A stretch of DNA of 64,000 bases from a virus: IMG/VR virus record IMGVR_UViG_3300013111_000141, positions 1 through 64,000 of that record. The stretch is one strand, 5' to 3'. This document shows positions 1-64,000 of the stretch, in pieces. The notes beneath the pieces were generated by a model. The model was not told the origin of the DNA. It saw nothing but the letters and a program-made list of their open reading frames with translations, and made no database searches. A program made the translations under genes and the position numbers. Within the stretch, counting starts at the first letter, position 1, and each line of letters opens with the position of its first letter.

Positions 1-2
1 CA

Positions 3-245
3 TTATTTTAACTCGTAATCATACCCAAAATCACCAGAGTCATTCTCTACAACATATATTCTAACTGCACCATATAAATCAAATATACCAGGTTTTAAAC
101 CATTTCTTGTCTGACTGGCATCAGGATCATAATATACAACATCACGCTTAGTTAAACTCCATTCCTTCTTTATACAAGCCGTTATGATAGACGCCAATAC
201 TCTATCATCTCCACGTGCCTCATTAAATCTCTTAAATGTTTTCAT
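3..245 (-). CDS. Hypothetical protein with capsid-targeting-like N-terminus (putative internal head protein)
   Basis: Begins MKTFKRFNE, resembling the T4 internal-protein leader MKTYQEFIAE. Confidence 0.5.
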   Translation of the reverse strand: MKTFKRFNEARGDDRVLASIITACIKKEWSLTKRDVVYYDPDASQTRNGLKPGIFDLYGAVRIYVVENDSGDFGYDYELK

Positions 246-254
246 ATCATACCC

Positions 255-476
255 CTAATATGCCGGTGCAATGGAAAGTAGTCCTTTCTTAGAGTTAGGT
301 ACTTTAAGTTCTTTCATTGCAAACTTCTTAGCACCATACAAAGAATCAGCATCTTTGTCTAACTTGATTTCAAGTTTTTTGCCTTTATAAATCGCAATCC
401 AACCTTTAAGTTCATCACCTTCTCTAACTACTTCTACTTGTTTAATATCTTTTAATAATTCTTCATATGTTTTCAT
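255..476 (-). CDS. Hypothetical protein, putative internal head protein
   Basis: Begins MKTYEELL; ATGA overlap with the upstream gene. Confidence 0.5.
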   Translation of the reverse strand: MKTYEELLKDIKQVEVVREGDELKGWIAIYKGKKLEIKLDKDADSLYGAKKFAMKELKVPNSKKGLLSIAPAY

Positions 477-1414
477 GACTTTCTTCCCTTGATGATTGAA
501 GCAGCATCCACTCTAAGAAACTTAATCTCTGCATCAACAATCTGTTGAAGTACCACAGTTGGCAATGAAGTAAGTTTATTTTTCATTCTCTTATATGCCG
601 GTGTAGTTGGGTCAATCTTATCTACTTTAGCATACTCTTTCTTTAGAGTGGCAAGTTGTGATTTAGATAACTTCTTAGCATCCTCTTGTGACTTTACCTG
701 TTTATCAAAATAATCCTTTAATGTCTCATCTAGTAGTTCAACAGATTCCTTTACAGTACCTATAACTTCTACTTTGAGTTTGATTTTAGATGATATCTCT
801 TTAGCAACCTTTGCCATATCACCCTTATGCTTTGTATTAGCATCACGTATAATCTTTCTTACTGAAGCATCAGAACCCTCTGGTTTCATATTGAAACCTA
901 TATTACCAAGGTTATTAGGAACACCACTAGAAGTAACCAACCGAACCTCGTTGCCATTTATTTTAAGTCTAAGTCCATCTATTAAATAAGAATCCCATGA
1001 TCCTGACTCTGTTTTTACATGAAATTTCTTGCTGCCTTTCTTACTATATTGACCCTCAACTAACGGCATACCAGCATATTGTTTTTTTCTGGTCTTAACT
1101 ATTTTCAAAGTAGACTTATCTTTAATATTCATTGGTGGTCTTTCCGCACTACGAATTGAATCTTTTGCATCTGATTCATCTGATGCCATAGCAACCACTT
1201 TATTATCCTCAGCAGTATCTACTACAACCCATGGAAATTTCACTTCATTTAATAATTCTTCCGACATCAACTTTTCAATAGTCTTTACATCAAGTTTCAT
1301 GATTTTAGCAATCTCTTTGGCAGATAAGCCGTCTTCAATGTAACCATGAAGTTCTTTCATTTTACCTTCTTCAATAACACCAATATCTGATAATAATTCT
1401 TTATATGTTTTCAT
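473..1414 (-). CDS. Multi-domain putative internal head protein
   Basis: MKTYKELL leader; several [ILV]-x-E motifs between apparent segments. Confidence 0.5.
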   Translation of the reverse strand: MKTYKELLSDIGVIEEGKMKELHGYIEDGLSAKEIAKIMKLDVKTIEKLMSEELLNEVKFPWVVVDTAEDNKVVAMASDESDAKDSIRSAERPPMNIKDKSTLKIVKTRKKQYAGMPLVEGQYSKKGSKKFHVKTESGSWDSYLIDGLRLKINGNEVRLVTSSGVPNNLGNIGFNMKPEGSDASVRKIIRDANTKHKGDMAKVAKEISSKIKLKVEVIGTVKESVELLDETLKDYFDKQVKSQEDAKKLSKSQLATLKKEYAKVDKIDPTTPAYKRMKNKLTSLPTVVLQQIVDAEIKFLRVDAASIIKGRKS

Positions 1415-1423
1415 TTCATATCC

Positions 1424-1687
1424 CTATTTTATTTTTCTTTTAGAACCCTTTAATCTACTTTTCTCAGACCGCCCACGGTTTTTCTTTTCATCTTCAAACC
1501 CAACAATCTTACCTTTTTTATGAGATGCATCCTTACCATCACCATTACCATATGTGCCTTTATCTCTATTATACTTTACTAATTCGGCTCTATACTTTCT
1601 ACGTTTCGCAGATGATTGAAACTTCTTATATTCATCTTTGTAATCACGTTTGGCTAATTCTAATATGTAATCTATAAATGACTTCAA
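1424..1687 (-). CDS. Basic HNH-like small protein with capsid-targeting-like leader
   Basis: MKSFIDYILE leader; DGKDASH...KNR resembles a degenerate HNH motif. Confidence 0.45.
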   Translation of the reverse strand: MKSFIDYILELAKRDYKDEYKKFQSSAKRRKYRAELVKYNRDKGTYGNGDGKDASHKKGKIVGFEDEKKNRGRSEKSRLKGSKRKIK

Positions 1688-1690
1688 GTT

Positions 1691-2701
1691 CTAATCCTCA
1701 GTTGCTGGATTAAGTAGTACAACTTCTTTTGTGATATATTTACAATCATATGTATCCTTTCTACTATTTATAGTAGTAATTGTTTCTAATATATTTTTAG
1801 CCATTTTCTCAGAAGCAACATCTATCATTTTACCATCAAGTGATGCGGCACCATGTCCTTCTTTAGATGCTCTATATAATGCATCAAGTATTCTGTCAGC
1901 CATGTGTATTTCTTCAGATGATGGTGTGAATACTTCATTTGCAAGTGGAATTTGTGACGGATGAATCGCCCACTTACCAGTACATCCAAGAGCAGCAGCA
2001 CGCTTAGCAGCAAGTACATATCCCTCTGTATCCTTAATATCCCCATAAGGACCGTCTATTGGACGTAATCCATATGCCCTACACGCAACTACCATCCTAC
2101 TTAATGCAGAATGCCACTGATCTCCTGGATAATTCTCATTCAATCCACCAATATTAGTAGTTCTTGCTCTTGTAGATGCAGCGTAATCAGCAACTCCAAA
2201 ATGCATGGATTCTAACCTAGAATTAACACTCTTTCTTGCAATTTCATCAACATTAGACATACCTAGAGCGGTTTCTATTAGACACTCTAACTGAATATGT
2301 TGGTACAAATCATGTTTTATCTCTAGTGTATTAATAATACATTCAACCATATATATATCATCATATACACCTACTTTTGGTATTAATATAGTATCTAAGT
2401 TCTCACCACAATGTTCTACTAATTGTATAACATCATCTAACCAATAACCAGTTTCAAGTCCATTAATACGAACACATATAGTTTTGTTCGCACCTTTCCA
2501 ATCAAGACTATTAACAGCCTCAATGACATTTAAACGAGCCTGTATTTTATCTGATGTTGCAACTGAATCTTCTAAATCTAAAAATACAAAATCGGCATCA
2601 GAATTTAATGCCTTCTCAAACATTTTAGGACTAGATCCAGGTACTGTTAAATCACAACGTTGTAATCTAGATACTGATGGTTCATAAACTGTATAACTCA
2701 T
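1691..2701 (-). CDS. mcl: L-malyl-CoA/beta-methylmalyl-CoA lyase (CitE/HpcH family)
   Basis: VPGS, FLDLEDSV, VRING, LIETALG, FGVADYAASTRART, DGPYGD, GKWAIHPSQ; N-terminus resembles MclA/Mcl1. Confidence 0.85.
   Translation of the reverse strand: MSYTVYEPSVSRLQRCDLTVPGSSPKMFEKALNSDADFVFLDLEDSVATSDKIQARLNVIEAVNSLDWKGANKTICVRINGLETGYWLDDVIQLVEHCGENLDTILIPKVGVYDDIYMVECIINTLEIKHDLYQHIQLECLIETALGMSNVDEIARKSVNSRLESMHFGVADYAASTRARTTNIGGLNENYPGDQWHSALSRMVVACRAYGLRPIDGPYGDIKDTEGYVLAAKRAAALGCTGKWAIHPSQIPLANEVFTPSSEEIHMADRILDALYRASKEGHGAASLDGKMIDVASEKMAKNILETITTINSRKDTYDCKYITKEVVLLNPATED
1765..1772 (-). promoter_or_regulatory. T4-type late promoter TATAAATA
   Basis: Exact consensus ~80 nt upstream of the 1687-3 gene run, inside the 3' end of mcl. 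Confidence 0.6.
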
Positions 2702-2721
2702 AAACTTCTCCCATTCATTTA

Positions 2722-3123
2722 TTAAACATCCAATTTAGGATTACTTGTCTTAAAATTAGCCTTTCGCATTACTGTCTTTGAAATCATATCAAACTCTTGA
2801 TTCTTTTCATCCCATTTCAATACAAATGGTATATTAACATGTGAATTAATATCATGTAATACTCGTTGGGCATCATCTCCCAATTTAGGTATCTTTTTAC
2901 CATATTTCTTATAAGTTAACTTGAATATCCGTACAAGTTCACCCGATGAAATAGGTTTCTTATTACGATCATCATTTACTCTATCTAGAAAATGCCTTGT
3001 AAATTCAACATCAATACCAACTTTAGCAAACAGCTTATCTGCCATTCTCTCTACTGCATCTAAGTCTGCTTTACTTAAATCCTCTGAAAATAATTCTTTA
3101 GTAAATTCACCATATGATTTCAT
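2722..3123 (-). CDS. Putative internal head protein, possible BECR-fold RNase
   Basis: MKSYGEFTKE leader; FTRHFLDRVND...KTVMRK. Confidence 0.45.
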   Translation of the reverse strand: MKSYGEFTKELFSEDLSKADLDAVERMADKLFAKVGIDVEFTRHFLDRVNDDRNKKPISSGELVRIFKLTYKKYGKKIPKLGDDAQRVLHDINSHVNIPFVLKWDEKNQEFDMISKTVMRKANFKTSNPKLDV

Positions 3124-3617
3124 TTAATAATACCTATTGTCTTTATACCACTTTCATCGGTATAAATGTATTTGTATCCCAATGATTTTAACCATTTGAT
3201 AAGTTTCTCTGACCCCACTTTATAGAAAAACTTATCCAATGTCAATTGTTTATTAGAAAAATGATATAAAACCTCATCTTTCAATTTGTTTGATAACTCG
3301 GTTTCTTTCTTCGGGGGTTTGTCATTAGAGGAATGTCCGTAATTCTTACCTATACCATCAATTATATCTTTAACCTCACCCACCCTGTTTATGTTGACAA
3401 CTGCAAAGGTATATTTCTCATTAGACTTTGCATTAAATTCAACCTCAGACACTTCACCTTGATTTGCACCAAATTGATCCGCATATCCTTTAGCGTGTGA
3501 CTTAGACTGTGATATCCACATAATAGCAGACCTTGATTGTGATACACTTTCACCTTTCTTATGACCCCTATACCACGTATTCCTTCCTTCATTTATAAAC
3601 CGGTTAAAACTTTTCAT
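3120..3617 (-). CDS. Putative internal head protein, ADP-ribosyltransferase-like fold
   Basis: MKSFNRFINE leader; WYRG, WIS, AKGYA, LKSLGY..I...E. Confidence 0.45.
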   Translation of the reverse strand: MKSFNRFINEGRNTWYRGHKKGESVSQSRSAIMWISQSKSHAKGYADQFGANQGEVSEVEFNAKSNEKYTFAVVNINRVGEVKDIIDGIGKNYGHSSNDKPPKKETELSNKLKDEVLYHFSNKQLTLDKFFYKVGSEKLIKWLKSLGYKYIYTDESGIKTIGIIK

Positions 3618-4036
3618 GGGTGTTCATATCTCCCCTCAATATGAGATTTAAGATTTTCTTTATTATTATTAATTAATCCAGCATTTTCATCAATGCTTTT
3701 CCTATTATTTATAGACTCAGCATCATATATCACCTTTTCTAACTTTAAAAGATGTATCATTTCATTTGGTACATATCTCCAAACATAATCACCATCATCC
3801 TTAATAATAGAAAATACGGTTTGTGTCAATCCTATCTTCACAATAATAGCATCTGAATCATCAATCTTTACTTTATCACCCTCACCAAATGACCTATTCA
3901 AGAAAAAGGCAATCCCTTTAGCCGCAGATGATAAAAAATCCTTTACCCACATTGCTATAATACCAGCCATTAGAACTTTAACAATTGGTATCATATCATT
4001 TGTTAAAGACCCAATCAACCGTGACTCATCTATCAT
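3614..4036 (-). CDS. Small MscS-like (mechanosensitive channel beta-domain) membrane protein
   Basis: TM helix followed by FGEGDKVKI...VKIGL..T....VPN. Confidence 0.55.
   Translation of the reverse strand: MIDESRLIGSLTNDMIPIVKVLMAGIIAMWVKDFLSSAAKGIAFFLNRSFGEGDKVKIDDSDAIIVKIGLTQTVFSIIKDDGDYVWRYVPNEMIHLLKLEKVIYDAESINNRKSIDENAGLINNNKENLKSHIEGRYEHP
3706..3713 (-). promoter_or_regulatory. T4-type late promoter TATAAATA
   Basis: Exact consensus ~90 nt upstream of the 3617 start. Confidence 0.6.
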
Positions 4037-4053
4037 ATATTATTTCCCTATAA

Positions 4054-4272
4054 TTACCATTTATTAACTGGACATTCACTATGTTTCATTTTAGTTTTCA
4101 TTTTAATAACACAACCACATTTAGCACATAATTTCACATTGGCAAGAGATGTCATTATATGTTCACATTTTGAACATATTTTAAGTCTTTTTGCAACAAC
4201 CTCATCAGAAGCAATTACATCCATATAAATTTCCCAAGCATAGAACCAACCAATGCCCATAATATACAACAA
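4054..4272 (-). CDS. Small Cys-rich protein (DUF6171-like)
   Basis: RLKICSKC...CAKCGC...CP..KW; true start may be downstream (MDVIAS). Confidence 0.55.
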   Translation of the reverse strand: MLYIMGIGWFYAWEIYMDVIASDEVVAKRLKICSKCEHIMTSLANVKLCAKCGCVIKMKTKMKHSECPVNKW

Positions 4273-4464
4273 AATATAACACCTAATATAATACCAATGC
4301 CTTTAATTTTTTCCATATTATTCTTCATTATAATATACCCCACTCCATTAATGTTGGAACTAAAAATATCATAGTTGTCTGTACTGCAAAAGCAAACAAA
4401 ACTATTAATACCAACTCACAAAAAATTATCAATTTCTTCTTCATATATCCACCTCAAATAATCA

Positions 4465-4905
4465 TCAACGACTTAATATCATTGGCAATAAACCAAATAG
4501 TGCTCCACCAATAATACAAAATCCAATACCCCATGCTAAAACTGTTATAATAAATTCGGTCCTTTTAGCTTTTCGTCTTTCCTCTAAAATTCGTTCTCGT
4601 TCGCGTGACTTCTGTTGTTCACCTTCGAACCGCAAAAAATCGTCCCACATCATATGACGAGTTCGAATCATCAATTCCTTCAATTGTTCTCTTTTATTTT
4701 TCATAGCCTCTTGTGCCATAAATAACTCAAGATCCGATTCTTGTTGTGTTCCCTTCCTTGCCAACTTGGCCTTCTTATCTAGTTCACGTCCTGCATCTGA
4801 AAACTTTGATAAGTGATCACCTAATTCAAAAATATCCTTACCATGTGATATACTTTCGGCAATCACACTAAATGCAGCATTAGCTATAGCCAACTCAGCT
4901 ATCAT
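4465..4905 (-). CDS. Hypothetical coiled-coil protein with C-terminal TM helix
   Basis: AGGAGAG SD upstream; hydrophobic C-terminus. Confidence 0.6.
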   Translation of the reverse strand: MIAELAIANAAFSVIAESISHGKDIFELGDHLSKFSDAGRELDKKAKLARKGTQQESDLELFMAQEAMKNKREQLKELMIRTRHMMWDDFLRFEGEQQKSRERERILEERRKAKRTEFIITVLAWGIGFCIIGGALFGLLPMILSR

Positions 4906-4955
4906 ATTATCTCTCCTTTTATTATTATTATTATCTATCCATGATAAAATATTAA

Positions 4956-5168
4956 CTATACATTCACATCAATATATTTCCCCTTTGATATATCCATATA
5001 TGTCTGTATTTGTGCATCTCTAATCTTATTTCTAAGAGAATTATCTACCGTTTTAGTATCTGGTATATGCTTAATATCTGGTATAGTTCTTGAAACGACA
5101 CCATTAACTACCTTATACTCATTAGGCATACTTTGAAAATATACTTTAGAATCACCTTGTATATACAT
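4956..5168 (-). CDS. Hypothetical protein
   Basis: Co-oriented ORF overlapping the endolysin stop. Confidence 0.45.
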   Translation of the reverse strand: MYIQGDSKVYFQSMPNEYKVVNGVVSRTIPDIKHIPDTKTVDNSLRNKIRDAQIQTYMDISKGKYIDVNV

Positions 5169-5619
5169 CGTACTTCACCCTACCTAAAGAATCGTGATAT
5201 GATACTAACGATTCACTACGATTAGAATCTAAATTCCCCTTACATGATACGTGTATCCACCCAGAGTCATCATCACCTTCAGTGTGAAACTCTAGAATCA
5301 ATTGGTCAAACTTACAATTGTCAATAATCCAATCTGCAACAAGTTTATTACTAATACCCCTAACTTCTAAATCAACAGCCTCGCCCAAACAGTGTTGTGA
5401 TCTAGCAGAACCACCTACAACCTTATTTAATTGTTCTGACCTATACCCAGAATTAATTCTGGTTGGTCCAAATTCATCTCTAACCAATTGCACCACATTC
5501 TCAAAGAGATTAGTAATAATGGGTAATAATGCCTCTGGTGGCTGATTATCTATATTATTACGTCTAGCAGTATATGACCGTGTATATTCGGACATACTAA
5601 AATTCTTAGTTATTTTCAT
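5152..5619 (-). CDS. Peptidase M15A (D-Ala-D-Ala carboxypeptidase-type endolysin)
   Basis: INSGYRS..LN..VGG...SQH..GEAVD...WIHVS. Confidence 0.85.
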   Translation of the reverse strand: MKITKNFSMSEYTRSYTARRNNIDNQPPEALLPIITNLFENVVQLVRDEFGPTRINSGYRSEQLNKVVGGSARSQHCLGEAVDLEVRGISNKLVADWIIDNCKFDQLILEFHTEGDDDSGWIHVSCKGNLDSNRSESLVSYHDSLGRVKYDVYTR

Positions 5620-5807
5620 ACAACCCCCATCAATAAAACATTACTTGCTTATCGCCACATATAACTATGCGATAAGAAACATCAGATAATGATACAAAAC
5701 AAAATTCAGAAATCATTATCATAAAAATAAACAATATCAACATAACTATTATGGTGATAATATATTGTATCTTATACATTCCCCATCGCATATCATATTA
5801 CTCCCTA

Positions 5808-6236
5808 CTAATTAATATCAATAGTACGTCTTTTTTTACTTTCAGGAACAATACGTTCCAAATTAATAATTAACATCCCATTTTCCATTAAAACATCAAC
5901 TATCTCAATATCAACCGACAATGTAAACTCTTTATTAAACAATCGTCTTGATATACCATGATGTAAATAATCAGTCATATCTGTTTTATGTTGTTGATCA
6001 TTAGATTTTATTGTTAGTAATGAATCATAATATTCAACTATAATATCATCTTTTGCAAAACCAGCTAGTGCCAATTCAATCTTATACTTATCCACATTCA
6101 CCCTAACAATATTGTAAGGTGGATATTTAGAAAGAGCTTGTGAAGTAGACAACTCTTCTAACTGTTTCATTGCACGATCCATACCAATTGATATTTGTGA
6201 GTATGGAAATATAGATGGAAATTTTGTATTTGTCAT
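5808..6236 (-). CDS. hsp20: Small heat shock protein Hsp20 (IbpA-like)
   Basis: YPPYNI, IELALAGF, YLHHGIS.R.F, ENGML.I.L; start moved to the ATG after the AAGGAG SD. Confidence 0.92.
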   Translation of the reverse strand: MTNTKFPSIFPYSQISIGMDRAMKQLEELSTSQALSKYPPYNIVRVNVDKYKIELALAGFAKDDIIVEYYDSLLTIKSNDQQHKTDMTDYLHHGISRRLFNKEFTLSVDIEIVDVLMENGMLIINLERIVPESKKRRTIDIN

Positions 6237-6293
6237 AATAGACTCCTTATAAAAAAGCAAGTTAAAAAAATGTGATCCCTTATGGCAATCACG
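6237..6293 (-). promoter_or_regulatory. ROSE-like RNA thermometer in the hsp20 5' UTR
   Basis: CUUGCUU-uuuuau-AAGGAG pairs over the SD with a bulged G; an upstream GUGAUU/GAUCAC hairpin is also present. Confidence 0.65.
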
Positions 6294-6296
6294 TTA

Positions 6297-6304
6297 TATT
6301 TATA
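6297..6304 (-). promoter_or_regulatory. T4-type late promoter TATAAATA upstream of hsp20
   Basis: Exact consensus immediately 5' of the structured UTR. Confidence 0.6.
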
Positions 6305-6307
6305 ATA

Positions 6308-6637
6308 TTATAATAGTTCCCTCAATCCTTCCTGATTAGATTCACTCATCAACGGAATCCAATCCTTCATATCTTCAAGTAATTCTAAATTCTCAAAATG
6401 CCAAGTGGTATGTGAACCATCTTCAAAAAATAAAACACGAACCATAACATCATCTTCAGATGTAACCATACCAACTACACCGTATTTAGAATCAGATTCA
6501 TGAATAGGAGTTACTAAAGCACCAACATTACCATTACCAACAACTTCAAAATCTAATTCAGGAACTGTCAAAACAGGCACCTTTGTTTCTACCTTTTCTA
6601 TCTCTAATTTTAATCCAAACCAATCAAATAATTTCAT
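6308..6637 (-). CDS. Hypothetical protein (SH3-like beta content)
   Basis: Co-oriented 109-aa ORF. Confidence 0.5.
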   Translation of the reverse strand: MKLFDWFGLKLEIEKVETKVPVLTVPELDFEVVGNGNVGALVTPIHESDSKYGVVGMVTSEDDVMVRVLFFEDGSHTTWHFENLELLEDMKDWIPLMSESNQEGLRELL

Positions 6638-6746
6638 TATTATACACCAAATCTAATTGTAAACGTAATTATCATGTACAAAACAAAAACAAACATGAAC
6701 AACAAAGTCCAATATATTTTATACATGAGTATACAACACATATATT

Positions 6747-6809
6747 AAAAAAAATGGGAAAAGTGTAACAATTAATACATACAACTTGTCAATCATTACA
6801 TTTTCCCAT
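6747..6809 (-). terminator. Long hairpin with U-tract downstream of the MoxR ATPase gene
   Basis: ATGGGAAAATGTAA...TTACACTTTTCCCAT followed by a T run on the minus strand. Confidence 0.6.
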
Positions 6810-6832
6810 AAACACACCCTCGGAGAAAACTA

Positions 6833-7972
6833 TTAAAACGGTAAATTCTCTTTAACTTCTTCTGCATCATCAGTAGTACTTGATGCATCAAACTTAGTAT
6901 ACAATTCCATGAAAGTATTTTTGGTATCTTCATCAAATCGTGAAATGGCTAAGTTAATAGACTTCATACGATCTTCAAAAATTGCATATGTCTGAACAAT
7001 ATGTCCTAAACGACGAGTTGAAATAACATCATCAACACCATCATCATAAAACGTCTTACGAATACCATCTGCCCATGACACCAACAGTTTAGCAAACTCT
7101 ACATCAACCTTACCAAACGCCTTCATGTGGTTCATTAAAATCTTTTCTTCAGTAACAACTGGTGCAAATGGTTGTTCTACTGTAATCGTGAATCGTTCAA
7201 GAAACGCCTCATCAATGATTGTAGCAGCAGAGAACTTACCAGATTCAGAACCTTGACCCTTTGTGTTTGCAGTAGCAATCACATTAAAACCACGTTTCGG
7301 TTCAATCAATTCACCAGTTTTCTTAATAACAATGGGTTTACCCTCAAGAACACCTTGAAGAGCCATAATCTTATTAGAACCACGGTCAATCTCATCAATC
7401 AAGAGAATGGCACCAAGTTCCATAGCCTTTACTACTGGACCTTTTTCAAAAACAGTATCACCATTAACCAAACGGAAACCACCAATCAAATCATCTTGAT
7501 CTGTTTCTGGTGAAATCTGAACACGAATGAATTCACGTTTAGCATTAGCAGCAGCCTGTTCTACCATCATAGTTTTACCATTACCAGACAAACCAGTAAC
7601 AAAGATAGGATAGAAAAACTTTGATTTAATAATCTTCAATATGTCTTTATAAGCACCCCACTTAACAAAGTTAGGATCTACTTGTGGAACATATGACGTT
7701 TTAAATACAGGTAATGGTGGTTGTTGAACACGTTCAACAACTGGTTCAGGACCAACAGTATTAACCGGCAATACTGGTTCACGTTTTAATGGAACCACTA
7801 CACCAGTAATATTATAAACACCATGACTAACCTTATCCAATCCTTTATTAACACCTTGACCGTTAGCATAACCAATTTTTAATGCAGCCTCGGACAATTC
7901 CTTTAATGTATATTCATTTTTCTCTGGGTTTTCTGATAAAAGATAATCTTTTACTTTTTCAACTTTATTCAT
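6833..7972 (-). CDS. MoxR/CobS-like AAA+ ATPase (phage CobS family)
   Basis: Walker A GLSGNGKT, Walker B LLIDEID, ATANTKG, AFLERF, ISTRRL. Confidence 0.9.
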   Translation of the reverse strand: MNKVEKVKDYLLSENPEKNEYTLKELSEAALKIGYANGQGVNKGLDKVSHGVYNITGVVVPLKREPVLPVNTVGPEPVVERVQQPPLPVFKTSYVPQVDPNFVKWGAYKDILKIIKSKFFYPIFVTGLSGNGKTMMVEQAAANAKREFIRVQISPETDQDDLIGGFRLVNGDTVFEKGPVVKAMELGAILLIDEIDRGSNKIMALQGVLEGKPIVIKKTGELIEPKRGFNVIATANTKGQGSESGKFSAATIIDEAFLERFTITVEQPFAPVVTEEKILMNHMKAFGKVDVEFAKLLVSWADGIRKTFYDDGVDDVISTRRLGHIVQTYAIFEDRMKSINLAISRFDEDTKNTFMELYTKFDASSTTDDAEEVKENLPF

Positions 7973-7984
7973 AATATACCTTTT

Positions 7985-8125
7985 TTATTTAATTTGTTTC
8001 TCAATTTCTGAATCTTCTAATGGAATTTCAGTAAAGGTAGGATCAGATGACGAATCATCCGCAAACCAACTGGTGTATTCTTCATTAATCTCTTCAGCAG
8101 TAATAAACTCATCAAAATCAAACAT
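7985..8125 (-). CDS. 46-aa highly acidic early protein (not in the ORF track)
   Basis: MFDFDEFITAEEINEEYTSWFADDSSSDPTFTEIPLEDSEIEKQIK; AAGGTGA SD; first ORF after an early promoter. Confidence 0.6.
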   Translation of the reverse strand: MFDFDEFITAEEINEEYTSWFADDSSSDPTFTEIPLEDSEIEKQIK

Positions 8126-8141
8126 TTCTTTCACCTTTCAT

Positions 8142-8220
8142 AATTAAACACAATAACCCCAACCTTCATATGTATTGTCTCATACTTTGATATAAAAGTC
8201 AAGCATTATTTTCATTTATT
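8142..8220 (-). promoter_or_regulatory. Early sigma70 promoter/leader cassette, copy 1
   Basis: A-rich UP element, TTGACT-17-GACAAT, AAGTATGA, GGGGTTATTG leader. Confidence 0.75.
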
Positions 8221-8448
8221 CTACTTTATTTCATCCATTTTTTCAATCTCTTGTTTAATCCAAATTAAAGCAAGATGTTCGGTATTTTCAATAAACGCCT
8301 CATCCGAAACAGGAGAAGGCAGCACAGACACCATCCATTTTATCTTATCATATGCTGACATAAGCATATCATCTGAGATGGTGAATTTAGCCTTCTGTTT
8401 TCGTTCAGTCTTAATAATTTTAAGTACAGTTTCCATTGGTATAATCAT
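8221..8448 (-). CDS. Hypothetical early protein
   Basis: AGGA SD; co-oriented. Confidence 0.55.
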   Translation of the reverse strand: MIIPMETVLKIIKTERKQKAKFTISDDMLMSAYDKIKWMVSVLPSPVSDEAFIENTEHLALIWIKQEIEKMDEIK

Positions 8449-8566
8449 AATATATCCTACAATGTTAAGTATAATTCATTAACGTAAGCCACCCTAAGTA
8501 ATACAATTACCGCAGTAACAGTTATCAATTTGGTAACCAACACCTCTATAATCACAAGTAATCTTT

Positions 8567-8863
8567 TCATCTCATCTCATCTCTATAATTATTTTTAGCA
8601 TATAACACATCAGGATAAACATCAGCAACATCATCTACCATAGTATCATCATATGGTTCATCATCAGTTAATCCCATCTCATATAGACTCTGTTCAAATG
8701 CATCCAGATCAATAACTTCCTTTGGATTATAAACCCTTAATCGTTCAATGAAATTTCTTTTAATCAAGTCAGTAGTAGATACTTGACGATAATGATTTGC
8801 CGCAGATCGGATAGCAGCATCTTTCATTAACACTTTAAAATATTCTAATTCGTAATTATTCAT
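8567..8863 (-). CDS. Hypothetical early protein
   Basis: Acidic ORF; start probably at MNNYEL. Confidence 0.5.
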   Translation of the reverse strand: MNNYELEYFKVLMKDAAIRSAANHYRQVSTTDLIKRNFIERLRVYNPKEVIDLDAFEQSLYEMGLTDDEPYDDTMVDDVADVYPDVLYAKNNYRDEMR

Positions 8864-9057
8864 AATATAGGTTTCTCTCAATTAATGTAAAACTTTCTTT
8901 GTTTTAACATTGGTGGATAATAATGAACGATTTTGTTCATATTCATTAGCTAGTGCAGAATACAATCTATCCCATTCATTAGGGGTAACATCATTTAAAC
9001 GTCGTTTAGTATTTGATTCAAGTGTAACTAACTTTAATTGATTTTTCATTTTAATCC

Positions 9058-9318
9058 TTATTTAGTAGTATTTTTCCAAACTAATTGACTAAAAACAGTA
9101 ACATTGTCTTTTTTAACACGGAGGGTTAATGGTAAAAATGGGTCAGCAACCATGTAATATGTAATCTTTACCCATAACCATTTTAAATCTAATTTCTCAT
9201 TCTTATTCCACTCATTACGAATCGCAATAAGTTTCTCTTTAACAATTTGGGCTTCTGGTATAGAATTATAGGTCATTACAACCTTTCTTTCAGAAACAAA
9301 CTCAACAACAATACTCAT
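9058..9318 (-). CDS. Hypothetical early protein
   Basis: The track's TTG start is the GGAG SD; the real ATG is at 9318. Confidence 0.6.
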   Translation of the reverse strand: MSIVVEFVSERKVVMTYNSIPEAQIVKEKLIAIRNEWNKNEKLDLKWLWVKITYYMVADPFLPLTLRVKKDNVTVFSQLVWKNTTK

Positions 9319-9422
9319 AATAAACTCCAAAAATTAAACTCAATAACCCCAACTCACAGTAATATTATCTCATACTTTTATATAAATGTCAAGCTTTATT
9401 TTCATTTATTTTCATTTATTTT
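9319..9422 (-). promoter_or_regulatory. Early sigma70 promoter/leader cassette, copy 2
   Basis: Repeated AAATAAATGA UP element, TTGACA-17-GATAAT, conserved leader and SD. Confidence 0.8.
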
Positions 9423-9778
9423 CAAACACCTGTCCATTGTATAACATCAGGCATATTAGTAAGAACATTACCACGTGGAAAGTTACGTGCCGGAGATGTC
9501 CATGATGCAGCTTTAAGGAGATCTCCATAAGCAAACTTCTTATCTTTTTTGGATATCACAATAAATCCCTTTACGGAACCGTTGTGTATCAATTTAACAT
9601 AGTTTCTTCCTATCTTAAATTCGGTGTCAACCTTGTATTCATCATACCAATGCACCCACACCTTGTCTTTATTATGGTCATATTGGACTATTTCTTGTGA
9701 TCTTTGTGCCCAAGTGGCATAATCAGATGCCATCTTATTAAGAACATTCTCAATTACTTCTCTATTCACTTCACTCAT
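9422..9778 (-). CDS. Conserved phage hypothetical early protein
   Basis: GRNYVKL...SV.GF......GDLLKAASW..PA...RGNV is a recurrent phage motif. Confidence 0.65.
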   Translation of the reverse strand: MSEVNREVIENVLNKMASDYATWAQRSQEIVQYDHNKDKVWVHWYDEYKVDTEFKIGRNYVKLIHNGSVKGFIVISKKDKKFAYGDLLKAASWTSPARNFPRGNVLTNMPDVIQWTGV

Positions 9779-9793
9779 AATATACTCCATAAT

Positions 9794-9988
9794 TTAGTAG
9801 TCAAGGGAAGAGTAATAAGCATCTAAAGCATATTCATATAAATTATCATCAAAAATCTCAATTTCCTCTTCCTTCATCTCCCTAACAATATCCTTAGAAA
9901 CCTCTAAATCTAGGTAAATATTATCTTCCTTTTCCAATCTCTCAATAACCCTTTTGATAACAATCAGATCACCTTTATCTATAATCAT
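9794..9988 (-). CDS. Acidic hypothetical early protein
   Basis: ATG after the GGAG SD of the leader cassette. Confidence 0.6.
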   Translation of the reverse strand: MIIDKGDLIVIKRVIERLEKEDNIYLDLEVSKDIVREMKEEEIEIFDDNLYEYALDAYYSSLDY

Positions 9989-10081
9989 AATAAACTCCAA
10001 TAATTAAACTCAATAACCCCAACCACAGTACTATTGTCTCATACTATGGTTATAAAGTCAAGGATTATTTTCATTTATTTT
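9989..10081 (-). promoter_or_regulatory. Early sigma70 promoter/leader cassette, copy 3
   Basis: TTGACT-17-GACAAT with the shared UP element and leader. Confidence 0.8.
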
Positions 10082-10463
10082 AAATTAATTCGTATGGTTT
10101 TTCCCAAGTTCCTATCTGCAAATCAATATAAAATGCAGTATGAAAATAGTCAGTCATAATGTCAGAATCATCAAACCAAGCTTCTCCATTATCTGCATTG
10201 GCAGGTGCAGTCTTAATGATTTCAAGAATTTTATTCAGAACCTTTGCAGGTTTCTTTGACCAATGTTTATCAATAAAGTATTGATTAACTCCTTCATATT
10301 TATCAGTAGGATCACGGAATTCAGAACGAAAGTCAATATCAGACTTCAATATATTAACCGATACGGAATGTTGACGTTTACGAACAGAAAATTTATACTT
10401 TGGGAATTCTTTCTTTAACTCTTTACGAATCTCTCTAACTTCTTCAGCACTTATATATGCCAT
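10080..10463 (-). CDS. LPD29-like (large polyvalent protein-associated domain) protein
   Basis: IRKELKKEFP..KFSVR ... SDIMTDYFH. Confidence 0.65.
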   Translation of the reverse strand: MAYISAEEVREIRKELKKEFPKYKFSVRKRQHSVSVNILKSDIDFRSEFRDPTDKYEGVNQYFIDKHWSKKPAKVLNKILEIIKTAPANADNGEAWFDDSDIMTDYFHTAFYIDLQIGTWEKPYELI

Positions 10464-10487
10464 CTAACTTCTCCAATAATAAAAATA

Positions 10488-10558
10488 AATAACCCCAACT
10501 CACAGTAATATTATCTCATACTTTTATATAAATGTCAAGCTTTATTTTCATTTATTTT
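10488..10558 (-). promoter_or_regulatory. Early sigma70 promoter/leader cassette, copy 4
   Basis: About 70 nt identical to copy 2. Confidence 0.8.
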
Positions 10559-10883
10559 AATACCGTGATGGTTTTTCTGGCCAAAAAACAGTTTCAGTCG
10601 GTTGTCCAGTTGCCAACTCTTCTTCATAAATTTCATTGGGTAAATCTCTCAATTCTTGTCTATACTCCATCCATTCATTTAAATATTCATGAACAGATGA
10701 ATATCTCGCATCAGGATCACGAAATTTAGCATCATCCTTATCTCTAATATGAATCTCATTATCTGTATATGTCTTACCAAGCACCGTATATGGACGTGGT
10801 AATTTAACACTTACATCTACACCAATCCAATCACTTTCTTCCAATAATTCATCACGTATTTTTCTCAATTCAACCATATCCAT
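10557..10883 (-). CDS. Tail-fibre assembly chaperone-like protein
   Basis: RKIRDELLEESDW...WMEYRQELRDLP...WPEKP; start uncertain. Confidence 0.6.
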   Translation of the reverse strand: MDMVELRKIRDELLEESDWIGVDVSVKLPRPYTVLGKTYTDNEIHIRDKDDAKFRDPDARYSSVHEYLNEWMEYRQELRDLPNEIYEEELATGQPTETVFWPEKPSRY

Positions 10884-11006
10884 AGCAACCACCTATTAAC
10901 TTAAAATATTAACTACTAATGCAACTGAAGCACCAATAGACCATAGTGTTAACAATTCATAATCAACAACAACCTCAACTCTACCATCAATCAATCGTAC
11001 CAACAT

Positions 11007-11088
11007 AATATACTCCAAAATTAAACTCAATAACCCCCAACTCACAGTAATATTGTCTCATACTTTTATATAAATGTCAAGGTTTATT
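11007..11088 (-). promoter_or_regulatory. Early sigma70 promoter/leader cassette, copy 5
   Basis: TTGACA-17-GACAAT with the shared leader and GGAG SD. Confidence 0.8.
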
Positions 11089-11349
11089 TGTATATATTTT
11101 ATAAAATATATACAATGCAAAAACAACCATAATAGGAAATAACAATATATAACTAACAGCTTCTAAAAATGTCATTTCTGATACAAATAAAACCAAAATC
11201 TCCCAATTAGTCTTATCAGGCATTATTCTCATTAGGAATTCTGAATATAATACCCCAAAACCCACCATACTATGAAAGGTAATGTGATTATAAAATGGGA
11301 TAAAAATGTAGTCTTATTACACCTTAAAATATATAACATAGGTTTCTTC

Positions 11350-12495
11350 TTATTCATCAACTTTCCTCATAATATAACAAATTTCGTACTTCTCCATTTC
11401 AGTAAGTCCACGTGTGATTTCTAATGGTGGTAGTATCTTTATTTCATCTAATAACTCAAATCGTTCCTTTGCAATACTCATCATATCATCACCCATCATA
11501 TAACCACGTATAAACCTACCCATAACAAAACAAAATAAACCACCAGATTTTAATACTTTATTACACTCATCTACAGTTTTTCGCCAATAACCATCCAACC
11601 AGTTAGAATATGTAGAGTATAAATTAGTAGATTGTTCATCTGAACCACCATACAATTCTAAATCATAATATGGAGGACAAAAGAAAATCTTATCATAATC
11701 ATCATCAACAACCACCGACATATTCTCTGACGATATACAAAATGTCTTTAAATCATGAGGTGGACCAAAAATATCTAATGATGTAACTTCTTCAAAGACA
11801 CCATCAATCGTATCTAATACATCTTTTTGCACATCTACTATATGAATATCTCTATAATTTGTACTATTTGTAGTTGCTAATATAGGCGAACACCAAGAGG
11901 CAGACGGTATTAACATTTTCTGATCTACTGTATCAGAGTATTCATCACATTTAATTAATAAAGACCTATATACAGTTGGACTAAATACTGACATTTGTCC
12001 AGTGACTGTTTTCATCGTTACAACAAAAGTTTCATAATTTCCAATATAACTATCTTTAAAAACAGAAGGTATCGTTATACATGGATCAATTTTTCCTACT
12101 TCCAACGCATTCTTATACACAACCTTTATACTCATCCCATCATATCCCATAGAATCTAGCATACTTGGAAGATTCACATTACGTATAAATCTAACATTAT
12201 TTGAAACTAACTTTATTTCATTTCCCATAATAGGTATAGTATTTACTGGCATTGGTTCAACATAAGACAATCTACGTTGAAAATATAATTTCAAAGGTTC
12301 ATCTGAATGAATGAAATCATAACACCAATCATACCATGATTTTTTTGTTTTTAAAGCAACAACTCGTATATCAGAATCATCAAATTTATCCCATAGTTTT
12401 CCAAGTTGTTCTGTTTTATAAAACTCTTCACGTGATAATGGGTTTATTTCACTTCTGATAATATCAATAAAATCAGATTCATTATATATTTTCAT
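11350..12495 (-). CDS. Divergent DNA amino-methyltransferase-like protein
   Basis: FFCPPYYDLELY...WL..YW...LKSGG.F; motif I region is degenerate (IPSASW). Confidence 0.55.
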   Translation of the reverse strand: MKIYNESDFIDIIRSEINPLSREEFYKTEQLGKLWDKFDDSDIRVVALKTKKSWYDWCYDFIHSDEPLKLYFQRRLSYVEPMPVNTIPIMGNEIKLVSNNVRFIRNVNLPSMLDSMGYDGMSIKVVYKNALEVGKIDPCITIPSVFKDSYIGNYETFVVTMKTVTGQMSVFSPTVYRSLLIKCDEYSDTVDQKMLIPSASWCSPILATTNSTNYRDIHIVDVQKDVLDTIDGVFEEVTSLDIFGPPHDLKTFCISSENMSVVVDDDYDKIFFCPPYYDLELYGGSDEQSTNLYSTYSNWLDGYWRKTVDECNKVLKSGGLFCFVMGRFIRGYMMGDDMMSIAKERFELLDEIKILPPLEITRGLTEMEKYEICYIMRKVDE

Positions 12496-13601
12496 TCCTC
12501 GTAATACTCCATAAGTTCTAATGATTCAGCAACCATTAAATTAGTGATTCTACCATTATGTGTATATATACCATTTGTGAAATTAGTATCCACGTTATCA
12601 AGTCCCATATCAGCCAAAACTGTTATATATGGTAATGTCGCCTTAGTAAGTATGTCAGTCGCACTTTTAGGATATGCACCAGGCATATTAGACACACAAT
12701 AATGAACAACCCCGTGATGCATAAATACAGGGTTTTGATGACTCCTAATCTGTGACGTTTCAATACAACCACCTTGGTCAATAGACACATCAACCACCAC
12801 CGAACCTTTCCTCATACTTTTTACCATATCTTCAGTAACAACAATAGGAGCTTTCTTTCCTGGTATTGAAACTGCACCAATAACCAAATCAGCATCTTTA
12901 ACAGCGGGTTCTAAATTCCATGAAGTAGAACACTTATATACAATAGAAGTATTCATATGACCCCTACCCAAATACTCCCAACGATAATCGGTTTCCAACC
13001 CTAAAATAGTAACATTAGCACCCATCCCATTTGCCATCTCTGCCGCATGTCTACCAACAACACCATCACCAACAACTACCACATTACCAGAATTAACACC
13101 ATTAATTTTTCCTAGTTGGACACCAGACCCATCAAAAAACATTGACTTATCTGTATATTGAAGATAATAACTACCAATAGTAACTGCCATATTACCAGCA
13201 ATAGCAGACATAGGTTCCAGCAACGGTAAATTACCAAAATTATCTGTTATTGATTCATATGCTATGGCAGTAGTATTGGTGGATAACAATTTAAGTGTCA
13301 GTTCTTTATCTACACCCGCAAGATGAAGATAAGTAAATAATATTTGCCCATTAAAATATTTGTATTCTTCCACTTGAGGTTCTTTAACTTTAACCACAAT
13401 ATCCGAATCCCATGCATAAAAGTCATGACATATAACAGCACCAGCTGCTGTGTAATCATCATCCGAATAACCAGAACCAATCCCAGCTTCAAATGTTACA
13501 CATACAGAGTGCCCTCTAGCAACCAATTCACGCACACCATTTGGGGTAATTGCTACCCGATATTCATTATCCTTTATTTCTTTGATTAATCCAATTCTCA
13601 T
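12492..13601 (-). CDS. ald: Alanine dehydrogenase
   Basis: KEIKDNEYRVAITP, KVKEP, FTYLHLA, GDGVVG, DVSIDQGGC, HYCV.NMPGA. Confidence 0.95.
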   Translation of the reverse strand: MRIGLIKEIKDNEYRVAITPNGVRELVARGHSVCVTFEAGIGSGYSDDDYTAAGAVICHDFYAWDSDIVVKVKEPQVEEYKYFNGQILFTYLHLAGVDKELTLKLLSTNTTAIAYESITDNFGNLPLLEPMSAIAGNMAVTIGSYYLQYTDKSMFFDGSGVQLGKINGVNSGNVVVVGDGVVGRHAAEMANGMGANVTILGLETDYRWEYLGRGHMNTSIVYKCSTSWNLEPAVKDADLVIGAVSIPGKKAPIVVTEDMVKSMRKGSVVVDVSIDQGGCIETSQIRSHQNPVFMHHGVVHYCVSNMPGAYPKSATDILTKATLPYITVLADMGLDNVDTNFTNGIYTHNGRITNLMVAESLELMEYYEE

Positions 13602-14205
13602 ATTTAATCCTCACCGACTCGACCTCCATCAATTTCGGAAGAAGGTCATTAATAACACCTATATACAATTCAGATTCAGTAGCACGACAAGCATCACCTA
13701 ACGATTGTACATCGTCATTATCTCTAACTAAAACTAAATTTTGTGACAATATAGGTCCAGAATCATATTCATCAGTAACTATATGTACAGTAACACCTGT
13801 AACCTTATCCTTAGATTCTAATACAGATTTATATATATCGTCACCATACATATTACCATGTTTAGGTAATAATGATGGATGAATATTTAATATTCTATTT
13901 TCATATCCTCTCAATACTATATCACTAACATGTTTCCTATATCCAGATAACACAACCAAATCTGTTTTAAATGAAGATAATTTATTGTATATAGTTTTAT
14001 CTTCATTTAATGGATTCGTTTTACTAGATATTATAGAAATATTAATATCATTATCATGACACCATTGAACTATAGGAGCATTTTTATTATTACATATAAC
14101 AACACCAACTTCAGCTACAATTCTCCATGAATTAATTGCTCCTATAACATCCCTAGCCGCAGTACCACCATCTGACGCCAAAAAACTAATAATTGGAGTC
14201 TTCAT
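13567..14205 (-). CDS. purN: Phosphoribosylglycinamide formyltransferase
   Basis: LNIHPSLLP, TGVTVH, YDSGPIL.Q. Confidence 0.9.
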   Translation of the reverse strand: MKTPIISFLASDGGTAARDVIGAINSWRIVAEVGVVICNNKNAPIVQWCHDNDINISIISSKTNPLNEDKTIYNKLSSFKTDLVVLSGYRKHVSDIVLRGYENRILNIHPSLLPKHGNMYGDDIYKSVLESKDKVTGVTVHIVTDEYDSGPILSQNLVLVRDNDDVQSLGDACRATESELYIGVINDLLPKLMEVESVRIKYENWINQRNKG

Positions 14206-14209
14206 AATA

Positions 14210-16363
14210 TCACCTCAAATCTTTATCAAAATCATCTACCATGATTGCTTCATGTTCTAAAAGTCCATCTAATTCCCCTTTCAAATTAGATTCATATGCC
14301 TTTTCTAAAATGTTTAACGCATCCTTTGTATTAGATGATGTAAAAGTTTTATCTGTCAATCTATACCTTGCATCATGATGCAAGGTCAATCTAGACCTTG
14401 CATCAAATCCCAATGAAGATTTAAAACAATCAGGAACATTAACCACAGACTTCACCATTTTACTATTTAACTCATCTGAAACACCCCTATATCTTCTACC
14501 AAATGGGAATATCAAACGTCTTAATATAAACCCAATGAACTTTGAAGGATAATTATCTAAAATGTCCTCAAACGACTTTTGAATATTATATAATCCAGAT
14601 TCAGCACCCCACGTGGCATATAATATATCATTCTTCTTATCCATATCATCAGTATCTTCGTATCGTTTTAATACAGCAGATGTTATATACAATTCAGAAA
14701 ATGCATCTGCAAACCTACCAGATATCCTTTGTCGTTTCTTAAGATTAGAACCCAACACAGCTATACTTATATCAGATAACAATGCAAAGTTCTTCGATTC
14801 CAATTCAATACGTTTATAATATTTACCAATTTCACATGAAACGTCTTTCGGTTTGGATATAAACATACCACCAGTAATGTTATGATATAATGAACCAAAT
14901 ATATTACCAATAGTATATTTAATATGTCCTATTAACGCCTTATTAAATGCAATTGCATCATTACATTCGGCAGAAGTTACTTCATCTTTTATAAATGGAT
15001 GACACCTTAAAGATCCTTGAGAAAACACAATCAACGATCTCGTTAATATATTCGCACCCTCAACAGTATTAGCAATAGGTTGTGTTATATAATAATTCAA
15101 TAATAAATTATTAGGACCATCAGATATACCCTTACCGGCTAAAATATCCATACCATCAATAACACATTGACGCATCCTTTCAGTACATTGATATTTCAAC
15201 ATAGCAGAAATAACAGAAGGTTTCTCACCATTTACTATTGCCGTAGTGGTTAGATTACACGCAGCCTCTACAACATAACATTGTCCAATTATCCTAGACA
15301 ATGGTTCTTCAATACCTTCCATCTTGGAAATTGGAATTTTAAATTGTTTTCTTATCCTAGAATATGCAGTAGTAACTTTTAATGTATGTTTAATACCAGC
15401 CATAGATAATGATGGTAATGATATTGCCCTACCAGCCGCAAGACATGCCATTAACATTCGCCAACCCTTTCCTACACCATCAATTCCACCTATAACATGA
15501 TTCAATGGTAAAAATACATCTTTACCATAATTTGGTCCATTCATAAATGCTTGTCTAGCGGGATAATGTCTGCGTCCTATACAAACACCCTTAGTATCAG
15601 TTGGAACTAATACTAAACTTATACCACCAATAGGAGGTGAATCATCCGTCTCTTTCAATAACTCATCAGGATCTACAATATGACACGCAACACCAAGTAA
15701 TGTAGATACTGGTCCAAGTGTGATATATCGTTTTTCCCAATTTAATCTAATACCTAATACCCTTTCACCCTCATATTCCCCATATTCAACAACACCATAA
15801 TCTTCCATTGCCGCAGCATCTGAACCAGAATATGGTCCTGTTAATGCAAATGCTGGTATATCCTCACCTGATGCCAATGTAGGTAACCATTTATCTTTTT
15901 GTTCTTGTGTACCGAACTCATAAAGCAATTCACCAGGACCCAAAGAATTTGGAACCATAGTAGTAATTGCTAATGATATACTTCTTGATGCTAAAATTGA
16001 TATGATACACGATTGTGCATATGCTGAAAATTCCAAACCACCATATTCTTTCTTGATATTAAGCGCAAAAAAACCATTATCTTTTAAATAATTCCACACT
16101 TCAACTGGTAAATCTTTATGAGTGATATTAACATCCCAATCCGATACCATTTCACAAACAGTATCAACTTCAGAATTAATAAAATCGTGTTCTTCTTGTG
16201 TTAATTCAGTTTGTTCTGTATTTAATAATATATCCCAATTAGGTCTACCACTAAATAACTCTGATTCCCACCATACTGTGCCAGATTCTAATGCCTCTCT
16301 TTCTGTATCTGATATTTTTGGTAAAATCTTTTGAAATAATTTCATACCATATTCATTCATCAT
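14210..16363 (-). CDS. fadE: Acyl-CoA dehydrogenase FadE (no N-terminal TM anchor)
   Basis: VPNSLGPGELL, FALTGPYSGSDA, WEKRYITL, AAGRAISLP, TVEGANILTRSL, C-terminal DUF1974-type region. Confidence 0.93.
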   Translation of the reverse strand: MMNEYGMKLFQKILPKISDTEREALESGTVWWESELFSGRPNWDILLNTEQTELTQEEHDFINSEVDTVCEMVSDWDVNITHKDLPVEVWNYLKDNGFFALNIKKEYGGLEFSAYAQSCIISILASRSISLAITTMVPNSLGPGELLYEFGTQEQKDKWLPTLASGEDIPAFALTGPYSGSDAAAMEDYGVVEYGEYEGERVLGIRLNWEKRYITLGPVSTLLGVACHIVDPDELLKETDDSPPIGGISLVLVPTDTKGVCIGRRHYPARQAFMNGPNYGKDVFLPLNHVIGGIDGVGKGWRMLMACLAAGRAISLPSLSMAGIKHTLKVTTAYSRIRKQFKIPISKMEGIEEPLSRIIGQCYVVEAACNLTTTAIVNGEKPSVISAMLKYQCTERMRQCVIDGMDILAGKGISDGPNNLLLNYYITQPIANTVEGANILTRSLIVFSQGSLRCHPFIKDEVTSAECNDAIAFNKALIGHIKYTIGNIFGSLYHNITGGMFISKPKDVSCEIGKYYKRIELESKNFALLSDISIAVLGSNLKKRQRISGRFADAFSELYITSAVLKRYEDTDDMDKKNDILYATWGAESGLYNIQKSFEDILDNYPSKFIGFILRRLIFPFGRRYRGVSDELNSKMVKSVVNVPDCFKSSLGFDARSRLTLHHDARYRLTDKTFTSSNTKDALNILEKAYESNLKGELDGLLEHEAIMVDDFDKDLR

Positions 16364-16646
16364 AAATCATACCTCTAAAATAAAATAAAATCTACCACCC
16401 ATACTATTATATATAACATTAATGGTATACCAAATGTCAATACAGACATCCAAACCGACTTAGTAACAGATTTACACAACCCATTACATTGATAATTAAT
16501 CTTTTCCCATATTCTCTCCATCCTTGACTGTACTATTTCGTTCACTTTCTTTCTTCTCCGTTTTTTGTTTATTGTTAAATATGATATCCCAATTATCTCT
16601 ATATTTTTTGTTATTTATTTTAGATTTTATAGAATCTCCTGTTATA

Positions 16647-16898
16647 TCATTCTTCGTTGTCATTTTCTATTTTTCTTTTTAATTTGTCGCGCTTCCGTTT
16701 AAGAGATTTAATCTCTCGTTTTAATTCTTTCACTTCATCCAAATACCCGTTTGCATCATTTATATCACCACATTTAGCCTCCATACGATTACCAATGCTC
16801 TGTAATTCCTCTAGTAATCCCATAACAATTGAAAAGTTTCGTGTTTTATAACAAGATCGCAATTCATCTATCACGGTACAGAAATATCTATTTGTCAT
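16647..16898 (-). CDS. Hypothetical coiled-coil protein
   Basis: G-rich SD; co-oriented. Confidence 0.55.
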   Translation of the reverse strand: MTNRYFCTVIDELRSCYKTRNFSIVMGLLEELQSIGNRMEAKCGDINDANGYLDEVKELKREIKSLKRKRDKLKRKIENDNEE

Positions 16899-16990
16899 AA
16901 TTTCCCCCCCTTTCTTTCAATTTTTTATACTCAATATATCCCCAAAACAGATAGAATACATCCTCATCCATCCAAATTTCTTTTTTCATA

Positions 16991-19180
16991 TTAAGCAACC
17001 ATCCTTGCAAATTCTTGTGCAATTAACTTGTTAGATTTCTTGTTCTTTTGGAACTTTTTAAAATCACGTTTGATTGTATTCATTCTCTTACGATCTGTTG
17101 TAAACAAAGGATCATCATCAGCAACTGTTACAAATTCATCATCTTCTGCCTGTAACCGTTTATCATGAACCACAATGTAACGGTCATAAAACTCATTATC
17201 CGAATCAATTTTATCATGAACAATATATCCTAATTTTGGATTAACCATTTTACGATATGATGTTAAGAAAAAACCAATCACATTATATCGTTTTCGTAAT
17301 GCATCAAACATCGCCTTTTGATATAGTTTAGTTCTTGAATTATATGAATAAATACCACCTACATTCGCCTCAAGTCTACCATAACCTTCAACATCGAAAA
17401 CTACAACCTTTTGATCACCATAACCTAGACTTTTAGTTCTGATATCTTGTGCCTGACCATCAGTTAGGAAAACAACATTCATTTTTTCAGTATTATGTTT
17501 CTTAACAAAATCATCAGCAAGAATTAATGAGTATGCAGCAGTTTCAATTAATGGTGTTCCACCCATTGAAAACAGTTTCTCTTTCATCCAAGCATTACCA
17601 CCTGTCAATGTTTCAGAAGAAAACATAACTCGTTGAGTCATATTGTTCTGTTTACTCGTTGTCCAACTAGAATCAGCAATCTTAATCATTCCTAATGCAT
17701 AATTAGCAATATCATATTTACCATATTCTCCATTTTTACCAAACATATTTCTTTTGCCATTATCTTTCCATTTTTTACCATTAGTAGTAAATGTATATAA
17801 TTCATATGGAATACCAACTCGTTTGGCAAACATAATCAAAATAACAGACTGTTTTACGGTTTCATATAAACGACCCCACATAGAACTAGAGAAATCAACA
17901 TACATCAATAATCCGTGATTCTTAGCATCAGGAAATGACATGATTGACTTGAAAATATGATCATCTAACTTATATTGCCACAATTTATCCACATCAATTG
18001 AACCACTTGTAGACTGTCTTGCCTTTCTTGATTCCATTGCAGATTTACGAAGTTCAAATTGTTGAACCATAGCATTTACTGCGGGTTTAACATCACGAAT
18101 AAACTCTTTATATCTTACATTAATGAACTCATCATGATAAATTTGCATAGCGGGTTGATTATTCTTCATTTCTAAGAATTCAGTATAACTTCTCTCCACC
18201 TCTTCATCAGTATATAAAAACTCATTAACCAATTGTTCCTTTGTGAATTTAAGATATGAAGTACCACTACCCTCATTAATCATCTTATTTTCATTCTTTC
18301 TAAATGCATCGTCAGTAACAGAATGATATGGGTCTTCACCAGTAGTATCACCAGTATCAGAAAGTCCACCACCAGAAGAGGAAGAAATATTATCTTCTTC
18401 AACACTATTATCATAAGAATCATTAGCATTAGCATCAGTATCAGAATAACCAGATTCTAATGAGTCATCACCATCTTCTGAAGCTTCAGTATCACCAACT
18501 TCAGAATTTAAACTTTCAGATAATCCAGAAGAATCTTCTGTCTCATCGGAATCTTCTGAATCACCAGAACCATCACTTGATTGTTGCTGCTGTTGTGGTT
18601 GCTGCTGTTGTGGTTGCTGCTGTTCATCAAGAAACTCCATCAATTCACGTGAAACTCTAACTGTATCATCCCAAGTATCAATTTCAAATACTTTAGCCAT
18701 CATGACAGATTCTTTAAATGAAAACTTAATATCAATAGTTTTTGATAACTTAGCCTTCAAATTCAATCTATCAAGAAATCCCAAAGTATCAACATCAACA
18801 TCTTTAATACCAAAGAAATTATCTGCAACTAAATGACGATATCCTTTTAGGAAATCATTAATTAATCCAGGATAAAATTCACGAACAAGACGTTCAATAC
18901 GAACATCTTCAACAATATTTAAAATAGAATGTGGTATATCTTCAATATCAGGTAATAACTTATTTATACTCTCATCATGACTGAAAATACTAGGTGTATA
19001 TAATGCATGTCCAACCTCATGTCCAATGAACAGAGTGGCAGCATCTTTATATTCTTCTTTCAATAATGGCAATCTAAGAATACGATTAGTAGGGTCAAAT
19101 GAAGCAGTTCTAAAATTACCCTCAATAACTTCTAAATCTTCTCTTGCCATTAATTTGGAAAGTAGTGAAGTGTTTAACAT
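16991..19180 (-). CDS. Metallopeptidase-like + VWA (CobT-like) protein, partner of the MoxR ATPase
   Basis: HEVGH zincin motif, NIVEDVRIE, acidic linker, MIDAS DFSSSM...GGTP...FLTDG. Confidence 0.85.
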   Translation of the reverse strand: MLNTSLLSKLMAREDLEVIEGNFRTASFDPTNRILRLPLLKEEYKDAATLFIGHEVGHALYTPSIFSHDESINKLLPDIEDIPHSILNIVEDVRIERLVREFYPGLINDFLKGYRHLVADNFFGIKDVDVDTLGFLDRLNLKAKLSKTIDIKFSFKESVMMAKVFEIDTWDDTVRVSRELMEFLDEQQQPQQQQPQQQQQSSDGSGDSEDSDETEDSSGLSESLNSEVGDTEASEDGDDSLESGYSDTDANANDSYDNSVEEDNISSSSGGGLSDTGDTTGEDPYHSVTDDAFRKNENKMINEGSGTSYLKFTKEQLVNEFLYTDEEVERSYTEFLEMKNNQPAMQIYHDEFINVRYKEFIRDVKPAVNAMVQQFELRKSAMESRKARQSTSGSIDVDKLWQYKLDDHIFKSIMSFPDAKNHGLLMYVDFSSSMWGRLYETVKQSVILIMFAKRVGIPYELYTFTTNGKKWKDNGKRNMFGKNGEYGKYDIANYALGMIKIADSSWTTSKQNNMTQRVMFSSETLTGGNAWMKEKLFSMGGTPLIETAAYSLILADDFVKKHNTEKMNVVFLTDGQAQDIRTKSLGYGDQKVVVFDVEGYGRLEANVGGIYSYNSRTKLYQKAMFDALRKRYNVIGFFLTSYRKMVNPKLGYIVHDKIDSDNEFYDRYIVVHDKRLQAEDDEFVTVADDDPLFTTDRKRMNTIKRDFKKFQKNKKSNKLIAQEFARMVA
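18581..18623. repeat. 15-bp tandem repeat encoding QQQQP poly-Gln
   Basis: ttgctgctgttgtgg, about 3 copies. Confidence 0.85.
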
Positions 19181-19212
19181 TTAATTTACCTCTTTATTAA
19201 CTTATATAGAGA

Positions 19213-19259
19213 GTATATCATACTTTAACCGATATGTCAAGAACTATTTTCATTTATTT
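19213..19259 (-). promoter_or_regulatory. Early sigma70 promoter of the VWA gene
   Basis: AAATAAATGAAAATA UP element, TTGACA-17-TATACT, AAGTATGA. Confidence 0.8.
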
Positions 19260-19700
19260 CATAAAATCGGTAAGTTTTGGTTGACCAAACCATTTCATCA
19301 TCAATTGATGTTCCTCATCTGTCTGTTCTTCTAATTTAATACATGGGTGCAACATATCACCCATAATAATATTACCACCACCAATCCTTCTTTTACATAA
19401 ATCAACATTATCACGCATAATATCAACACCATAAAGAGTAGACAAAGCAACAGTCAATTCAATTCCATTCTCTAATTTCTTTATTAAAACTTCCCCTAAA
19501 AATTGTCCATCACCACACGCAGGATCAATGAAGGTTTTCGTGGAATCAACAAACAATTCTTCTGGTAAAGAATCTAACATTTTCTGTACTAATTCAGTTG
19601 GTGTAAAATACTCGGCAGTTGATTGTATTCTTTGTTCATCCCTTTCTATTTGACTCATGTAAGAATGATTACGGACTCTATTTTTAATTTGATCTAACAT
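19254..19700 (-). CDS. N6-adenine methyltransferase, SAM-binding half (motifs X, I-III)
   Basis: EYFTP..LV, IDPACGDGQFL, LYGVDI, GDML; no NPPY motif. Confidence 0.75.
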   Translation of the reverse strand: MLDQIKNRVRNHSYMSQIERDEQRIQSTAEYFTPTELVQKMLDSLPEELFVDSTKTFIDPACGDGQFLGEVLIKKLENGIELTVALSTLYGVDIMRDNVDLCKRRIGGGNIIMGDMLHPCIKLEEQTDEEHQLMMKWFGQPKLTDFMK

Positions 19701-20619
19701 AATTCCTTTCTTCGACTTTTAATCCAAAGTGATCATACATCTCTTCATCTGACATTTTTTTATCTAAAGGGATGTCTGGCAAAGAACCAAATACTTTTTC
19801 ATTACCAAAACCACACCATTTAGCAGTTTTAAAAATATACTTAAATAGTTTAAGATTAAGATTATGCGCTAAATTTTTCCCTTTATCCTCAGTGTCTACT
19901 TCTATATAATATCCCATATCGGTTATACCCAATTCCCCATCATCATAAAATGGTTTCGTGTAACCGCTCCTAGACCACATAACTTTTTTACTGTCAGCAA
20001 AAGTCTGTCTTTTAGAAGAATACCAAATTTGTTTATTAGTATGTAATACTGGATAAATGTGTTTACACGTTTTAATCTTACTCAAACTAGAGTTAAGATT
20101 CTTTTCGCGGCGTGTCTTTTTGTTCTTTAATTTTATTACATTCCATAACAAAATATTATGACAGGTTACATAATCTTTTTCCACCTTTAATTTATTTTTG
20201 GTGTTAAAAATTACTTTCTGATGAATAGAATAAGATTTCTCACAAAAATCATTTGGTAAATAAAAAACAGTATCATCTAACTTTATATTAAAATCTCCAT
20301 CATCGGTGTAGATTTTTGACATATCACCATCATCGGTAGTATTCCAAATATTATAATTCGCAAAGGAAGATCCTACTGTCGGAAAATATTTTCCCGTGTC
20401 CAAATGTAATTCTGTGAGTTTCTTATCCTTAAATAATTGTAATATTTTACTACTAGGACTCTGAAAGCTAGAAGGAGAAACCTGACACAATACACCATCT
20501 TCTTTGAGTAAAGAATCAAAGCTCAATCGTGTAAAGTCAATCCATAATTTATGTTGAGTTTTACCCCGATCTGTAGTATCTTGGAATGGTGGATTTGCAA
20601 CAACAACATCAAATTTCAT
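19684..20619 (-). CDS. N6-adenine methyltransferase, catalytic + target-recognition half (Eco57I-like)
   Basis: Starts at KFDVVVANPPF (motif IV); LW..F, L...G.L..VSP. Confidence 0.75.
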   Translation of the reverse strand: MKFDVVVANPPFQDTTDRGKTQHKLWIDFTRLSFDSLLKEDGVLCQVSPSSFQSPSSKILQLFKDKKLTELHLDTGKYFPTVGSSFANYNIWNTTDDGDMSKIYTDDGDFNIKLDDTVFYLPNDFCEKSYSIHQKVIFNTKNKLKVEKDYVTCHNILLWNVIKLKNKKTRREKNLNSSLSKIKTCKHIYPVLHTNKQIWYSSKRQTFADSKKVMWSRSGYTKPFYDDGELGITDMGYYIEVDTEDKGKNLAHNLNLKLFKYIFKTAKWCGFGNEKVFGSLPDIPLDKKMSDEEMYDHFGLKVEERNYVRSN

Positions 20620-21773
20620 TCAAATAAACCAGATTTTCCAAAATCTACATATGTATTTACAGAAGTAGAAATCTCTTTGGATTTTTTAGGTCTAAGTTCT
20701 CCCCACTCCAACTCAAGTCCTTCTTTTTCGTGATACCGTTTTCCATCATAAACATCTTTTGTATTATCTCCTTTATACCAACAACCATTACTGTTAAGAG
20801 TAAATGGAATATCAATTTCTAAAATAATTTCATCACCAGATTTAAACTCAAATCTGATATTTTTTGCATGACGAAAATAATTTAACTCACAAATAGGAAT
20901 TGTTGACAACATTGTTTTAAATCGTTTATTAACTAGAGTGTTGAGATATTGATTTCCATTATTTCCACCAAAAGCAAGAAGTTCTTCTACACCATCAATA
21001 CCAGACATTTTCACAACACGATTGTAGATTAAATTATCGGGAACATGATTTTTTAAGAAGTTATAAGCTATATCTGCACCTTTGTTACCTATTTCATAAC
21101 AAGAAGATTCCCACCTAGTTTTATCAAAAAACTTATGAGTAGTGGAATTAACAAATTCTTCTTTCATAGTATCTTGTAGTTTCTTTAAATCTCGAAGAGC
21201 CTCAACCGCGGACATTCCATTTTTTTTCTCAACAATCTTATCTCTTTTATTGCCAGAACCACGAAATCTAGTACCATCATCAGGATTTATAAACATTCCA
21301 ACTCCATCAGACTTAAAAAGAAAATTCATGATAAATGAATTATAAGTTCCACTACACACTTGAGGTCTTTTCATACTACCTTCATAGTTTTTCAGAGAAA
21401 AGGAAATTACTTTCTCTTTATTATCAGTAGTAACAACAATAATAAAATCTCCCTTCATATTTAAATCACGATATTCTTTCTCAACATCAAAGACATTAAA
21501 GGTAGAATTTGGAAAAGTATCAATCAATTCAGATACAAATGTCGGTGCCCACTTTACACAATTTTTATAATAATTAGTTTTAGATAACCCCCTAATACCT
21601 TTAAGTTTTGGGTGATTATCTAAATGATCTAATAAATCTTTTTTTATAGACTCTGATGTGTTTTCAGTAGCAACCCCATTTTTCTCAATTTCATCTTCAA
21701 TAATCCAAACCATCACTTTTTCACACGCATCTGATCTTAAATGTGCAACTGTGTTTGTCATAATATTCACCAT
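20616..21773 (-). CDS. Putative PD-(D/E)XK restriction endonuclease
   Basis: KGDF...SFSLKNY; translationally coupled to the MTase halves. Confidence 0.5.
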   Translation of the reverse strand: MVNIMTNTVAHLRSDACEKVMVWIIEDEIEKNGVATENTSESIKKDLLDHLDNHPKLKGIRGLSKTNYYKNCVKWAPTFVSELIDTFPNSTFNVFDVEKEYRDLNMKGDFIIVVTTDNKEKVISFSLKNYEGSMKRPQVCSGTYNSFIMNFLFKSDGVGMFINPDDGTRFRGSGNKRDKIVEKKNGMSAVEALRDLKKLQDTMKEEFVNSTTHKFFDKTRWESSCYEIGNKGADIAYNFLKNHVPDNLIYNRVVKMSGIDGVEELLAFGGNNGNQYLNTLVNKRFKTMLSTIPICELNYFRHAKNIRFEFKSGDEIILEIDIPFTLNSNGCWYKGDNTKDVYDGKRYHEKEGLELEWGELRPKKSKEISTSVNTYVDFGKSGLFE

Positions 21774-21794
21774 TCATAATTAACTTATACCCCA

Positions 21795-21833
21795 ATTATC
21801 TCATACTTTCATCTAATTGTCAATCTTTATTTT
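21795..21833 (-). promoter_or_regulatory. Early sigma70 promoter of the nuclease/MTase operon
   Basis: TTGACA-17-GATAAT with AAGTATGA. Confidence 0.75.
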
Positions 21834-22704
21834 ATAAAAATTCATCCAGTGTTGATACGTTACTCTTATAATTCGTCAATAATAATTCTTTCCTTTCCTT
21901 TTGATCCTCCCCATATTTCTTAGTACTTACCATAGTGTATGTAAGATCCCATTCCGTCTGATTCCATGTACTAAACCATTCACGGAGAGTTGGGTTAGAA
22001 TTATATGTAATCATACATTTATTGCCAGACTTTGATACCTTTTCATAGAATTCTCTGTGATCAAATCCTTTGTGCATATCTCCATCCTTTCCATATAAAG
22101 CATCCTTGATATCATATGGTGGATCTAGAAATAGAAATACATTTGGATCATCATCAATCAATTCAGAATAATCTAGGTTCGTGATTTTCCAGTTCTTGAT
22201 AATCTTTCCATAAGTCATCAGAGATTCTATTACCCTAAAGTTGAAACAATCTCTCATTGCCCATGTGGACATAGTACCCCTTTCAGTTAAACCAGAGAAA
22301 GACATTCTATTCATTGCATACCACCTCCACCCAACCTCAAATGGGTCTGTCTGATCTCCTATCTCTGCTCTGATTTCCTGGAAAAATCCACGACTCTTAT
22401 CCACATCATCGCCTACTGATTCCTTCTTTTTCTTTAAAATATTGACTAATTGTTCGGTATCGCTCTGCAATGTAATCCAGAAATAATATAGATTCTGGTA
22501 CTTATCATTTATATGAATGGGAATATTTGGGAATAAACGTGCAAATGCCAAGGCAGGAGAACCCCCACCACCGAAAGCATCTCGATACTGGGTAATTTCC
22601 TGTATGTTAGATGGAAGTTTGGTATCATGAAACAGATACTTCATTGCCTTTGATTTACCACCTGGATACCTGAGTGGTGTTTTATAGTTGTTTAATGATC
22701 TCAC
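21832..22704 (-). CDS. dam: D12-class DNA adenine methyltransferase (Dam family)
   Basis: LRYPGGKS, DAFGGGGS, IND, FLDPPY, ELL.TNY. Confidence 0.88.
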   Translation of the reverse strand: MRSLNNYKTPLRYPGGKSKAMKYLFHDTKLPSNIQEITQYRDAFGGGGSPALAFARLFPNIPIHINDKYQNLYYFWITLQSDTEQLVNILKKKKESVGDDVDKSRGFFQEIRAEIGDQTDPFEVGWRWYAMNRMSFSGLTERGTMSTWAMRDCFNFRVIESLMTYGKIIKNWKITNLDYSELIDDDPNVFLFLDPPYDIKDALYGKDGDMHKGFDHREFYEKVSKSGNKCMITYNSNPTLREWFSTWNQTEWDLTYTMVSTKKYGEDQKERKELLLTNYKSNVSTLDEFL

Positions 22705-22893
22705 TATTTCAACACCGTCACATTTCCCTCAATAACCTTTACTGTGTTTTCTTGTCTCCACGTATATCTGTCATCAAATTTATGTCCACATTTTTTATAA
22801 TCATCCCACTTCATACATAAAATATCCTCTGTCAATTTCCCACCACCTTCACCTTCAATTATCGGTTGTATCATCATTCCCATATTTCACCCG

Positions 22894-23100
22894 TCATACT
22901 TCGATACTATTCTTCGTAACCAAAGGAAGAATAATATCCTTATTATCAAAAATATGAATCTTCTCCAATAATCTAGAAGTCCATACTACCAAAATTATTA
23001 ATGATAAAAATAAAGATATAATAATAACTAATTTATAATCAGCCCAACCAATATCAGAATCAATATAGTGTATTCGATTATTTTTCGTCCGTGTAATCAT
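22894..23100 (-). CDS. Small membrane protein
   Basis: AGGAG SD; single TM. Confidence 0.5.
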   Translation of the reverse strand: MITRTKNNRIHYIDSDIGWADYKLVIIISLFLSLIILVVWTSRLLEKIHIFDNKDIILPLVTKNSIEV

Positions 23101-23130
23101 AAATACTCCTTTTTTATAAAGTTGTATTAC

Positions 23131-23169
23131 TATTTATACTATAATAACACATTGTCACGGAATTGTCAA
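23131..23169 (-). promoter_or_regulatory. Tandem sigma70 promoter plus late TATAAATA
   Basis: TTGACA-17-TATTAT followed by TATAAATA. Confidence 0.65.
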
Positions 23170-23173
23170 GCCT

Positions 23174-23695
23174 TTATTTAAGTTTTACACCCTTTGATGG
23201 GTGTATATCCTCTGTCTCTTTTACATGAGTTAATGATTCAATCGTAACTTCTCCTGGATATGGCCAAGTTTGTCTTGGTGGCAATTTCCCCACCTGACTC
23301 CCATTATCATACCACCGTTTACCATATGCCATTTGATTAACAGGATCTACCGTATCAAGAAAAGTAACTACTGTGGGGAAATACCCACTTTCAGTTAACT
23401 GTAAATGATATTCCCAAGTAACCGTACCATATGCAACTATTATAACTTTATCACCAACATCACATAACTTTGCTGCGGCACCATTCACTGAAATAGTAAA
23501 AGATCTTTCGTCGGGGATTGCATATGTTGTAAATCTCTCACCATTATTAATATTATATATTTCTATCTGTTGATAAGGTAATATATTAGCCTTCTCTAAT
23601 ATATCATTAGAAATTCCACAAGAACCCTCATAATCAATATCACATTCAGTAACTGTTGCAGCGTGTATTTTTGATTTTAATATCTGTATTTCCAT
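23174..23695 (-). CDS. panD: Aspartate 1-decarboxylase with C-terminal extension
   Basis: KSKIH, YEG|SC autocleavage site, NGERFTTYAI, NGAAA. Confidence 0.93.
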   Translation of the reverse strand: MEIQILKSKIHAATVTECDIDYEGSCGISNDILEKANILPYQQIEIYNINNGERFTTYAIPDERSFTISVNGAAAKLCDVGDKVIIVAYGTVTWEYHLQLTESGYFPTVVTFLDTVDPVNQMAYGKRWYDNGSQVGKLPPRQTWPYPGEVTIESLTHVKETEDIHPSKGVKLK

Positions 23696-23696
23696 G

Positions 23697-25055
23697 TCAC
23701 TCCCCTATAGGTATAAGTTCTGCTGTAAAATGTCTCAAATATGGTGGTTCTTTAATTATTCTCAATCCAACCAATTTGTCTTTATTATTGTTTATATTAT
23801 CTAAAATTTCTACAACATAATCAATATGACTTTGGGTATATACCCTACGTGGTATTGTCAAACGTAATAACTCCATATCAGCACACTTATCTTTACCACC
23901 AAACATAAGACTTCCAATCTCTACACCACGAATACCACCTTCCAAATATAAAGCACAAGCCAATACTTGTGCTGGAAATTGACTTACCGGTATATGAGAT
24001 AACATAGATTTAGCATCAATATATACTGCGTGTCCTCCAATTGGTTTAACAACAGGAATACCTAAATCTGACAGAGCATCACCTAAATATTTAACAGATT
24101 GAATCCTATATTGTAAATAATCTTCTTGTACAACTTCCTTTAACCCCTGAGATATAGCTGCCAAATCTCTACCAGATAAACCACCATAAGTAGGATATCC
24201 TTCAGTTAAAATACCAAGATTTCTAACAGGAGTAGATAATTCATCATTATTAAATGCCAAAAACCCACCCATATTTACCATTCCATCTTTCTTAGCACTC
24301 ATAGTACAACCATCAACATAAGAAAACATTTCTTGGGAAATCTCCTTTACAGTTTTATCAGAGTATCCATCCTCACGCATTTTTATAAAATATGCATTTT
24401 CAGCAAATCTACACGCATCAAGAAAAAACGGTACATTATAATGTGTACAAAGTTTCTTAATACCCCTAATGTTTTCCATTGAAACTGGTTGTCCACCACC
24501 AGAATTATTAGTAACAGTAACCATACATAATGGTATATCTCTAGAATTAGCCTCTAATAAATCCTCTAATTTGTTTAAATCCATATTACCTTTAAATGGA
24601 TGAAGATTAGACGGGTCTTTACCTTCTGATATCACTAAATCTAATGCTAATGTGTCATTATATTCTATATTAGCACGTGTCGTATCAAAATGTGTGTTAT
24701 TTGGTATTATTTTACCACTTTCACATAAAACTGAAAATAATATTCTTTCTGCTGCCCTACCTTGATGTGTTGGAAATATATATTTAAATCCAGTTAAATC
24801 CTTTATAGTCTTTTCCATATCATAATATGAAGAACACCCAGCATAAGATTCATCACCTTCAATCATTGCACCCCATTGATGGTCGGACATCGCACCAGTT
24901 CCAGAATCAGTTAATAAATCTATTAAAACATTTTCACCCTTTATTAAAAATAAATTATAATTAGCAGATTTTAAATGTAATTCCCTTTCCTCTCTAGATA
25001 TCATTTTAATAGATTCAACCATTTTAATTTTAAATGGTTCAAATATAGTTTTCAT
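23697..25055 (-). CDS. tnaA: Tryptophanase (beta-eliminating lyase)
   Basis: DLLTDSGT, HQGRAAE, HFDTT, SAKKD (PLP Lys), LRHFT (His as in TnaA rather than Tpl). Confidence 0.85.
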   Translation of the reverse strand: MKTIFEPFKIKMVESIKMISREERELHLKSANYNLFLIKGENVLIDLLTDSGTGAMSDHQWGAMIEGDESYAGCSSYYDMEKTIKDLTGFKYIFPTHQGRAAERILFSVLCESGKIIPNNTHFDTTRANIEYNDTLALDLVISEGKDPSNLHPFKGNMDLNKLEDLLEANSRDIPLCMVTVTNNSGGGQPVSMENIRGIKKLCTHYNVPFFLDACRFAENAYFIKMREDGYSDKTVKEISQEMFSYVDGCTMSAKKDGMVNMGGFLAFNNDELSTPVRNLGILTEGYPTYGGLSGRDLAAISQGLKEVVQEDYLQYRIQSVKYLGDALSDLGIPVVKPIGGHAVYIDAKSMLSHIPVSQFPAQVLACALYLEGGIRGVEIGSLMFGGKDKCADMELLRLTIPRRVYTQSHIDYVVEILDNINNNKDKLVGLRIIKEPPYLRHFTAELIPIGE

Positions 25056-25486
25056 AATGATTTACTAACAAACGATTCCATACACGTTAATACACTCTCA
25101 CTAAAATTCTTATGAGCATTACTTAACCCCCTTTGACCAAATTCACGCTTTAATCTATACCACATATCTTTAGGAGTAAGTTCTGCCATAGTATGAAGTT
25201 CTTTATTAAACGTAGAAGAATAATTCTCTGTAACTGTCTTAAATTTAACTAAATCTGAATATAATCCATAATCTTTGTCACGTCTTGGATCAAACGTAAC
25301 ATATCCAGACATATTCTTACCAGATAAATCAACCACACACTTACTAAATGACCTCGGATCGATTGAATAATCTATAAGGTCTTGCTCATTCTCAAATAAT
25401 TTATATACGGCATCTTCATACTTATCTTTGTTTTCTGAACACCCAACCAAAAATAATACCATAAATACTAACACAACTTTCTTCAT
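25052..25486 (-). CDS. Lipoprotein
   Basis: Signal peptide with LVGC lipobox. Confidence 0.6.
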   Translation of the reverse strand: MKKVVLVFMVLFLVGCSENKDKYEDAVYKLFENEQDLIDYSIDPRSFSKCVVDLSGKNMSGYVTFDPRRDKDYGLYSDLVKFKTVTENYSSTFNKELHTMAELTPKDMWYRLKREFGQRGLSNAHKNFSESVLTCMESFVSKSL

Positions 25487-25851
25487 ATCACACTCCCATT
25501 TTTATCAATCATAAAATCATAATATAATACATATTCAAACGAATAAGCATAATCCTCATCTAATTCTCTATAGTTTATATGCTGATATACATGAACCATC
25601 TCATGCATAACCGTACTAATTATCGTACCCCTATCCATATCGCAGTCAATGTATATATCATATAATGTTCGACAATCTGGATCACATATAACATACCCAC
25701 GTAATTGTCCTTCAGGTTCCCCACTTAAATCATCAACATAAAATTTAATTTCAATATCATCTGGTATATCTAACCGATCACACACCCAACCAATGACTGC
25801 CTTAAATACAGACACATAATAATCATTAACGTCATCATCATATAGTATCAC
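25483..25851 (-). CDS. Zincin-like metallopeptidase
   Basis: HEMVH..Q....E..AY. Confidence 0.65.
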   Translation of the reverse strand: MILYDDDVNDYYVSVFKAVIGWVCDRLDIPDDIEIKFYVDDLSGEPEGQLRGYVICDPDCRTLYDIYIDCDMDRGTIISTVMHEMVHVYQHINYRELDEDYAYSFEYVLYYDFMIDKNGSVI

Positions 25852-26195
25852 AACACAAAACTTTCACCACACCCACAAGAACTTTTATCTGGAATAGTTA
25901 CTTTAAACGCAGGACTAAAAGGTCCACCAGTATAATCTATTATAGCATCTTCTACATAATCCATAGTAAAACTATCTATAACAAACATATTAAAACATTC
26001 TTCTTGTTCTGCACTCACACCACCCATAGTACCAGTCGGGCAATCTCTCCAAATTATAACATCTTCTTCATTATTAACTTCATCAATAATATCCCATTTT
26101 CCAATTAACCCAGAACAACCACCAGAATTCAAGGAATATCTAATAATACCCCCTATCTCCTTAAATTGTTCTTTTGCAGAATCAGTTACATTCAA
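25848..26195 (-). CDS. HesB/IscA Fe-S cluster assembly protein
   Basis: GGCSG ... CGCGESF. Confidence 0.85.
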   Translation of the reverse strand: MNVTDSAKEQFKEIGGIIRYSLNSGGCSGLIGKWDIIDEVNNEEDVIIWRDCPTGTMGGVSAEQEECFNMFVIDSFTMDYVEDAIIDYTGGPFSPAFKVTIPDKSSCGCGESFVL

Positions 26196-27358
26196 CGTAA
26201 ATCCACACCAATTGCTTCAGATATATTATTATAACCATCACGTTTAAGTAATTCTACAAGTCCTATATTAATTTCAGCTGAAATTTGAGGTCCGTGGAAT
26301 ATCATACCAGTAATTAAATGTATTAATGTCGCACCATTTCTTATCTTAAAATATGCATCTTCAGCAGTATCACACCCACCAATACCTATAACTATAAATT
26401 TATATCCATTATCTTTAACATGTTGAGCGCATACCTTAATTATATGATTAGTCATAGGTCTTAATACATGTCCACTCATACCACCCCTATCATATGGCAT
26501 AACTCGTTTTTCCAATTTACCCTTATGAAAGACATGTGTAGTCCTATCATCTTCTGGCACCAACTTCCTATTAACTGTAAGATTGCATGTCAAAATACCA
26601 TCAATACCATATGTATGCATAACATCTATCATCTCACAAATTTCTTCATCAGTATGATCTGGACCAATTTTACAATATACAGGATATTCATTCAATCCCA
26701 TCAATTCTCTTATACTCTTAACCTTTATTAATAATTCTGATAAATTTCCCATATCAAAAAATGGATTAGATACTCCCAGATTAGGACAACTAAGATTTAT
26801 AGTAGTATAATCCGCATATGGTGATAATCGTTTAAACGTTGTTAACAAATCATCAATAACATCATCCTTATCAGCCACACCGTTGGTAGCAGATGCTGAT
26901 ACACCACACACACCATCAACCCCTCTCCAGTTTGGAGCAACACACTCTTGCACAAATTCAGAACCAGAATTATTCAAACCATACCAAACATTAATAGATT
27001 GTGACTTAACAGCTCTCCATAATCTAACTGGTGGATTTCCCATATGCGGTTCTTTTGAGAATGACCCAAGTTCAATACCAGAAAATCCCAATTCACGGAT
27101 AACTGAAGGCAACGCACCATACTTATCAAATCCAGCAGAAATCAACAATGGATTACTATAATGAACACCATTTACACTTTGAGATAACATACTATTATCA
27201 TATCTATATAAATATCTCAATAACCTAATACCATAGGGTATCCTCTGTATCATCACTACGATTTCTTTAACTACATCGTGTGCCGTTTCAGGACACAATT
27301 TAAATAATATAGGTCGTAATAACCCCTTATATACAATCCGTTGTATTTTATACTTCAT
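26192..27358 (-). CDS. pyrD: Quinone-dependent dihydroorotate dehydrogenase (class 2)
   Basis: PETAH, AGFDK, GLNN.G, NLSCPN, KIGPD, GGMSG, IGIGG. Confidence 0.92.
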   Translation of the reverse strand: MKYKIQRIVYKGLLRPILFKLCPETAHDVVKEIVVMIQRIPYGIRLLRYLYRYDNSMLSQSVNGVHYSNPLLISAGFDKYGALPSVIRELGFSGIELGSFSKEPHMGNPPVRLWRAVKSQSINVWYGLNNSGSEFVQECVAPNWRGVDGVCGVSASATNGVADKDDVIDDLLTTFKRLSPYADYTTINLSCPNLGVSNPFFDMGNLSELLIKVKSIRELMGLNEYPVYCKIGPDHTDEEICEMIDVMHTYGIDGILTCNLTVNRKLVPEDDRTTHVFHKGKLEKRVMPYDRGGMSGHVLRPMTNHIIKVCAQHVKDNGYKFIVIGIGGCDTAEDAYFKIRNGATLIHLITGMIFHGPQISAEINIGLVELLKRDGYNNISEAIGVDLR

Positions 27359-27367
27359 AATATTCCT

Positions 27368-27691
27368 TTATAAATTATTTCCTGGATTATGCTCTGACGG
27401 CAATTCTTCATATTTCTCTTCTGGCATATGATTTCCACCACATCCACCCTCTATATGGTGGTTAGCACCACAACCATATTCAATTAATTTTTGTGTTGAT
27501 GTATTCTTAATAACGGTCTTGAGTTTTGTTTCAATAGCAAACATATCTATTTCAGTTTGTTTTACGTTATTTGTAACATCAACTCCACGTTGAATATACT
27601 CTCCAACTAAAGAATTCCAATTGATATCATATGCACCATATACACCAACTAACGTACCTACGGTTAATAATACCTTATTTCGTTTTTTCAT
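27368..27691 (-). CDS. Hypothetical membrane-anchored protein
   Basis: N-terminal hydrophobic segment; duplicated GCG.NH motif. Confidence 0.5.
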   Translation of the reverse strand: MKKRNKVLLTVGTLVGVYGAYDINWNSLVGEYIQRGVDVTNNVKQTEIDMFAIETKLKTVIKNTSTQKLIEYGCGANHHIEGGCGGNHMPEEKYEELPSEHNPGNNL

Positions 27692-27693
27692 AA

Positions 27694-27942
27694 CTAACCT
27701 CTTTTTAAATTATCAATATGATAAACCCCATTAGTTTTCTCAAATTCAATCAACACATTATTTTCATCAAGTATTCGTTTAATAACACCACTACTTCCAT
27801 TATTACTATCCCATTCCTTAAATGCCGAACACGACATACCAGCTTTAACTGCATGTGTATTAAAAAAATCAGACTCAAGTTTATCCTGAATCAATTGCAA
27901 TTCTTCTTCACTTGGTTCTCTATCTTTACCAAATTTAAACAT
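27694..27942 (-). CDS. Hypothetical protein
   Basis: AAGGA SD; co-oriented. Confidence 0.5.
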   Translation of the reverse strand: MFKFGKDREPSEEELQLIQDKLESDFFNTHAVKAGMSCSAFKEWDSNNGSSGVIKRILDENNVLIEFEKTNGVYHIDNLKRG

Positions 27943-27951
27943 AATTATTCC

Positions 27952-28437
27952 TTAACATCTATTATTATATCTATAAATACCATCATCAATCACTTTCTTA
28001 GCCTCTAAATTGTCACCCCACCCATTAACTTTAGACCACTTATTCTCATCTAAATCCTTATAATGTTCAAAGAAATGATATATACTCTCCAACTGTTCAA
28101 TCGGTACATCTATAATATCATACCAATCAGAATATACCTCATCATCAGGCACTGACAATATTTTAGGATCATCACCCGACTCATCCACCATATGTAAAAC
28201 CCCAATAACATTACATAATACTTTACAGTTAGGTATTAACGGATATGGTGTTATTACTAACACGTCAACAGCATCATTATCTCCACCTATTGTGTTTGGC
28301 AAACAACCATAATTACAAGGGTAATGCATTGATGTATGTAAAAATCTATCAAATCTAAGCACACCCGTTTTATGATCAACTTCATATTTAATATGTGAAG
28401 TTCCCATAGACATTTCAACCAATACATCAATATTCAT
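27952..28437 (-). CDS. ppa: Family I inorganic pyrophosphatase
   Basis: KYEVD, YPCNYG, DNDAVDV, DESGDDPK, FFEHYKDL. Confidence 0.93.
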   Translation of the reverse strand: MNIDVLVEMSMGTSHIKYEVDHKTGVLRFDRFLHTSMHYPCNYGCLPNTIGGDNDAVDVLVITPYPLIPNCKVLCNVIGVLHMVDESGDDPKILSVPDDEVYSDWYDIIDVPIEQLESIYHFFEHYKDLDENKWSKVNGWGDNLEAKKVIDDGIYRYNNRC

Positions 28438-28606
28438 TTTTTTGTATATTCATTTAAGTCCTTTTCATTAATAATACCCATTTTATACAATTCATGTAAT
28501 GTAACATTTACAGCAAAATGCCAACCGTGTATAAATCCTGATCTGAATGAAACCCCAGCACATATTCCTAATAAAAATATCCATATTACATCTTCCATAT
28601 CTATAT

Positions 28607-29248
28607 TTAGGAGTCATGATATATTATAAGAATGTTATGTAACCACTCAACCTCGTAGTATTCTGCAAATTCGTGTATTCCAGAAGATAAAAAATATAAA
28701 GCAAATATAGGAAATACATATGATGAAGCTTTAAATATATATTTAGTATTAAAATTATTAATACGTGTCCCAATATACACTAACATACTAATACCAATCA
28801 AAAATCCAAATAACATACCAAGAACATCAGATAATACTGATGTATATAATGAGAAATAAAATAACACAACTTCTACACCTTCTCTCAATATAGTGAAAAA
28901 TGATACTAACACAAATGCCATGGAATTATTATATTGCAAATGTTCATTAATATGTTTATTTGCATTAACACACCAAACAGAAATATATAATAACATCAAT
29001 CCAGTTATAACCTGCACATAACCTTCAAATAACTCTAAATCAGAATGTTCAAATATGTCAACAAATAAATAAGCAACTAAGATTGATGACAGTATACCTA
29101 ACAACGAACCCAAATATACATATCTCTTATGTCCAGATTCCGTCAACTTTAATATTATTATCAAAAGTAATAATATCTCTATACCTTCTCTAACAATAAT
29201 AAATAAAGAACTACTTAATGACGGTAAAAAATAATTCCCAATTTCCAT
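28607..29248 (-). CDS. FTR1/EfeU-family iron permease
   Basis: Two REGxE motifs (REGIE, REGVE); about 6 TM helices. Confidence 0.85.
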   Translation of the reverse strand: MEIGNYFLPSLSSSLFIIVREGIEILLLLIIILKLTESGHKRYVYLGSLLGILSSILVAYLFVDIFEHSDLELFEGYVQVITGLMLLYISVWCVNANKHINEHLQYNNSMAFVLVSFFTILREGVEVVLFYFSLYTSVLSDVLGMLFGFLIGISMLVYIGTRINNFNTKYIFKASSYVFPIFALYFLSSGIHEFAEYYEVEWLHNILIIYHDS

Positions 29249-29257
29249 GATATATTC

Positions 29258-29548
29258 CTAATGCGGTTCATTCCCCAATGCCAATATTATATAATGAACA
29301 GCCTTAAACAAATCATCTCTATTATAACCATTCTTCTTACCATACCTCATTAAATATTTCAATGAGTTATCAATACACGTGTTAGTCATAGTTCCCCTAG
29401 CACGATATATATCAAGTACTTGTATATTATTATGGTCATTAGTATAATGCAACGCATAAGTAGACTCAATATAATCTTTTATCTCTGATAAAACTCTAGT
29501 CTCATCAAATGATTCATATGGCAACTCCATTGTTTCACTTTCTCTCAT
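29258..29548 (-). CDS. DUF3310/gp1.7-like (putative nucleotide kinase) protein
   Basis: TY..HY...QVLD...N.LKY..RYGKK.G....DL.KA.HY; start uncertain. Confidence 0.7.
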   Translation of the reverse strand: MRESETMELPYESFDETRVLSEIKDYIESTYALHYTNDHNNIQVLDIYRARGTMTNTCIDNSLKYLMRYGKKNGYNRDDLFKAVHYIILALGNEPH

Positions 29549-29685
29549 GGCAATGCCCCATTTAATACCCATTTAGAAGTAGGATGTCGTTTCTTTGTAT
29601 ATGACCCATGTCCACTTTGTTTACCAAATGATTTCCCACGTGCATTCTTTTGATCACTTCTAAATGGTTTAGCTCTTTTACTCAT
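29545..29685 (-). CDS. 46-aa basic peptide, weakly ArfA-like (not in the ORF track)
   Basis: MSKRAKPFRSDQKNARGKSFGKQSGHGSYTKKRHPTSKWVLNGALP; AAGGAG SD. Confidence 0.5.
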   Translation of the reverse strand: MSKRAKPFRSDQKNARGKSFGKQSGHGSYTKKRHPTSKWVLNGALP

Positions 29686-29712
29686 AAAACACTCCTTTTA
29701 ATATTTAACACC

Positions 29713-29741
29713 ATTATAACATTTTTTTAACCAAATGTCAA
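29713..29741 (-). promoter_or_regulatory. Consensus sigma70 promoter
   Basis: TTGACA-17-TATAAT with extended TGn. Confidence 0.8.
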
Positions 29742-29849
29742 GTCATATTTCAATTTAAACCGACATTTCTATAAATCTAATACCTATTAATAATACGTTT
29801 GCACAAATAAAAATAGCAAATAATAACCCTAAAAATTTAAATTTCTCTT

Positions 29850-30803
29850 TCATGATACTAACGCCTTTAATGATTCACCATTACGAAATCTTCGTATCGT
29901 CTCCGATACCAAGTCCTTTACACCTATTACATTTATCTTTGATGTTAACTCAGAAGTATGTTCTATAGAATCTGTAATATACAAAGTCCCGATATCAGAC
30001 TGTTCTATTCGTTCAATAGACTTTCCAGAAAAAACACCATGAACTGCAACACAATCAACATTCACCGATCCAGACAACTTTAATGCATCTACAGCACCAA
30101 CCAATGTTCCCCCACCATCAATCATATCATCTACTATAACACATTTTTTACCTTCAACATCACCAATAACATTCATAACCTCTGACATACCCGGTTCTGG
30201 GCGACGTTTATCAATAATTGCGATTGGTAAATTTAATTCCTTTGCAAAATACCTTGCACGACCAGAACCACCCACATCAGCAGCAACCACAACATCCCAA
30301 TAAGAAGGAACAATTGCGGCAACAATAGAATCCCTCATAGTTTTTAAAGCTGATATATGTTCACAAACAACATTATTATTAAAAAATGCTTGTGTTTGCA
30401 AAGAATGTAAATCCATACAGATTACTGAATTTATACCAGAATTACAGAGCATATTAGCAAACACCTTACCAGATATAGGACTTCTATTAGTACGTCTATC
30501 TTGTCTAGCATATGCATAATATGGAAATATAACATTAATAACAGATGGATTTGAACGTCTAACCGCATCAATAAGTAACATCAATTCCATTATATCATTA
30601 TTTCTATTAGAACCTACCCCAGATTTAAATCCAGATATAATGAAAACTTCCTCTAACCGAATGTTCTCCTTAATCTCTACATAAATCTCTGAATCAGGAA
30701 AATCTATAATTTTCACCTTTGTCAATCTCATACCAAGATTCTCAGCAACTTGTTTTGCCAACTTTGTGTTAGACCGTGTTGAAATTATTATAGATTTTTT
30801 CAT
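29850..30803 (-). CDS. prs: Ribose-phosphate pyrophosphokinase
   Basis: FPDSE, PYYAYARQDRR, DLHS.Q, DKRR, VDDMIDGGGT. Confidence 0.95.
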   Translation of the reverse strand: MKKSIIISTRSNTKLAKQVAENLGMRLTKVKIIDFPDSEIYVEIKENIRLEEVFIISGFKSGVGSNRNNDIMELMLLIDAVRRSNPSVINVIFPYYAYARQDRRTNRSPISGKVFANMLCNSGINSVICMDLHSLQTQAFFNNNVVCEHISALKTMRDSIVAAIVPSYWDVVVAADVGGSGRARYFAKELNLPIAIIDKRRPEPGMSEVMNVIGDVEGKKCVIVDDMIDGGGTLVGAVDALKLSGSVNVDCVAVHGVFSGKSIERIEQSDIGTLYITDSIEHTSELTSKINVIGVKDLVSETIRRFRNGESLKALVS

Positions 30804-32530
30804 AATCGTTCTTTACATAATGTTTCAATTATATTTTTCATTGCCATAGATTGTTCATCAGGGTCAATCTCTATATTCAATACATAAGATTGTAACTCAT
30901 CATCTAATGCAGTTTCTAATGCATTCCTGAATTGAAAAGAATCTGATATATACATCCCAACACCACCATCCATTAAATCTGTTATTTTATCATATCTCCA
31001 ATTATGAATATCATTGAACTCACCTTCCATAATTGCCTTTTCAGTAGAATATCCCCTATTGTTAAGTATAAGAATAACAGTATTCAACTCATTACGAATA
31101 TGTGATGAAAATTCAGAACCCGTCATTTGAAAAGCACCATCACCGACAACAACTATTGGTCTTTTATGTGGTTTGGCATATTTAACACCAACTGCGGCTG
31201 GAACTGAAAATGACATAGATGTATAATAAGCCATACATAAAAATTGTCCTTTCCTCATAGGAACATCAATAATACCAAATAAAGATTCACCTATATCAGA
31301 TATTACTATATGATCCTCTGTTATCAATTCACCTAGAGTATCAAATACATATTCTAATTTAGTAGGACTAGTCATATCATGTGACTTAAAAGTTAATCTA
31401 CTAGTGTCTATAATATTATTCCATCTACTTATACAATTATCAGATTGAATATCAGAATCATCTAAATATACCAAAAATGAACGAACCAACTCATAAAAAC
31501 TAGAAGTTGTAGATTTTAATGTTTTAACATGTTTATTTTCAAACATGATACCATCATCCATATTAATAGAAATATCAGAAACAAAATCAAATGATTCAAT
31601 ATCCGTATTAACTATACCAATAGTGACAATACAATCTGATTTTTTTATCTCATCAACAACTGACGAATCAGAAAATAAACTTGAAACACACCCAATAGAA
31701 TTTCTACTAAACTCAGAAATTGTTGATTTACCCAACAACGTAGTGAATATTGGAATATTTAACTTCTTTGCAAAATTAAGAATATGATTTTCTAATGAAT
31801 TACGAAATACCTCATGACCAATAATTAGAACCCTATTAGTTGCAGATTTAAATTTATTCAAATCATCATATGGTAAATTTATAGATTTACATTCTTTAGA
31901 AAATGGAGTATCCTTAACAATAACATTATTAGAATCCTTCACATATGTTGGAAAGATTTTTGATGGTACATCATCCCCATATACTGTTTGAAATTTCTTC
32001 AAGTATTCATCAACTGAACGTACTATATCTTTATTTGAAAATTCAATATAAACTGGTCTAGAATGTTTTCGCATTTTATTCAATGCCAAATGAATCATAG
32101 ACATATTAAAAAACATATCTTCAGAATCTAACGAATAAGTATTAGTGGTTATATTCTTAAATATATCCCTTTGTGTATTTGCATTATTGATTGTATGGTG
32201 TCTATTTGGATTTACCAATAAATCATCAGATGATGGTTTGCCAACAAGAATAACTACTGGTGATCTTTCCGCATATGCACCCGCAACTGAATTCATAATA
32301 TTCATAGCACCAACAGAATAAGTAACACATACAACACCACACCCACGTAATCTACCATATGCATCAGCGGCATATCCAGCTGAATCTTCCCTACTTACTC
32401 CTACGTATTCTATATCAGAATGTTCTTCAATTTCACGCATAAAATTTAACGTGTAATCACCCGGTATACCAAATATATGACCTGCACCATATAACTTTAA
32501 CTGTTCTATTAAAAAATGTCCTAAATTCAT
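30800..32530 (-). CDS. ThDP-dependent alpha-keto acid decarboxylase (indolepyruvate/pyruvate decarboxylase family)
   Basis: FGIPGDY, YAADAYGR, AGAYAE.SP, HH, GDGAFQMTG...NN.GY..E. Confidence 0.88.
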   Translation of the reverse strand: MNLGHFLIEQLKLYGAGHIFGIPGDYTLNFMREIEEHSDIEYVGVSREDSAGYAADAYGRLRGCGVVCVTYSVGAMNIMNSVAGAYAERSPVVILVGKPSSDDLLVNPNRHHTINNANTQRDIFKNITTNTYSLDSEDMFFNMSMIHLALNKMRKHSRPVYIEFSNKDIVRSVDEYLKKFQTVYGDDVPSKIFPTYVKDSNNVIVKDTPFSKECKSINLPYDDLNKFKSATNRVLIIGHEVFRNSLENHILNFAKKLNIPIFTTLLGKSTISEFSRNSIGCVSSLFSDSSVVDEIKKSDCIVTIGIVNTDIESFDFVSDISINMDDGIMFENKHVKTLKSTTSSFYELVRSFLVYLDDSDIQSDNCISRWNNIIDTSRLTFKSHDMTSPTKLEYVFDTLGELITEDHIVISDIGESLFGIIDVPMRKGQFLCMAYYTSMSFSVPAAVGVKYAKPHKRPIVVVGDGAFQMTGSEFSSHIRNELNTVILILNNRGYSTEKAIMEGEFNDIHNWRYDKITDLMDGGVGMYISDSFQFRNALETALDDELQSYVLNIEIDPDEQSMAMKNIIETLCKERL

Positions 32531-32574
32531 ACAACCACCTTTCTTTTAAAAGTATTACATAATATCTAACATCT

Positions 32575-33357
32575 CTATAGTTCTTCTGGATTACCCCTTG
32601 TCGATTCTAAATGTTCAGCCCACACACAACACTCATGATACCCAACCGATGAATGATCATTAAATGAATCAATTTCAAATTGCAATAATCCACCAAACAT
32701 ACCCCATATATATTGTCCAATCAAATACATTCTAGAATATCCAGAAACAACCCTACCATTACAATCAAAATATTTTAATAATCCAATATGTCTGAATCCA
32801 ACAAGTTCTAATGGGTGTCGTGTAACTATATCACAATTATTTTTAAATCTATAAAATGTTGGAGTAAACGAATCAGCAAACTCAGAATCACCCACTCTAG
32901 GCGACCCAAATGTATATCCTATAGAATCTTTCCCACCAAACCGTGATGAAGCTAAAGTACATAAAGCAGCTCCCAAACTATGACCTGTAAAATATACATT
33001 CCTGTGTTTATCTCCGGCCATTGAATAATCTACATAATGTTGAAGCAAATCATCATATATCAAGTCTAATGCACCTTTAAATCCCCTATGAACACTACCA
33101 ATACTGTCTGATTCAACCTTTCTAAATTTTATATCTGCCTCAATATCTGACAATTGTGTTGGTTCCGTCCCACGAAATACATATATAATATCTTCATCAT
33201 CCCATAATCCATAACATTGAGTAGACCCATTATTAAAAAACTTAATATCATATTTCTCTGAATATATTTCTGAGAAATCTACAACATCCAAATAAGCATT
33301 CATAGACAATCCAGAAAAAAACATTGCATTTTTATAACTAAATTCCCTATTTAACAT
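32575..33357 (-). CDS. Class 3 lipase
   Basis: FRGT, VHRGF, GHSLG, TFGSPRVG, D.V, H. Confidence 0.92.
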   Translation of the reverse strand: MLNREFSYKNAMFFSGLSMNAYLDVVDFSEIYSEKYDIKFFNNGSTQCYGLWDDEDIIYVFRGTEPTQLSDIEADIKFRKVESDSIGSVHRGFKGALDLIYDDLLQHYVDYSMAGDKHRNVYFTGHSLGAALCTLASSRFGGKDSIGYTFGSPRVGDSEFADSFTPTFYRFKNNCDIVTRHPLELVGFRHIGLLKYFDCNGRVVSGYSRMYLIGQYIWGMFGGLLQFEIDSFNDHSSVGYHECCVWAEHLESTRGNPEEL

Positions 33358-33358
33358 A

Positions 33359-33565
33359 TCAATCTCCAGAGCAATTAACAGAAATAGAATTTGGTGATAC
33401 TGCCTTAGCTACTTGTTTCCTAAGTGCAACCCTCCCCCCTTCAGGGATTGAACAATAACGTTCTACTGTATGGGATGCTGCCAATTTTACAGTATCCATC
33501 TTAGAACAACCTTGTATAAGTATAATACTTAATATCACTAAACACCACTTAAATAATTTCTTCAT
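33359..33565 (-). CDS. Small lipoprotein
   Basis: IQGC lipobox; AAGGAG SD. Confidence 0.55.
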   Translation of the reverse strand: MKKLFKWCLVILSIILIQGCSKMDTVKLAASHTVERYCSIPEGGRVALRKQVAKAVSPNSISVNCSGD

Positions 33566-33794
33566 TTCCCACTCCTTAATAAGTTTTCAAATCGTTTTTC
33601 TTGTTTCACCTTTGACTCCTTCTCAACATTTAATGCCGACATTTCACGGACAATAACCCTATACCGTAAAGCACATATAAGAATATCCTTATCAATATTT
33701 TCAATTGATCGATCAAATTTATTACAATTCATTATATATCTCTTCTTGTTAGAATAATTCCGCCAAAATTGACGGAATATTCATAATAAATATA

Positions 33795-34115
33795 TTATTT
33801 AAAATTATATCGGTACTCTACCGCTACATTTTCTGCATGTTGATCAGTACCCTCAAATAAATCCCATGGTCCAGACATATTGAATCGATTATACATTAAA
33901 CCAACTTCATGAACCTTTCCAGTTCCAATATAAGCATTAGTAAAAAGTCGTAACGCGTTAGTATCTTGTGAACCAGACCAAAAATTACTCATTCCATCTG
34001 CATCTTGTGTCCAACGAAATCCAGCATCTTTCATCTGAATTGAAAATGCATCCTCGGCCATAGATGTTGTTGTAAACGCAAATAATACTGTAAATAACAT
34101 TAATATTTTTTTCAT
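33795..34115 (-). CDS. Secreted/outer-membrane beta-rich protein
   Basis: Signal peptide MKKILMLF...SMA; C-terminal VEYRYNF. Confidence 0.5.
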   Translation of the reverse strand: MKKILMLFTVLFAFTTTSMAEDAFSIQMKDAGFRWTQDADGMSNFWSGSQDTNALRLFTNAYIGTGKVHEVGLMYNRFNMSGPWDLFEGTDQHAENVAVEYRYNFK

Positions 34116-34184
34116 ATTTTTTCCTCTTTGTTGTAAAAATGAAACATAATGTGGATATTTTCCAACACCCACATTATATATATA

Positions 34185-34341
34185 AGAGGATTTCTGTTGC
34201 CAAGTATCCCCAAACTCCGCATACTTATATACTAAGCTGCAACCGCAAAATTATCATCTGCATTTATTTTTTTGATTTTTACATCTTTCTTGATGAATAG
34301 TCCATATACAATATAATACATTGTCGAATCTGTTCTCCCCC
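34185..34341 (-). ncRNA. ssrA: Two-piece tmRNA, coding piece (tag ADDNFAVAA)
   Basis: 5' GGGGGAGAACAGATTCGAC; ATAAAT|GCA resume context; tag ends in AA-stop; 3' CTTGGCAACAGAA motif of alpha-type tmRNA. Confidence 0.88.
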
Positions 34342-34622
34342 ACAAAAATTGTCTAGTCACAACCCAAAAGTCCTGCAGAACTTCATGAACGCCACTTGCG
34401 GCTAAGGATACCCGGGAGTTTGTTGTCCCGTGTTCACATACGTCCATATATACATTGTAGAACCCATCATCGCTGGTTTGGTGCTAAGTTAAATGAACCC
34501 GTTGGCTCTGGGGGAATTCCCCCTCACCATCTCTCGTACGCTCCATCTATTCTACTAAGTATACCGTGTGTCACACATTCCGTATACATTGAATAATATA
34601 CATCTACACTAAACAATTTATG
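34342..34622 (-). ncRNA. Unassigned structured RNA in the tmRNA intervening segment
   Basis: Closed by AAATTGTTTAGT/ACTAGACAATTT; several internal helices; GC-richer than its flanks. Confidence 0.55.
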
Positions 34623-34672
34623 TGGAAGAGGTGGGAATCGCACCCACGTCCAACATACATAAAATATACTTC
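34623..34672 (-). ncRNA. ssrA: Two-piece tmRNA, acceptor piece
   Basis: GGAC-GTGGG-TGCGATT-CCCAC-CTCTTCC-A; pairs with GGGGGAG to give G3:U70; full CCA not encoded. Confidence 0.88.
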
Positions 34673-34678
34673 AAACTA

Positions 34679-34981
34679 TTATGCTTTTAACTTTAAATCT
34701 TCCTCCGTTACAATATCTTCATACCCATCATACTCACGAACATAAAACTTTAACCCCTCTGTAACATATGACAATTTCATATTATCAAACTCATATAAAT
34801 TATGAGTTGGTTCTGACATCGCCATCACCTGTTTATGAAATGATTTCTCATCCCCATGCAAAAATTCATAAATTAATTCAGCATCCATTCTAAGTGATTG
34901 GGGTTTAATGGCAAATCCACTACCCCAACCAGCATGTATAAGAACCCCTACTTTACCATCTGCACTATAATATTTACCCAC
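34679..34981 (-). CDS. Conserved phage hypothetical protein
   Basis: VL...GWGSG ... F.V.EYDG.E. Confidence 0.6.
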   Translation of the reverse strand: MGKYYSADGKVGVLIHAGWGSGFAIKPQSLRMDAELIYEFLHGDEKSFHKQVMAMSEPTHNLYEFDNMKLSYVTEGLKFYVREYDGYEDIVTEEDLKLKA

Positions 34982-36962
34982 CTACGTTCTCCACTAATTG
35001 CGAACCTTGTGAATGATATTGTTTAGTAATTTCTTTGTTTACTTCATCTGAATAATGTAATGGTCCACCCCTAAATGGAGCAAATCCAGTACCAAAAATA
35101 ATACCAGAATCTATAAGGTCAGAAGATTCTACAATACCCTCATCTAAACATAATTTACACTCTGAAATAATTTTCCCTATTAACCTTGACTTTATCTCTA
35201 TTTTAGGATCTGCATAAATCTTATCTACGGGTTTACCTTTATTATATATATAAAACCCCCTACCAGATTTAATACCCAATTTACCTTTGTCTACTAACTT
35301 CTTTAATCTCTTTGGAACAGTAATTCCAAGATCCTCACTTATTATATCCGTAACAAAATAACAAACATCAAGTCCTACAGTATCTGCCAATAATAAAGGT
35401 CCCATTGGCATACCAAAATCAGTAAAAGAATTGTCAATTTCTTCTTTACTATATCCTTCATCTAACATATTAATAGCCTCAATAAGTGTAGGCATTAACA
35501 CACGATTAACTAAAAATCCTGGACTTGATTTAACTTTTAATGGTAACTTATCAATATGTCTACAAAATGACATAGACTTCTCTATAACATCCTCTGAAGT
35601 AATATCTGAATATACCACTTCAACCAAAGGCATTTTTGCAACTGGATTAAAAAAGTGTATACCAACTAATCTCTCAGGATTTTTCATTTCACTTGATAAT
35701 ACTTCCAACTTGATAGAAGATGTATTAGTGCCCAATATAGCGGTACTTTTCATTTCAGATTCTAATTCACTATATAAGTGACGTTTAATATCCGCATTTT
35801 CAACAATAGCCTCAATGACTATATCTGCGGAAGATATACCATATCCATTTTTATCAGGAATCAACCTATCATACACTTCATTGATTAAATAATCCTTCCC
35901 AGAAAATCTTTTTGCATAAAATTTATACGATCTTTTCATTGCGGCAGCTATGGTGTTATCATCAATATCCTGTAAAGTCACCTTATATCCCCTTAGAGAC
36001 GCCCACATTGCAATATCTCCACCCATTGCACCAGCACCTATAACGTGGACATGTTTAAGATCTAACTTAGATTTATCACCAGAAGATTTAAGTAAATCCT
36101 GTAACTTAAACACTCGTAATAAATTCTTCGCAGTATCTGTCATTGCTAACTTAGAAACTGACTCCGCCTCTGCATTCATAAGATGATGCTCATTATATCC
36201 ATATTTTTCCCATATATCAACTAAAGCATATGGTGCTGGATAGTGTGATTTTTTTACCTCTTTCCTTAAAGTTCTACGCAATTGCATTGATAATAACCTT
36301 CTACCAATACCAGAATTCAATACATAATCTAATTTATCTGGTCTTCTAACTGGTGGACACTTTGCAAGTACATCTTCCGCAGATTTAACTAATAAACGTT
36401 CAGGAACCGCATAATCAACTAATCCCATCTTTTTTGCTTGATATACTGATAAAGTACGTCCACTTAACATCATACCCATAGCCTTAATAACACCAAGAAC
36501 TCTAATAGACCTAACAGAACCACCAAATCCAGGATGTATACCCAACTTAACTTCAGGAAATCCGACTCGGATATTAGGTGAATCTAATATAATTCTATAA
36601 TCACATGATAATGCAAGTTCCAATCCACCACCAAGACACAATCCATTAATTAATGCTAATGTAGGAAATTCCATGTCATCAATTAACCACATCACTTCTT
36701 GTCCTTTAGTAATGGCTTCATAAGCATCATCATACTCATGAAAATCCTTAAATTCTGTAACATCAGCACCAGCAATAAACCCAGTTGATTTATCAGAACA
36801 AATAACCATACCATCAGGATTATCAGATTTAACCTCTAATAATACATCTTTTAATTCCGTTAATACTTCACCAGATAATACATTCATACTACCATAAGAA
36901 TAATCAAAATGTACCCATGCTATATTGCTAAAATATTTTAATTTGAAATGTTTATAATTCAT
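34974..36962 (-). CDS. fadJ: Fatty-acid oxidation multifunctional alpha subunit (enoyl-CoA hydratase/3-hydroxyacyl-CoA dehydrogenase)
   Basis: FIAGAD, GGGLELAL, PEVKLG, GAGAMG, IEAIVE, NTSS, HFFNP, PGFLVNR, PMGP. Confidence 0.93.
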   Translation of the reverse strand: MNYKHFKLKYFSNIAWVHFDYSYGSMNVLSGEVLTELKDVLLEVKSDNPDGMVICSDKSTGFIAGADVTEFKDFHEYDDAYEAITKGQEVMWLIDDMEFPTLALINGLCLGGGLELALSCDYRIILDSPNIRVGFPEVKLGIHPGFGGSVRSIRVLGVIKAMGMMLSGRTLSVYQAKKMGLVDYAVPERLLVKSAEDVLAKCPPVRRPDKLDYVLNSGIGRRLLSMQLRRTLRKEVKKSHYPAPYALVDIWEKYGYNEHHLMNAEAESVSKLAMTDTAKNLLRVFKLQDLLKSSGDKSKLDLKHVHVIGAGAMGGDIAMWASLRGYKVTLQDIDDNTIAAAMKRSYKFYAKRFSGKDYLINEVYDRLIPDKNGYGISSADIVIEAIVENADIKRHLYSELESEMKSTAILGTNTSSIKLEVLSSEMKNPERLVGIHFFNPVAKMPLVEVVYSDITSEDVIEKSMSFCRHIDKLPLKVKSSPGFLVNRVLMPTLIEAINMLDEGYSKEEIDNSFTDFGMPMGPLLLADTVGLDVCYFVTDIISEDLGITVPKRLKKLVDKGKLGIKSGRGFYIYNKGKPVDKIYADPKIEIKSRLIGKIISECKLCLDEGIVESSDLIDSGIIFGTGFAPFRGGPLHYSDEVNKEITKQYHSQGSQLVENVGG

Positions 36963-36965
36963 AAG

Positions 36966-38270
36966 TTATCTCTTTAAATTTTCAACTAATATTGCACCAC
37001 CTTGCCCATGCCCAATACATAAAGATGCAACCCCATAATGACCACCATTTGATTCTAACGTCTTAATTAAATGATATACTATCCGTGTTCCAGAAGCACC
37101 TACAGGATGACCCATACTAATAGAACCACCATGAACATTTAGTTTTTCATCAGGTATTAACCCAAATGGTTCATCCAATCCAAACTCAGATAAACAATAA
37201 TCCACATCATTCATTGCCCTTGTACAACCAATAACTTGTGATGCAAAAGCTTCATTTAATTCCCAACTATCAATATCATCACATCGTAACCCATTTCTCA
37301 TAACAAGAGGAACTATTGACTGAACTGGACCCAATCCCATCTCTGATGGATCTACTCCAGCCCACTTAGTATCAATAATTTTTGCAATAGCTTTATCACG
37401 TAACCCATACTTATCCAAGGCATCCTCACTTGCCAACAAAACAAATGAAGCACCATCCGTAATAGGTGAAGAATTACCCGCAGTCACATTACCAAATATT
37501 TTATCAAAAACTGGTCTTAATTTCCCTAATTTTTCAATAGTGTTCTTAGATCTAACAGATTCGTCTTTATTATAAAAATTCCCATCAGTATCATATATAG
37601 TAACAATCTCATCCTCTAATACATTAGTATTTTGTGATATCGACGCTTTCATATGACTGTTTAATGAATAATCATCCATATCATTTCTAGATATATTAAA
37701 CTTATATGCCAAATTCTCAGCAGTCTGACCCATTGATAAATTAATAGTTGGATCTTTTAATGCACGTAATAAACTAATCACTGGGACTAATAACTTAGGT
37801 CTAAACTTAAGTAACACAGACAACTTCTTAGATAATGTCTTAGCTAATGTAAATTCAGACAACCACATAGTCATATCATCATTAAATAATAATGGTGCCC
37901 TACTCATAGTTTCCGTACCACCAGCAATAATCAAATCGGACTGTCCACAAGATATACTCCTATATGCCGAATCAATTGACTGCAAACCAGAAGCACAATT
38001 TCGTTGTACCGTATATGCCGGTATATTAACATTAAGACCTAATCGTAATGCTAACAATTTTGCAATATTACACTCATCAGCGTTAGGATTCATACAACCA
38101 ACAACCAATTCATCCACATCATCATTACTAATATCATTACGAATTAACATAGGTCTAACCGCCTGAATCGCCAAATCCAATGCCTTAAACTTTCCAGGAC
38201 TTCCCTTCGCCTTTAAAAAAGGTGTCCTACTACCATCTACAATATATACATCATTTAACTTGTATTTCAT
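36966..38270 (-). CDS. fadI: Acetyl-CoA C-acyltransferase (thiolase)
   Basis: RNCASG, NEAFA, GHPVGASG, LCIGHGQG. Confidence 0.92.
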   Translation of the reverse strand: MKYKLNDVYIVDGSRTPFLKAKGSPGKFKALDLAIQAVRPMLIRNDISNDDVDELVVGCMNPNADECNIAKLLALRLGLNVNIPAYTVQRNCASGLQSIDSAYRSISCGQSDLIIAGGTETMSRAPLLFNDDMTMWLSEFTLAKTLSKKLSVLLKFRPKLLVPVISLLRALKDPTINLSMGQTAENLAYKFNISRNDMDDYSLNSHMKASISQNTNVLEDEIVTIYDTDGNFYNKDESVRSKNTIEKLGKLRPVFDKIFGNVTAGNSSPITDGASFVLLASEDALDKYGLRDKAIAKIIDTKWAGVDPSEMGLGPVQSIVPLVMRNGLRCDDIDSWELNEAFASQVIGCTRAMNDVDYCLSEFGLDEPFGLIPDEKLNVHGGSISMGHPVGASGTRIVYHLIKTLESNGGHYGVASLCIGHGQGGAILVENLKR

Positions 38271-38471
38271 AACTACTATCTCCCTTCTTAAGGGTCATCC
38301 TTTAAATTCATAAATTTCTTACGTTCCAATAATAACATATAACACCTACCACAATGCCACGTGCTATCGTCTTTTAATAATTCTTCAATCAATGTCAAAT
38401 TCATCTCACTATAACTAATATCATTACATAAACATATTATATTCCTATGTCTATTCATATTTTGATATATC

Positions 38472-38660
38472 CTATATCGGTATGTTATCCTTAACTAAAA
38501 TAAGTCCTGTTGCAATAATTATCCATATCGGTATTAATACAAATAAAATACCTAACAATATTTTATTTGTAATATCTTCAGCTTTCACCGACATAGACAT
38601 AACGTTACATAAAATCACAAATGAAAGTACACATAACCAAACTATTTCAAACCACCCCAT
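38472..38660 (-). CDS. Small two-TM membrane protein
   Basis: AGGAG SD; hydrophobic. Confidence 0.5.
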   Translation of the reverse strand: MGWFEIVWLCVLSFVILCNVMSMSVKAEDITNKILLGILFVLIPIWIIIATGLILVKDNIPI

Positions 38661-38669
38661 ATTAAACTC

Positions 38670-39689
<1,020 letters not shown>

Positions 39690-39701
39690 TAAATCACCGC
39701 A

Positions 39702-41633
39702 TTATTTGGTTTCGGGTTTACCCTCTGGAACAGGATCCACTGGTTCTTCAACCACCTCTGCATTGACAACTTCGGCATCTACAGTCTCGGATGTTGTAGT
39801 GGAATCATCTCCAACATCTTCCCCTGTTGGTTCTGGTTTTTGTAATTTTGCAGACAACTCTACTAATGATTGTACTTTAGTATTAATATCATCTAAATCT
39901 TCACCAGACATAGACTCTTTTAATTCTGCAACACTATTTACAATATCAGTTCTTTCTTCATCAGTAATTACAATTTCCTCATCTGATAATTTACCCTCAA
40001 CATCATTAATAAATCCTTCAGCCATATTTCTAGCACCAACTAATGCAGTATACTTCTCATCTGCCTCTTTATGTTCTTCACCCTCTTTAATCATACGTTC
40101 TACATCCTCATCAGATAATCCAGATGAAGATTTAATTTCAATGGACTGTTCCTTACCAGTATTTTTATCTTTGGCAGAAACATGCATAATACCATTAGCA
40201 TCAATATTGAATTCAACTTCAATTTGTGGTGTTCCGCGTGGTCCTGGTTGAATTTCTGTCAAATCAAACCTACCTAAAGAATTGTTACCAGAAGCAACTG
40301 AACGTTCACCTTGCAGAACATGAATAGTAACTGCCGGTTGATTATCTTCGGCAGTTGAAAATACTTCACTTTTTTTCGTTGGAATAGTAGTATTCTTTTC
40401 AATTAATGTGGTCATTACACCACCCATAGTTTCAATACCTAATGATAATGGAGTTACATCAAGCAATAATACATTATCAATACCACCAGATAACACACCA
40501 CCCTGTGTAGCAGCACCAAGAGCAACTGACTCATCAGGATTTACATCCTTTCTCGGTTCAATACCAAAAATAGATTTTACCATTTCTTGAACTTTAGGCA
40601 TTCTAGTTTGTCCACCAACTAAAATAACATCATCAACCTTAGTAACATCTGCATCCTTTAAAGCAGTAACACATGGGGTTTTTGTACGTTCAATTAATTC
40701 AGATACCATCTTCTCCAATTTAGAACGTGAAATCTTAACATTTAAATGTTTAGGACCAGTTGCATCCGCAGTAATATATGGTAAATTTACTTCAGTTTCT
40801 TGAGTCGATGACAACTCAATTTTACACTTCTCTGCCGATTCTTTTAATCGTTGTAATGCAATAGGGTCATTATGAAGATCCACCCCGTTTTCTTTTTTAA
40901 ATTCATCACAAAGATAATCAATAAGTCGTAAATCAAAATCCTCACCACCTAAAAATGTATCACCATTAGTAGACAATACTTCAAAGGAATATTCTCCATC
41001 CACATTAGACATCTCAATAATAGAAACATCAAAAGTACCACCACCAAGATCATAAACAGCAACTACCTTATCATCTTTAACATCACCTTTATCTAAACCA
41101 TAAGATAAAGCTGCAGCTGTAGGTTCATTGATAATTCGCATAACATCTAGTCCAGCAATCTTACCAGCATCCTTTGTTGCTTGTCTTTGTGAATCATTAA
41201 AATAAGCAGGAACAGTAATAACTGCCTGTGTCACTTCAGAACCCAAATATGACTCCGCATCTTTTTTTAATTTCATTAAAATTTTTGATGAAATTTCTGG
41301 GGGAGATAATAACTCACCACCAGATTTTACCCACGCATCACCATTATCCGCCTCTACAATGTCATAAGGCACCATGGATATGTCCTTTTGAACTGCATCA
41401 TCTTTAAACTTTCTGCCAATTAATCTCTTAACCGCAAACAATGTATCTTTTGGATTAGTCACCGATTGTCTCTTAGCTGACTGTCCTACTAATATTTCCG
41501 AATCCGAATGTGAAACTATAGATGGTGTCGTCCTAGAACCTTCACCATTTTCAATTACTACTGCCTTACCATTCTCTAACACAGCTGCGCATGAATTAGT
41601 AGTACCCAAATCAATACCAATAATATTACCCAT
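39702..41633 (-). CDS. dnaK: Chaperone DnaK (Hsp70)
   Basis: [34 protein letters not shown]. Confidence 0.97.
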
Positions 41634-41654
41634 TTTACTTCTCCTTTCTCAATT

Positions 41655-41960
41655 TTAAATTAAACCACTCTTCTTTCTTGCATTATCAATAATCTCTGTA
41701 TTCTTTACAGTTTTCGCATCCCTACCACCCATTTTTTCTGCAAATGGAGTATAAGGATTTTGATCTGCAACTTTACGCAATACATCATTAAATCCATCGG
41801 ACGGTTTCATACCACCCATCCTACCAGATATTATTTTAGGTGCCCCTATTATTTGTGTTATATGTGAATTTTCTGACAAAAATACATCCTTTTCAGATAT
41901 ACTAATAAACCTATCAAATACTTCTTCAGTATCATTATTTTTAAATGTATACGTTGGCAT
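41655..41960 (-). CDS. FmdB-like T4-family conserved protein
   Basis: MPTYTF...; GF.DVL. Confidence 0.65.
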   Translation of the reverse strand: MPTYTFKNNDTEEVFDRFISISEKDVFLSENSHITQIIGAPKIISGRMGGMKPSDGFNDVLRKVADQNPYTPFAEKMGGRDAKTVKNTEIIDNARKKSGLI

Positions 41961-42452
41961 TTATTTATTCCTCTCCACTATCCTGAGATCCAATTCATTA
42001 GTTACATTATTAAACACATTATAATATTCATCTTCAAAAACATCCATATAATAACCGGGTATATGAATATTACTATCTATCTTCTTGTCTAAAATTTTTG
42101 CAATATAAAACTTATCAATAAGTTTCCAGTATGTCATATATATATAATACCCACCAACTACATGTATATCAACATGTGAATGAGAATGTAACCACGACAC
42201 AGCATCCGATATATTAACTTTAAACGAATTCTTATCATAATTTATTTCATTATTTGTTATAACATATTTAATTAACTCTGATGGTAATATATCAAATAAT
42301 TCCTTATATGCATTATGACCCATTACCAATATAGCATTTCTCGATATACTACGATTAAACCATCTGCGAGTTGTATTATTATAGAATATAAGACTATTAC
42401 CATTGTCATCAATACCATAATCATTACTTAATATCAAACTAGACGTAATCAC
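41961..42452 (-). CDS. Degenerate dihydrofolate reductase-like protein
   Basis: GI..NG, LVMG...Y, VVGG..IY, ID..YI..I; no obvious catalytic acidic residue. Confidence 0.55.
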   Translation of the reverse strand: MITSSLILSNDYGIDDNGNSLIFYNNTTRRWFNRSISRNAILVMGHNAYKELFDILPSELIKYVITNNEINYDKNSFKVNISDAVSWLHSHSHVDIHVVGGYYIYMTYWKLIDKFYIAKILDKKIDSNIHIPGYYMDVFEDEYYNVFNNVTNELDLRIVERNK

Positions 42453-42464
42453 CTAAAACAAACC

Positions 42465-42869
42465 TCAATCTAATAAATTAGGAAATACCTCGTCTACTAA
42501 TTTTCTAGTCAACCATTTTACTTTCATTTTTTTATTCAATATATTAAAAACAACATCAGATTCACCACGATGTAAACTCTCCATAAATTGAATAAATCTA
42601 CGTTCACTTCTACCAGTAATAACATAAGATTCCTCTAAAAAGACTTCCAATTCAGGCAAAGTTTTATTTAAATTAGTATAACTGTATCCTTCTGGTGAAT
42701 CATCAGGTATATAATTAGGCATTTTGTCAAATGCAAAATGAAAATCATCAAACATCAACTTTAATATTCGTAATAATAATGTACTATTATTCATTAATAG
42801 TACATTCTTCCTTTCTTGTGTATTTTTAGCATTATCAAATTCAAAAAACACTTCGTGTATAAGTTTCAT
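42465..42869 (-). CDS. Conserved T4-like hypothetical protein downstream of RNase H
   Basis: E..FIQ..E.LH..E; LV.EVFP.L. Confidence 0.6.
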   Translation of the reverse strand: MKLIHEVFFEFDNAKNTQERKNVLLMNNSTLLLRILKLMFDDFHFAFDKMPNYIPDDSPEGYSYTNLNKTLPELEVFLEESYVITGRSERRFIQFMESLHRGESDVVFNILNKKMKVKWLTRKLVDEVFPNLLD

Positions 42870-43734
42870 TTATATCCTCTTTTAAATTATTCATTTCTGA
42901 ATATAACATAATCATTTTATTTTTAGTAAAATATTCCATCATGGTGTTATTATTTCCACCAGGCATTTTAACAAAATCATTCAATATAGATTCTGATATA
43001 ACCTCTGGTATAAAATTAAAATCAATTAATTTCTCATTTCGTTTATATGCATCCACTAAATCATCATCCAAAAGTTCATAAGGATTCTTACTCAAATCTA
43101 ACCATTCGATAAGTTTATTCTTTCTCAATGGGGTTTGTCTATAATCACTCAAAAACACATCATCTGGTGATAATACATTAGGAATACCATCTGATCTATC
43201 ACCACGTAATATATGTTCTCTTAAATATTTTTTAGGATCTGTAGTTTTAATAAATTTACCAGTATTATAACTATACTGAGAAACCCCTTTATATATTTGT
43301 AGTTGTTTAAAATCTTTATCTGATGATAATATTAATATATTTTCTCTATCATGATATTCCTTTGTCAAAATAGCAATAATATCATCAGCCTCAACGGTAT
43401 CTAACTCTAACAATCTATAAGGAAACCAATCAACCAAATCTTTTTTCACCGTTCTAATCGTATCAAATATAACTTTCCAATCTATATTAGAATTCTCTCT
43501 ATCCTTTTTACGAGAATGTTTATAATAAGGAAATACTTCCTTTCTCCAAAAATTCTTACTGTCACAGCATATAACAACATTACCATATTTATCAGAATAA
43601 CGTTTCTTTATCGATAATATATAAGTAATAAATGAATTCATCACCGACATATCTCTAATAGACTCATCAGTATTCTTCTTTTCTTCATTAATAGATAATG
43701 AAATTATAATCTGATTAAAATCCAACAATATCAT
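42841..43734 (-). CDS. rnh: T4-type RNase H (5'-3' flap nuclease)
   Basis: ILLD.NQ, WRK..FP.YK..RK, EADD, SSDKDF.QL, GDRSDGIPN. Confidence 0.92.
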   Translation of the reverse strand: MILLDFNQIIISLSINEEKKNTDESIRDMSVMNSFITYILSIKKRYSDKYGNVVICCDSKNFWRKEVFPYYKHSRKKDRENSNIDWKVIFDTIRTVKKDLVDWFPYRLLELDTVEADDIIAILTKEYHDRENILILSSDKDFKQLQIYKGVSQYSYNTGKFIKTTDPKKYLREHILRGDRSDGIPNVLSPDDVFLSDYRQTPLRKNKLIEWLDLSKNPYELLDDDLVDAYKRNEKLIDFNFIPEVISESILNDFVKMPGGNNNTMMEYFTKNKMIMLYSEMNNLKEDINETYTRSVF

Positions 43735-43743
43735 AAAATTCCT

Positions 43744-43893
43744 TCAATCATTATTAAAATCCAAATTATTATAATCACACACCTCAACTACTGACCCACA
43801 CATAGAACAATACTTAATTTCTAATACATCATCAGTAACAGTCTGTATCACATACTCCACATTACAATTAGTACATACCACTTCCGTTTCCAT
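43744..43893 (-). CDS. 49-aa zinc-ribbon protein (not in the ORF track)
   Basis: METEVVCTNC...YCSMCGS. Confidence 0.6.
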   Translation of the reverse strand: METEVVCTNCNVEYVIQTVTDDVLEIKYCSMCGSVVEVCDYNNLDFNND

Positions 43894-43918
43894 TCAACAC
43901 ATCCATTTGTATCATATA

Positions 43919-44104
43919 TTAATATTCATCATCTTGTTGATGATGACCCCTTCGATTATTCTTTGGAACATATTCTTTAGAATATCTTTTATCTATCTGT
44001 TCCCATACTCTTTTACCATACATAGAAATAAAACTTTCTTTATCCATTTCTAACCAATCATTCTCAGACTCAAAATCGATATCATGTAAATTCATTTTAG
44101 ACAT
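43919..44104 (-). CDS. Small protein with M-x3-F-x3-Y-G motif
   Basis: DWLEMDKESFISMYG. Confidence 0.55.
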   Translation of the reverse strand: MSKMNLHDIDFESENDWLEMDKESFISMYGKRVWEQIDKRYSKEYVPKNNRRGHHQQDDEY

Positions 44105-44127
44105 AATACTACACCTACTCTCCTAAC

Positions 44128-44265
44128 TCATTTTTTTAACAATTCTTCTATATGATCAACTACAGAAGTACTCCTTGCGGCCAACCATACATTAATATAC
44201 TTATATCCATATTTTTTACCAAATTCAATCATACTCATACTTTCAACATCATCACTCATACTCAT
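44128..44265 (-). CDS. 45-aa protein with the same motif (not in the ORF track)
   Basis: MSMSDDVESMSMIEFGKKYGYKYINVWL...; ATGA overlap. Confidence 0.55.
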   Translation of the reverse strand: MSMSDDVESMSMIEFGKKYGYKYINVWLAARSTSVVDHIEELLKK

Positions 44266-44681
44266 ACTCCAATAACCCTATTAGCCTCTTCTATCATATC
44301 ATCCGCCTCTTTTGAATATGTATAAAATTCATATTCATGTCTATCCCAATCTTCAATACAGTATTTATTGACAAAATCTTCTTTTGTCATATCATACCAC
44401 TCTTCCGACTGTCCTGCATAATTATATAAATACTTAAATTCGGTAACATTCTCTGGTCGAAATGATCGCCAACCTTGTGACTTTACATCCCACACAGAGA
44501 TAACTAATTCAGATACATTACCATTACCCTTTGGTAAAAACGATTCAGGAACAAAAATCATATCTAATGTACATGACATAACACGTAAATCACCATTAAC
44601 TTTATTAAAAGTTACTTCACACACACCCTCTTTTAAAGAGTTAACCATTCCACTCTTACTTCTAATATCATTCATAATCAA
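44262..44681 (-). CDS. WYL-like/Sm-like SH3 protein (DUF2693-like) with C-terminal motif repeat
   Basis: VTF.KVNG..R.M.CTL ... VWD....WRSFR. Confidence 0.7.
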   Translation of the reverse strand: MIMNDIRSKSGMVNSLKEGVCEVTFNKVNGDLRVMSCTLDMIFVPESFLPKGNGNVSELVISVWDVKSQGWRSFRPENVTEFKYLYNYAGQSEEWYDMTKEDFVNKYCIEDWDRHEYEFYTYSKEADDMIEEANRVIGV

Positions 44682-45272
44682 TCACCCTCATATAACGACA
44701 CACCAGCAATCATTGATAAAAACCCAACAAACGAATATGAAATCATAGAACCAATATCATACGTCACAGAATCAACAACACCTAGAATAACAAAAAAACC
44801 CAAAACACTCAATAAAACACATAAAAAATTATACATATATCCTCATGTTAAACTAATTAAAAAACAAAACCAAACTATATTAATACATATCAACTCTATT
44901 AATATATCTACTATAAAATCACTTATTCTTTTTAGCAATATAATCATGACTATAGTCTATCTCACTATGCATATCCCTCTCATGATCGTGAACACTCGCA
45001 TAATCACCATTTATAATCGGTATAACAAATAATATCCATAAAAAACCAACTACTATACACCATATAGTAAGTATAATTTTCTGTATAGTTAACTTATCCA
45101 TGATAGATTACCCCACTAATATACTCTTTTGTACTTCCTCTATCTCAACATCAGTAAATACCTTATTACCAACTAAAGCTGGAAACACTAATAACATTAT
45201 AACTAAACCAAACATCAATCCCAATAAAACCAATCTTCTTATTAAAATACTCATTTTAATACCCCATTAAAT

Positions 45273-45494
45273 TTAAAAAAACCATCTATAAACCGCAAAA
45301 GAATCAATTATAAAATAAACAACGTTCATCCACATTAGAGAATATTCATGTATCCTATATGCATAAATACACCAAAGAACAGACGAAATACCAAACAATA
45401 TAAAAGAATATGGACTAATAGTTATATTCAATGCCAACAATATTGCAGCAACAATACCAAAAATAGTTCCCCAATCATCAATATTAAGTTTCAT
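45273..45494 (-). CDS. Small 3-TM membrane protein
   Basis: Hydrophobic ORF directly behind a consensus promoter, possibly leaderless. Confidence 0.55.
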   Translation of the reverse strand: MKLNIDDWGTIFGIVAAILLALNITISPYSFILFGISSVLWCIYAYRIHEYSLMWMNVVYFIIDSFAVYRWFF

Positions 45495-45499
45495 AACAC

Positions 45500-45528
45500 A
45501 TTATACCATAACAACAACTAATTGTCAA
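45500..45528 (-). promoter_or_regulatory. Consensus sigma70 promoter
   Basis: TTGACA-17-TATAAT with TGn; ATG 5 nt downstream. Confidence 0.75.
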
Positions 45529-45809
45529 GTCTTTCTTTGTAATAATTCAAAAACAATATTCACTAATTTTTCATGTGAATTGCGTCTATCCAACTCTACA
45601 TTTAAAAACTCTCTAGCATAACACTCTAATTGTAATTTACTCATCAATAACAAATCATCACGAACTAATGAATTTGGATAATTATCCAAATCATTTAAAT
45701 CTAATTCAACATTAGATCGTTCTTCAATATTATCTACTGGTTTAGGTATAACACCTGCCGGTTCTTGTATTGAAGATACAAACATATCTTTAATCCATTC
45801 AAATATCAT
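45525..45809 (-). CDS. Hypothetical protein
   Basis: GAGGTG SD; SK..LE..AR...VELDRR. Confidence 0.55.
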   Translation of the reverse strand: MIFEWIKDMFVSSIQEPAGVIPKPVDNIEERSNVELDLNDLDNYPNSLVRDDLLLMSKLQLECYAREFLNVELDRRNSHEKLVNIVFELLQRKT

Positions 45810-45818
45810 ATTAACACC

Positions 45819-46484
45819 TCATAAACTATTATTATATCTATATATAATATCCTTAAGATTTGTTGTCCAATTGTCACGATGTTCTTTAAATACTTGTGGT
45901 GTATTATCATCAACCGCAATAATAATTACCAATTGTACTATTGGTATATTAGTACGTTCTTCCCACATTATTGCATAAGCAGCACATTGCATAAAATATG
46001 AAGATATCCATTCTTTCTTTTTCAGTTTCTTCGATGTTTTAAAATCTATAATACTTAACTTTCCATCAAATTCAGCAACACAATCTACTCTACCAGCCAA
46101 CTTTAAATGATTAGAATATAACGCACATTCTTGTTCATATATACTACCAATACGGTCAAGCGTCGGTTTCACCGATGATAAGGATGATATTATATTAGGA
46201 AAATATCCTTTCGTATAATTAACATCATTATCAAGATACTTCTCTATTATTTCATGTACTTGTGTTCCACGATAAGACGCAGCATAAGAAATCTTATTAG
46301 CCTCTTCAATACCAACACGTCTTTTCCATTTATCAATAAATTCCTTTGATAATATAGATAGGACAGTTGTAACAGACGGATATTCAATACCATCTGGTGT
46401 CACATATTTCCTAGAACCATCAGATGACGTGACCGATTCCAAATCATCATAATCCTTAAAATTAATCGGGCAATGTTCAAACAC
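45819..46484 (-). CDS. PD-(D/E)XK exonuclease of T4-like phages
   Basis: YPSVTTVL, RGT.VH...E, AGRVD, IIDFKTS, Q..AY. Confidence 0.88.
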   Translation of the reverse strand: MFEHCPINFKDYDDLESVTSSDGSRKYVTPDGIEYPSVTTVLSILSKEFIDKWKRRVGIEEANKISYAASYRGTQVHEIIEKYLDNDVNYTKGYFPNIISSLSSVKPTLDRIGSIYEQECALYSNHLKLAGRVDCVAEFDGKLSIIDFKTSKKLKKKEWISSYFMQCAAYAIMWEERTNIPIVQLVIIIAVDDNTPQVFKEHRDNWTTNLKDIIYRYNNSL

Positions 46485-47005
46485 TAATTAACTCCAGTTG
46501 AACCAAATCCACCAGATCCCCTACTAGAAGAACCATCACCAGTACTTGGTAATTCATGCAAATCACTACATACAACTATATCAGGACTTTCATGTGGTAT
46601 AAACATAATCTGAGCAATCCTATCTCCATCATTTACTCTAAATTTCTCTGAACCATGATTCTGCAATACAACACCAACAACACCACGATAATCAGAATCT
46701 ATCACACCAGCTAATACATCAATCCCATGTCTTAATGCCAACCCCGACCTTGGTTTAATTATACCTACAAATCCTTGACGTATACCAAACACCACACCAG
46801 TAGATATCAATAAACGTTCTCCTGGATATACATATGACGTTCTATGTTTTATACCAGTAGGATTATATTCATATGTAATTGTTTCATCTACAGATGCATA
46901 TAAGTCGTACCCAGCAGAATAATTAGTACCTCTAGTTGGTTTTTTAGCGGTCTCATTCATTAATATAACTTTCACACCTAATAGAGAATTTTCATCATAT
47001 ATCAT
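46484..47005 (-). CDS. dut: dUTPase (trimeric)
   Basis: AGYDL, RSGLA, GVIDSDYRG, RIAQ, RG.GGFGSTG. Confidence 0.95.
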   Translation of the reverse strand: MIYDENSLLGVKVILMNETAKKPTRGTNYSAGYDLYASVDETITYEYNPTGIKHRTSYVYPGERLLISTGVVFGIRQGFVGIIKPRSGLALRHGIDVLAGVIDSDYRGVVGVVLQNHGSEKFRVNDGDRIAQIMFIPHESPDIVVCSDLHELPSTGDGSSSRGSGGFGSTGVN

Positions 47006-47196
47006 TCCCCACCCCCTATTTGATATTCATATCTCAGAACATTCCAATTCAACTTATCATACGGTAACATACCTTCATCTGTTGGTTTCGGTAAATTAAC
47101 CCAAACCATATTAGTACCCCTATATCTAACTCTAATACGTTTATTAGATTTCCATTCATAATTCAAATGTAACGGATTTAACACATTTTTACTCAT
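47002..47196 (-). CDS. Hypothetical protein
   Basis: Overlaps the neighbours at both ends. Confidence 0.5.
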   Translation of the reverse strand: MSKNVLNPLHLNYEWKSNKRIRVRYRGTNMVWVNLPKPTDEGMLPYDKLNWNVLRYEYQIGGGE

Positions 47197-47953
47197 AATC
47201 TCTTACCACCTTAGTCATAGTTAATGCTTCCCACGAAATAGGGTACAACGCCCCTAATATCCTATTCCACTCATCAGCAAGTTCACGTATCTCCAATTGA
47301 GCAGTAGAACTTTTTCTTAAATTATATGCCCGGGCCCAAGCATATAATGACCCTGTTACGAAATATTCAGTCATCATTGACTGTGGTAGAACCATTCTAG
47401 CTTGTTCTGGACACACCCCCGACGAAATCATCTCCGTATATAATCTATTTGATTTAATGATATGAGTCATATACTCTTCTTCTAATAAGGTAGAAGTTAA
47501 TCCATTCATGAATGGTTCTTTGAAATGAGTTACAAAATCAGTAGTAGAAGAACCCTGTTTAACTTTTTCTGGACGAGTTCTCCAACCATTAGTCTCTGGT
47601 ACATGAAAATCAGGAACATCTGATACATATCGTCTAGACACCTCATTATAACTAAATCCAACAACATGCTTAAATCGTTGTCTAGCAACAAAAATAGGCA
47701 CCTTCTCACGTAACGTAACCATTTCATGTGTAAATGGTGTAAAATGATTATGTTTGGCCAAATACCTAATCAACTTCTTATCACCATCTTTAAGATTTGG
47801 AATAAATGCGTGTAATGTACACTCTCCATCCTCATCCACATGTTCTACAATTTCATCAATACCAACACCTTCAGAAAACTTATCAAATGAAACACGAGCA
47901 GAATTAACTACCGTAATATCATCACCCATATGATTAACATATTCCACTTTCAT
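47189..47953 (-). CDS. thyX: Flavin-dependent thymidylate synthase
   Basis: VNSARVSF, H.TPF, PIFVARQ..KH, NEVSRRY, EQARMVLPQ, AQ.EI. Confidence 0.93.
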   Translation of the reverse strand: MKVEYVNHMGDDITVVNSARVSFDKFSEGVGIDEIVEHVDEDGECTLHAFIPNLKDGDKKLIRYLAKHNHFTPFTHEMVTLREKVPIFVARQRFKHVVGFSYNEVSRRYVSDVPDFHVPETNGWRTRPEKVKQGSSTTDFVTHFKEPFMNGLTSTLLEEEYMTHIIKSNRLYTEMISSGVCPEQARMVLPQSMMTEYFVTGSLYAWARAYNLRKSSTAQLEIRELADEWNRILGALYPISWEALTMTKVVRDYE

Positions 47954-47963
47954 ATATACCCCT

Positions 47964-48377
47964 TCATAACCTATTTAAATGTGACTTCCGAACCTTAACC
48001 ATTATCCATGAATTATAATATTCATCACTCTCTAATACCTTGTAATCAAATTGATACTTAGCCTCAAAATACGCACATTCAGACTTAGTTTTACACAACC
48101 TTAAAATCTTTCTATCAAATTGTTCAACACCAATTTTATTTAAATCTTCTAATAATAATTCAGAAGAACCATAATAATCTCGCCAATCAGATTCTACCTT
48201 CTTCTTCTTTCTCTTTTTATTCTTTTGATATGACTTAATAGACCAAAAGAATTTCTTACCTATATACTTCTTACCATTATCTTTATTAGTTATTTCATAT
48301 ACAAACCCATATAAAAGTTTTGGATCTAAATTCTTGGGTACATATACCTTATTCCTATACATCCATGTCATACACAC
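47964..48377 (-). CDS. GIY-YIG domain protein
   Basis: GFVYEITN...KKYIGKK ... Y.GSS ... E ... YYN. Confidence 0.75.
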   Translation of the reverse strand: MCMTWMYRNKVYVPKNLDPKLLYGFVYEITNKDNGKKYIGKKFFWSIKSYQKNKKRKKKKVESDWRDYYGSSELLLEDLNKIGVEQFDRKILRLCKTKSECAYFEAKYQFDYKVLESDEYYNSWIMVKVRKSHLNRL

Positions 48378-48386
48378 ATCCTTATA

Positions 48387-48992
48387 TTACAAAATAATAT
48401 CCCTCCAATCCTTATCATCAATATGTTCAATACTTCTTAATGATATTGGACCAAAATCAGTCCTACTAATTAAATTATATGATTCAAATACAAATGCCCT
48501 ATTATTTACCCTAGAAAATCCACTTATTCCGGTTTTACCAAACTTAGGTTTACCCAACTTTTCTTTAACTCCAACCTTACCAAATCCTGGCCAACTGTTC
48601 TCACACATATTAGTAGATACTGCATAATAATCAGACTCCTTTTCTGCATACGTTATTGCATCCTGTTCAAAATCCTTTCCAAGTTCAATAAGATCTTTTA
48701 ATAACTTACCAGAATCCTTAAGATCAACAACATAATATGATGCCTCTGATACCTCTTTACCACCATTCTCAATCCAAGAACCCTTTATTTTAGTAATACC
48801 ATATCCACGTTTTAGTAACTTAGAACGTAAAATACTATTCTTACCCATATTCTGTTTCTTTGTATACCTAACCCCATCACCACATTCAGTCATATCTCTA
48901 AATGCCGTAATAGTACCAGTATCGTGTTCTGTCCACGCCGTCCGAATACGATTTAATGTCGATTCCGATAGAATCTTTGTTATACTGCTCAT
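48387..48992 (-). CDS. DUF3293/SAM-lyase-like protein
   Basis: ITAFR, N..L...L...GY....G.W.E, E.S..V, LG..FEQDAI. Confidence 0.45.
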   Translation of the reverse strand: MSSITKILSESTLNRIRTAWTEHDTGTITAFRDMTECGDGVRYTKKQNMGKNSILRSKLLKRGYGITKIKGSWIENGGKEVSEASYYVVDLKDSGKLLKDLIELGKDFEQDAITYAEKESDYYAVSTNMCENSWPGFGKVGVKEKLGKPKFGKTGISGFSRVNNRAFVFESYNLISRTDFGPISLRSIEHIDDKDWRDIIL

Positions 48993-49001
48993 AAATTTCC
49001 C

Positions 49002-50195
49002 CTAATAAACATCCGTCCAATCTCCCCTTAAACCACCAACTTCATATTCTGTAACACGATTCTCAAAAAAGTTAGTATGATCAGGTGCATTTAATACCCA
49101 ATCTAACCACGGTAACGGATTCTCTTTAACTCTATAATTAGGTTTGAATCCTAATTGTAATAACCTTCTATCAGCAATATATCGGATATATTGTTTTACA
49201 TCATCTTTATCTAAACCTTCTATACTACCGTCACCATATGACAGGTCTATAAATTTATCTTCCAATTTAACAACTTTACGTAACATACTATATATATCTT
49301 TCTTAAATTCATCAGTAACAATTCTTGGATGTTCTTCACAAAATTTCTTAAAAATTTGTGTCATACCATCAACATGCATTGTTTCATCACGGATTGACCA
49401 TTCTACAACTTTACACATTCCTTTCATTTTACCAAATCTTTGAAAATTTAATAACATTACAAATGAAGCAAATAATGAGATACCTTCAGAAAATACAGAT
49501 TTGGCAATAGCAAATGTCAAATTAGAATAATTAGAGTTATCATTATCTCGCATAAAGTCAACCTTATTAGACATTTCTTTATATTCTAAGAATGCATGAA
49601 ACTCTGATTCAGGAAGTCCTAATGTATCATTCAGTAGAGCATATGCTCTTTGATGTATACCTTCTCTAGCCGCAAACGAACCTAACATATTACGTATCTC
49701 GTTATTCTTTAACTTAGGAATAAAAAAATCATAATAATTTTGTCCTACTGCAACATCAGATTGTGTAAATAATCTTAACACTTGAGTAATATAATCCCTT
49801 TCAGACTCCGATAATTTACCATTCTTCCAATCAGCAACGTCATCAGATAAATCAATCTCATCTTCAATCCAATGTGACTGTTCATGTCTTTTTGTCAATT
49901 CAACAGCCCACGGATACCTAAATGGTTTATATGTTTCTGATGGTGTATTCATATTAACAGGAGTATTAAATAAAAATTTCTCTTTATTTTTCATCAATGT
50001 ATCATAATTACCAAAATACTCACCATCCACAACAATTTGCGGTACAGTTCTTTGATTTAACTTTGCAAACTCGTCCCAAACATCCCCACTTGACTGTATA
50101 TCTCTTACCGTATACGTAACATCATGTTTATCAAACCATTGCTTTACATTCAAACAAAATGAACAAGTCGGTTGTGAATATACTATTATCTCCAT
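49002..50195 (-). CDS. nrdB: Ribonucleotide reductase beta subunit with N-terminal glutaredoxin fusion
   Basis: CSFC and TVPQI Grx domain; E.IH..AY, EG..LF, DETMH, NFFE.RVT.Y. Confidence 0.92.
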   Translation of the reverse strand: MEIIVYSQPTCSFCLNVKQWFDKHDVTYTVRDIQSSGDVWDEFAKLNQRTVPQIVVDGEYFGNYDTLMKNKEKFLFNTPVNMNTPSETYKPFRYPWAVELTKRHEQSHWIEDEIDLSDDVADWKNGKLSESERDYITQVLRLFTQSDVAVGQNYYDFFIPKLKNNEIRNMLGSFAAREGIHQRAYALLNDTLGLPESEFHAFLEYKEMSNKVDFMRDNDNSNYSNLTFAIAKSVFSEGISLFASFVMLLNFQRFGKMKGMCKVVEWSIRDETMHVDGMTQIFKKFCEEHPRIVTDEFKKDIYSMLRKVVKLEDKFIDLSYGDGSIEGLDKDDVKQYIRYIADRRLLQLGFKPNYRVKENPLPWLDWVLNAPDHTNFFENRVTEYEVGGLRGDWTDVY

Positions 50196-50207
50196 TTATT
50201 TCTCCCT

Positions 50208-51518
50208 TTATAAAAAACTATCCAAATCAGTCACAGGTTCAACCGAATCTATTCTTGATGTTGCAATCTCAAAATACTCTTGTTCTTTCTCGATACCGAT
50301 AAAATCAAAACCCTCATCTTTTGCAGCCATTCCAGTTGAACCACTTCCCATAAATGGGTCAAGAACAGTTCCACCTTTTGGTGTTACGAGTCTGCATAGG
50401 TATTTCATTAACTCTACAGGTTTAACCGTTGGATGTATATTCTTTCGTTCTGTTACAAATCTTCCAGTAACATCATTATCTATCTTTGATTTATCCATTT
50501 CATGTGGATCTCGTCTACCAGACATACTTGATGTCTTTTTGATAGGCATTTCATCACAACCCTGATTTCTTTCTTTCTTAGACACCTTTGGCGAATAGAA
50601 ATATCTTGCAGCTGAACCATCATCTCCATATTCTCTACCGGATGGGGATCCTGTTGATTTATCCCAAATACCACCAGATTTTGAACCTTCACCTTTGTAT
50701 TTACCAGCTTTAGTATATGGAAATACCTCTTTCACAACATCAGAACCATCATGCATTACATTTGATGGGAATCTACCAATTGAAGTGGATTCAATATCAG
50801 ACGGTTTCCAATTATCATCATGCATTACACCTAATGAAGACATTCCCCTATGTGTTCTTTCTTCATTTCGTACTCTACAACCATCAATATTAATACCACC
50901 AGTTCCATGTTTCAATACATTTGTGACAATAGTCTTTTCTGATAATGGTTTCCTAGCCATTACAATCGGTTCGTGTGCCGGTTTTAATGCAGTTCCCCAA
51001 CCTTCCCATTCTGAATTACCTCTATCTACAACAACCTCTGTAGTTGCATTTGTCTCGTTTGGTCTATAACCCTGTTCTTTTCTAGTTTTAGAAATACTTA
51101 CCTGATATCCACAACTTTTAGTTCCAACTACTTCTCTTTCATTGCCCTGTTTTGCATCTACCGATTTTCCGATGTTGTGCGACTTTGGAAACCCAGAACC
51201 ATAGAGCCACATAATCTGATCTCGTATCTCAAACCCTGCGTCCTCAATAGCAACTGCCATTCTATGATAGGTTCTAGAACCAGAAAATGCAAGTAAATGA
51301 CCACCGGGTTTCAATAACTTTAATGCAAGTTCCCACGTTTCTTTAGAAAATGCTATACCAGTATCATCCCATTGTTTCCCCATAAATCCTAACTCATATG
51401 GAGGATCCGTAACAATTGATTCAACTTGCACACCATCATCTATCATCTGTTTCATTCTATCAATACAATCATCACAATACAGTATCATCACCACCATCCT
51501 TACTGGGGAAAAAATCAT
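50208..51518 (-). CDS. Beta-class DNA N4/N6 methyltransferase
   Basis: VTDPPY, HPTVKP, VLDPFMGSGSTG; start probably ~30 nt downstream. Confidence 0.88.
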   Translation of the reverse strand: MIFSPVRMVVMILYCDDCIDRMKQMIDDGVQVESIVTDPPYELGFMGKQWDDTGIAFSKETWELALKLLKPGGHLLAFSGSRTYHRMAVAIEDAGFEIRDQIMWLYGSGFPKSHNIGKSVDAKQGNEREVVGTKSCGYQVSISKTRKEQGYRPNETNATTEVVVDRGNSEWEGWGTALKPAHEPIVMARKPLSEKTIVTNVLKHGTGGINIDGCRVRNEERTHRGMSSLGVMHDDNWKPSDIESTSIGRFPSNVMHDGSDVVKEVFPYTKAGKYKGEGSKSGGIWDKSTGSPSGREYGDDGSAARYFYSPKVSKKERNQGCDEMPIKKTSSMSGRRDPHEMDKSKIDNDVTGRFVTERKNIHPTVKPVELMKYLCRLVTPKGGTVLDPFMGSGSTGMAAKDEGFDFIGIEKEQEYFEIATSRIDSVEPVTDLDSFL

Positions 51519-51750
51519 TTACTTGATGACCTTTAAATTTAATAGTATCAGGTTTTTCAAAACACGACACATACACACGCCCCAATTCTTCCATTCTCAA
51601 CTCAAATAATTTAGATACTGCAACTACATCTTCACGTTCTGAACTATCCTTCATTTTTTTAATGATTAATTCTAAATCATCAGAAAATCCCCACACCCTC
51701 ATTATTAATTGATCTAACTCATACAACTTATCTATTTTATCTTTCTTCAT
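51472..51750 (-). CDS. Hypothetical protein
   Basis: GAGG SD; co-oriented. Confidence 0.5.
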   Translation of the reverse strand: MKKDKIDKLYELDQLIMRVWGFSDDLELIIKKMKDSSEREDVVAVSKLFELRMEELGRVYVSCFEKPDTIKFKGHQVNDFFPSKDGGDDTVL

Positions 51751-51992
51751 AATATACCTCTATACTTGTTATACATCCCCATATAATAATTATAACACAT
51801 AGCAGAACAATACATATTTTCACACTTTTCTATCCATTCATCACTAGGATATCCATCACCATAATAAACCATCAATGGGTTATATATCGGTGCATTTATA
51901 TCAAAAAAGGCATACTTCCCATTTACTCGTTGTAATTCTGGTATATTAATAAGTCCAGCAGCCACTTTCTTTATCACATATAAATGTTTCAT
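51747..51992 (-). CDS. Hypothetical protein
   Basis: ATGA overlap. Confidence 0.5.
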   Translation of the reverse strand: MKHLYVIKKVAAGLINIPELQRVNGKYAFFDINAPIYNPLMVYYGDGYPSDEWIEKCENMYCSAMCYNYYMGMYNKYRGIL

Positions 51993-51995
51993 ATA

Positions 51996-52211
51996 TCACC
52001 CACGTTCTGGAACTTCAGTACAAGTCACAAACCTTCTCATATAAAAAAAACAAAGTCTCCATTTATTATCCTCTAATATCCACCTAGAAGTCAACCCCCA
52101 CAATGCAAATTCTTCCATATTATCAGGTTTCACACCATCCATATATCTTGGTTCAGAATATACATTAATAGATAACATAAACAATAACATAAATGTAATT
52201 AAAATCTTCAT
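51996..52211 (-). CDS. Small secreted protein
   Basis: Signal peptide. Confidence 0.5.
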   Translation of the reverse strand: MKILITFMLLFMLSINVYSEPRYMDGVKPDNMEEFALWGLTSRWILEDNKWRLCFFYMRRFVTCTEVPERG

Positions 52212-52391
52212 AGACCACTTTTGACATTAGTCAACGAACACACCCATTTAACACCATATCTATCAAATGAAACCTTATAAATATTAAACACATTACATAT
52301 ATTAACATCTAATACAATACCATATCCATATCGTCCAGATATAACACCATCTCCACTACATATTTCTTTCATAACTATTCCTTACTAAAAC

Positions 52392-52467
52392 TGGTGGGTC
52401 TGGTAGGAGTCGAACCTACACTCGGCCGATTATGAGTCGGATGCATTAACCATTATGCTACAGACCC
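52392..52467 (-). tRNA. tRNA with CAT anticodon, probably tRNA-Ile2 (lysidine); elongator Met is the alternative
   Basis: GGGTCTG/CAGACCC-ACCA acceptor, CCGA-CTCATAA-TCGG anticodon arm, GTTCGAC T-loop; 76 nt; CCA encoded. Confidence 0.92.
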
Positions 52468-52580
52468 TATTATTTAAAACAAATGATAAGCAAAATATAT
52501 TCCAGTTGCAACCAAATGAAATAAAACTAAATTCGGTTCAAACGTTATTTTTCTATCTATTAAATTAATTAACATATTTT

Positions 52581-53072
52581 TTATCTCAACAAACGATAAG
52601 AACGATTAATATTAACCCGAACACTTTCTCCTGGCTCATAACTTAAAACAGATGACATAAGATTACCATCAACTTTATACGACACACTATAACCACTAAC
52701 ATATTGCTCTGTATGCGTATTTTCTTCAATAACACAATCATTCACATACTGTTTTTTTGATTTATAACTATCTTCAATACTAGAACCAATCATAGCACCA
52801 GCCGCAGTACCAAGCATTCTATTAACAGTAGAACCTGTTAATTTTCTAGTAATAACGTGTCCAGCAAAAGCACCAACAACCCCACCAAGCAAATTAGAGG
52901 AATTAGAATCAACATATACCTCACGTTTAACACATGTTCTAGTTGGTGTATCATACACCACTCTGTTATTATATATAGGGGTTGACGATATAACTGGAAC
53001 CGTAACCACCTCAGCATATGCATTAGTCGTTAACATTAATGACGTTAATAACAATAATTTACCACCTTTCAT
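52581..53072 (-). CDS. Glycine-zipper 2TM protein (YcfJ-like)
   Basis: Signal peptide, GGVVGAFAG...GTAAGAMIG, GY.V.Y...G...PG. Confidence 0.8.
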   Translation of the reverse strand: MKGGKLLLLTSLMLTTNAYAEVVTVPVISSTPIYNNRVVYDTPTRTCVKREVYVDSNSSNLLGGVVGAFAGHVITRKLTGSTVNRMLGTAAGAMIGSSIEDSYKSKKQYVNDCVIEENTHTEQYVSGYSVSYKVDGNLMSSVLSYEPGESVRVNINRSYRLLR

Positions 53073-53123
53073 GACTTTACTCCAATATTTCTAACTAATA
53101 TATATATAATAACACAAAAACAA

Positions 53124-55406
53124 CTATAAGTCAAGTCTTTTTTCAATAAAAATTGAAATTCTTTCCCATATTAAATCCGAATTATTATACAATATACCAT
53201 GACAATCTGAACCAATAATATGCATTTCCTTATCAGAGGAAACCACATTATTATATATATAATCAGCACCCCTAACTGAAACCAATGAATCATCTTTAGA
53301 ATATATAATCAACATAGGAACTGTTACATTAGATAATGTACTCTTAATACTTTTAACCAATCTTCCTACCTCATATATACTAAACGTTGGTATTATCCAA
53401 TAATTAATATGTTCATTCTCAGGGATATTCTTAAAAAATGTTTTAACTCCATTACATGATAATAATGTACTAACAACCTTATTAATACCGTTAATTATAG
53501 GTACAAACTTAATTCTAGTATCATCATAAAAAATAGGAGCAGATATAACAACTATAGATTTAACCCTAGAATCATTTATAAACTCTTTACGTAATGCAAT
53601 TGCACCACCAGTAGAAAACCCAACAATCACAATATTTTTAGACAACATAGAAGCCATGTCAAAATAACTATAAACCGATTTTATCCAATCATTATGGTTA
53701 TATTGCATCAACTCATATGGTGACGTACCATGACCAACGATTCTAGCACCAACAACAATATAACCAATTCCACACAAATAATCACCAAACCCCCTAACTT
53801 CTGCCGGTGATGACAATAATCCATGAATTAACAATATTACCACACCATTAGACTTTTTAGGAAATAAAATAAAAGGATTATCATCAGAAGTATTAATTTC
53901 AGAAAATTTAGAATTATATTTATCATTACTATATAATTTCTTATCATATGTTAACGATAGTTTCTGATCATCCAATAAATGTAATGCTATATCTTTATTA
54001 GTAACCTTATGCATATCACTAATAACACTCTTAACAACATTACCAACCAAAGAAACTGGTTGTATCTCATTATAATATACAACTAATAAATTCTCAACCC
54101 TAACTGTTAATGGATCAACATTAAAATTAAACTTACCAGATAAATATATAGTATTACTCCCTATGACCAATACACCTTGTTTCTCAAGAGACTCAATATA
54201 TTTTAATACATCTACATTATTACCACTTAATATATCACCATAAAGATGTGGAGTTAATAACCCACTATGTAATCTAATTCCAGACTTCTGTTGTAATGTC
54301 TTTAACACCAAATATAATTCTTTATGTAATTGATCCTTGGAAATAGATACTATATTTTGTTTAAATCTATACATCAATAAGCAAGATATTAAATGACTTA
54401 AATTAATAGTAACATAAGAATAAATACTCTTAGTGTAATAGTCACGTGTAAGATTAGAACACTTTATAAGATGCTTATGCAACATATCGACTTTCCAAGA
54501 CTTATCAACATCACCAATAGAAAACACATCATCTAAGGATTTTATAGAATCAGTAAATGTTTCAGTTAACGACGACTTCCATGAATGCCAAATACCGGAG
54601 GTAGATATCACTTTGCTCATAACAACATCCATATCAGTATCTTTAGTAATTAAATTACCCTCAACTAACAACTCTTCTGTTTGTCGTAATGTGAGTCCAT
54701 TAGAAATATATTCAACTGCCTTCAATAAAACATTATCAGTTACACGCAAAGGATAAAACGTTATATTAGATGCAACTATATTAGTAGGTTTTGATACTGC
54801 ATCCAATAACTCATCCAAACTATTAAAATCTAATTCCTTTTGCCACATTAATAATCTATCCATGTCCATATCTCTATGAGCATTACGAACTATAAACTTA
54901 AACACCTCCAACCCATGTGACAAAACAGCTGCCCCAGTATGTTGTTTCCGTACTTTCATAGTTGTTTGACATAACATATTATAATGTCCTTCATCATCAA
55001 CAACCCTATGATCCTTTACCATTCCACCTTCAGGAAAAATAACAACTTTATGTCCGTGTAATATTTGTTTCGCTAAAATAGGAAATAATCTGGGGTGATT
55101 ATGAGGGACAACTCCTAACTTACTTAAATAGGATGATAATATATTATCATTTTTAAAAAATTCACCAGACCCAACAGAATAACAATAACTACCATTTTCT
55201 TCATGTATCAAATATTGAGGGATAAATGTTTCTATACGAGAAAAATGATTAAATACAAATATACTACCATCGTCAATATTAATATCAGAATGAATATTAA
55301 TATTAATTCTTAATAATCGTTTCAGAATTCTAAATGAACGTATAGATAATCTATACATACGTTTATCTATATCAATCCAATCACGATTATACTTAAACCC
55401 ACTCAT
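53124..55406 (-). CDS. Glycerolipid acyltransferase-like domain fused to an alpha/beta-hydrolase (esterase/lipase)
   Basis: NHFSRIE and IFPEGG (PlsB/C-like); HG, GFSTG, D, H triad in the C-terminal domain. Confidence 0.75.
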   Translation of the reverse strand: MSGFKYNRDWIDIDKRMYRLSIRSFRILKRLLRININIHSDINIDDGSIFVFNHFSRIETFIPQYLIHEENGSYCYSVGSGEFFKNDNILSSYLSKLGVVPHNHPRLFPILAKQILHGHKVVIFPEGGMVKDHRVVDDEGHYNMLCQTTMKVRKQHTGAAVLSHGLEVFKFIVRNAHRDMDMDRLLMWQKELDFNSLDELLDAVSKPTNIVASNITFYPLRVTDNVLLKAVEYISNGLTLRQTEELLVEGNLITKDTDMDVVMSKVISTSGIWHSWKSSLTETFTDSIKSLDDVFSIGDVDKSWKVDMLHKHLIKCSNLTRDYYTKSIYSYVTINLSHLISCLLMYRFKQNIVSISKDQLHKELYLVLKTLQQKSGIRLHSGLLTPHLYGDILSGNNVDVLKYIESLEKQGVLVIGSNTIYLSGKFNFNVDPLTVRVENLLVVYYNEIQPVSLVGNVVKSVISDMHKVTNKDIALHLLDDQKLSLTYDKKLYSNDKYNSKFSEINTSDDNPFILFPKKSNGVVILLIHGLLSSPAEVRGFGDYLCGIGYIVVGARIVGHGTSPYELMQYNHNDWIKSVYSYFDMASMLSKNIVIVGFSTGGAIALRKEFINDSRVKSIVVISAPIFYDDTRIKFVPIINGINKVVSTLLSCNGVKTFFKNIPENEHINYWIIPTFSIYEVGRLVKSIKSTLSNVTVPMLIIYSKDDSLVSVRGADYIYNNVVSSDKEMHIIGSDCHGILYNNSDLIWERISIFIEKRLDL

Positions 55407-56410
55407 GTTATTAAAAACTCATCAAGCGTGACAGCATTCTTACGTTCAGTCTCAGTATTAACATTCTCTTTAGTTATCTTAAAAAACTGTTCTGATGCTT
55501 CAAATCCAATATACTTTCTACCAAGTTGTGATGCTCTAACTAATGTAGTGCCTGTGCCAGAAAAGGGGTCAAGAACAACACCACCTACTGGACAACCCGC
55601 AATTATAGGTTTATCAATTAATTCTGAATTATATGAAGCAAGGTGTGAAGAACGATTACCCTTTATCGTGATATTCCAAAAATCAGCAACATCACCCGGG
55701 TTCTTTCCTTTTGGATTTAATGAAGTATTACCACTATTGTATTCATCAATATCACGTCCACCATTCTTTGGTCTAGAAAGACTTTGAGCAGAACTCACCC
55801 CAATACCAGTAGAATACTTATTTTCATTAGTACCACGTAAGGCTCTTTTAATAGAAGTAGTCATATTCTCATCACGAATAGAATCAAGGTCAAAATAATA
55901 ACCTTTAGGTTTCTTCGTCATTAAAAATATATATTCGTGTTTCTTTGAGAATCTATCACGAACTGATTCCGGCATACCATTTCTCTTTGCCCAGATTATA
56001 TCATTACGAATAGTCCAACCACGATCATAACAACCAATAGCAAATCTATGAGGAATCAATAATAAACTTTTAGATCTCAAATCAGATGGTTGTTTTATCA
56101 CCATACCACCCAAATATTCACCAGTTCTACTTCCGGTATATCCCATATTAAGTCCACCAGATTTAGTAGAATATGTGTCGCCAAGATTGATCCACACAGT
56201 ACCAGTATCTTTTAAAACTCTATATATCTCATCCATCATTTCCCATAAATGTTCAAGATATTCTTGAAATGTGGGTTCTAATCCCCACTGCCCATCAAAC
56301 CCATAGTCTCTTAATTGCCAATATGGCGGTGACGTAATGACACAATCAATAGATGCATCATCTAACTTTTTGAAACCTTCCATGATGTCACAATTATATA
56401 TTTTATCCAA
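55403..56410 (-). CDS. Beta-class DNA (N4-cytosine-type) methyltransferase
   Basis: ITSPPYW.LRDY, H.A, VLDPFSGTGTT; start set at the TTG after GGAGG. Confidence 0.88.
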   Translation of the reverse strand: MDKIYNCDIMEGFKKLDDASIDCVITSPPYWQLRDYGFDGQWGLEPTFQEYLEHLWEMMDEIYRVLKDTGTVWINLGDTYSTKSGGLNMGYTGSRTGEYLGGMVIKQPSDLRSKSLLLIPHRFAIGCYDRGWTIRNDIIWAKRNGMPESVRDRFSKKHEYIFLMTKKPKGYYFDLDSIRDENMTTSIKRALRGTNENKYSTGIGVSSAQSLSRPKNGGRDIDEYNSGNTSLNPKGKNPGDVADFWNITIKGNRSSHLASYNSELIDKPIIAGCPVGGVVLDPFSGTGTTLVRASQLGRKYIGFEASEQFFKITKENVNTETERKNAVTLDEFLIT

Positions 56411-56433
56411 ATCAAACCCTCCACTATATTCAT

Positions 56434-56462
56434 AGTATACCACACCCCAACTTAATTGTCAA
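56434..56462 (-). promoter_or_regulatory. Sigma70 promoter
   Basis: TTGACA-17-TATACT with TGn. Confidence 0.7.
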
Positions 56463-56470
56463 GGTGTTTA

Positions 56471-57115
56471 TTAATTTTTTTCCAATGCTAATTGAAACGA
56501 AGGTCTGACTATACAACGGTCAACATACGATTTAAGATGTGGGAAGTCATGTAAAAGTTCTGGGAACCAATTCAATGTAGATGATACCATTATATCAACA
56601 ACAGAAAATTCATGTCCTATCATATATGGACGTTGAACCATCATTGGATTATTACCATTCATAGAATTGTCTATAACTACTAATATTTTTTTATATCGTT
56701 CTAAAGAATATTCAACAACCGACTGTCTACGTTTTTCTTTAGGCAACAACTTACTATGTAAAAATATATCCACCAACGGATACTCCATAGTAGAAGTAAC
56801 ATAAAACATCCACTTCAAATACTCAGTCCGATACAAACTAGACACGTCAGGAGACAACCCCGATTCAGGATTCATATCACACAAATACATACAAATAGCA
56901 CCAGCCTCCCATATAACATTATTATTATACTTTAATGTCGGTACGGATGCATTTGGATTCAATGTCAAATAATCTCTATCTGTTTTACCATCACCAAATA
57001 TATTGATTGGTGTTAACTGATACTCAATACCTAATTCTTCTAATAACCATAAAGGTCTAAATGACCTCGTATCAGTACAATGATACAACTCAATAATATC
57101 GTTACTCATATTCAC
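56471..57115 (-). CDS. Glutathione S-transferase
   Basis: RS.R..WLLEELG, LNP...VP.L, E.GAI..YL, FS..DI. Confidence 0.9.
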   Translation of the reverse strand: MNMSNDIIELYHCTDTRSFRPLWLLEELGIEYQLTPINIFGDGKTDRDYLTLNPNASVPTLKYNNNVIWEAGAICMYLCDMNPESGLSPDVSSLYRTEYLKWMFYVTSTMEYPLVDIFLHSKLLPKEKRRQSVVEYSLERYKKILVVIDNSMNGNNPMMVQRPYMIGHEFSVVDIMVSSTLNWFPELLHDFPHLKSYVDRCIVRPSFQLALEKN

Positions 57116-57117
57116 TC

Positions 57118-57435
57118 CTACAGATTAGTTGGGTTCACTGAGAAATATAATGCAAATGTCTTTACCGTATCTGGGTATACATGTTCATTATATTCTAATA
57201 CCTTTCCTTCCTCTAAAAATTCACGTTTTAATAAACACTTATCCACGTGATTTGGTAAATTGTCAAAATTGTCATATAAATGTTTCATCACCTCATAATG
57301 TCTTATCTCTGAATATATATTATTACTATCTGGATGATGAGTAAACATATATGAATACATTAAATAATATCCTATTTCCTTTTCTAATTTATATTTATCA
57401 GACTCCATATACTCATAATACTTATCAATCTTCAT
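57118..57435 (-). CDS. Hypothetical protein
   Basis: Co-oriented; YYLM.SY. Confidence 0.5.
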   Translation of the reverse strand: MKIDKYYEYMESDKYKLEKEIGYYLMYSYMFTHHPDSNNIYSEIRHYEVMKHLYDNFDNLPNHVDKCLLKREFLEEGKVLEYNEHVYPDTVKTFALYFSVNPTNL

Positions 57436-57436
57436 A

Positions 57437-58141
57437 TTATTTATTTCGTCTATTACCTATAGAATCACCATAAGCTACTGCCAATGGTAACAACTTAGCT
57501 AAAGGTAAACTAATCTTTAAAACATTAAGTTTCATATCTCTATCTAACAATATAGCAGATAAAAACCTATGGTGTCCATCAATAATGCGATTATCCGATG
57601 ATACTATTAATACTTTGGAATTTAATAATTTTATAGTCCCATTAACACCATTCTTAGCTATAGTACCAAGTCCCTTATCAAAATATATTTGATCCTGAAT
57701 TGGAGTCAAATCTTTCGCTGAAATTTTATCACGTGTAACTTTTACCACATCATCCCGTTCATTACCATCATTCTTTTTTAACCCAGCCTTTAAAAACTTA
57801 TCAGCCTTATCACCTGATAATCCTTCTGGAAATGGATTTGACGGAACTGTATCTTTAGAAAATGGTTTTATTATATCCAATTTTCCCTTTGACAATCTCT
57901 TTTGAAATTTATCAATATCTTTAGATGTTATAACGGGCATATCCTTTCTCTTAGTATGACCTTTATATGATAGTTTCTGAGCCAAAACATAATTCTTATC
58001 AAAATCTGGAATATCTTTATCTAGTGTTGGTAGTTTAGATAACGCATATTCCCTTGCATCTTCTAAGGACGTAGTAACAACTTCAAGTTTACCAGCCGCA
58101 GCACCACCATTTTCCATTAAATAACTCTTAAATGTCTTCAT
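57437..58141 (-). CDS. ParB/Srx-like domain protein with capsid-targeting-like leader
   Basis: MKTFKSYLME; L.P.Q ... IIDGHHR. Confidence 0.65.
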   Translation of the reverse strand: MKTFKSYLMENGGAAAGKLEVVTTSLEDAREYALSKLPTLDKDIPDFDKNYVLAQKLSYKGHTKRKDMPVITSKDIDKFQKRLSKGKLDIIKPFSKDTVPSNPFPEGLSGDKADKFLKAGLKKNDGNERDDVVKVTRDKISAKDLTPIQDQIYFDKGLGTIAKNGVNGTIKLLNSKVLIVSSDNRIIDGHHRFLSAILLDRDMKLNVLKISLPLAKLLPLAVAYGDSIGNRRNK

Positions 58142-59355
58142 TTCTCCCAACCTTTTATTATATCTTTTGAAAAATTATTTGCTGAAAATTCCATTCGGTT
58201 TACCAATTTAACAGCATTATCATCACGATCAATTGCAACAAATCCCTCTGAACCAGATACTTTAAATCCATTCTTAGTTCTTACAAAGGTGGATATATCA
58301 GACACACTCTCCATTTTATCTATTAAAATCTCTTTAGCATCAACTAAATGATTTTGTAATTCAAACATCAATCTTAAATTCTTTTTATTAGAATCCGAAA
58401 AAAAACTTAAAACATCTTCTCTTGATTTAGACTTTTTAGCTTTACCTTTATCCGACTTCAATTTGTCAATATCTTTTTGATACTTATCTGAAATATATTT
58501 AATAAGTTCATCTGTATGTTTTCTAGTATTTGTAATCTTCTCTTGTGACCTAACTTTAGTATTATTAAACGTATTAATCAACTGATTAATAACTGAATTG
58601 GTAGAAACATCATTTAATGTTGTTGCAGATATTTTTCTAAATATCTTACCAGCATCAGATAAATGTGATGTAACTATATCAGTCTCAGATTTAGTCATAG
58701 TAGCAGTACCAGACAAATCAGTAAGATCAGCAGTTCTCATCCATACACTTGAAGTCTTTTTAAAATCACGAATACTAATATTAAATGATGCAGACATATT
58801 CTCAAAAGAATCACCAGTATATTTTGTATGCCAAACAACTCCTATCTTTGATTGTAATATAGAACCAGCCTGTGATGTTGGTACAGCGTATACTATCGTA
58901 TTAGGATGAAAGGTAACATAAGACTCACCATCAATTGTTTCATTCTTAAGATCAGAATTAGTATACATAATATCACCTTGCACGACACCCTTAATACCAA
59001 GTTTCTTTAATTCAGTATATGCAATCTTTAACTTACTAGACAAATCACCAGAAGTATCATCATCTATATCACTATGTGACTTGTATACTTTTGGATTCTT
59101 ATTAAATATACCCTTCTTCGCAACAAAAAACTGTCCATCTGTCGGGTCAATACCAGCAAACACAGCAGGTGCGCCATCCCACTTAACAGTCACTGAATGT
59201 GAAGTATTAGAATTACCAGACAACATATCTCTCAATGACCTTAAAGCGTTAATGGCACCACGTGTACCATTAACGCCACCATCAAGGACAAGATCCTCAA
59301 TATGAGTCATATGAGTATTTTTAGCTTCTGTTACATATTCTTGAAATGTTAACAT
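58138..59355 (-). CDS. Nucleotidyltransferase/RNA-ligase-like protein (DUF6267-like) with capsid-targeting-like leader
   Basis: MLTFQEYVTE; KWDG, QGD, EGFV, VKLV. Confidence 0.6.
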   Translation of the reverse strand: MLTFQEYVTEAKNTHMTHIEDLVLDGGVNGTRGAINALRSLRDMLSGNSNTSHSVTVKWDGAPAVFAGIDPTDGQFFVAKKGIFNKNPKVYKSHSDIDDDTSGDLSSKLKIAYTELKKLGIKGVVQGDIMYTNSDLKNETIDGESYVTFHPNTIVYAVPTSQAGSILQSKIGVVWHTKYTGDSFENMSASFNISIRDFKKTSSVWMRTADLTDLSGTATMTKSETDIVTSHLSDAGKIFRKISATTLNDVSTNSVINQLINTFNNTKVRSQEKITNTRKHTDELIKYISDKYQKDIDKLKSDKGKAKKSKSREDVLSFFSDSNKKNLRLMFELQNHLVDAKEILIDKMESVSDISTFVRTKNGFKVSGSEGFVAIDRDDNAVKLVNRMEFSANNFSKDIIKGWEK

Positions 59356-59381
59356 ATATTACAACTCTAATTGTAAAATTA

Positions 59382-59389
59382 TATTTATA
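59382..59389 (-). promoter_or_regulatory. T4-type late promoter TATAAATA
   Basis: Exact consensus 27 nt upstream of the 59355 start. Confidence 0.7.
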
Positions 59390-59392
59390 ATA

Positions 59393-60670
59393 TTAAAACT
59401 GTTCCTCTTCAGTAGAACCGTCCATAGCAGTAACAGATGATTTACCACCTTGTATAACATTTGTAACAGAATCAAAATAACCAGCACCAACTTCCTCTTG
59501 ATGCCTTGCAAATGTATATCCATCTTTAACCGAAGCAAACTCAGGTTCTTGGACACCCTCCACATAAGCAGTCATACCACGTTCAACATAATCCTTTGAC
59601 AACTCAAACATAGAATGCCACATATCATGAATACCAGCCAACGTAATAAATTGCCATTTGAACCCCATCTCCCCCAATTTTTGTTGATAGTGTCTTATTT
59701 CTTCGTCACTTAAATTCTTCTTCCAGTTGAATGACGGAGAGCAATTATACGCCAACAATTTTCCAGGGTACTGTTGATGGATTGCCGTAGCGAACTTCTG
59801 TGCCTCTTCTAAGTTCGGGACCGCAGTTTCGCACCATAACATATCAGCATACGCCGCATAAGATAATCCCCTTGATATCGCCTGATCTATTCCGCAGTTA
59901 ACTCGGAAAAACCCTTCCTCAGTTCTCTCCCCTGTGACGAATTCCTTGTCACGGACATCAATATCAGATGTTAACAAAGTTGCTGCATTAGCGTCGGTTC
60001 TTGCGATAATAACGATAGGCACTCCCATAACATCAGATGCCAATCTGGCAGAAATTAATTTCTGAATCGCCTCTTGTGTTGGTACTAACACCTTACCACC
60101 CATATGTCCACATTTCTTAGCAGATGATAATTGATCTTCTAAATGAATACCCGATACACCACACTCTATCATAGATTTAGTCAACTCATAAGAATTCAAC
60201 ACCCCGCCAAACCCAGCCTCAGCATCAGCGATAATTGGAGCAAAGTAATCAATATCATTTCTTCCCTTATTCCATTGAATTTCATCTGCTCTACGGAATG
60301 TATTATTAATACGTCTTACCATCATTGGTACTGAATTATATGCATATAATGATTGATCTGGATACATTGTTTCTGACGAATTACCATCAGCAGCAACTTG
60401 CCAACCTGATAAATATATAACCTTAATACCAGCCTTAACTTGTTGCATAGCCTGTCCAGCAGTTATAGCCCCCATAGAATTAACATATCCATCTTCGTTA
60501 ATCAATTTCCAAAGTTTTTTAGAACCCACGGTAGACACTGTATATTCTTCATCAAACGAACCGCTTAACCTAATAACATCTTCTGCCGAATAATCACGTT
60601 TGACATTCAACCAACGTTCATTCTCACTCCAATCTTTCTCTAAAGTTCGTACTCTACCCAATTGTTCCAT
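59393..60670 (-). CDS. aceA: Isocitrate lyase
   Basis: [59 protein letters not shown]. Confidence 0.97.
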
Positions 60671-60691
60671 AAATAAATCATCCTATTTTAA

Positions 60692-62455
60692 TTAACCTTC
60701 ACAACTACTGCAACCATCCTGACTAACAAACTCACCCCTTACACCTGTTAACAAATCTTGTCCAGATGGGGTTTCTGTATAATCAGTCATAGTATTCTGT
60801 TCTATCTTCTCCGATAATATTTCTGTACGATTCGATGTTTCTGTTCTTAAATAATATAACGACTTATTACCCAATTTCCAAGCATTATAATGGACTTCAT
60901 GTAAATATTTCTTATCAACTCCGGCGGGGAAAAACACATTAAGTGATTGTGATTGACAAATATATTTTGCACGTTGTCCCCCCAATCTAACAATATCATT
61001 TTGATCTATTTCTATTGCAGTCTTAAATACTTCTTTTTCATGATCAGATAAAAATGATAAATGTTGAACAGAACCATTATTAGAAATGATAGAATTCCAT
61101 ACATATTCAGTATCATGTCCATACCCCTTAAGTACCTTTTCTATGTATTTATTTTTAATTAAATGACTACCAACTCTAGTCCTATGAACAAATGCATTAG
61201 CCTTAATAGGTTCAATTGATGGAGATGTTGCGGCAATACTTGAACTATTAGCATTTGGAGCGATTGCTAATAAATTGGCATTCCTACGGCCAGTACCTAT
61301 CATATCTGGACATTCACCACGTTCTTCCCCTAGTATCAATGATTGTTTAACAGCCTCAGATTTAATATATGAAAAAATTTCTTCATTATATTCTGCAGCA
61401 GTCTGACTACCAAACGGAACAGACTTACTCATTAAAAAATTATGCCAACCCATTGTACCAACACCAATAGATCGTTCCTGACTAGCAGAAAAACTAGCCT
61501 TTGATATTTCATTTGGGGCATGTTCTATAAAATAAGTTAATACGTTATCTAAAAATGTAATTAAATCCGCAACTAACTTACTACCTTTCCACTCATCATA
61601 AGTTTCAAGATTCAACGAACTTAAACAACAGACAGCTGTGCGTTCTTCATTAGTCGGCAATGTGATTTCACAACAAAGATTAGAACCTCTTGAAAACAAT
61701 CCTTTATCCTTTTGTGTTTGTGGATATGCATCATTTGCTTTATCAATAAAATATATGTATGGTTCACCTGTACGATATCGTGTTTCTAATAAAGTTTCCC
61801 ATAACTCCCTAGCCATAACAGTATCAGTTGATTCACCTGTTTTTGGATCAATCAATTCCCAGACTAAATCTTGTTCAACTGACTCCATAAAACTATCAGG
61901 TACATTAACACCATGATGTAGATTAAGACACTTCCTATTAACATCACCAGTAGGTATTCTAAGTGACATAAATTCCATAATATCAGGGTGAGATATATCT
62001 AAATAAGAAGCATAAGACCCCTTTCGTGTTATACCCTGTTTATATGCAGTCATATCGGCATCTACAGTATGTAAAAATGGAATAGGACCAGGTGCTATAT
62101 CTGAAACAGAACGAACATCTGACCAATGTCCACCAACACCACCCCCCTTAACTGACAACCACCGTAATTCAGATGTATGATCTATTAATCCATCCAATGT
62201 ATCTGGTACATATCCTAAAAAACATGATATTGGTAATCCTCTTACATGTTCTTCCTTTTCTGGAGCATTTGATAAAACAGGAGATGAAAACATAAACCAA
62301 TTCTTATCTATATATGAATATATTCTAGTTGCTAACTTTTCATCATTAAAACTAAATGCATTTGAAGTCCTCTTAAATGCTTCCTCTGGGGTATCTTCAT
62401 ACTCCCTCATATAATAATCACGTAATAATTTCAACCCCTGTTCACTTATATTCAT
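60692..62455 (-). CDS. nrdA: Ribonucleotide reductase class Ia alpha subunit (no ATP cone)
   Basis: PISCF, SNLCCEI, VCCLSS, AIAPNA.SS, SLYYLR, C-terminal CSSCEG. Confidence 0.93.
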   Translation of the reverse strand: MNISEQGLKLLRDYYMREYEDTPEEAFKRTSNAFSFNDEKLATRIYSYIDKNWFMFSSPVLSNAPEKEEHVRGLPISCFLGYVPDTLDGLIDHTSELRWLSVKGGGVGGHWSDVRSVSDIAPGPIPFLHTVDADMTAYKQGITRKGSYASYLDISHPDIMEFMSLRIPTGDVNRKCLNLHHGVNVPDSFMESVEQDLVWELIDPKTGESTDTVMARELWETLLETRYRTGEPYIYFIDKANDAYPQTQKDKGLFSRGSNLCCEITLPTNEERTAVCCLSSLNLETYDEWKGSKLVADLITFLDNVLTYFIEHAPNEISKASFSASQERSIGVGTMGWHNFLMSKSVPFGSQTAAEYNEEIFSYIKSEAVKQSLILGEERGECPDMIGTGRRNANLLAIAPNANSSSIAATSPSIEPIKANAFVHRTRVGSHLIKNKYIEKVLKGYGHDTEYVWNSIISNNGSVQHLSFLSDHEKEVFKTAIEIDQNDIVRLGGQRAKYICQSQSLNVFFPAGVDKKYLHEVHYNAWKLGNKSLYYLRTETSNRTEILSEKIEQNTMTDYTETPSGQDLLTGVRGEFVSQDGCSSCEG

Positions 62456-62629
62456 ATATCATTCCTATTTTCGTATTTCGTTATAATCATTATCCATGGC
62501 ATCCCACAAGACTTCATCTTTAACTTGATGTTCCGCATTATCATATTCCAAATCCTTTATCTTATGTTTTAATTCGTCATTCTCTTTTTTTAAAAAGTCA
62601 AGTTCATCTCTAATTTCCATAAATCTCTC

Positions 62630-63649
62630 CTAACATCGTTTCCATTGATTAAGACACGCCTTCGCCGATAATCCATATTTTATGTTATTACGTATTAATG
62701 TTTGTAATTTATCCTCCGTATATCCATTAACTACCATATCGTTAATATCTTTTTCTTTAACATCTTCAGGCCATATAAATATCCCATATGAGTTATCAAC
62801 GACATTCTGCATTTTTTTTACTATTTGACTATTTCTAGGTTCATTATCATATATAAAAACTACATCCTTAAATTTTTTAAAATACTCTAAATCACAATCA
62901 CTTCCAGCCATTGCAACCGAATTATCAATAAATAATGAATCTAATGGACCCTCTAATACATATACCGTATTATCCTTTTTAACATTGTCCAATCCATATA
63001 ACTTCAAAACATCATCTTTTATTTTTATAGTTATATACCTAATAGATGAATCATTAATTGTCCTACCTTGTATTGCAACTAAATTATATTTATCATCAAA
63101 AAATGGTATCACAATTCTAGGATCATTCTTAATTAAATTATAAGAATGATTTGGTAATATAGATTTAACCAAAAGTTCAAAATCATCAGAATAATATAAC
63201 AAATCTAATTTAGTAATCTTTCTATTCTTTATATACTGTAATGCTATATGTCCTTCTTCTAGTTCAGACAATTTAATAACATTATCATAATCAAAACGTC
63301 TTCTTTTCCTATTATAAGAAAAATTCATATTATATTCAGGGTCATCGGATTTCTTTACCTTATCCGATAAACTCTTACCATACTTCCACAATTCCATAAC
63401 ATATTCATCATACAAAGGTTTATCAATCATCTTAATAAAATTCTTAAAATTCATTGATGCACCACAATTATGACACATATAAAAATAATTATTCTTTTTT
63501 AAATATAAAAACCCTCTAGATTTTGTTTTATTTTTCTTAGAGTCACCACATAATGGACATCTAAAATTGTACAAATTATCCTTTTTCTTCACAAACATAT
63601 CAAACTTATAAGACATTCTCATAATATAAGAATTATCTATATAACTCAT
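62630..63649 (-). CDS. T4 gp61-like DNA primase
   Basis: RCPLCGDS...CHNC Zn finger; EGPLDS, D.E TOPRIM, KDINDM. Confidence 0.93.
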   Translation of the reverse strand: MSYIDNSYIMRMSYKFDMFVKKKDNLYNFRCPLCGDSKKNKTKSRGFLYLKKNNYFYMCHNCGASMNFKNFIKMIDKPLYDEYVMELWKYGKSLSDKVKKSDDPEYNMNFSYNRKRRRFDYDNVIKLSELEEGHIALQYIKNRKITKLDLLYYSDDFELLVKSILPNHSYNLIKNDPRIVIPFFDDKYNLVAIQGRTINDSSIRYITIKIKDDVLKLYGLDNVKKDNTVYVLEGPLDSLFIDNSVAMAGSDCDLEYFKKFKDVVFIYDNEPRNSQIVKKMQNVVDNSYGIFIWPEDVKEKDINDMVVNGYTEDKLQTLIRNNIKYGLSAKACLNQWKRC

Positions 63650-63677
63650 ATCACCACCTCACATCATATTAAATAAA

Positions 63678-63998
63678 TTACACCTCATTATGTCTATATA
63701 ATATCATCATATTACCATAAGTATCATCCTGAATCACAACATTCTTTTTTGGGTTATTTTTAATATACTTCCTAACATCCTTTGACTCTTCTGACGACAT
63801 ATAATTCTTCCATCTCGCATACTTCTTCTTACCTTTCATCAAATTGACATATGTATCAAATTTTACAGGATATACTGCAAACCCACCAAATTTAAATGGG
63901 GGAGTTTTCCCCAACCCTGCAAAATTACTAGTCTCTCCAGATGATCCAATAGGTCCAATAGCATTTGCAAAATTCTCATCAATACATTTCTTTTCACA
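63678..63998 (-). CDS. Hypothetical protein, 5'-truncated by the window edge
   Basis: Frame stays open upstream of 63914 to the end of the window. Confidence 0.5.
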   Translation of the reverse strand, partial: CEKKCIDENFANAIGPIGSSGETSNFAGLGKTPPFKFGGFAVYPVKFDTYVNLMKGKKKYARWKNYMSSEESKDVRKYIKNNPKKNVVIQDDTYGNMMILYRHNEV

Positions 63999-64000
63999 AT

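Follow-up and report, generated by a model that had tools for sequence, protein, structure and literature searches.

A clade of marine T4-like phages carries an isocitrate lyase (ICL) and a malyl-CoA lyase (Mcl) of the MclA/Mcl1 type, and we estimate a probability of about one half that these two separately acquired bacterial genes form a variant glyoxylate bypass that supplies gluconeogenesis and the making of nucleotides. The window, that is, the whole 64-kb stretch of DNA analysed here, is the first part of a 96.76-kb IMG/VR contig (G000) from an uncultured marine T4-like myovirus. The record is classed as a linear fragment from a metagenomic assembly, with a completeness of ~54% and an estimated genome size of 179 kb. 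GC content is uniform across the contig (0.30–0.33, ~32%), the genes of the window are tightly packed, and all called genes but one lie on one strand. T4 core genes (RNase H, NrdAB, gp41, gp43, UvsX, gp23, gp20) are interspersed along the contig, and no hint of lysogeny was found in its annotated parts. The phage set comprised this contig and its relatives, including G001, G002, G003 and G005.

The ICL gene (AceA, 425 aa; 59393..60670, minus strand) starts 21 nt downstream of NrdA. Its product matched PF00463 (E 6e-112), the NCBIfam equivalog PRK15063 over its full length (737 bits, cut-off 562) and TIGR01346 (602 bits, cut-off 276), and it aligned end to end with the structures of Yersinia pestis and E. 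coli ICL (3LG3 and 1IGW; 633 bits). The catalytic KKCGH motif, located by translation and by alignment to the same motif in 3LG3, occupies residues 185–189 (60104..60118, minus strand). By sequence comparison, the window ICL is complete and of the gammaproteobacterial type, and it is predicted to split isocitrate into succinate and glyoxylate. The equivalog score and the motif both support the AceA call of a first-pass annotation of this DNA.

The second gene (1691..2701, minus strand) encodes a predicted (S)-malyl-CoA/beta-methylmalyl-CoA lyase of 336 aa, with a CitE-like TIM barrel (PF03328, 128 bits) and a C-terminal C-C_Bond_Lyase lid (PF15617, 37 bits). Its best solved relative is the malyl-CoA/beta-methylmalyl-CoA lyase of M. 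extorquens (5UGR; 339 bits, E 3e-100), followed at 283 bits by Mcl1 of R. sphaeroides (4L9Y). The scores of other subfamilies were far lower: 169 bits for Chloroflexus MCL, 116 for CLYBL, 101 for RipC, at most 84 for CitE and 40 for haloarchaeal malate synthase. In R. sphaeroides numbering, the catalytic Arg76 and Asp299, the Mg ligands Glu141 and Asp168 and the water ligands Glu44 and Asp45 of MCLR are retained along with Asp42; their phage counterparts (R78, D294, E143, D172, E44, D45 and D42) are all invariant in the alignment. The lid catalytic position of the phage enzyme is Asp (D294), where Mcl2 thioesterases have Glu. Among 80 cellular Mcl proteins, 142 columns are at least 95% conserved, and the phage protein keeps 128 of them; it groups with cellular proteins encoded beside mtkAB. 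The window Mcl has a C-terminal tail of ~17 aa that its relatives lack. On these grounds the lyase is assigned to the MclA/Mcl1 type, with malyl-CoA lyase activity predicted, in agreement with the first-pass annotation. A citryl- or citramalyl-CoA lyase, which that annotation had named as the identity that would overturn its proposal, is contradicted by the far lower subfamily scores, by grouping with the characterised MclA/Mcl1 enzymes and by the kept Mcl residues. Enzymes of the MclA/Mcl1 type are bifunctional, acting also on beta-methylmalyl-CoA (PMC3832036; the name of 5UGR).

The lack of a malate synthase, previously noted for the window, extends to the full contig and four related phage contigs, with no PF01274 match over the cut-off in any of G000–G004 and no malate synthase in G005; the sole match is sub-threshold and falls on the Mcl itself. 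A canonical shunt (aceA with aceB or glcB), recognised by a PF01274 gene, is not encoded in the sequence at hand. Malate thiokinase (Mtk; Ligase_CoA, PF00549) and serine-glyoxylate aminotransferase (class V, PF00266) are both absent from G000–G003 and G005, and every phage contig carries a single HpcH/CitE gene, with no Mcl2 or other second paralog. The search for aceB, mcl2 and mtkAB proposed earlier therefore returned none in the contig or its relatives; it covers the part of the genome that is sequenced, and the ~25% of the estimated 179 kb lying outside even G000 and G001 together could hold aceB, glcB or mtkAB. Among the scanned open reading frames, no 2-hydroxyacid dehydrogenase that could serve as hydroxypyruvate reductase was found (one weak PF02826 match lies inside the alanine dehydrogenase), nor was a mesaconyl-CoA hydratase seen; ppc was not found in the phage sequence at hand.

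In the window, ICL and Mcl are ~57 kb apart in different transcription units, so they form no operon or physical module there, and G001, from an independent sample, has the same spacing (~56 kb). In other relatives the two genes lie closer together. In G005, ICL is followed by a 28-nt spacer, Mcl, FadE and PurN, with the FadE–PurN order of the window kept. In G002 and G003, lipase, Prs and Mcl are contiguous, Prs being immediately upstream of Mcl, and ~3.7 kb away come ICL, a 152-aa reading frame, PEP synthase (PpsA; equivalog, 1101 bits, cut-off 598) and FtsH. Thiolase and FadJ share a 16-kb stretch with lipase, Prs, Mcl and ICL in G002. This gene order, with the two lyases adjacent or ~3.7 kb apart and near beta-oxidation genes, Prs, PurN and PEP synthase, strengthens the case for a functional link. 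A hotdog acyl-CoA thioesterase (4HBT, 54 bits; matching the acyl-CoA hydrolases 5SZU, ACOT7 and YciA) lies downstream of ICL–PpsA–FtsH in G002 and of PpsA–FtsH in G001; it was seen only in these two and is absent from G000. Across IMG/VR, the MclA type was found in only five contigs besides that of the window; four of the five carry ICL, and the fifth is a 42-kb fragment. Five or six independent assemblies, made from different samples, contain both genes in intact form, and strong purifying selection acts on them, with dN/dS of 0.03–0.06 for ICL against the phage relatives and 0.07–0.23 for Mcl; their GC content is ameliorated to 0.35–0.40.

The window also encodes enzymes of fatty-acid oxidation and nucleotide synthesis. 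A FadE-type acyl-CoA dehydrogenase (14210..16363, minus strand; NCBIfam PRK09463, 905 bits, cut-off 600) and an alanine dehydrogenase (AlaDH), which turns pyruvate into alanine (12492..13601, minus strand; TIGR00518, 400.5 bits, cut-off 391.85), flank a PurN-like formyltransferase of 212 aa (13567..14205, minus strand; PF00551, 114 bits). Thiolase (36966-38270) and a FadJ/FadB-type multifunctional enzyme (34974-36962), both on the minus strand and identified with Pfam and NCBIfam, represent the acetyl-CoA-yielding steps of beta-oxidation. The minus strand further carries a class-3 lipase (32575..33357; PF01764, E 1e-19), ribose-phosphate pyrophosphokinase (Prs, 29850..30803; Pfam Pribosyltran_N and Pribosyl_synth), quinone-dependent dihydroorotate dehydrogenase (PyrD, 26192..27358; TIGR01036, 222 bits, cut-off 200) and aspartate 1-decarboxylase (PanD, 23174..23695; PF02261, E 4e-37), which yields beta-alanine for CoA. 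PyrD is a step in the aspartate-derived pyrimidine branch. NrdA (60692-62455), NrdB (49002-50195), ThyX (47189-47953) and Dut (46484-47005) are present, and DHFR was also found in the phage. Prs, PurN, PyrD, NrdAB, ThyX and Dut had all been listed before and were all recovered with coordinates; the lipid-to-dNTP route drawn through them is a coherent proposal rather than a demonstrated pathway.

Herein, we describe how such a bypass would operate. ICL would release succinate and glyoxylate from isocitrate, and the MclA-type lyase would then condense glyoxylate with acetyl-CoA to (S)-malyl-CoA, the half of malate synthase catalysis in which the C-C bond is formed. Acetyl-CoA would come from the phage lipase, FadE, FadJ and thiolase. 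Malate could be released by a thioesterase, the candidate being the ACOT7/YciA-class hotdog enzyme encoded just downstream of ICL–PpsA–FtsH in the relatives, or by an enzyme of the host, for instance malate thiokinase working in reverse; in a bolder variant of the proposal, this reversed host thiokinase discharges the malyl-CoA and saves one ATP per turn. The C4 products would lead through aspartate to PyrD and PanD; by way of pyruvate, the phage PEP synthase and gluconeogenesis they would also give ribose-5-phosphate and, with Prs, PRPP. We infer which way Mcl runs, which step discharges malyl-CoA and that carbon flows on to nucleotides; the proposal builds on the gene identities, the catalytic residues, purifying selection, repeated linkage and the fact that malate synthase, Mtk, Mcl2 and serine-glyoxylate aminotransferase are all missing from the sequence analysed. 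There is a precedent in R. sphaeroides, where Mcl1 and a thioesterase are described as giving an 'apparent malate synthase' activity (Erb et al. 2010, as cited in PMC8307300; PMC3832036). Counting against the bypass are the 57 kb between the genes in the window, a cellular Mcl context of malyl-CoA cleavage, the reported lack of malyl-CoA hydrolysis by MclA-type enzymes (PMC3832036) and the position of the candidate thioesterase outside the contig of the window.

All the cellular relatives examined have Mcl in a cluster that also holds mtkAB and genes for an sga-like aminotransferase and an hpr-like dehydrogenase, in the layout sga-mcl-mtkA-mtkB-hpr(-ppc) with folate-C1 genes; PF00549 adjoins Mcl in the cellular loci L100 and L121. 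Such clusters are the setting in which Mcl cleaves malyl-CoA. None of the 80 cellular Mcl loci had an ICL within 10 kb, which suggests that the juxtaposition of ICL and Mcl was made in phages. Four closed gammaproteobacterial MAG chromosomes (G019, G020, G024 and G032) carry ICL and Mcl without malate synthase, so this combination occurs in nature. It is also the gene set of the icl+ serine cycle, whose two glyoxylate-forming enzymes are ICL and Mcl.

This context speaks for the main rival, glyoxylate supply, to which we give roughly one chance in four. Host malate thiokinase would make malyl-CoA, ICL and Mcl would both raise the glyoxylate pool, and glyoxylate would be aminated to glycine by host serine-glyoxylate aminotransferase or phage AlaDH; the glycine would serve purine synthesis through PurN and Prs and provide ThyX and DHFR with C1 units. 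The gammaproteobacterial MAGs with the cluster have the icl+ serine-cycle set, PurN sits between FadE and AlaDH in the window and after ICL–Mcl–FadE in G005, and the phage encodes both DHFR and ThyX. M. tuberculosis alanine dehydrogenase (Ald) is described in PMC4874671 as also turning glyoxylate into glycine, a precedent by which the same activity is possible for the phage AlaDH. However, the phage fragments lack Mtk, the class-V aminotransferase and hydroxypyruvate reductase, and the adjoining PEP synthase is better suited to gluconeogenesis. Moreover, malyl-CoA cleavage would cost ATP and yield acetyl-CoA that the phage beta-oxidation set should already give in excess, so mass action would disfavour it. 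Between the two directions set out by the first-pass annotation, we lean towards replacement of malate synthase over glyoxylate supply; the sequence itself is compatible with either.

Independent roles for the two enzymes are a little less probable still. ICL alone could divert isocitrate to succinate, for respiration or carbon keeping, while Mcl removes toxic glyoxylate or interconverts propionyl-CoA plus glyoxylate and beta-methylmalyl-CoA from odd-chain fatty acids, as the bifunctionality of its class would allow. The 57-kb gap fits this explanation, and so do the complete Phage C48C1 and a complete 337-kb IMG/VR phage, which have ICL without a malate synthase or CitE-like gene, and a survey of huge phages with 98 ICL and 22 malate synthase genes (bioRxiv 10.1101/2025.02.27.640493). 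Against it, Mcl is confined within IMG/VR to the ICL-bearing clade and was brought close to ICL at least twice, in different arrangements, and mesaconyl-CoA hydratase was not seen among the open reading frames scanned. Passenger or decaying host DNA, or a chimera of the metagenomic assembly that left this linear fragment, without a role in infection, is very improbable and already contradicted by the conservation of intact, ameliorated genes across assemblies, as well as by the uniform GC, one-strand packing and interspersed T4 core genes.

The proposed bypass differs from known systems mainly in the partner of ICL. TARA_ERS478052_N000008 (Nishimura et al. 2017, PMC5332604) is likewise a marine T4-like phage of ~179 kb with an intact ICL and a zeta-toxin-like gene, and there too the partner consumes glyoxylate and acetyl-CoA, as Mcl would here. 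The TARA partner, malate synthase A (502 aa, PF01274), adjoins ICL in a genome of 37.5% GC, whereas our contig, at 32% GC, has an MclA-type CitE-family lyase and no malate synthase was found in it; the present clade adds the beta-oxidation set, PEP synthase and thioesterase. A lysogenic, host-benefiting role was inferred for aceBA of the TARA phage (PMC5332604). The R. sphaeroides Mcl1 and Mcl2 pair shares with the phage the lyase subfamily, the catalytic residues and, as proposed, the two-step route from glyoxylate and acetyl-CoA to malate. Yet the phage lacks an Mcl2 paralog, its only candidate hydrolase is the unrelated hotdog-fold thioesterase of the relatives, and its glyoxylate would come from ICL rather than from the ethylmalonyl-CoA pathway, as in Rhodobacter. 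Methylorubrum extorquens MclA and the icl+ serine cycle supply the closest solved homolog and the combination of ICL and Mcl without malate synthase; unlike that cycle, the phage sequence analysed lacks mtkAB, sga, hpr and ppc, the phage Mcl is linked to ICL, FadE and Prs, and Mcl probably runs in the opposite direction. Virus-encoded ICL as an auxiliary metabolic gene is known from Phage C48C1 (OQ984149), huge phages (bioRxiv 10.1101/2025.02.27.640493) and virome aceA (PMC4053976), but those ICLs fall in clades of the ICL tree separate from that of the window. Phage C48C1 and the 337-kb phage, the two searched, have no CitE-like partner, and Phage C48C1 has no PF01274 match over the cut-off. 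Phage ICL and the canonical aceBA operon are already published (PMC5332604, PMC4053976, bioRxiv 10.1101/2025.02.27.640493); what is new in the non-canonical module is Mcl in place of malate synthase.

A fuller version of the proposal, somewhat short of even odds, is that a lytic marine T4-like clade assembled, with genes of differing origin, a malate-synthase-free bypass of ICL, MclA-type lyase and hotdog thioesterase that is linked physically with a complete beta-oxidation set and PEP synthase, a self-contained route during infection from host lipid through acetyl-CoA, C4 acids and PEP to PRPP. If true, the clade would provide the first case of a virus encoding an 'apparent malate synthase' based on Mcl. 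The data also point to aquatic Gammaproteobacteria whose closed genomes have ICL and Mcl-MtkAB but no malate synthase. Viral glyoxylate-shunt genes have been read as marine phages redirecting host carbon, and this clade presents a different solution: a serine-cycle Mcl lifted from its cellular setting and joined anew, in the phage, to ICL, PEP synthase and the genes of fatty-acid oxidation and nucleotide synthesis. Should the module work as proposed, it would be a compact, testable case of pathway building by phages through a gene juxtaposition unseen in the cells examined, and the few natural enzymes that compose it (ICL, Mcl, thioesterase) would interest pathway engineers. Membrane or storage lipid would then be where phage DNA obtains its carbon in nutrient-poor seawater.

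The gene at positions 1691-2701 (minus strand) encodes a CitE-superfamily TIM-barrel lyase, which the PDB comparison and the catalytic residues place with the MclA/Mcl1 type of malyl-CoA lyase (Mcl) proposed in the first-pass annotation. Among solved structures, the M. extorquens malyl-CoA/beta-methylmalyl-CoA lyase scored 339 bits and R. sphaeroides Mcl1 283 bits, versus 169 bits for Chloroflexus MCL, 116 for CLYBL, 101 for RipC and at most 84 for CitE. The top NCBIfam names were RipC (170 versus a cut-off of 375) and CitE (160 versus 443), in a collection that holds no bacterial MclA model. Since both the PDB comparison and the catalytic residues group the protein with MclA/Mcl1, its reading as a lyase of the citrate, citramalyl or itaconate pathway was rejected. 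The MclA/Mcl1 active site comprises Asp42, Glu44, Asp45, Arg76, Glu141, Asp168 and Asp299 (Zarzycki and Kerfeld, PMC3832036); the aligned residues in the phage protein are D42, E44, D45, R78, E143, D172 and D294. The lid position is occupied by Asp; Glu at this position is the mark of the Mcl2 thioesterase cluster. Across all six phage Mcl copies, 128 of the 142 columns that were at least 95% conserved in 80 cellular homologs were unchanged, and the phage changes in the remaining 14 were mostly conservative. Thus, as far as sequence tells, the structure scores, active-site residues, lid Asp and column conservation all speak against a citryl- or citramalyl-CoA lyase, the identity under which the original proposal was to be abandoned. 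The window ORF is 336 aa long, compared with 318–321 aa in the five relatives, so that a shifted stop gives it a C-terminal tail of about 17 aa (1691-1741).

The partner gene, which the same annotation had named as AceA with a KKCGH motif, is a canonical isocitrate lyase (ICL; 59393-60670, minus strand). It scored 737 bits on NCBIfam PRK15063 (cut-off 562), matched the Yersinia pestis and E. coli structures over its whole length with 633 bits, and carries the motif at aa 185–189. Pairwise dN/dS among the phage copies was 0.03–0.06 for ICL, 0.07–0.23 for Mcl and 0.11 for FadE.

Both genes lie on a linear IMG/VR virus record of 96,760 bp. CheckV puts its completeness at 54%, so the full genome should measure about 179 kb. 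GC content is uniform along the window (0.30–0.33), and 101 of the 102 called ORFs are tightly packed on the minus strand. T4 RNase H, NrdA, NrdB, ThyX and Dut are encoded inside the window, while the contig beyond it carries the T4 core, both replicative (gp41 helicase, UvsX, gp43 family-B polymerase, gp46/47-like proteins and UvsW) and structural (gp23 capsid protein, scaffold, gp20 portal and gp18 sheath). Among isolates, the gp23 of the contig is closest to that of Methylophilales phage Melnitz (60% identity), followed by those of Pelagibacter phage HTVC008M (58%) and cyanomyoviruses (57%). The T4 core, phage gene content and gp23 affinity together show that this is a T4-like marine myovirus from an uncultured lineage rather than host contamination. 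No single host was singled out by gp23, since OM43, SAR11 and cyanophage isolates are nearly equidistant (57–60%). The ICL and FadE types point towards Gammaproteobacteria, and the Mcl type towards the Methylococcales/Nitrosomonadaceae side. A permuted (two-piece) tmRNA is present at 34232-34680 (minus strand; RF04321, 89.9 bits versus an Rfam cut-off of 47), unreported by ARAGORN; as a host indicator, the permuted tmRNA family (Rfam 15) did not separate the classes. The late-promoter motif TATAAATA was not enriched (11 occurrences versus 20.9 expected).

MclA-type genes were found in IMG/VR on this contig and on only five others, four of which also encode ICL; the remaining one is a 42-kb fragment. 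In the window, the two genes are 57 kb apart, and the same spacing is seen in G001, an independent assembly of a related phage (97–99% protein identity). The more divergent related contigs G002, G003 and G005 (88–92% identity) are arranged unlike the window. In G005, ICL is followed after a 28-nt spacer by Mcl, FadE and a PurN-like formyltransferase, with gp32 further along. In G002, the order begins with thiolase and FadJ and continues further on with lipase, Prs and Mcl and, after about 3.7 kb, ICL, a 152-aa ORF, PEP synthase (PpsA), FtsH and a hotdog thioesterase; G003 shows the lipase-to-PEP-synthase portion of this order. The PEP synthase of the relatives is an equivalog-level match (1101 bits versus a cut-off of 598), and their thioesterase passes Pfam 4HBT with 54 bits and resembles ACOT7/ACOT12/YciA-class acyl-CoA hydrolases. 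The PpsA-FtsH-thioesterase block (L173:5675-10435 on G001; L016:9896-16483 on G002) lies, in G001, about 11–13 kb past the left end of the window contig.

Absence searches covered the 96.8-kb contig, G001 (115 kb), G002 (61 kb), G003 (37 kb) and G005 (12 kb); the contig and G001 together account for about 134 kb of a genome estimated at 179 kb. Within this coverage, the genome search for aceB, mcl2 and mtkAB suggested earlier came out negative: malate synthase (PF01274) was not found in the 96.8-kb contig and G001–G003, and none of the five contigs yielded the malate thiokinase CoA-ligase domain (PF00549) or a second HpcH/CitE paralog. Class-V aminotransferase, malic enzyme and acyl-CoA synthetase were likewise not found in these five.

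Viral aceA and aceB have been described from ocean viromes (PMC4053976), and a canonical aceB-aceA operon, with a malate synthase A of 502 aa, from the complete 178,632-bp T4-like genome TARA_ERS478052_N000008 (PMC5332604). A zeta-toxin-like gene of G001 (316 aa, L173:14712-15662, weak Pfam match) recalls the zeta-toxin homolog of that TARA genome. A 2025 preprint (bioRxiv 10.1101/2025.02.27.640493) reports 98 ICL versus 22 malate synthase genes in huge phages. The complete 156-kb genome of Phage C48C1 (OQ984149.1; Kyanoviridae) encodes an ICL homolog of 52.5% identity annotated as a hypothetical protein (L167:8995-10236); neither malate synthase nor a CitE-like gene was found in this genome. 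Phage-encoded Mcl was the subject of no title or abstract among the matches listed in a full-text literature search for ‘malyl-CoA lyase’ and ‘phage’.

The Mcl copies from phages group in a single, long-stemmed clade with support of 100, and Nitrosomonadaceae and Methylococcaceae sequences are its nearest neighbours (66–68% identity). The phage ICLs likewise make up a single clade, which lies within the gammaproteobacterial ICLs and is 75–76% identical to those of unclassified MAGs with 2.3–2.5-Mb contigs. The ICLs of Phage C48C1 and of large IMG/VR phages fall in clades apart from it, which indicates more than one acquisition of ICL by phages. In marine Gammaproteobacteria and SAR11, Mcl adjoins MtkA and MtkB, the malate thiokinase genes. 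At one gammaproteobacterial locus (L100), 5-FTHF cyclo-ligase, an FTR-like gene, FolD and a class-V aminotransferase precede Mcl-MtkA-MtkB, and a 2-hydroxyacid dehydrogenase follows; one cellular cluster (L120, in G020) also includes PEP carboxylase (ppc). The cellular neighbourhood is thus a serine-cycle-type cluster, which reads sga-mcl-mtkA-mtkB-hpr(-ppc) in the two annotated gammaproteobacterial loci (L100 and, for ppc, L120). ICL was found within 10 kb of Mcl in none of 80 cellular Mcl loci, so import of the pair as a cellular operon was rejected. The phage thus took the lyase alone from its cluster in cells and relinked it to ICL. In a census of 30 cellular genomes with Mcl, aquatic gammaproteobacterial MAGs, including four closed chromosomes of 1.9–2.7 Mb (G019, G020, G024 and G032), encoded ICL and Mcl without malate synthase; most SAR11 genomes had ICL, malate synthase G and Mcl, with mcl-mtkAB present in SAR11 SAGs; and Nitrosomonas, Methylobacter and Roseovarius had Mcl without ICL.

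Several other window genes were considered. The 729-aa protein near the module (16991-19180), a candidate FadD or transporter, had no Pfam match and was grouped by ESM Atlas with phage CobT-like proteins, and is therefore regarded as unrelated to the module; its gene sits between Mcl and ICL in G002 and G003. Together with an AAA_5 ATPase (6833-7972), it may form a cobaltochelatase-like pair of CobT with an AAA partner. For a 576-aa TPP enzyme (30800-32530), the roles of glyoxylate carboligase and oxalyl-CoA decarboxylase were rejected; the models that it matched best, indolepyruvate/phenylpyruvate decarboxylase, stayed below cut-off, and no glyoxylate link was found. The window further encodes many DNA methyltransferases (two strong N6_N4, one D12/Dam class, and Eco57I-like and N6_Mtase fragments) and a SAM-lyase-family gene (19254-22704, 50208-51518, 55403-56443, 48387-48992); a SegE-type GIY-YIG endonuclease (47964-48377); and inorganic pyrophosphatase, an FTR1-like iron permease, DnaK and DnaJ, a 760-aa acyltransferase/alpha-beta-hydrolase fusion and glutathione S-transferase (27952-29248, 38670-41633, 53124-55406, 56471-57115).

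The phage lipid genes comprise lipase, acyltransferase/alpha-beta hydrolase, FadE, FadJ and thiolase, a set that implies a large supply of acetyl-CoA. PyrD, PanD, Prs, PurN, DHFR, ThyX, NrdAB, inorganic pyrophosphatase, tryptophanase and alanine dehydrogenase (AlaDH) draw on aspartate, PRPP, folate or pyruvate. MclA/Mcl1 is a reversible lyase; the analysis establishes which genes are present, how they are conserved and how they are linked, and from these we infer the direction of the lyase here, as well as the fluxes. In R. sphaeroides, MclA/Mcl1 and a thioesterase provide ‘apparent malate synthase’ activity, according to PMC8307300 (citing Erb et al. 2010) and PMC3832036. The best reading, to which we give roughly even odds, is a pathway of ICL, Mcl and thioesterase from acetyl-CoA to C4 acids, aspartate and PRPP. 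If the cellular direction were kept, host Mtk would make malyl-CoA, and the glyoxylate from ICL and Mcl would go into glycine and C1 units. This main rival is supported by the neighbouring PurN and AlaDH, as well as by the glyoxylate-aminating activity that PMC4874671 ascribes to M. tuberculosis Ald; however, we consider it rather unlikely, because the phage contigs are without Mtk and aminotransferase and because malyl-CoA cleavage would enlarge an already large acetyl-CoA pool. That ICL and Mcl act independently is improbable, even though many phages carry ICL alone.

In the pathway from acetyl-CoA to C4 acids, ICL would yield succinate and glyoxylate, Mcl would condense glyoxylate with acetyl-CoA, and either the hotdog thioesterase of the phage or an enzyme of the host would discharge the malyl-CoA. 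From the C4 acids, one route would lead to aspartate and another, through pyruvate, PpsA and gluconeogenesis, to PRPP. The window also holds a set of pyruvate-centred enzymes (23174-25055, 30800-32530 and 12492-13601): a tryptophanase-family lyase (684 bits on the subfamily model), PanD, the TPP-dependent 2-keto-acid decarboxylase and AlaDH. Together with the PpsA of the relatives, this set suggests that carbon from amino acids, too, is directed into PEP.

Follow-up and report, generated by a model that had tools for sequence, protein, structure and literature searches.

An intact core set of beta-oxidation genes in marine T4-like phages, with a proposed role in acyl-CoA breakdown during infection

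Results

The genome of a marine T4-like (Kyanoviridae-like) myophage, with T4 core structural and replication genes, encodes an intact FadE-type acyl-CoA dehydrogenase, a FadJ-type enzyme and a 3-ketoacyl-CoA thiolase. The three genes are flanked by phage genes and are genuinely phage-borne, as probable auxiliary metabolic genes. As an earlier sequence-only reading had proposed, they cover all four steps of beta-oxidation, and their domains and every catalytic residue that we checked are kept. The window analyzed here covers the opening 64,000 nucleotides of a 96.8-kb IMG/VR contig of ~54% completeness. The relevant features are the following.

1691-2701, minus strand: HpcH/CitE-family (malyl-CoA-lyase-like) C-C lyase (Pfam HpcH_HpaI, 128 bits)
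14210-16363, minus strand: FadE-type acyl-CoA dehydrogenase, 717 aa, phage-clade short form (Pfam and NF007000)
23174-23695, minus strand: PanD, aspartate 1-decarboxylase with a ~75-aa C-terminal extension (Pfam, 127 bits; TIGR00223, 109 bits, cut-off 106)
27952-28437, minus strand: Ppa, inorganic pyrophosphatase (Pfam PF00719, 170 bits)
32575-33357, minus strand: class 3 lipase, 260 aa (Lipase_3, PF01764, 71 bits, cut-off 22)
34974-36962, minus strand: FadJ/FadB-type enoyl-CoA hydratase / 3-hydroxyacyl-CoA dehydrogenase, 662 aa (Pfam and NCBIfam)
36966-38270, minus strand: 3-ketoacyl-CoA thiolase of the PRK08170 type, 434 aa, FadI-like in length (Pfam and NF006030)
53124-55406, minus strand: 760-aa fusion of a probable PlsC-type acyltransferase (N-terminal) and a Hydrolase_4 serine hydrolase (C-terminal) (Pfam and motifs)
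59393-60670, minus strand: isocitrate lyase, ICL (NF011645, 737 bits, cut-off 562)
Within the window: RNase H, RNR, ThyX and SegE, T4-type neighbours
On the contig outside the window: gp41, UvsX, gp43, gp46/47, gp23, gp20, gp18 and TerL (PHROG matches)

The beta-oxidation enzymes

FadE, called intact from the sequence, is full length in a stop-to-stop frame of 718 aa. It contains the Pfam domains Acyl-CoA_dh N, M and C and ACDH_C, and with 905 bits against NCBIfam model NF007000 (cut-off 600) it belongs to that family. Its catalytic Glu435, in TVEGANILTRS, is invariant over a 10-sequence alignment that includes Proteus FadE. The protein did not reach the E. coli FadE model NF038187 (846 bits vs a cut-off of 1300; model positions 69-711 of 816), and it is at most 51% identical to its closest named cellular FadE. 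Among 120 matches, a TM-like segment within the first 110 residues was found in 87 of the 108 long-form FadEs and in none of the 12 short forms. The phage FadE has lost the membrane anchor found at the N terminus of cellular FadE.

The FadJ-type protein is likewise full length, with fused ECH_1, 3HCDH_N and 3HCDH domains. Compared with E. coli FadJ (8bnu_C), it keeps the motifs GGLELAL, GFPEV, GAGAMG, NTSS, HFFNP, LVEV and VNR, and both hydratase glutamates, the NAD-binding motif and the HAD His/Glu pair are present. Its best NCBIfam model is FadJ, at 493 bits, below the equivalog cut-off of 869; the FadB equivalog was not reached either (457 bits vs 870). Its subfamily, of 640-680 aa, is also represented in Methylococcales and other Gammaproteobacteria.

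The thiolase gene lies 3 bp upstream. The encoded protein has Thiolase_N and Thiolase_C domains, matches the TFE beta and FadI chains over their full length, and keeps the Cys-His-Cys set (the Cys of NCASG, the His of GHPVGASG and the Cys of CIGHGQG). It had been read as an intact FadI: the intact thiolase stood, the FadI identity did not. FadI equivalogy was ruled out (311 bits vs a cut-off of 560), and the protein passed NF006030/PRK08170 instead (607.5 bits, cut-off 593), so that the FadI label is only approximate. As it best fits an 'acetyl-CoA C-acetyltransferase' model, short-chain substrates are possible.

Isocitrate lyase and missing steps

ICL and the HpcH-type lyase would give acetyl-CoA a destination, a link that the sequence-only reading had not drawn, and ICL is its likely sink. 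ICL is 99% identical to its counterpart in relative G001 and 90% to that in G002. The HpcH-type lyase fell below every NCBIfam equivalog cut-off. In L006, the gene order is ICL-HpcH-FadE, with ICL two genes upstream of FadE and HpcH between them. An unannotated ICL, 52.5% identical, is also present in phage C48C1 (Kyanoviridae).

FadD and ETF had been noted as absent from the window, and neither turned up on the whole contig or in related records, which for this phage type come to ~134 kb. Malate synthase and evidence for FadL-type uptake were also absent from these ~134 kb. The pathway is thus not self-contained. Since no natural electron acceptor is established for FadE-type enzymes, the absence of ETF may not matter.

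Lipase, fusion protein, PanD and Ppa

The class 3 lipase was confirmed, its Ser127 (in GHSLG), Asp176 and His235 being unchanged across five phage homologues, the most distant of them 48% identical. No signal peptide, TM segment or hydrophobic window was found in its sequence. Copies in G001, G002 and L128 are 96%, 61% and 45% identical, respectively. The predicted structure (mean pLDDT 45.6) was too poor for a fold search.

The claim of an acyltransferase-esterase fusion held for its hydrolase half, where the Hydrolase_4 domain is clear; the Acyltransferase (PF01553) match of the N-terminal half is marginal, at 22.4 bits for a cut-off of 23. The motifs are NHFSRIE (HX4E rather than HX4D), FPEGG and GFSTG. 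Bacterial look-alike clusters share the architecture, with PF01553 in 83-93% of members in some of them. The G001 copy is 81% identical. PanD and Ppa were both borne out by their Pfam matches; PanD keeps the self-cleavage site YEGS and is 85% identical to its G002 counterpart.

Phage context, recurrence and origin

The window is uniform in GC level, and 136 of its 141 ORFs, including every gene under study, lie on the minus strand. The description of these genes as AT-rich like their neighbours, co-oriented and scattered among T4-type genes was accurate. The contig that holds them also carries capsid (gp23) and terminase (TerL) genes, alongside scaffold and gp13/14/15 genes. The major capsid protein is 58-60% identical to those of Melnitz and HTVC008M, which, with cyanomyophages, are the nearest isolates. 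GC3 is 0.19-0.22 in the beta-oxidation genes, the value of core phage genes, and their dN/dS against a relative is 0.09-0.20 (FadE 0.12, FadJ-type 0.20, thiolase 0.09), within an overall range of 0.09-0.25. These values indicate purifying selection and a codon usage ameliorated to that of the phage.

The same genes recur across independent assemblies of more than 10 metagenomes, and the diverged T4-like lineages that carry them number at least four (this phage and at least three relatives). A 115-kb relative is colinear over the entire window. The DNA polymerase of G002 is only 43% identical to that of the source phage; identities of its other proteins are 58% for FadE, 78% for the thiolase, 77% for FadJ and 90% for the HpcH-type lyase. 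In phylogenies, all FadE and FadJ sequences from viral contigs fell into clades with SH-aLRT values of 99-100 and no named cellular member (25 rows and SH-aLRT 100 for the FadJ-type clade). Such phage-specific clades, which the sequence-only reading had suggested looking for, point to long residence in phages.

Because the genes are scattered among phage genes, they had been taken not to be one captured host block. That view is open to doubt. Of 80 cellular loci, 26 have a thiolase and/or FadJ-type gene within 6 kb downstream of FadE. In about 12 of these 26, most of them from gamma/betaproteobacterial records, the genes run fadE-thiolase-fadJ, and their thiolase and FadJ are 45-54% identical to the phage proteins. 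The three phage genes probably derive from one gammaproteobacterial-type fadE-thiolase-fadJ operon, an order that fits a single capture followed by dispersal.

Discussion

On balance, we favour the explanation that these phage genes sustain acyl-CoA breakdown during infection. A soluble, anchor-less FadE, the thiolase and the FadJ-type enzyme would run the four core beta-oxidation reactions on acyl-CoAs, with fatty-acid activation (FadD) and the electron sink most likely still supplied by the host. The phage copies would thereby keep or boost acyl-CoA breakdown, yielding acetyl-CoA, NADH and reduced flavin. ICL and the malyl-CoA-lyase-like enzyme could convert acetyl-CoA to C4 acids, which would serve aspartate, nucleotide and CoA synthesis; genes for PanD, DHODH, PRPP synthase and RNR lie nearby.

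The fatty acids would most plausibly be released by the cytosolic class 3 lipase, and the lipase or the fusion protein may feed beta-oxidation. The phage may burn host lipids, with membrane or storage lipid as the substrate, as was first proposed. We infer in which direction the flux runs, where the lipid comes from, how the lipase and the glyoxylate enzymes tie in, and when the genes are expressed. As the genes are scattered over the window, co-regulation is not evident. Host fatty-acid degradation goes up in low-phosphate virocells (PMC11170926).

The acyl-CoAs might instead come from sources other than membrane or storage glycerolipids, such as PHA (as short-chain 3-hydroxyacyl-CoAs), imported fatty acids, or branched-chain or other organic-acid products, the lipase and fusion protein being unrelated to the pathway. 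This would suit a thiolase that passes an acetyl-CoA C-acetyltransferase model and not FadI, a fusion protein whose hydrolase half weakly resembles intracellular PHA depolymerase (40 bits vs a cut-off of 300) and whose gene is absent from G002, and a lipase gene separated from that of FadJ by 1.6 kb in which a tmRNA gene and small ORFs lie. We nevertheless find it rather unlikely: PHB use needs no FadE-type (long-chain-type) dehydrogenase, the lipase accompanies thiolase and FadJ in two lineages as distant as this phage and G002, and bacterial FadE-thiolase-FadJ operons, such as the loci seen here, are fatty-acid operons. Somewhat less probable again is that the lipase and fusion protein serve membrane remodelling, lysis or superinfection exclusion, next to a separate beta-oxidation module that uses whatever acyl-CoA the host makes. 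Neither gene adjoins the fad genes, the fusion architecture is that of a bacterial family of unknown role, and unrelated phages without beta-oxidation genes also carry class 3 lipases (Cylindrospermopsis phages, Salicola SCTP-2, phrog_21992); yet the lipase has neither signal peptide nor TM segment and keeps company with the fad genes in diverged lineages.

That the set runs in reverse, by thiolase condensation and reduction, building acyl chains or hydroxyacids for the phage, is very improbable. The thiolase and FadJ-type reactions are reversible and the name of the thiolase model is biosynthetic, but to our knowledge FadE-type flavoenzymes do not work reductively under physiological conditions, we noted no enoyl reductase or thioesterase, and the accompanying ICL points to consumption of acetyl-CoA. 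Host DNA, misassembled onto a phage contig or carried as a prophage flank, has precedents: in the IMG/VR record G003, a temperate phage, an integrase abuts at the contig end a long-form FadE that keeps a region homologous to the cellular membrane-anchor segment, and GenBank 'phage' matches for these enzymes are mislabelled bacterial contigs. For the genes studied here this origin is practically refuted. Many independent assemblies show them flanked on either side by phage genes, their composition and GC3 are phage-like, their clades are phage-specific, and there is no integrase context; in L114, thiolase and FadJ lie between a UvsW-like helicase gene, downstream of gp22/gp23, and gp46/47, which excludes chimerism.

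The phage proteins that would sustain acyl-CoA breakdown have the same domain sets and catalytic residues as those of proteobacterial fadE-thiolase-fadJ operons and of E. coli FadE/FadIJ (anaerobic trifunctional enzyme; PDB 6YSV, 8BNU). As in the gamma/betaproteobacterial operons, to whose proteins they are 45-54% identical, the thiolase gene precedes the FadJ-type gene with a tiny gap, whereas the phage FadE gene lies 18.6 kb from both. Unlike its E. coli and proteobacterial counterparts, phage FadE lacks an N-terminal membrane segment of ~75 aa and is shortened in its C-terminal tail, and none of the phage proteins scores as an equivalog of FadJ, FadB, FadI or E. coli FadE. The phage also differs from bacterial systems in having no FadD, FadL or regulator.

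Among viruses, fadB and fadL reads were reported from Pacific viromes, where viral fatty-acid oxidation genes were similarly proposed to aid the energy supply of infected marine cells (Hurwitz et al. 2013, PMC4053976). Those were short reads without genome context, whereas the core set found here is complete, sits on long T4-like contigs and comes with evidence from phylogeny and selection. The giant virus Prymnesium kappa virus RF01 likewise has genes for a lipase and an acyl-CoA dehydrogenase that serve lipid catabolism, but according to a review no enoyl-CoA hydratase or ketothiolase had been found in any giant virus (PMC9270025); the phage, a prokaryotic virus, has both, by separate acquisition. 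Isocitrate lyase is shared with other marine T4-like phages, as aceBA in the environmental viral genome TARA_ERS478052_N000008 (PMC5332604) and as ICL in Pelagibacter-virus contigs (PMC10721903). No beta-oxidation genes were reported in these, and unlike in the aceBA genomes, a malyl-CoA-lyase-like gene stands here where malate synthase would.

A more far-reaching possibility, which we put forward tentatively, is that marine T4-like phages possess a route from lipid to C4 acids that evolved in phages and is portable, its genes moving between lineages as cassettes. It would consist of the lipase, the anchor-less FadE, thiolase-FadJ, and ICL paired with a malyl-CoA-lyase-type enzyme in place of malate synthase. 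Identity is 77-99% for genes of the route in comparisons that give 39-71% for core genes. If this is true, acetyl-CoA would be turned into nucleotide and CoA precursors by a phage-encoded route. The complete beta-oxidation core set represents a new pathway among phage metabolic genes, one that may sustain acyl-CoA breakdown in the infected cell.

Genes and catalytic residues

The fad genes proved to be true auxiliary metabolic genes, conserved, adapted to the phage and together spanning the core reactions of beta-oxidation. The sequence-only reading had reported intact genes for FadE, FadJ and FadI, and domain and catalytic-residue evidence confirmed that the FadE, FadJ-type and thiolase genes are real and cover these reactions:

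14210-16363, minus strand: FadE, three acyl-CoA dehydrogenase domains and a bacterial ACDH_C domain
34974-36962, minus strand: FadJ-type protein, a crotonase/3-hydroxyacyl-CoA dehydrogenase fusion
36966-38270, minus strand: thiolase, with the NCASG cysteine, GHPVGASG histidine and CIGHGQG cysteine kept

Against the FadE-type subfamily model of NCBIfam, FadE scored 905 bits (cut-off 600), and its catalytic Glu435 (TVEGANILTRS) did not vary across an alignment that included cellular FadEs. FadJ and FadB were the top NCBIfam models for the FadJ-type protein, yet it scored below both equivalog cut-offs. Relative to E. coli FadJ (8bnu_C), it retains the two glutamates of the hydratase (GGLELAL, GFPEV), the NAD motif GAGAMG and the Ser/His/Glu/Asn set of the dehydrogenase. 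As for the proposed FadI, its assignment to the thiolase family held, but the protein does not pass the FadI equivalog model and passes instead the PRK08170 "acetyl-CoA C-acetyltransferase" model. It resembles FadI in its length, in its full-length match to trifunctional-enzyme beta chains and in coming first in the gene order, 3 bp ahead of the FadJ-type gene. An ORF of 100 codons without a family assignment (34679-34981, minus strand) shares 8 nt with the end of the FadJ-type gene; close relatives conserve it at 94 to 97%, and G002, a diverged 60.9-kb relative, lacks it.

The lipid-related genes noticed alongside were analyzed in the same way. The class 3 lipase was verified (Lipase_3, 71 bits, Pfam), and phage homologues down to 48% identity all retain the GHSLG serine, Asp176 and His235. 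Its sequence contains no signal peptide and no membrane segment, and a structure model from a five-sequence alignment had a low mean pLDDT (45.6). In the putative acyltransferase-esterase fusion (760 aa), the C-terminal Hydrolase_4 domain (GFSTG) was clear and the N-terminal acyltransferase marginal (22.4 bits versus a cut-off of 23), with HX4E instead of HX4D and FPEGG present; bacterial families share this architecture. PanD and Ppa were both recognized by Pfam, and PanD also by NCBIfam, with its self-cleavage site YEGS kept. PanD (23174-23695, minus strand) also has a C-terminal extension of approximately 75 residues past the decarboxylase domain, which is conserved in relatives.

A T4-like phage carries the genes

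The contig is that of a marine T4-like (Kyanoviridae-like) phage. The window covers bases 1-64000 of a 96,760-bp linear IMG/VR virus record with a completeness of about 54% (CheckV). GC content is even across the window (0.27 to 0.36 per 2-kb step), and the minus strand holds 136 of 141 ORFs. The rest of the contig encodes the full T4 core, as shown by PHROG matches. They comprise replication and repair genes (gp41-type helicase, UvsX, gp43-type polymerase at 987 bits, gp46/47 and a UvsW-like helicase) and virion genes (major head protein at 494 bits, scaffold, portal at 599 bits, tail sheath, large terminase, and gp15-, gp14- and gp13-type proteins). For this assembly, that answers the main concern raised by the sequence-only reading, namely whether the fad genes lie on one molecule with those for capsid and terminase. 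The major head protein is 60% identical to that of OM43 myophage Melnitz, 58% to that of Pelagibacter phage HTVC008M and about 57% to those of cyanomyophages. Hints to the host are this proximity of the capsid to OM43 and SAR11 phages, a tmRNA of the permuted type and the gammaproteobacterial look of the fad genes.

A scan for sigma-70 promoters returned 76 sites versus 70.5 expected. TATAAATA was depleted (11 sites versus 21 expected), and none of its sites lay directly upstream of the fad genes.

Other genes of the window are as follows:

12492-13601: alanine dehydrogenase
23697-25055: tryptophanase-like lyase
26192-27358: dihydroorotate dehydrogenase
28607-29248: FTR1-like iron permease fragment
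29850-30803: PRPP synthase
30800-32530: indolepyruvate-decarboxylase-like TPP enzyme
34232-34680, minus strand: permuted (two-piece) tmRNA between the lipase and FadJ-type genes (Rfam RF04321, 89.9 bits versus a gathering score of 47)
38670-41633, minus strand: full-length DnaJ and DnaK pair directly after the thiolase gene (DnaK: Hsp70, 819 bits)
56471-57115: glutathione S-transferase

ARAGORN did not report the tmRNA.

Recurrence of the fad genes in viral contigs

Relatives of FadE, FadJ and the lipase were found in 15, 12 and 7 viral contigs of IMG/VR, respectively, from more than 10 metagenome datasets. Colinearity with a 115-kb close relative, G001, extends over the entire window. In G002, gene order differs and the DNA polymerase and UvsX are 43% and 56% identical to those of the window's phage; it keeps FadE (58%), thiolase (78%), FadJ (77%) and lipase (61%), together with isocitrate lyase (90%), an HpcH-type lyase (90%), PanD (85%) and PRPP synthase (75%). 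Accessory genes show far higher identity between lineages of phage than core genes do, which suggests that they are exchanged among phages or much more strongly constrained. On another related contig, L114, the order is gp22, gp23 (52%), UvsW-like gene (48%), thiolase (87%), FadJ (80%), gp47 (46%), TPP enzyme (83%), gp46 (39%) and alanine dehydrogenase (66%), which places the fad genes among hallmark phage genes. The TPP enzyme and alanine dehydrogenase genes of L114 (11964-16576) flank gp46 just downstream of gp47. On L118 (GC 0.40), a CobS-like phage gene precedes thiolase (60%) and FadJ (57%). Equal contig sizes (82,529, 116,667 and 10,279 bp) tie thiolase, FadE and FadJ matches to the same contigs.

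Divergence between the window's contig and G001 is mosaic along its whole length: dS is 0.07 to 0.35 for most accessory genes, 0.53 for the acyltransferase-esterase fusion and 0.85 to 1.0 for DNA polymerase, gp41, gp46, RNase H and DnaJ, and DnaK is 96% identical next to a DnaJ at 59%. This pattern points to recombination between lineages.

Chimeric assembly with host DNA, and host sequence flanking a prophage, were considered as sources of the fad genes and rejected. A true case of this kind is exemplified by G003 (IMGVR_UViG_3300003691_000008; L027-L029), a 51.8-kb "complete" record of a temperate phage in which an integrase gene abuts fadE at the contig end. It is the sole viral contig with a long-form FadE, i.e., one that includes the counterpart of the cellular membrane-anchor segment, and this FadE is a bacterial protein encoded in a host flank, not a viral one. 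The contrast provides a clear test: real viral fad genes have a short-form FadE, a phage-specific clade and phage flanks, whereas a long-form FadE next to an integrase at a contig end denotes host contamination. Among GenBank phage isolates, no genuine one had fad enzymes, the matches being mislabelled bacterial contigs. PHROGs contains no family for FadJ, thiolase, isocitrate lyase or the HpcH-type lyase. Its phrog_15032 ("unknown function"), an 814-position profile of the size of E. coli FadE, matches FadE over positions 73-709; the sequences behind it are probably E. coli-type FadEs of host origin.

Phage FadE lacks the membrane anchor

In the alignment, approximately 75 hydrophobic N-terminal residues of cellular FadEs are missing from every member of the phage clade. 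A TM-like segment within the first 110 residues was present in none of 12 short forms versus 87 of 108 long forms, and the E. coli FadE NCBIfam model aligns to phage FadE over positions 69-711 of 816 alone. The stop-to-stop frames of short FadEs (718, 708 and 747 aa) leave no space for an N-terminal anchor segment. P0010 and P0011, metagenome proteins of a third short-FadE subclade with P0007 and P0008, gave no matches as queries of viral contigs.

Selection and origin

The fad genes have the GC3 of core phage genes (0.19 to 0.22). Relative to G001, dN/dS was 0.12 for FadE, 0.20 for FadJ, 0.09 for thiolase, 0.25 for lipase and 0.23 for the fusion; relative to G002, where dS nears saturation, it was 0.12 to 0.19.

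Maximum likelihood trees (quick search, SH-aLRT support only) bore out phage-specific clades. All FadEs of viral contigs grouped with unnamed short metagenome proteins in one clade (SH-aLRT 99), whose sister consists of unnamed long forms, one labelled as a gammaproteobacterial MAG. The clade excluded all 31 usable named cellular FadEs (the L041 row of the second FadE tree, in a wrong frame, was disregarded), and the best named cellular FadE was at most 51% identical to phage FadE. For FadJ, a 25-row clade (SH-aLRT 100) held every viral sequence and was weakly sister to Methylococcales-type proteins. Thiolase identities decreased stepwise as for FadE and FadJ, from 79-98% to 60-63% and then to 54-58% in Gammaproteobacteria.

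The scattered fad genes had been taken not to represent one captured host block. Cellular loci argue against this view. A thiolase and/or FadJ-type gene lies within 6 kb downstream of fadE in 26 of 80. In about 12 of those 26, mostly from gamma- and betaproteobacteria, the gene order is fadE-thiolase-fadJ and identity to phage thiolase and FadJ is 45 to 54%. In alphaproteobacterial records, fadJ precedes a more distant thiolase gene (approximately 31% identity). These data would fit a single capture event, with a broadly defined gammaproteobacterium as donor of the operon and later scattering of its genes within the phage genome.

Activation, electron transfer and glyoxylate-type context

The sequence-only reading had seen no FadD or ETF in the window, and extending the search to the rest of the contig and its relatives gave the same outcome: acyl-CoA synthetase (AMP-binding) and ETF, and likewise malate synthase, were not detected in the contig, G001, G002 and two further related records, each of which encodes exactly one acyl-CoA dehydrogenase. 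The contig and G001 jointly cover approximately 134 kb of a genome whose full size is probably close to 180 kb. Given these absences, activation and the electron sink would most likely be supplied by the host. To our knowledge, no study has identified the natural electron acceptor of FadE-type enzymes, and the absence of ETF therefore does not count strongly against function.

Two further lyase genes are present in the window:

1691-2701: HpcH/CitE-family lyase, malyl-CoA-lyase-like, below all cut-offs
59393-60670: isocitrate lyase, 737 bits versus a cut-off of 562

On the related contig L006 (241-4662), the isocitrate lyase (ICL) and HpcH genes lie directly upstream of fadE, in the order ICL-HpcH-FadE. 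As no related record has malate synthase, the HpcH-type lyase may stand in for it. The complete 156-kb genome of Phage C48C1 (Kyanoviridae; GenBank OQ984149.1) encodes an isocitrate lyase homologue (5995-7236, 52.5% identity) annotated as a hypothetical protein, and lacks fad genes.

Lipid catabolism in phages

[quoted passage not shown] In the literature searched, viral fatty-acid oxidation was represented by short virome reads and a partial set in one giant virus. fadB and fadL were detected at the read level in Pacific viromes (PMC4053976), an aceBA operon in a T4-like environmental genome (PMC5332604) and isocitrate lyase in predicted Pelagibacter viruses (PMC10721903). Host fatty-acid degradation was enhanced in low-phosphate virocells (PMC11170926). 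According to a 2022 review, enoyl-CoA hydratase and ketothiolase are absent from giant viruses (PMC9270025), and a survey of pelagimyophages does not mention the fad gene set (PMC7029224). Our search retrieved no paper on this gene set in a phage genome, which does not prove that none exists.

The interpretation given in the sequence-only reading is supported in part. A reasonable reading of the gene content is that the fad enzymes would oxidise lipid of host membranes or stores that the phage lipase sets free. With a complete core set present in genuine phage genomes of several lineages, lipid catabolism would join the pathways commandeered by phages, and concrete enzymes would become available for complementation and assay. 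Phage FadE represents a natural anchor-less form in which to study the poorly understood electron acceptor of that enzyme, and the gene set would bear on how carbon is rerouted in infected ocean cells.

Follow-up and report, generated by a model that had tools for sequence, protein, structure and literature searches.

A conserved, structured insert in the spacer of a permuted tmRNA gene shared by two lineages of T4-like phages

Two-piece tmRNAs of phages have been published (PMC9004378), and the spacers between the two pieces of such genes are regarded as waste. One tRNA-Ala and one repetitive element have been reported in tmRNA spacers of bacteria or archaeal bins (PMC11915505), the content of spacers is not described as functional in either paper (PMC9004378, PMC11915505), and no description of a conserved structured RNA in a tmRNA spacer was found in the literature. 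In a marine T4-like phage of ~32% G+C, the spacer is the best-conserved nucleotide stretch that the phage has in common with a distant lineage, which raises the question of what this segment is and what becomes of it when the tmRNA matures. The phage is represented by an IMG/VR virus record of 96.8 kb (IMGVR_UViG_3300013111_000141; completeness estimate 54%), and the window analysed here is the stretch of 64,000 nucleotides at positions 1 to 64,000 of that record.

The gene that holds the segment is a genuine permuted tmRNA, as it had been called from the sequence in a preliminary description. The Rfam model RF04321 matches the minus strand at 34232-34680 with 89.9 bits (cut-off 47, E 5.6e-16), in an alignment that covers model positions 1-213, that is, the full model, above the curated gathering score; the alpha_tmRNA model RF01849 reaches 46.6 bits, just below its cut-off of 50. 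Both pieces are joined by a 7-bp acceptor stem, GGGGGAG with CUCUUCC, whose third pair is G-U (G3-U70, alanine identity), and the tag ORF encodes ADDNFAVAA followed by a stop codon at 34232-34234. The acceptor piece, which is 100% identical across all close relatives, contains the 5' strands of the tRNA-domain helices, the T-arm, the acceptor 3' strand CUCUUCC (34630-34624) and the discriminator A34623, and the 3' tail of the coding piece pairs with it. CCA is not encoded after A34623, where CAU stands instead; 98 of 108 related phage tmRNAs encode CCA, whereas the clade of the window does not. Neither an SmpB gene nor a gene for a CCA-adding enzyme was found in the 96.8-kb record, which covers 54% of the genome. 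ARAGORN, run on the locus, did not detect the tmRNA, probably because of the long spacer, and tmRNAs with long spacers are therefore probably under-annotated in viromes. The features of the locus are collected in Table 1.

Table 1. Coordinates of the tmRNA gene and of the structural parts of its spacer (positions in the window).
Feature	Position	Strand	Remarks
tmRNA acceptor piece	34623..34717	-	RF04321 start 34680; RF01849 alignment extends to 34717
Intervening segment, putative 281-nt non-coding cargo RNA	34342..34622	-	no Rfam match; conserved; covariation and strand asymmetry
Closing stem, 5' strand AAAUUGUUUAGU	34608..34619	-	pairs with 34346-34357
AU-rich 5' hairpins	34567..34607	-	ambiguous pairing register; 3-nt loop insertion in the window relative to all relatives
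Long central arm: GUAUAC/GUAUAU, GUAGAAU/GUUCUAC, distal subdomain	34448..34564	-	
Fast-evolving distal subdomain: UAGAUGGA helix, UGGU/GCCA, GGGGG-AAUU-CCCCC hairpin	34491..34548	-	
Sequence-invariant 3' domain	34358..34445	-	115/116 identical to L011; ~90-95% identical to L317
Closing stem, 3' strand ACUAGACAAUUU	34346..34357	-	MFE fold and consensus
tmRNA coding piece	34183..34341	-	GGGGGAG from G1 = 34341, G3-U70, tag ORF, 3' tail
Intrinsic-terminator-like hairpin, then T run, 3' of the tmRNA	34144..34179	-	

The acceptor 3' strand, the discriminator A34623 and G1 at 34341 together fix the spacer at 34622-34342, exactly the 281 nt proposed earlier. As was also claimed, it is richer in G+C than its surroundings (43.1%, against 32-33% in the flanks and 32.1% in the window), a value that only 0.7% of 281-nt segments reach, and it is abnormally long. 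Its length was compared with that in several hundred phage and metagenome loci fetched by T-arm patterns, and the figures hold for the matches listed in this sample. The 64 permuted phage tmRNAs detected by ARAGORN have a median spacer of 66.5 nt (range 6-233), and an acceptor-complementarity scan yielded 109 distinct spacers with a median of ~60 nt, the family of the window being the longest non-spurious case listed. Most related tmRNAs have spacers of 30-100 nt, and in the sister clade, as defined by a tree of the mature tmRNA parts, the spacer measures 31 nt, so that the extra 250 nt are unnecessary for generic processing. The 12-bp stem described as closing the spacer is real, as both the MFE fold and the comparative consensus contain it, but it is not special to this insert, since spacer-closing stems of at least 9 bp adjoining the acceptor stem occur in 68 of 108 distinct phage tmRNAs. 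The insert is thus best described as a 250-nt loop expansion of the standard spacer hairpin of the family.

The premise that spacers of two-piece tmRNAs are normally short and discarded does not always hold, as several phage tmRNA spacers appear to hold small ORFs. Such ORFs, of ~29-70 codons, are seen in long spacers of L079 (390-576), L080 (minus strand, spacer of ~197 nt), L155 and L201/L230 (spacer of 245 nt), and some are preceded by a Shine-Dalgarno-like sequence, e.g. AGAGGA...ATG in L201. They occupy the same slot, from the acceptor 3' end to G1, often inside a closing stem. These cargos appear to be protein-coding and to have ribosome-binding sites, whereas that of the window is non-coding, with constraint at the RNA level. 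A search of 12 other long-spacer loci with Rfam placed no known family within their spacers.

Relatives were collected in two ways. A search with the FadB-like neighbour gene gave 12 loci, six of which (93-95% protein identity) have the same tmRNA with the insert; in relatives farther away (57-80% protein identity) the site is occupied by other genes and lacks a tmRNA. Anchor scans added three members of the lineage of the window (L265, L335, L337) and a second lineage, made up of L317 (full length), L311 (the same as L147) and L241, which both end at contig ends, and L287. The insert is conserved at 86-97% in at least ~13 contigs from these two phage lineages. L317 is a 135-kb contig of a different T4-like phage, whose core proteins are far from those of the record (gp45 28%, gp44 52%, gp62 46% and RegA 62% identity); its tmRNA (99 bits, tag AESNYALAA) lies after regA and mazG and before hsp20, a genomic site that differs from that in the window. 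With the tmRNA region as query, no match was obtained by blastn among 50,697 phage records, and neither blastn (word size 7) nor nhmmer --max with a family profile found a remote homologue outside the clade in 358 loci (2.5 Mb). Three exact or degenerate patterns from the interior of the insert and one from the acceptor end and closing stem retrieved only the same 7-8 contigs from IMG/VR, and two patterns had no match in 185,579 species genomes. The insert measures 278 or 281 nt in all variants. Within a lineage the 1-nt indels, five independent ones in all (L009 -1, +1; L011 +1, +1, +1; L317 +1, -1), always add up to a multiple of three though no frame is conserved, a pattern with an estimated chance of roughly 1 in 16.

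Within each lineage, the spacer changes far less than its surroundings. Between the window and L011, third codon positions are 69-86% identical in five flanking genes and 93% in the small ORF adjoining the tmRNA, whereas the mature pieces are 99-100% identical and the 3' 115 nt of the spacer differ at a single position (115/116 identical); spacer variation is confined to one central tract of 83 nt (34457-34539, 75% identical), which overlaps the distal subdomain. In the second lineage, L317 and L311 are 74-78% identical in the flanks and 97% in the acceptor piece and first 138 nt of the spacer. In both lineages, then, the spacer changes at roughly a tenth of the rate of the neighbouring genes, and over ~200 of the 281 nt this rate is as low as in the mature tmRNA. 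Between the window and L317 the spacer is 86% and the T-arm 97% identical, against 54% for the 5' part of the acceptor piece and 60% for the rest of the coding piece, which means that the insert is better conserved between the two lineages than the mRNA-like and pseudoknot part of the tmRNA itself. Judged from these alignments, the spacer is under strong purifying selection, and a rate of change about as low as that of the tmRNA makes a function probable. Part of the similarity between such distant phages could stem from lateral exchange instead of constraint. In the tree of mature parts, the two insert-bearing lineages are sisters, and given the rate ratio of ~10 a divergence of 11-14% between them fits vertical descent from an ancestor that already had the insert.

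What is conserved in the insert is in part its fold. An RNAalifold consensus from 8 full-length variants, effectively 4-5 independent ones, has 93 pairs with 98.9% of cells paired. Changes on both sides are seen in five pairs of the alignment, compared with 0-2 in slid controls: one lies in the closing stem (19-281), one in GUAGAAU/GUUCUAC (77-175), one in the UAGAUGGA helix (89-135) and two in the G5/C5 hairpin (110-121 and 112-119). Ten further pairs have changes on one side that all leave a standard pair, nine of them switches between G-U and G-C or A-U and one from A-U to G-U. The observed covariation score was reached by none of 500 shuffles, so that covariation among homologues, proposed earlier as a check, is present within this set of 4-5 independent variants. 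The closing-stem pair 19-281 occurs as C-G, U-G and U-A, and the central arm shows U-A to C-G at pair 77-175 and G-U to A-U at pair 67-185. In the distal subdomain the sequence drifts and the structure is kept, with three compensatory pairs and several G-C/G-U switches. Folding of the consensus yields -68.7 kcal/mol for the tmRNA strand, against -49.0 kcal/mol for its complement, an asymmetry which implies that the constraint acts on an RNA of tmRNA polarity. Covariation and asymmetry together bear out the idea of a structured spacer on this strand. The folding energy of the spacer alone (MFE -77.3 kcal/mol, z = -1.43) is not significant, as 18 of 200 shuffles fold equally well; the support for structure comes from the comparison of aligned relatives and not from energy.

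The helices proposed in the preliminary description agree with the consensus in six of eight cases, namely the closing stem, GUAGAAU/GUUCUAC, UAGAUGGA/UUCAUUUA, GGGGG-AAUU-CCCCC, UGAAC/GUUCA and CGGGA/UCCCG. The remaining two, AUGUAUAUU/AAUGUAUAU and GUAUAC/GUAUAC, are not supported: they lie in UA-repeat sequence and are broken in most relatives, with 86.7% of cells paired and no covariation, against 100% paired for an alternative pairing. The closing stem runs through ACA/UGU into the acceptor stem to give ~22 bp in total with one U-U mismatch. In the 3' domain the helices GGAC/GUUC and GUGAAC/GUUCAU, the latter enclosing CGGGA and GCC hairpins, are followed by a CAGGACU hairpin; these helices are predicted and unproven, since the sequence of the domain never varies. 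A tract of ~45 nt in this domain, loops included, is identical in both phage lineages, and such invariant loops suggest recognition by a protein or tertiary contacts. No promoter-like site was found on the tmRNA strand within the insert, which contains one weak terminator-like hairpin of 5 bp (34508-34495) that is not conserved in L011.

The insert matches no known RNA family, as had been supposed. A sensitive-mode scan of 34150-34750 with Rfam 15 (4227 models) gave no significant match in the insert; the best one there is a fragment of rliF with E = 4.8, and none comes near any gathering score. A group I intron was rejected because RF00028 has no match at E ≤ 10 and the last base of the spacer is U34342 and not G; splicing at the spacer would moreover fuse the acceptor ends to each other and leave the tmRNA without function. 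A retron ncRNA or omega RNA was discarded, as neither an RVT_1 nor a TnpB zinc-ribbon domain was found in the 96.8 kb (54% of the genome). A MITE or other mobile insertion was set aside too, the insert being single-copy and confined to tmRNA spacers, with no empty allele seen and no target-site duplication; its terminal inverted repeat is the generic closing stem of the tmRNA family. Elsewhere in the phage record, sequences complementary to the insert are limited to short matches at chance level.

The reading preferred here, to which we give a probability of about one half, is that the spacer of 281 nt is a non-coding cargo RNA, folded and under selection, whose excised form acts as a stable functional unit in trans. 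The cargo sits in the loop of the spacer-closing hairpin of the two-piece precursor, bounded by the discriminator A34623 and G1 34341, the predicted 3'-end and RNase P sites, as is expected of a stable RNA made from a tRNA precursor. Alanylation of the tmRNA needs both acceptor ends free, so every functional precursor has to be cut at both ends of the spacer, and from this need we infer release as a discrete RNA of ~280 nt. RNase P would cut on the 5' side of G1 and thus set the 3' end of the cargo, and a second cut would fall just after A34623. As the clade lacks an encoded CCA, this 3' cut is most likely endonucleolytic, of the RNase Z/BN type, and the host would add CCA afterwards. CCA-less tRNA precursors are classical substrates of RNase Z/BN, whose cut falls directly behind the discriminator and keeps the fragment downstream of it in one piece, and the CCA-less tRNAs of T4 require RNase BN. 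The two cuts would free an RNA of ~281 nt, CAUAAAUUG...CAAUUUUUGU, with its ends locked in the 12-bp stem and made one-for-one with the phage tmRNA. The 22-bp helix that is continuous with the acceptor stem might hinder rather than help RNase P. The analysis found neither a partner protein nor a target or known motif for the cargo; given the invariant single-stranded tracts, a protein-binding or decoy RNA is proposed as its most likely nature.

A wider version of this reading, which we put forward only tentatively, is that the insert founds a new class of phage ncRNA. The tmRNA gene would then serve as promoter and processing cassette, with release by RNase P and an RNase Z-type enzyme, and the RNA would act in trans during infection, kept by selection in distant T4-like phages independently of the tmRNA body. 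Candidate targets in this case would be a host RNA-binding protein, a nuclease or a defence sensor, which would be sequestered.

A tRNA-like unit as the processing vehicle for a second RNA already has precedents in the species 1 and 2 RNAs of T4, the leuZ spacer and herpesvirus tRNA-miRNA units. The species 1 and 2 RNAs (rnaC, rnaD) are small stable RNAs of ~120-140 nt in the T4 tRNA gene cluster, which are transcribed together with tRNA-like units and released by the enzymes of tRNA processing. They lie between tRNAs, whereas the insert of the window lies inside a tmRNA, and no sequence similarity between them was detected, the insert having no match in the phage collection. In E. coli, the 3' external transcribed spacer of glyW-cysT-leuZ is a functional by-product of tRNA-spacer processing that acts as an sRNA sponge, and in the tRNA-pre-miRNA units of the herpesvirus MHV68 the tRNA-like structure helps to process a second RNA. 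In the latter two systems a tRNA-like structure brings in RNase P, RNase Z or RNase E, and the 'waste' piece is the functional product. The leuZ spacer and the MHV68 units are short, base-pairing RNAs or miRNA precursors, unlike the multi-helix insert of 281 nt. If the excised piece is stable, it would represent a new phage RNA family with a built-in maturation route supplied by the host and, taken together with the ORFs in sibling spacers, would make the tmRNA spacer a general cargo slot in aquatic T4-like phages.

The closest known genes are the two-piece tmRNA genes of marine T4-like myophages, for example the ssrA of Melnitz (EXVC044M), a Methylophilales phage (MZ577097; PMC9004378), in which acceptor piece, spacer and coding piece follow one another as in the window. 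Both tmRNAs are alpha-type, with a tag ending in AA and a closing stem beside the acceptor stem. The Melnitz spacer measures ~140 nt and is closed by a stem of 8 bp (AAACACUU/AAGUGUUU); that of the window, with its 281 nt, differs from it in belonging to a sequence family conserved across lineages, in being G+C-rich and in having no encoded CCA before it. In Melnitz a glutamine riboswitch aptamer (L358:6399-6447) lies immediately 3' of the tmRNA and not in the ~140-nt spacer, and a riboswitch of this kind was rejected for the spacer of the window, where Rfam finds none.

The main rival to excision of a trans-acting RNA is a role in cis, which is less probable though by no means negligible: the insert would direct or control folding, the assembly of the two pieces, or the moment at which RNase P and the 3' nuclease cut, and would be degraded afterwards. 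It might, for example, be a sensor of a protein, a ligand or temperature that sets when the tmRNA becomes active. Conservation and covariation fit this reading equally well, the insert is physically part of the precursor with its closing stem coaxial with the acceptor stem, and the aptamer that directly follows the Melnitz tmRNA indicates that regulatory RNAs do associate with such genes (PMC9004378). The loss of the encoded CCA in the same clade also suggests an altered maturation route. Maturation as such, however, is accomplished with 31 nt of spacer in the sister clade and with 30-100 nt in most relatives, and no riboswitch or ribozyme family is matched at E ≤ 10. In addition, the same insert is found in two lineages with very different mature bodies, so that pairing with mature parts is unlikely.

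Next comes the possibility that the insert is a selfish or hitch-hiking, intron-like occupant of a slot that is freely removed, spread by recombination in the T-arm, acceptor and UUCGAC flanks, which are nearly identical, so that the similarity between the lineages would result from recent transfer. We regard this as improbable. It would explain why the insert and its tRNA-like flanks are 86-97% identical when other tmRNA parts reach 54-60% and core proteins 28-62%, why the tmRNA occupies different genomic sites in the two lineages, and why the G+C content of the insert lies 11 points above the phage average; other phage tmRNA spacers also carry small ORFs that are apparently exchangeable. A further point in its favour would be L287, a 1.6-kb low-coverage contig from sediment in which, at 352-931, a window-type acceptor piece is joined to an insert and coding piece of the L317 type. 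The two halves cannot pair, and the contig is probably an assembly chimera across the shared T-arm, a natural recombinant being possible. Against spread as a selfish element, the insert is present once in the 96.8-kb record and was not found outside tmRNA spacers in the IMG/VR pattern scans or the 185,579 species genomes, and no insert-free allele of either tmRNA lineage is seen among the matches listed. There is likewise no endonuclease gene and no target-site duplication, and the sister relationship of the insert-bearing lineages is compatible with one ancient gain. Nor does transfer alone account for the ~10-fold lower rate of change of the insert, relative to the flanking genes, in each of the two lineages.

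That the cargo is a protein-coding gene, on either strand, is very improbable. A 71-codon ORF (34447-34232) does run in frame into the tag, in L317 the entire insert is free of stops in an antisense frame, and the variants of 278 or 281 nt keep the length modulo 3. The sense ORF, however, lacks a Shine-Dalgarno sequence, is shifted out of frame by a 1-nt insertion in L009, L011 and L335 and comprises 28 codons in L317, and stops break the antisense frame in L009, L011 and L335. The ~17 nucleotide changes between the window and L317 would cause ~13 amino-acid changes, unlike those of a protein under purifying selection, and compensatory base-pair changes are a pattern of RNA. With five 1-nt indels breaking every frame on both strands and substitutions that are not protein-like, a coding cargo was rejected. 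Equally improbable is a neutral, overgrown spacer with chance hairpins, for which the folding z of only -1.43 and the very variable spacer length in the gene family might speak, and which the conservation data already contradict: ~8 to 20 changes would be expected from the 7-18% third-position divergence of the flanks where 115/116 positions are identical, 86% identity is kept across lineages otherwise saturated with change, and covariation and strand asymmetry are present.

The surroundings of the gene offer some further observations. The tmRNA locus lies among auxiliary genes for a thiolase, a FadB-like enzyme, DnaK/DnaJ, a lipase and a TPP enzyme, and the ORFs directly flanking the tmRNA have no Pfam match. 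Between the FadB-like gene and the TPP enzyme, positions 33359-34172 and 34679-34981 of the window form a variable island that contains a 100-aa ORF, the tmRNA and ORFs of 125, 56 and 68 aa. Among phages with ~90-95% identity elsewhere, the ORFs downstream of the tmRNA reach only 51-87%, and distant relatives have unrelated genes at the island and no tmRNA. Elsewhere in the comparison set, mini tRNA-like units occur in L024 (~890-965), L027 (~2030-2100) and L111 (~1020-1095), in which a 5' strand GGGGAAA...UUCGAC stands directly upstream of a tmRNA-type T-arm with encoded CCA, at a distance of ~40 nt and without a tag region; these may be tmRNA-derived tRNA-like domains without a coding part. 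Upstream of the tmRNA (34974-41633), the genes for thiolase, the FadB-like multifunctional enzyme, DnaJ and DnaK are consecutive, an unusual auxiliary set for a T4-like phage, and the identity of dnaJ, 67% in L002 and 96% in L009, indicates mosaicism.
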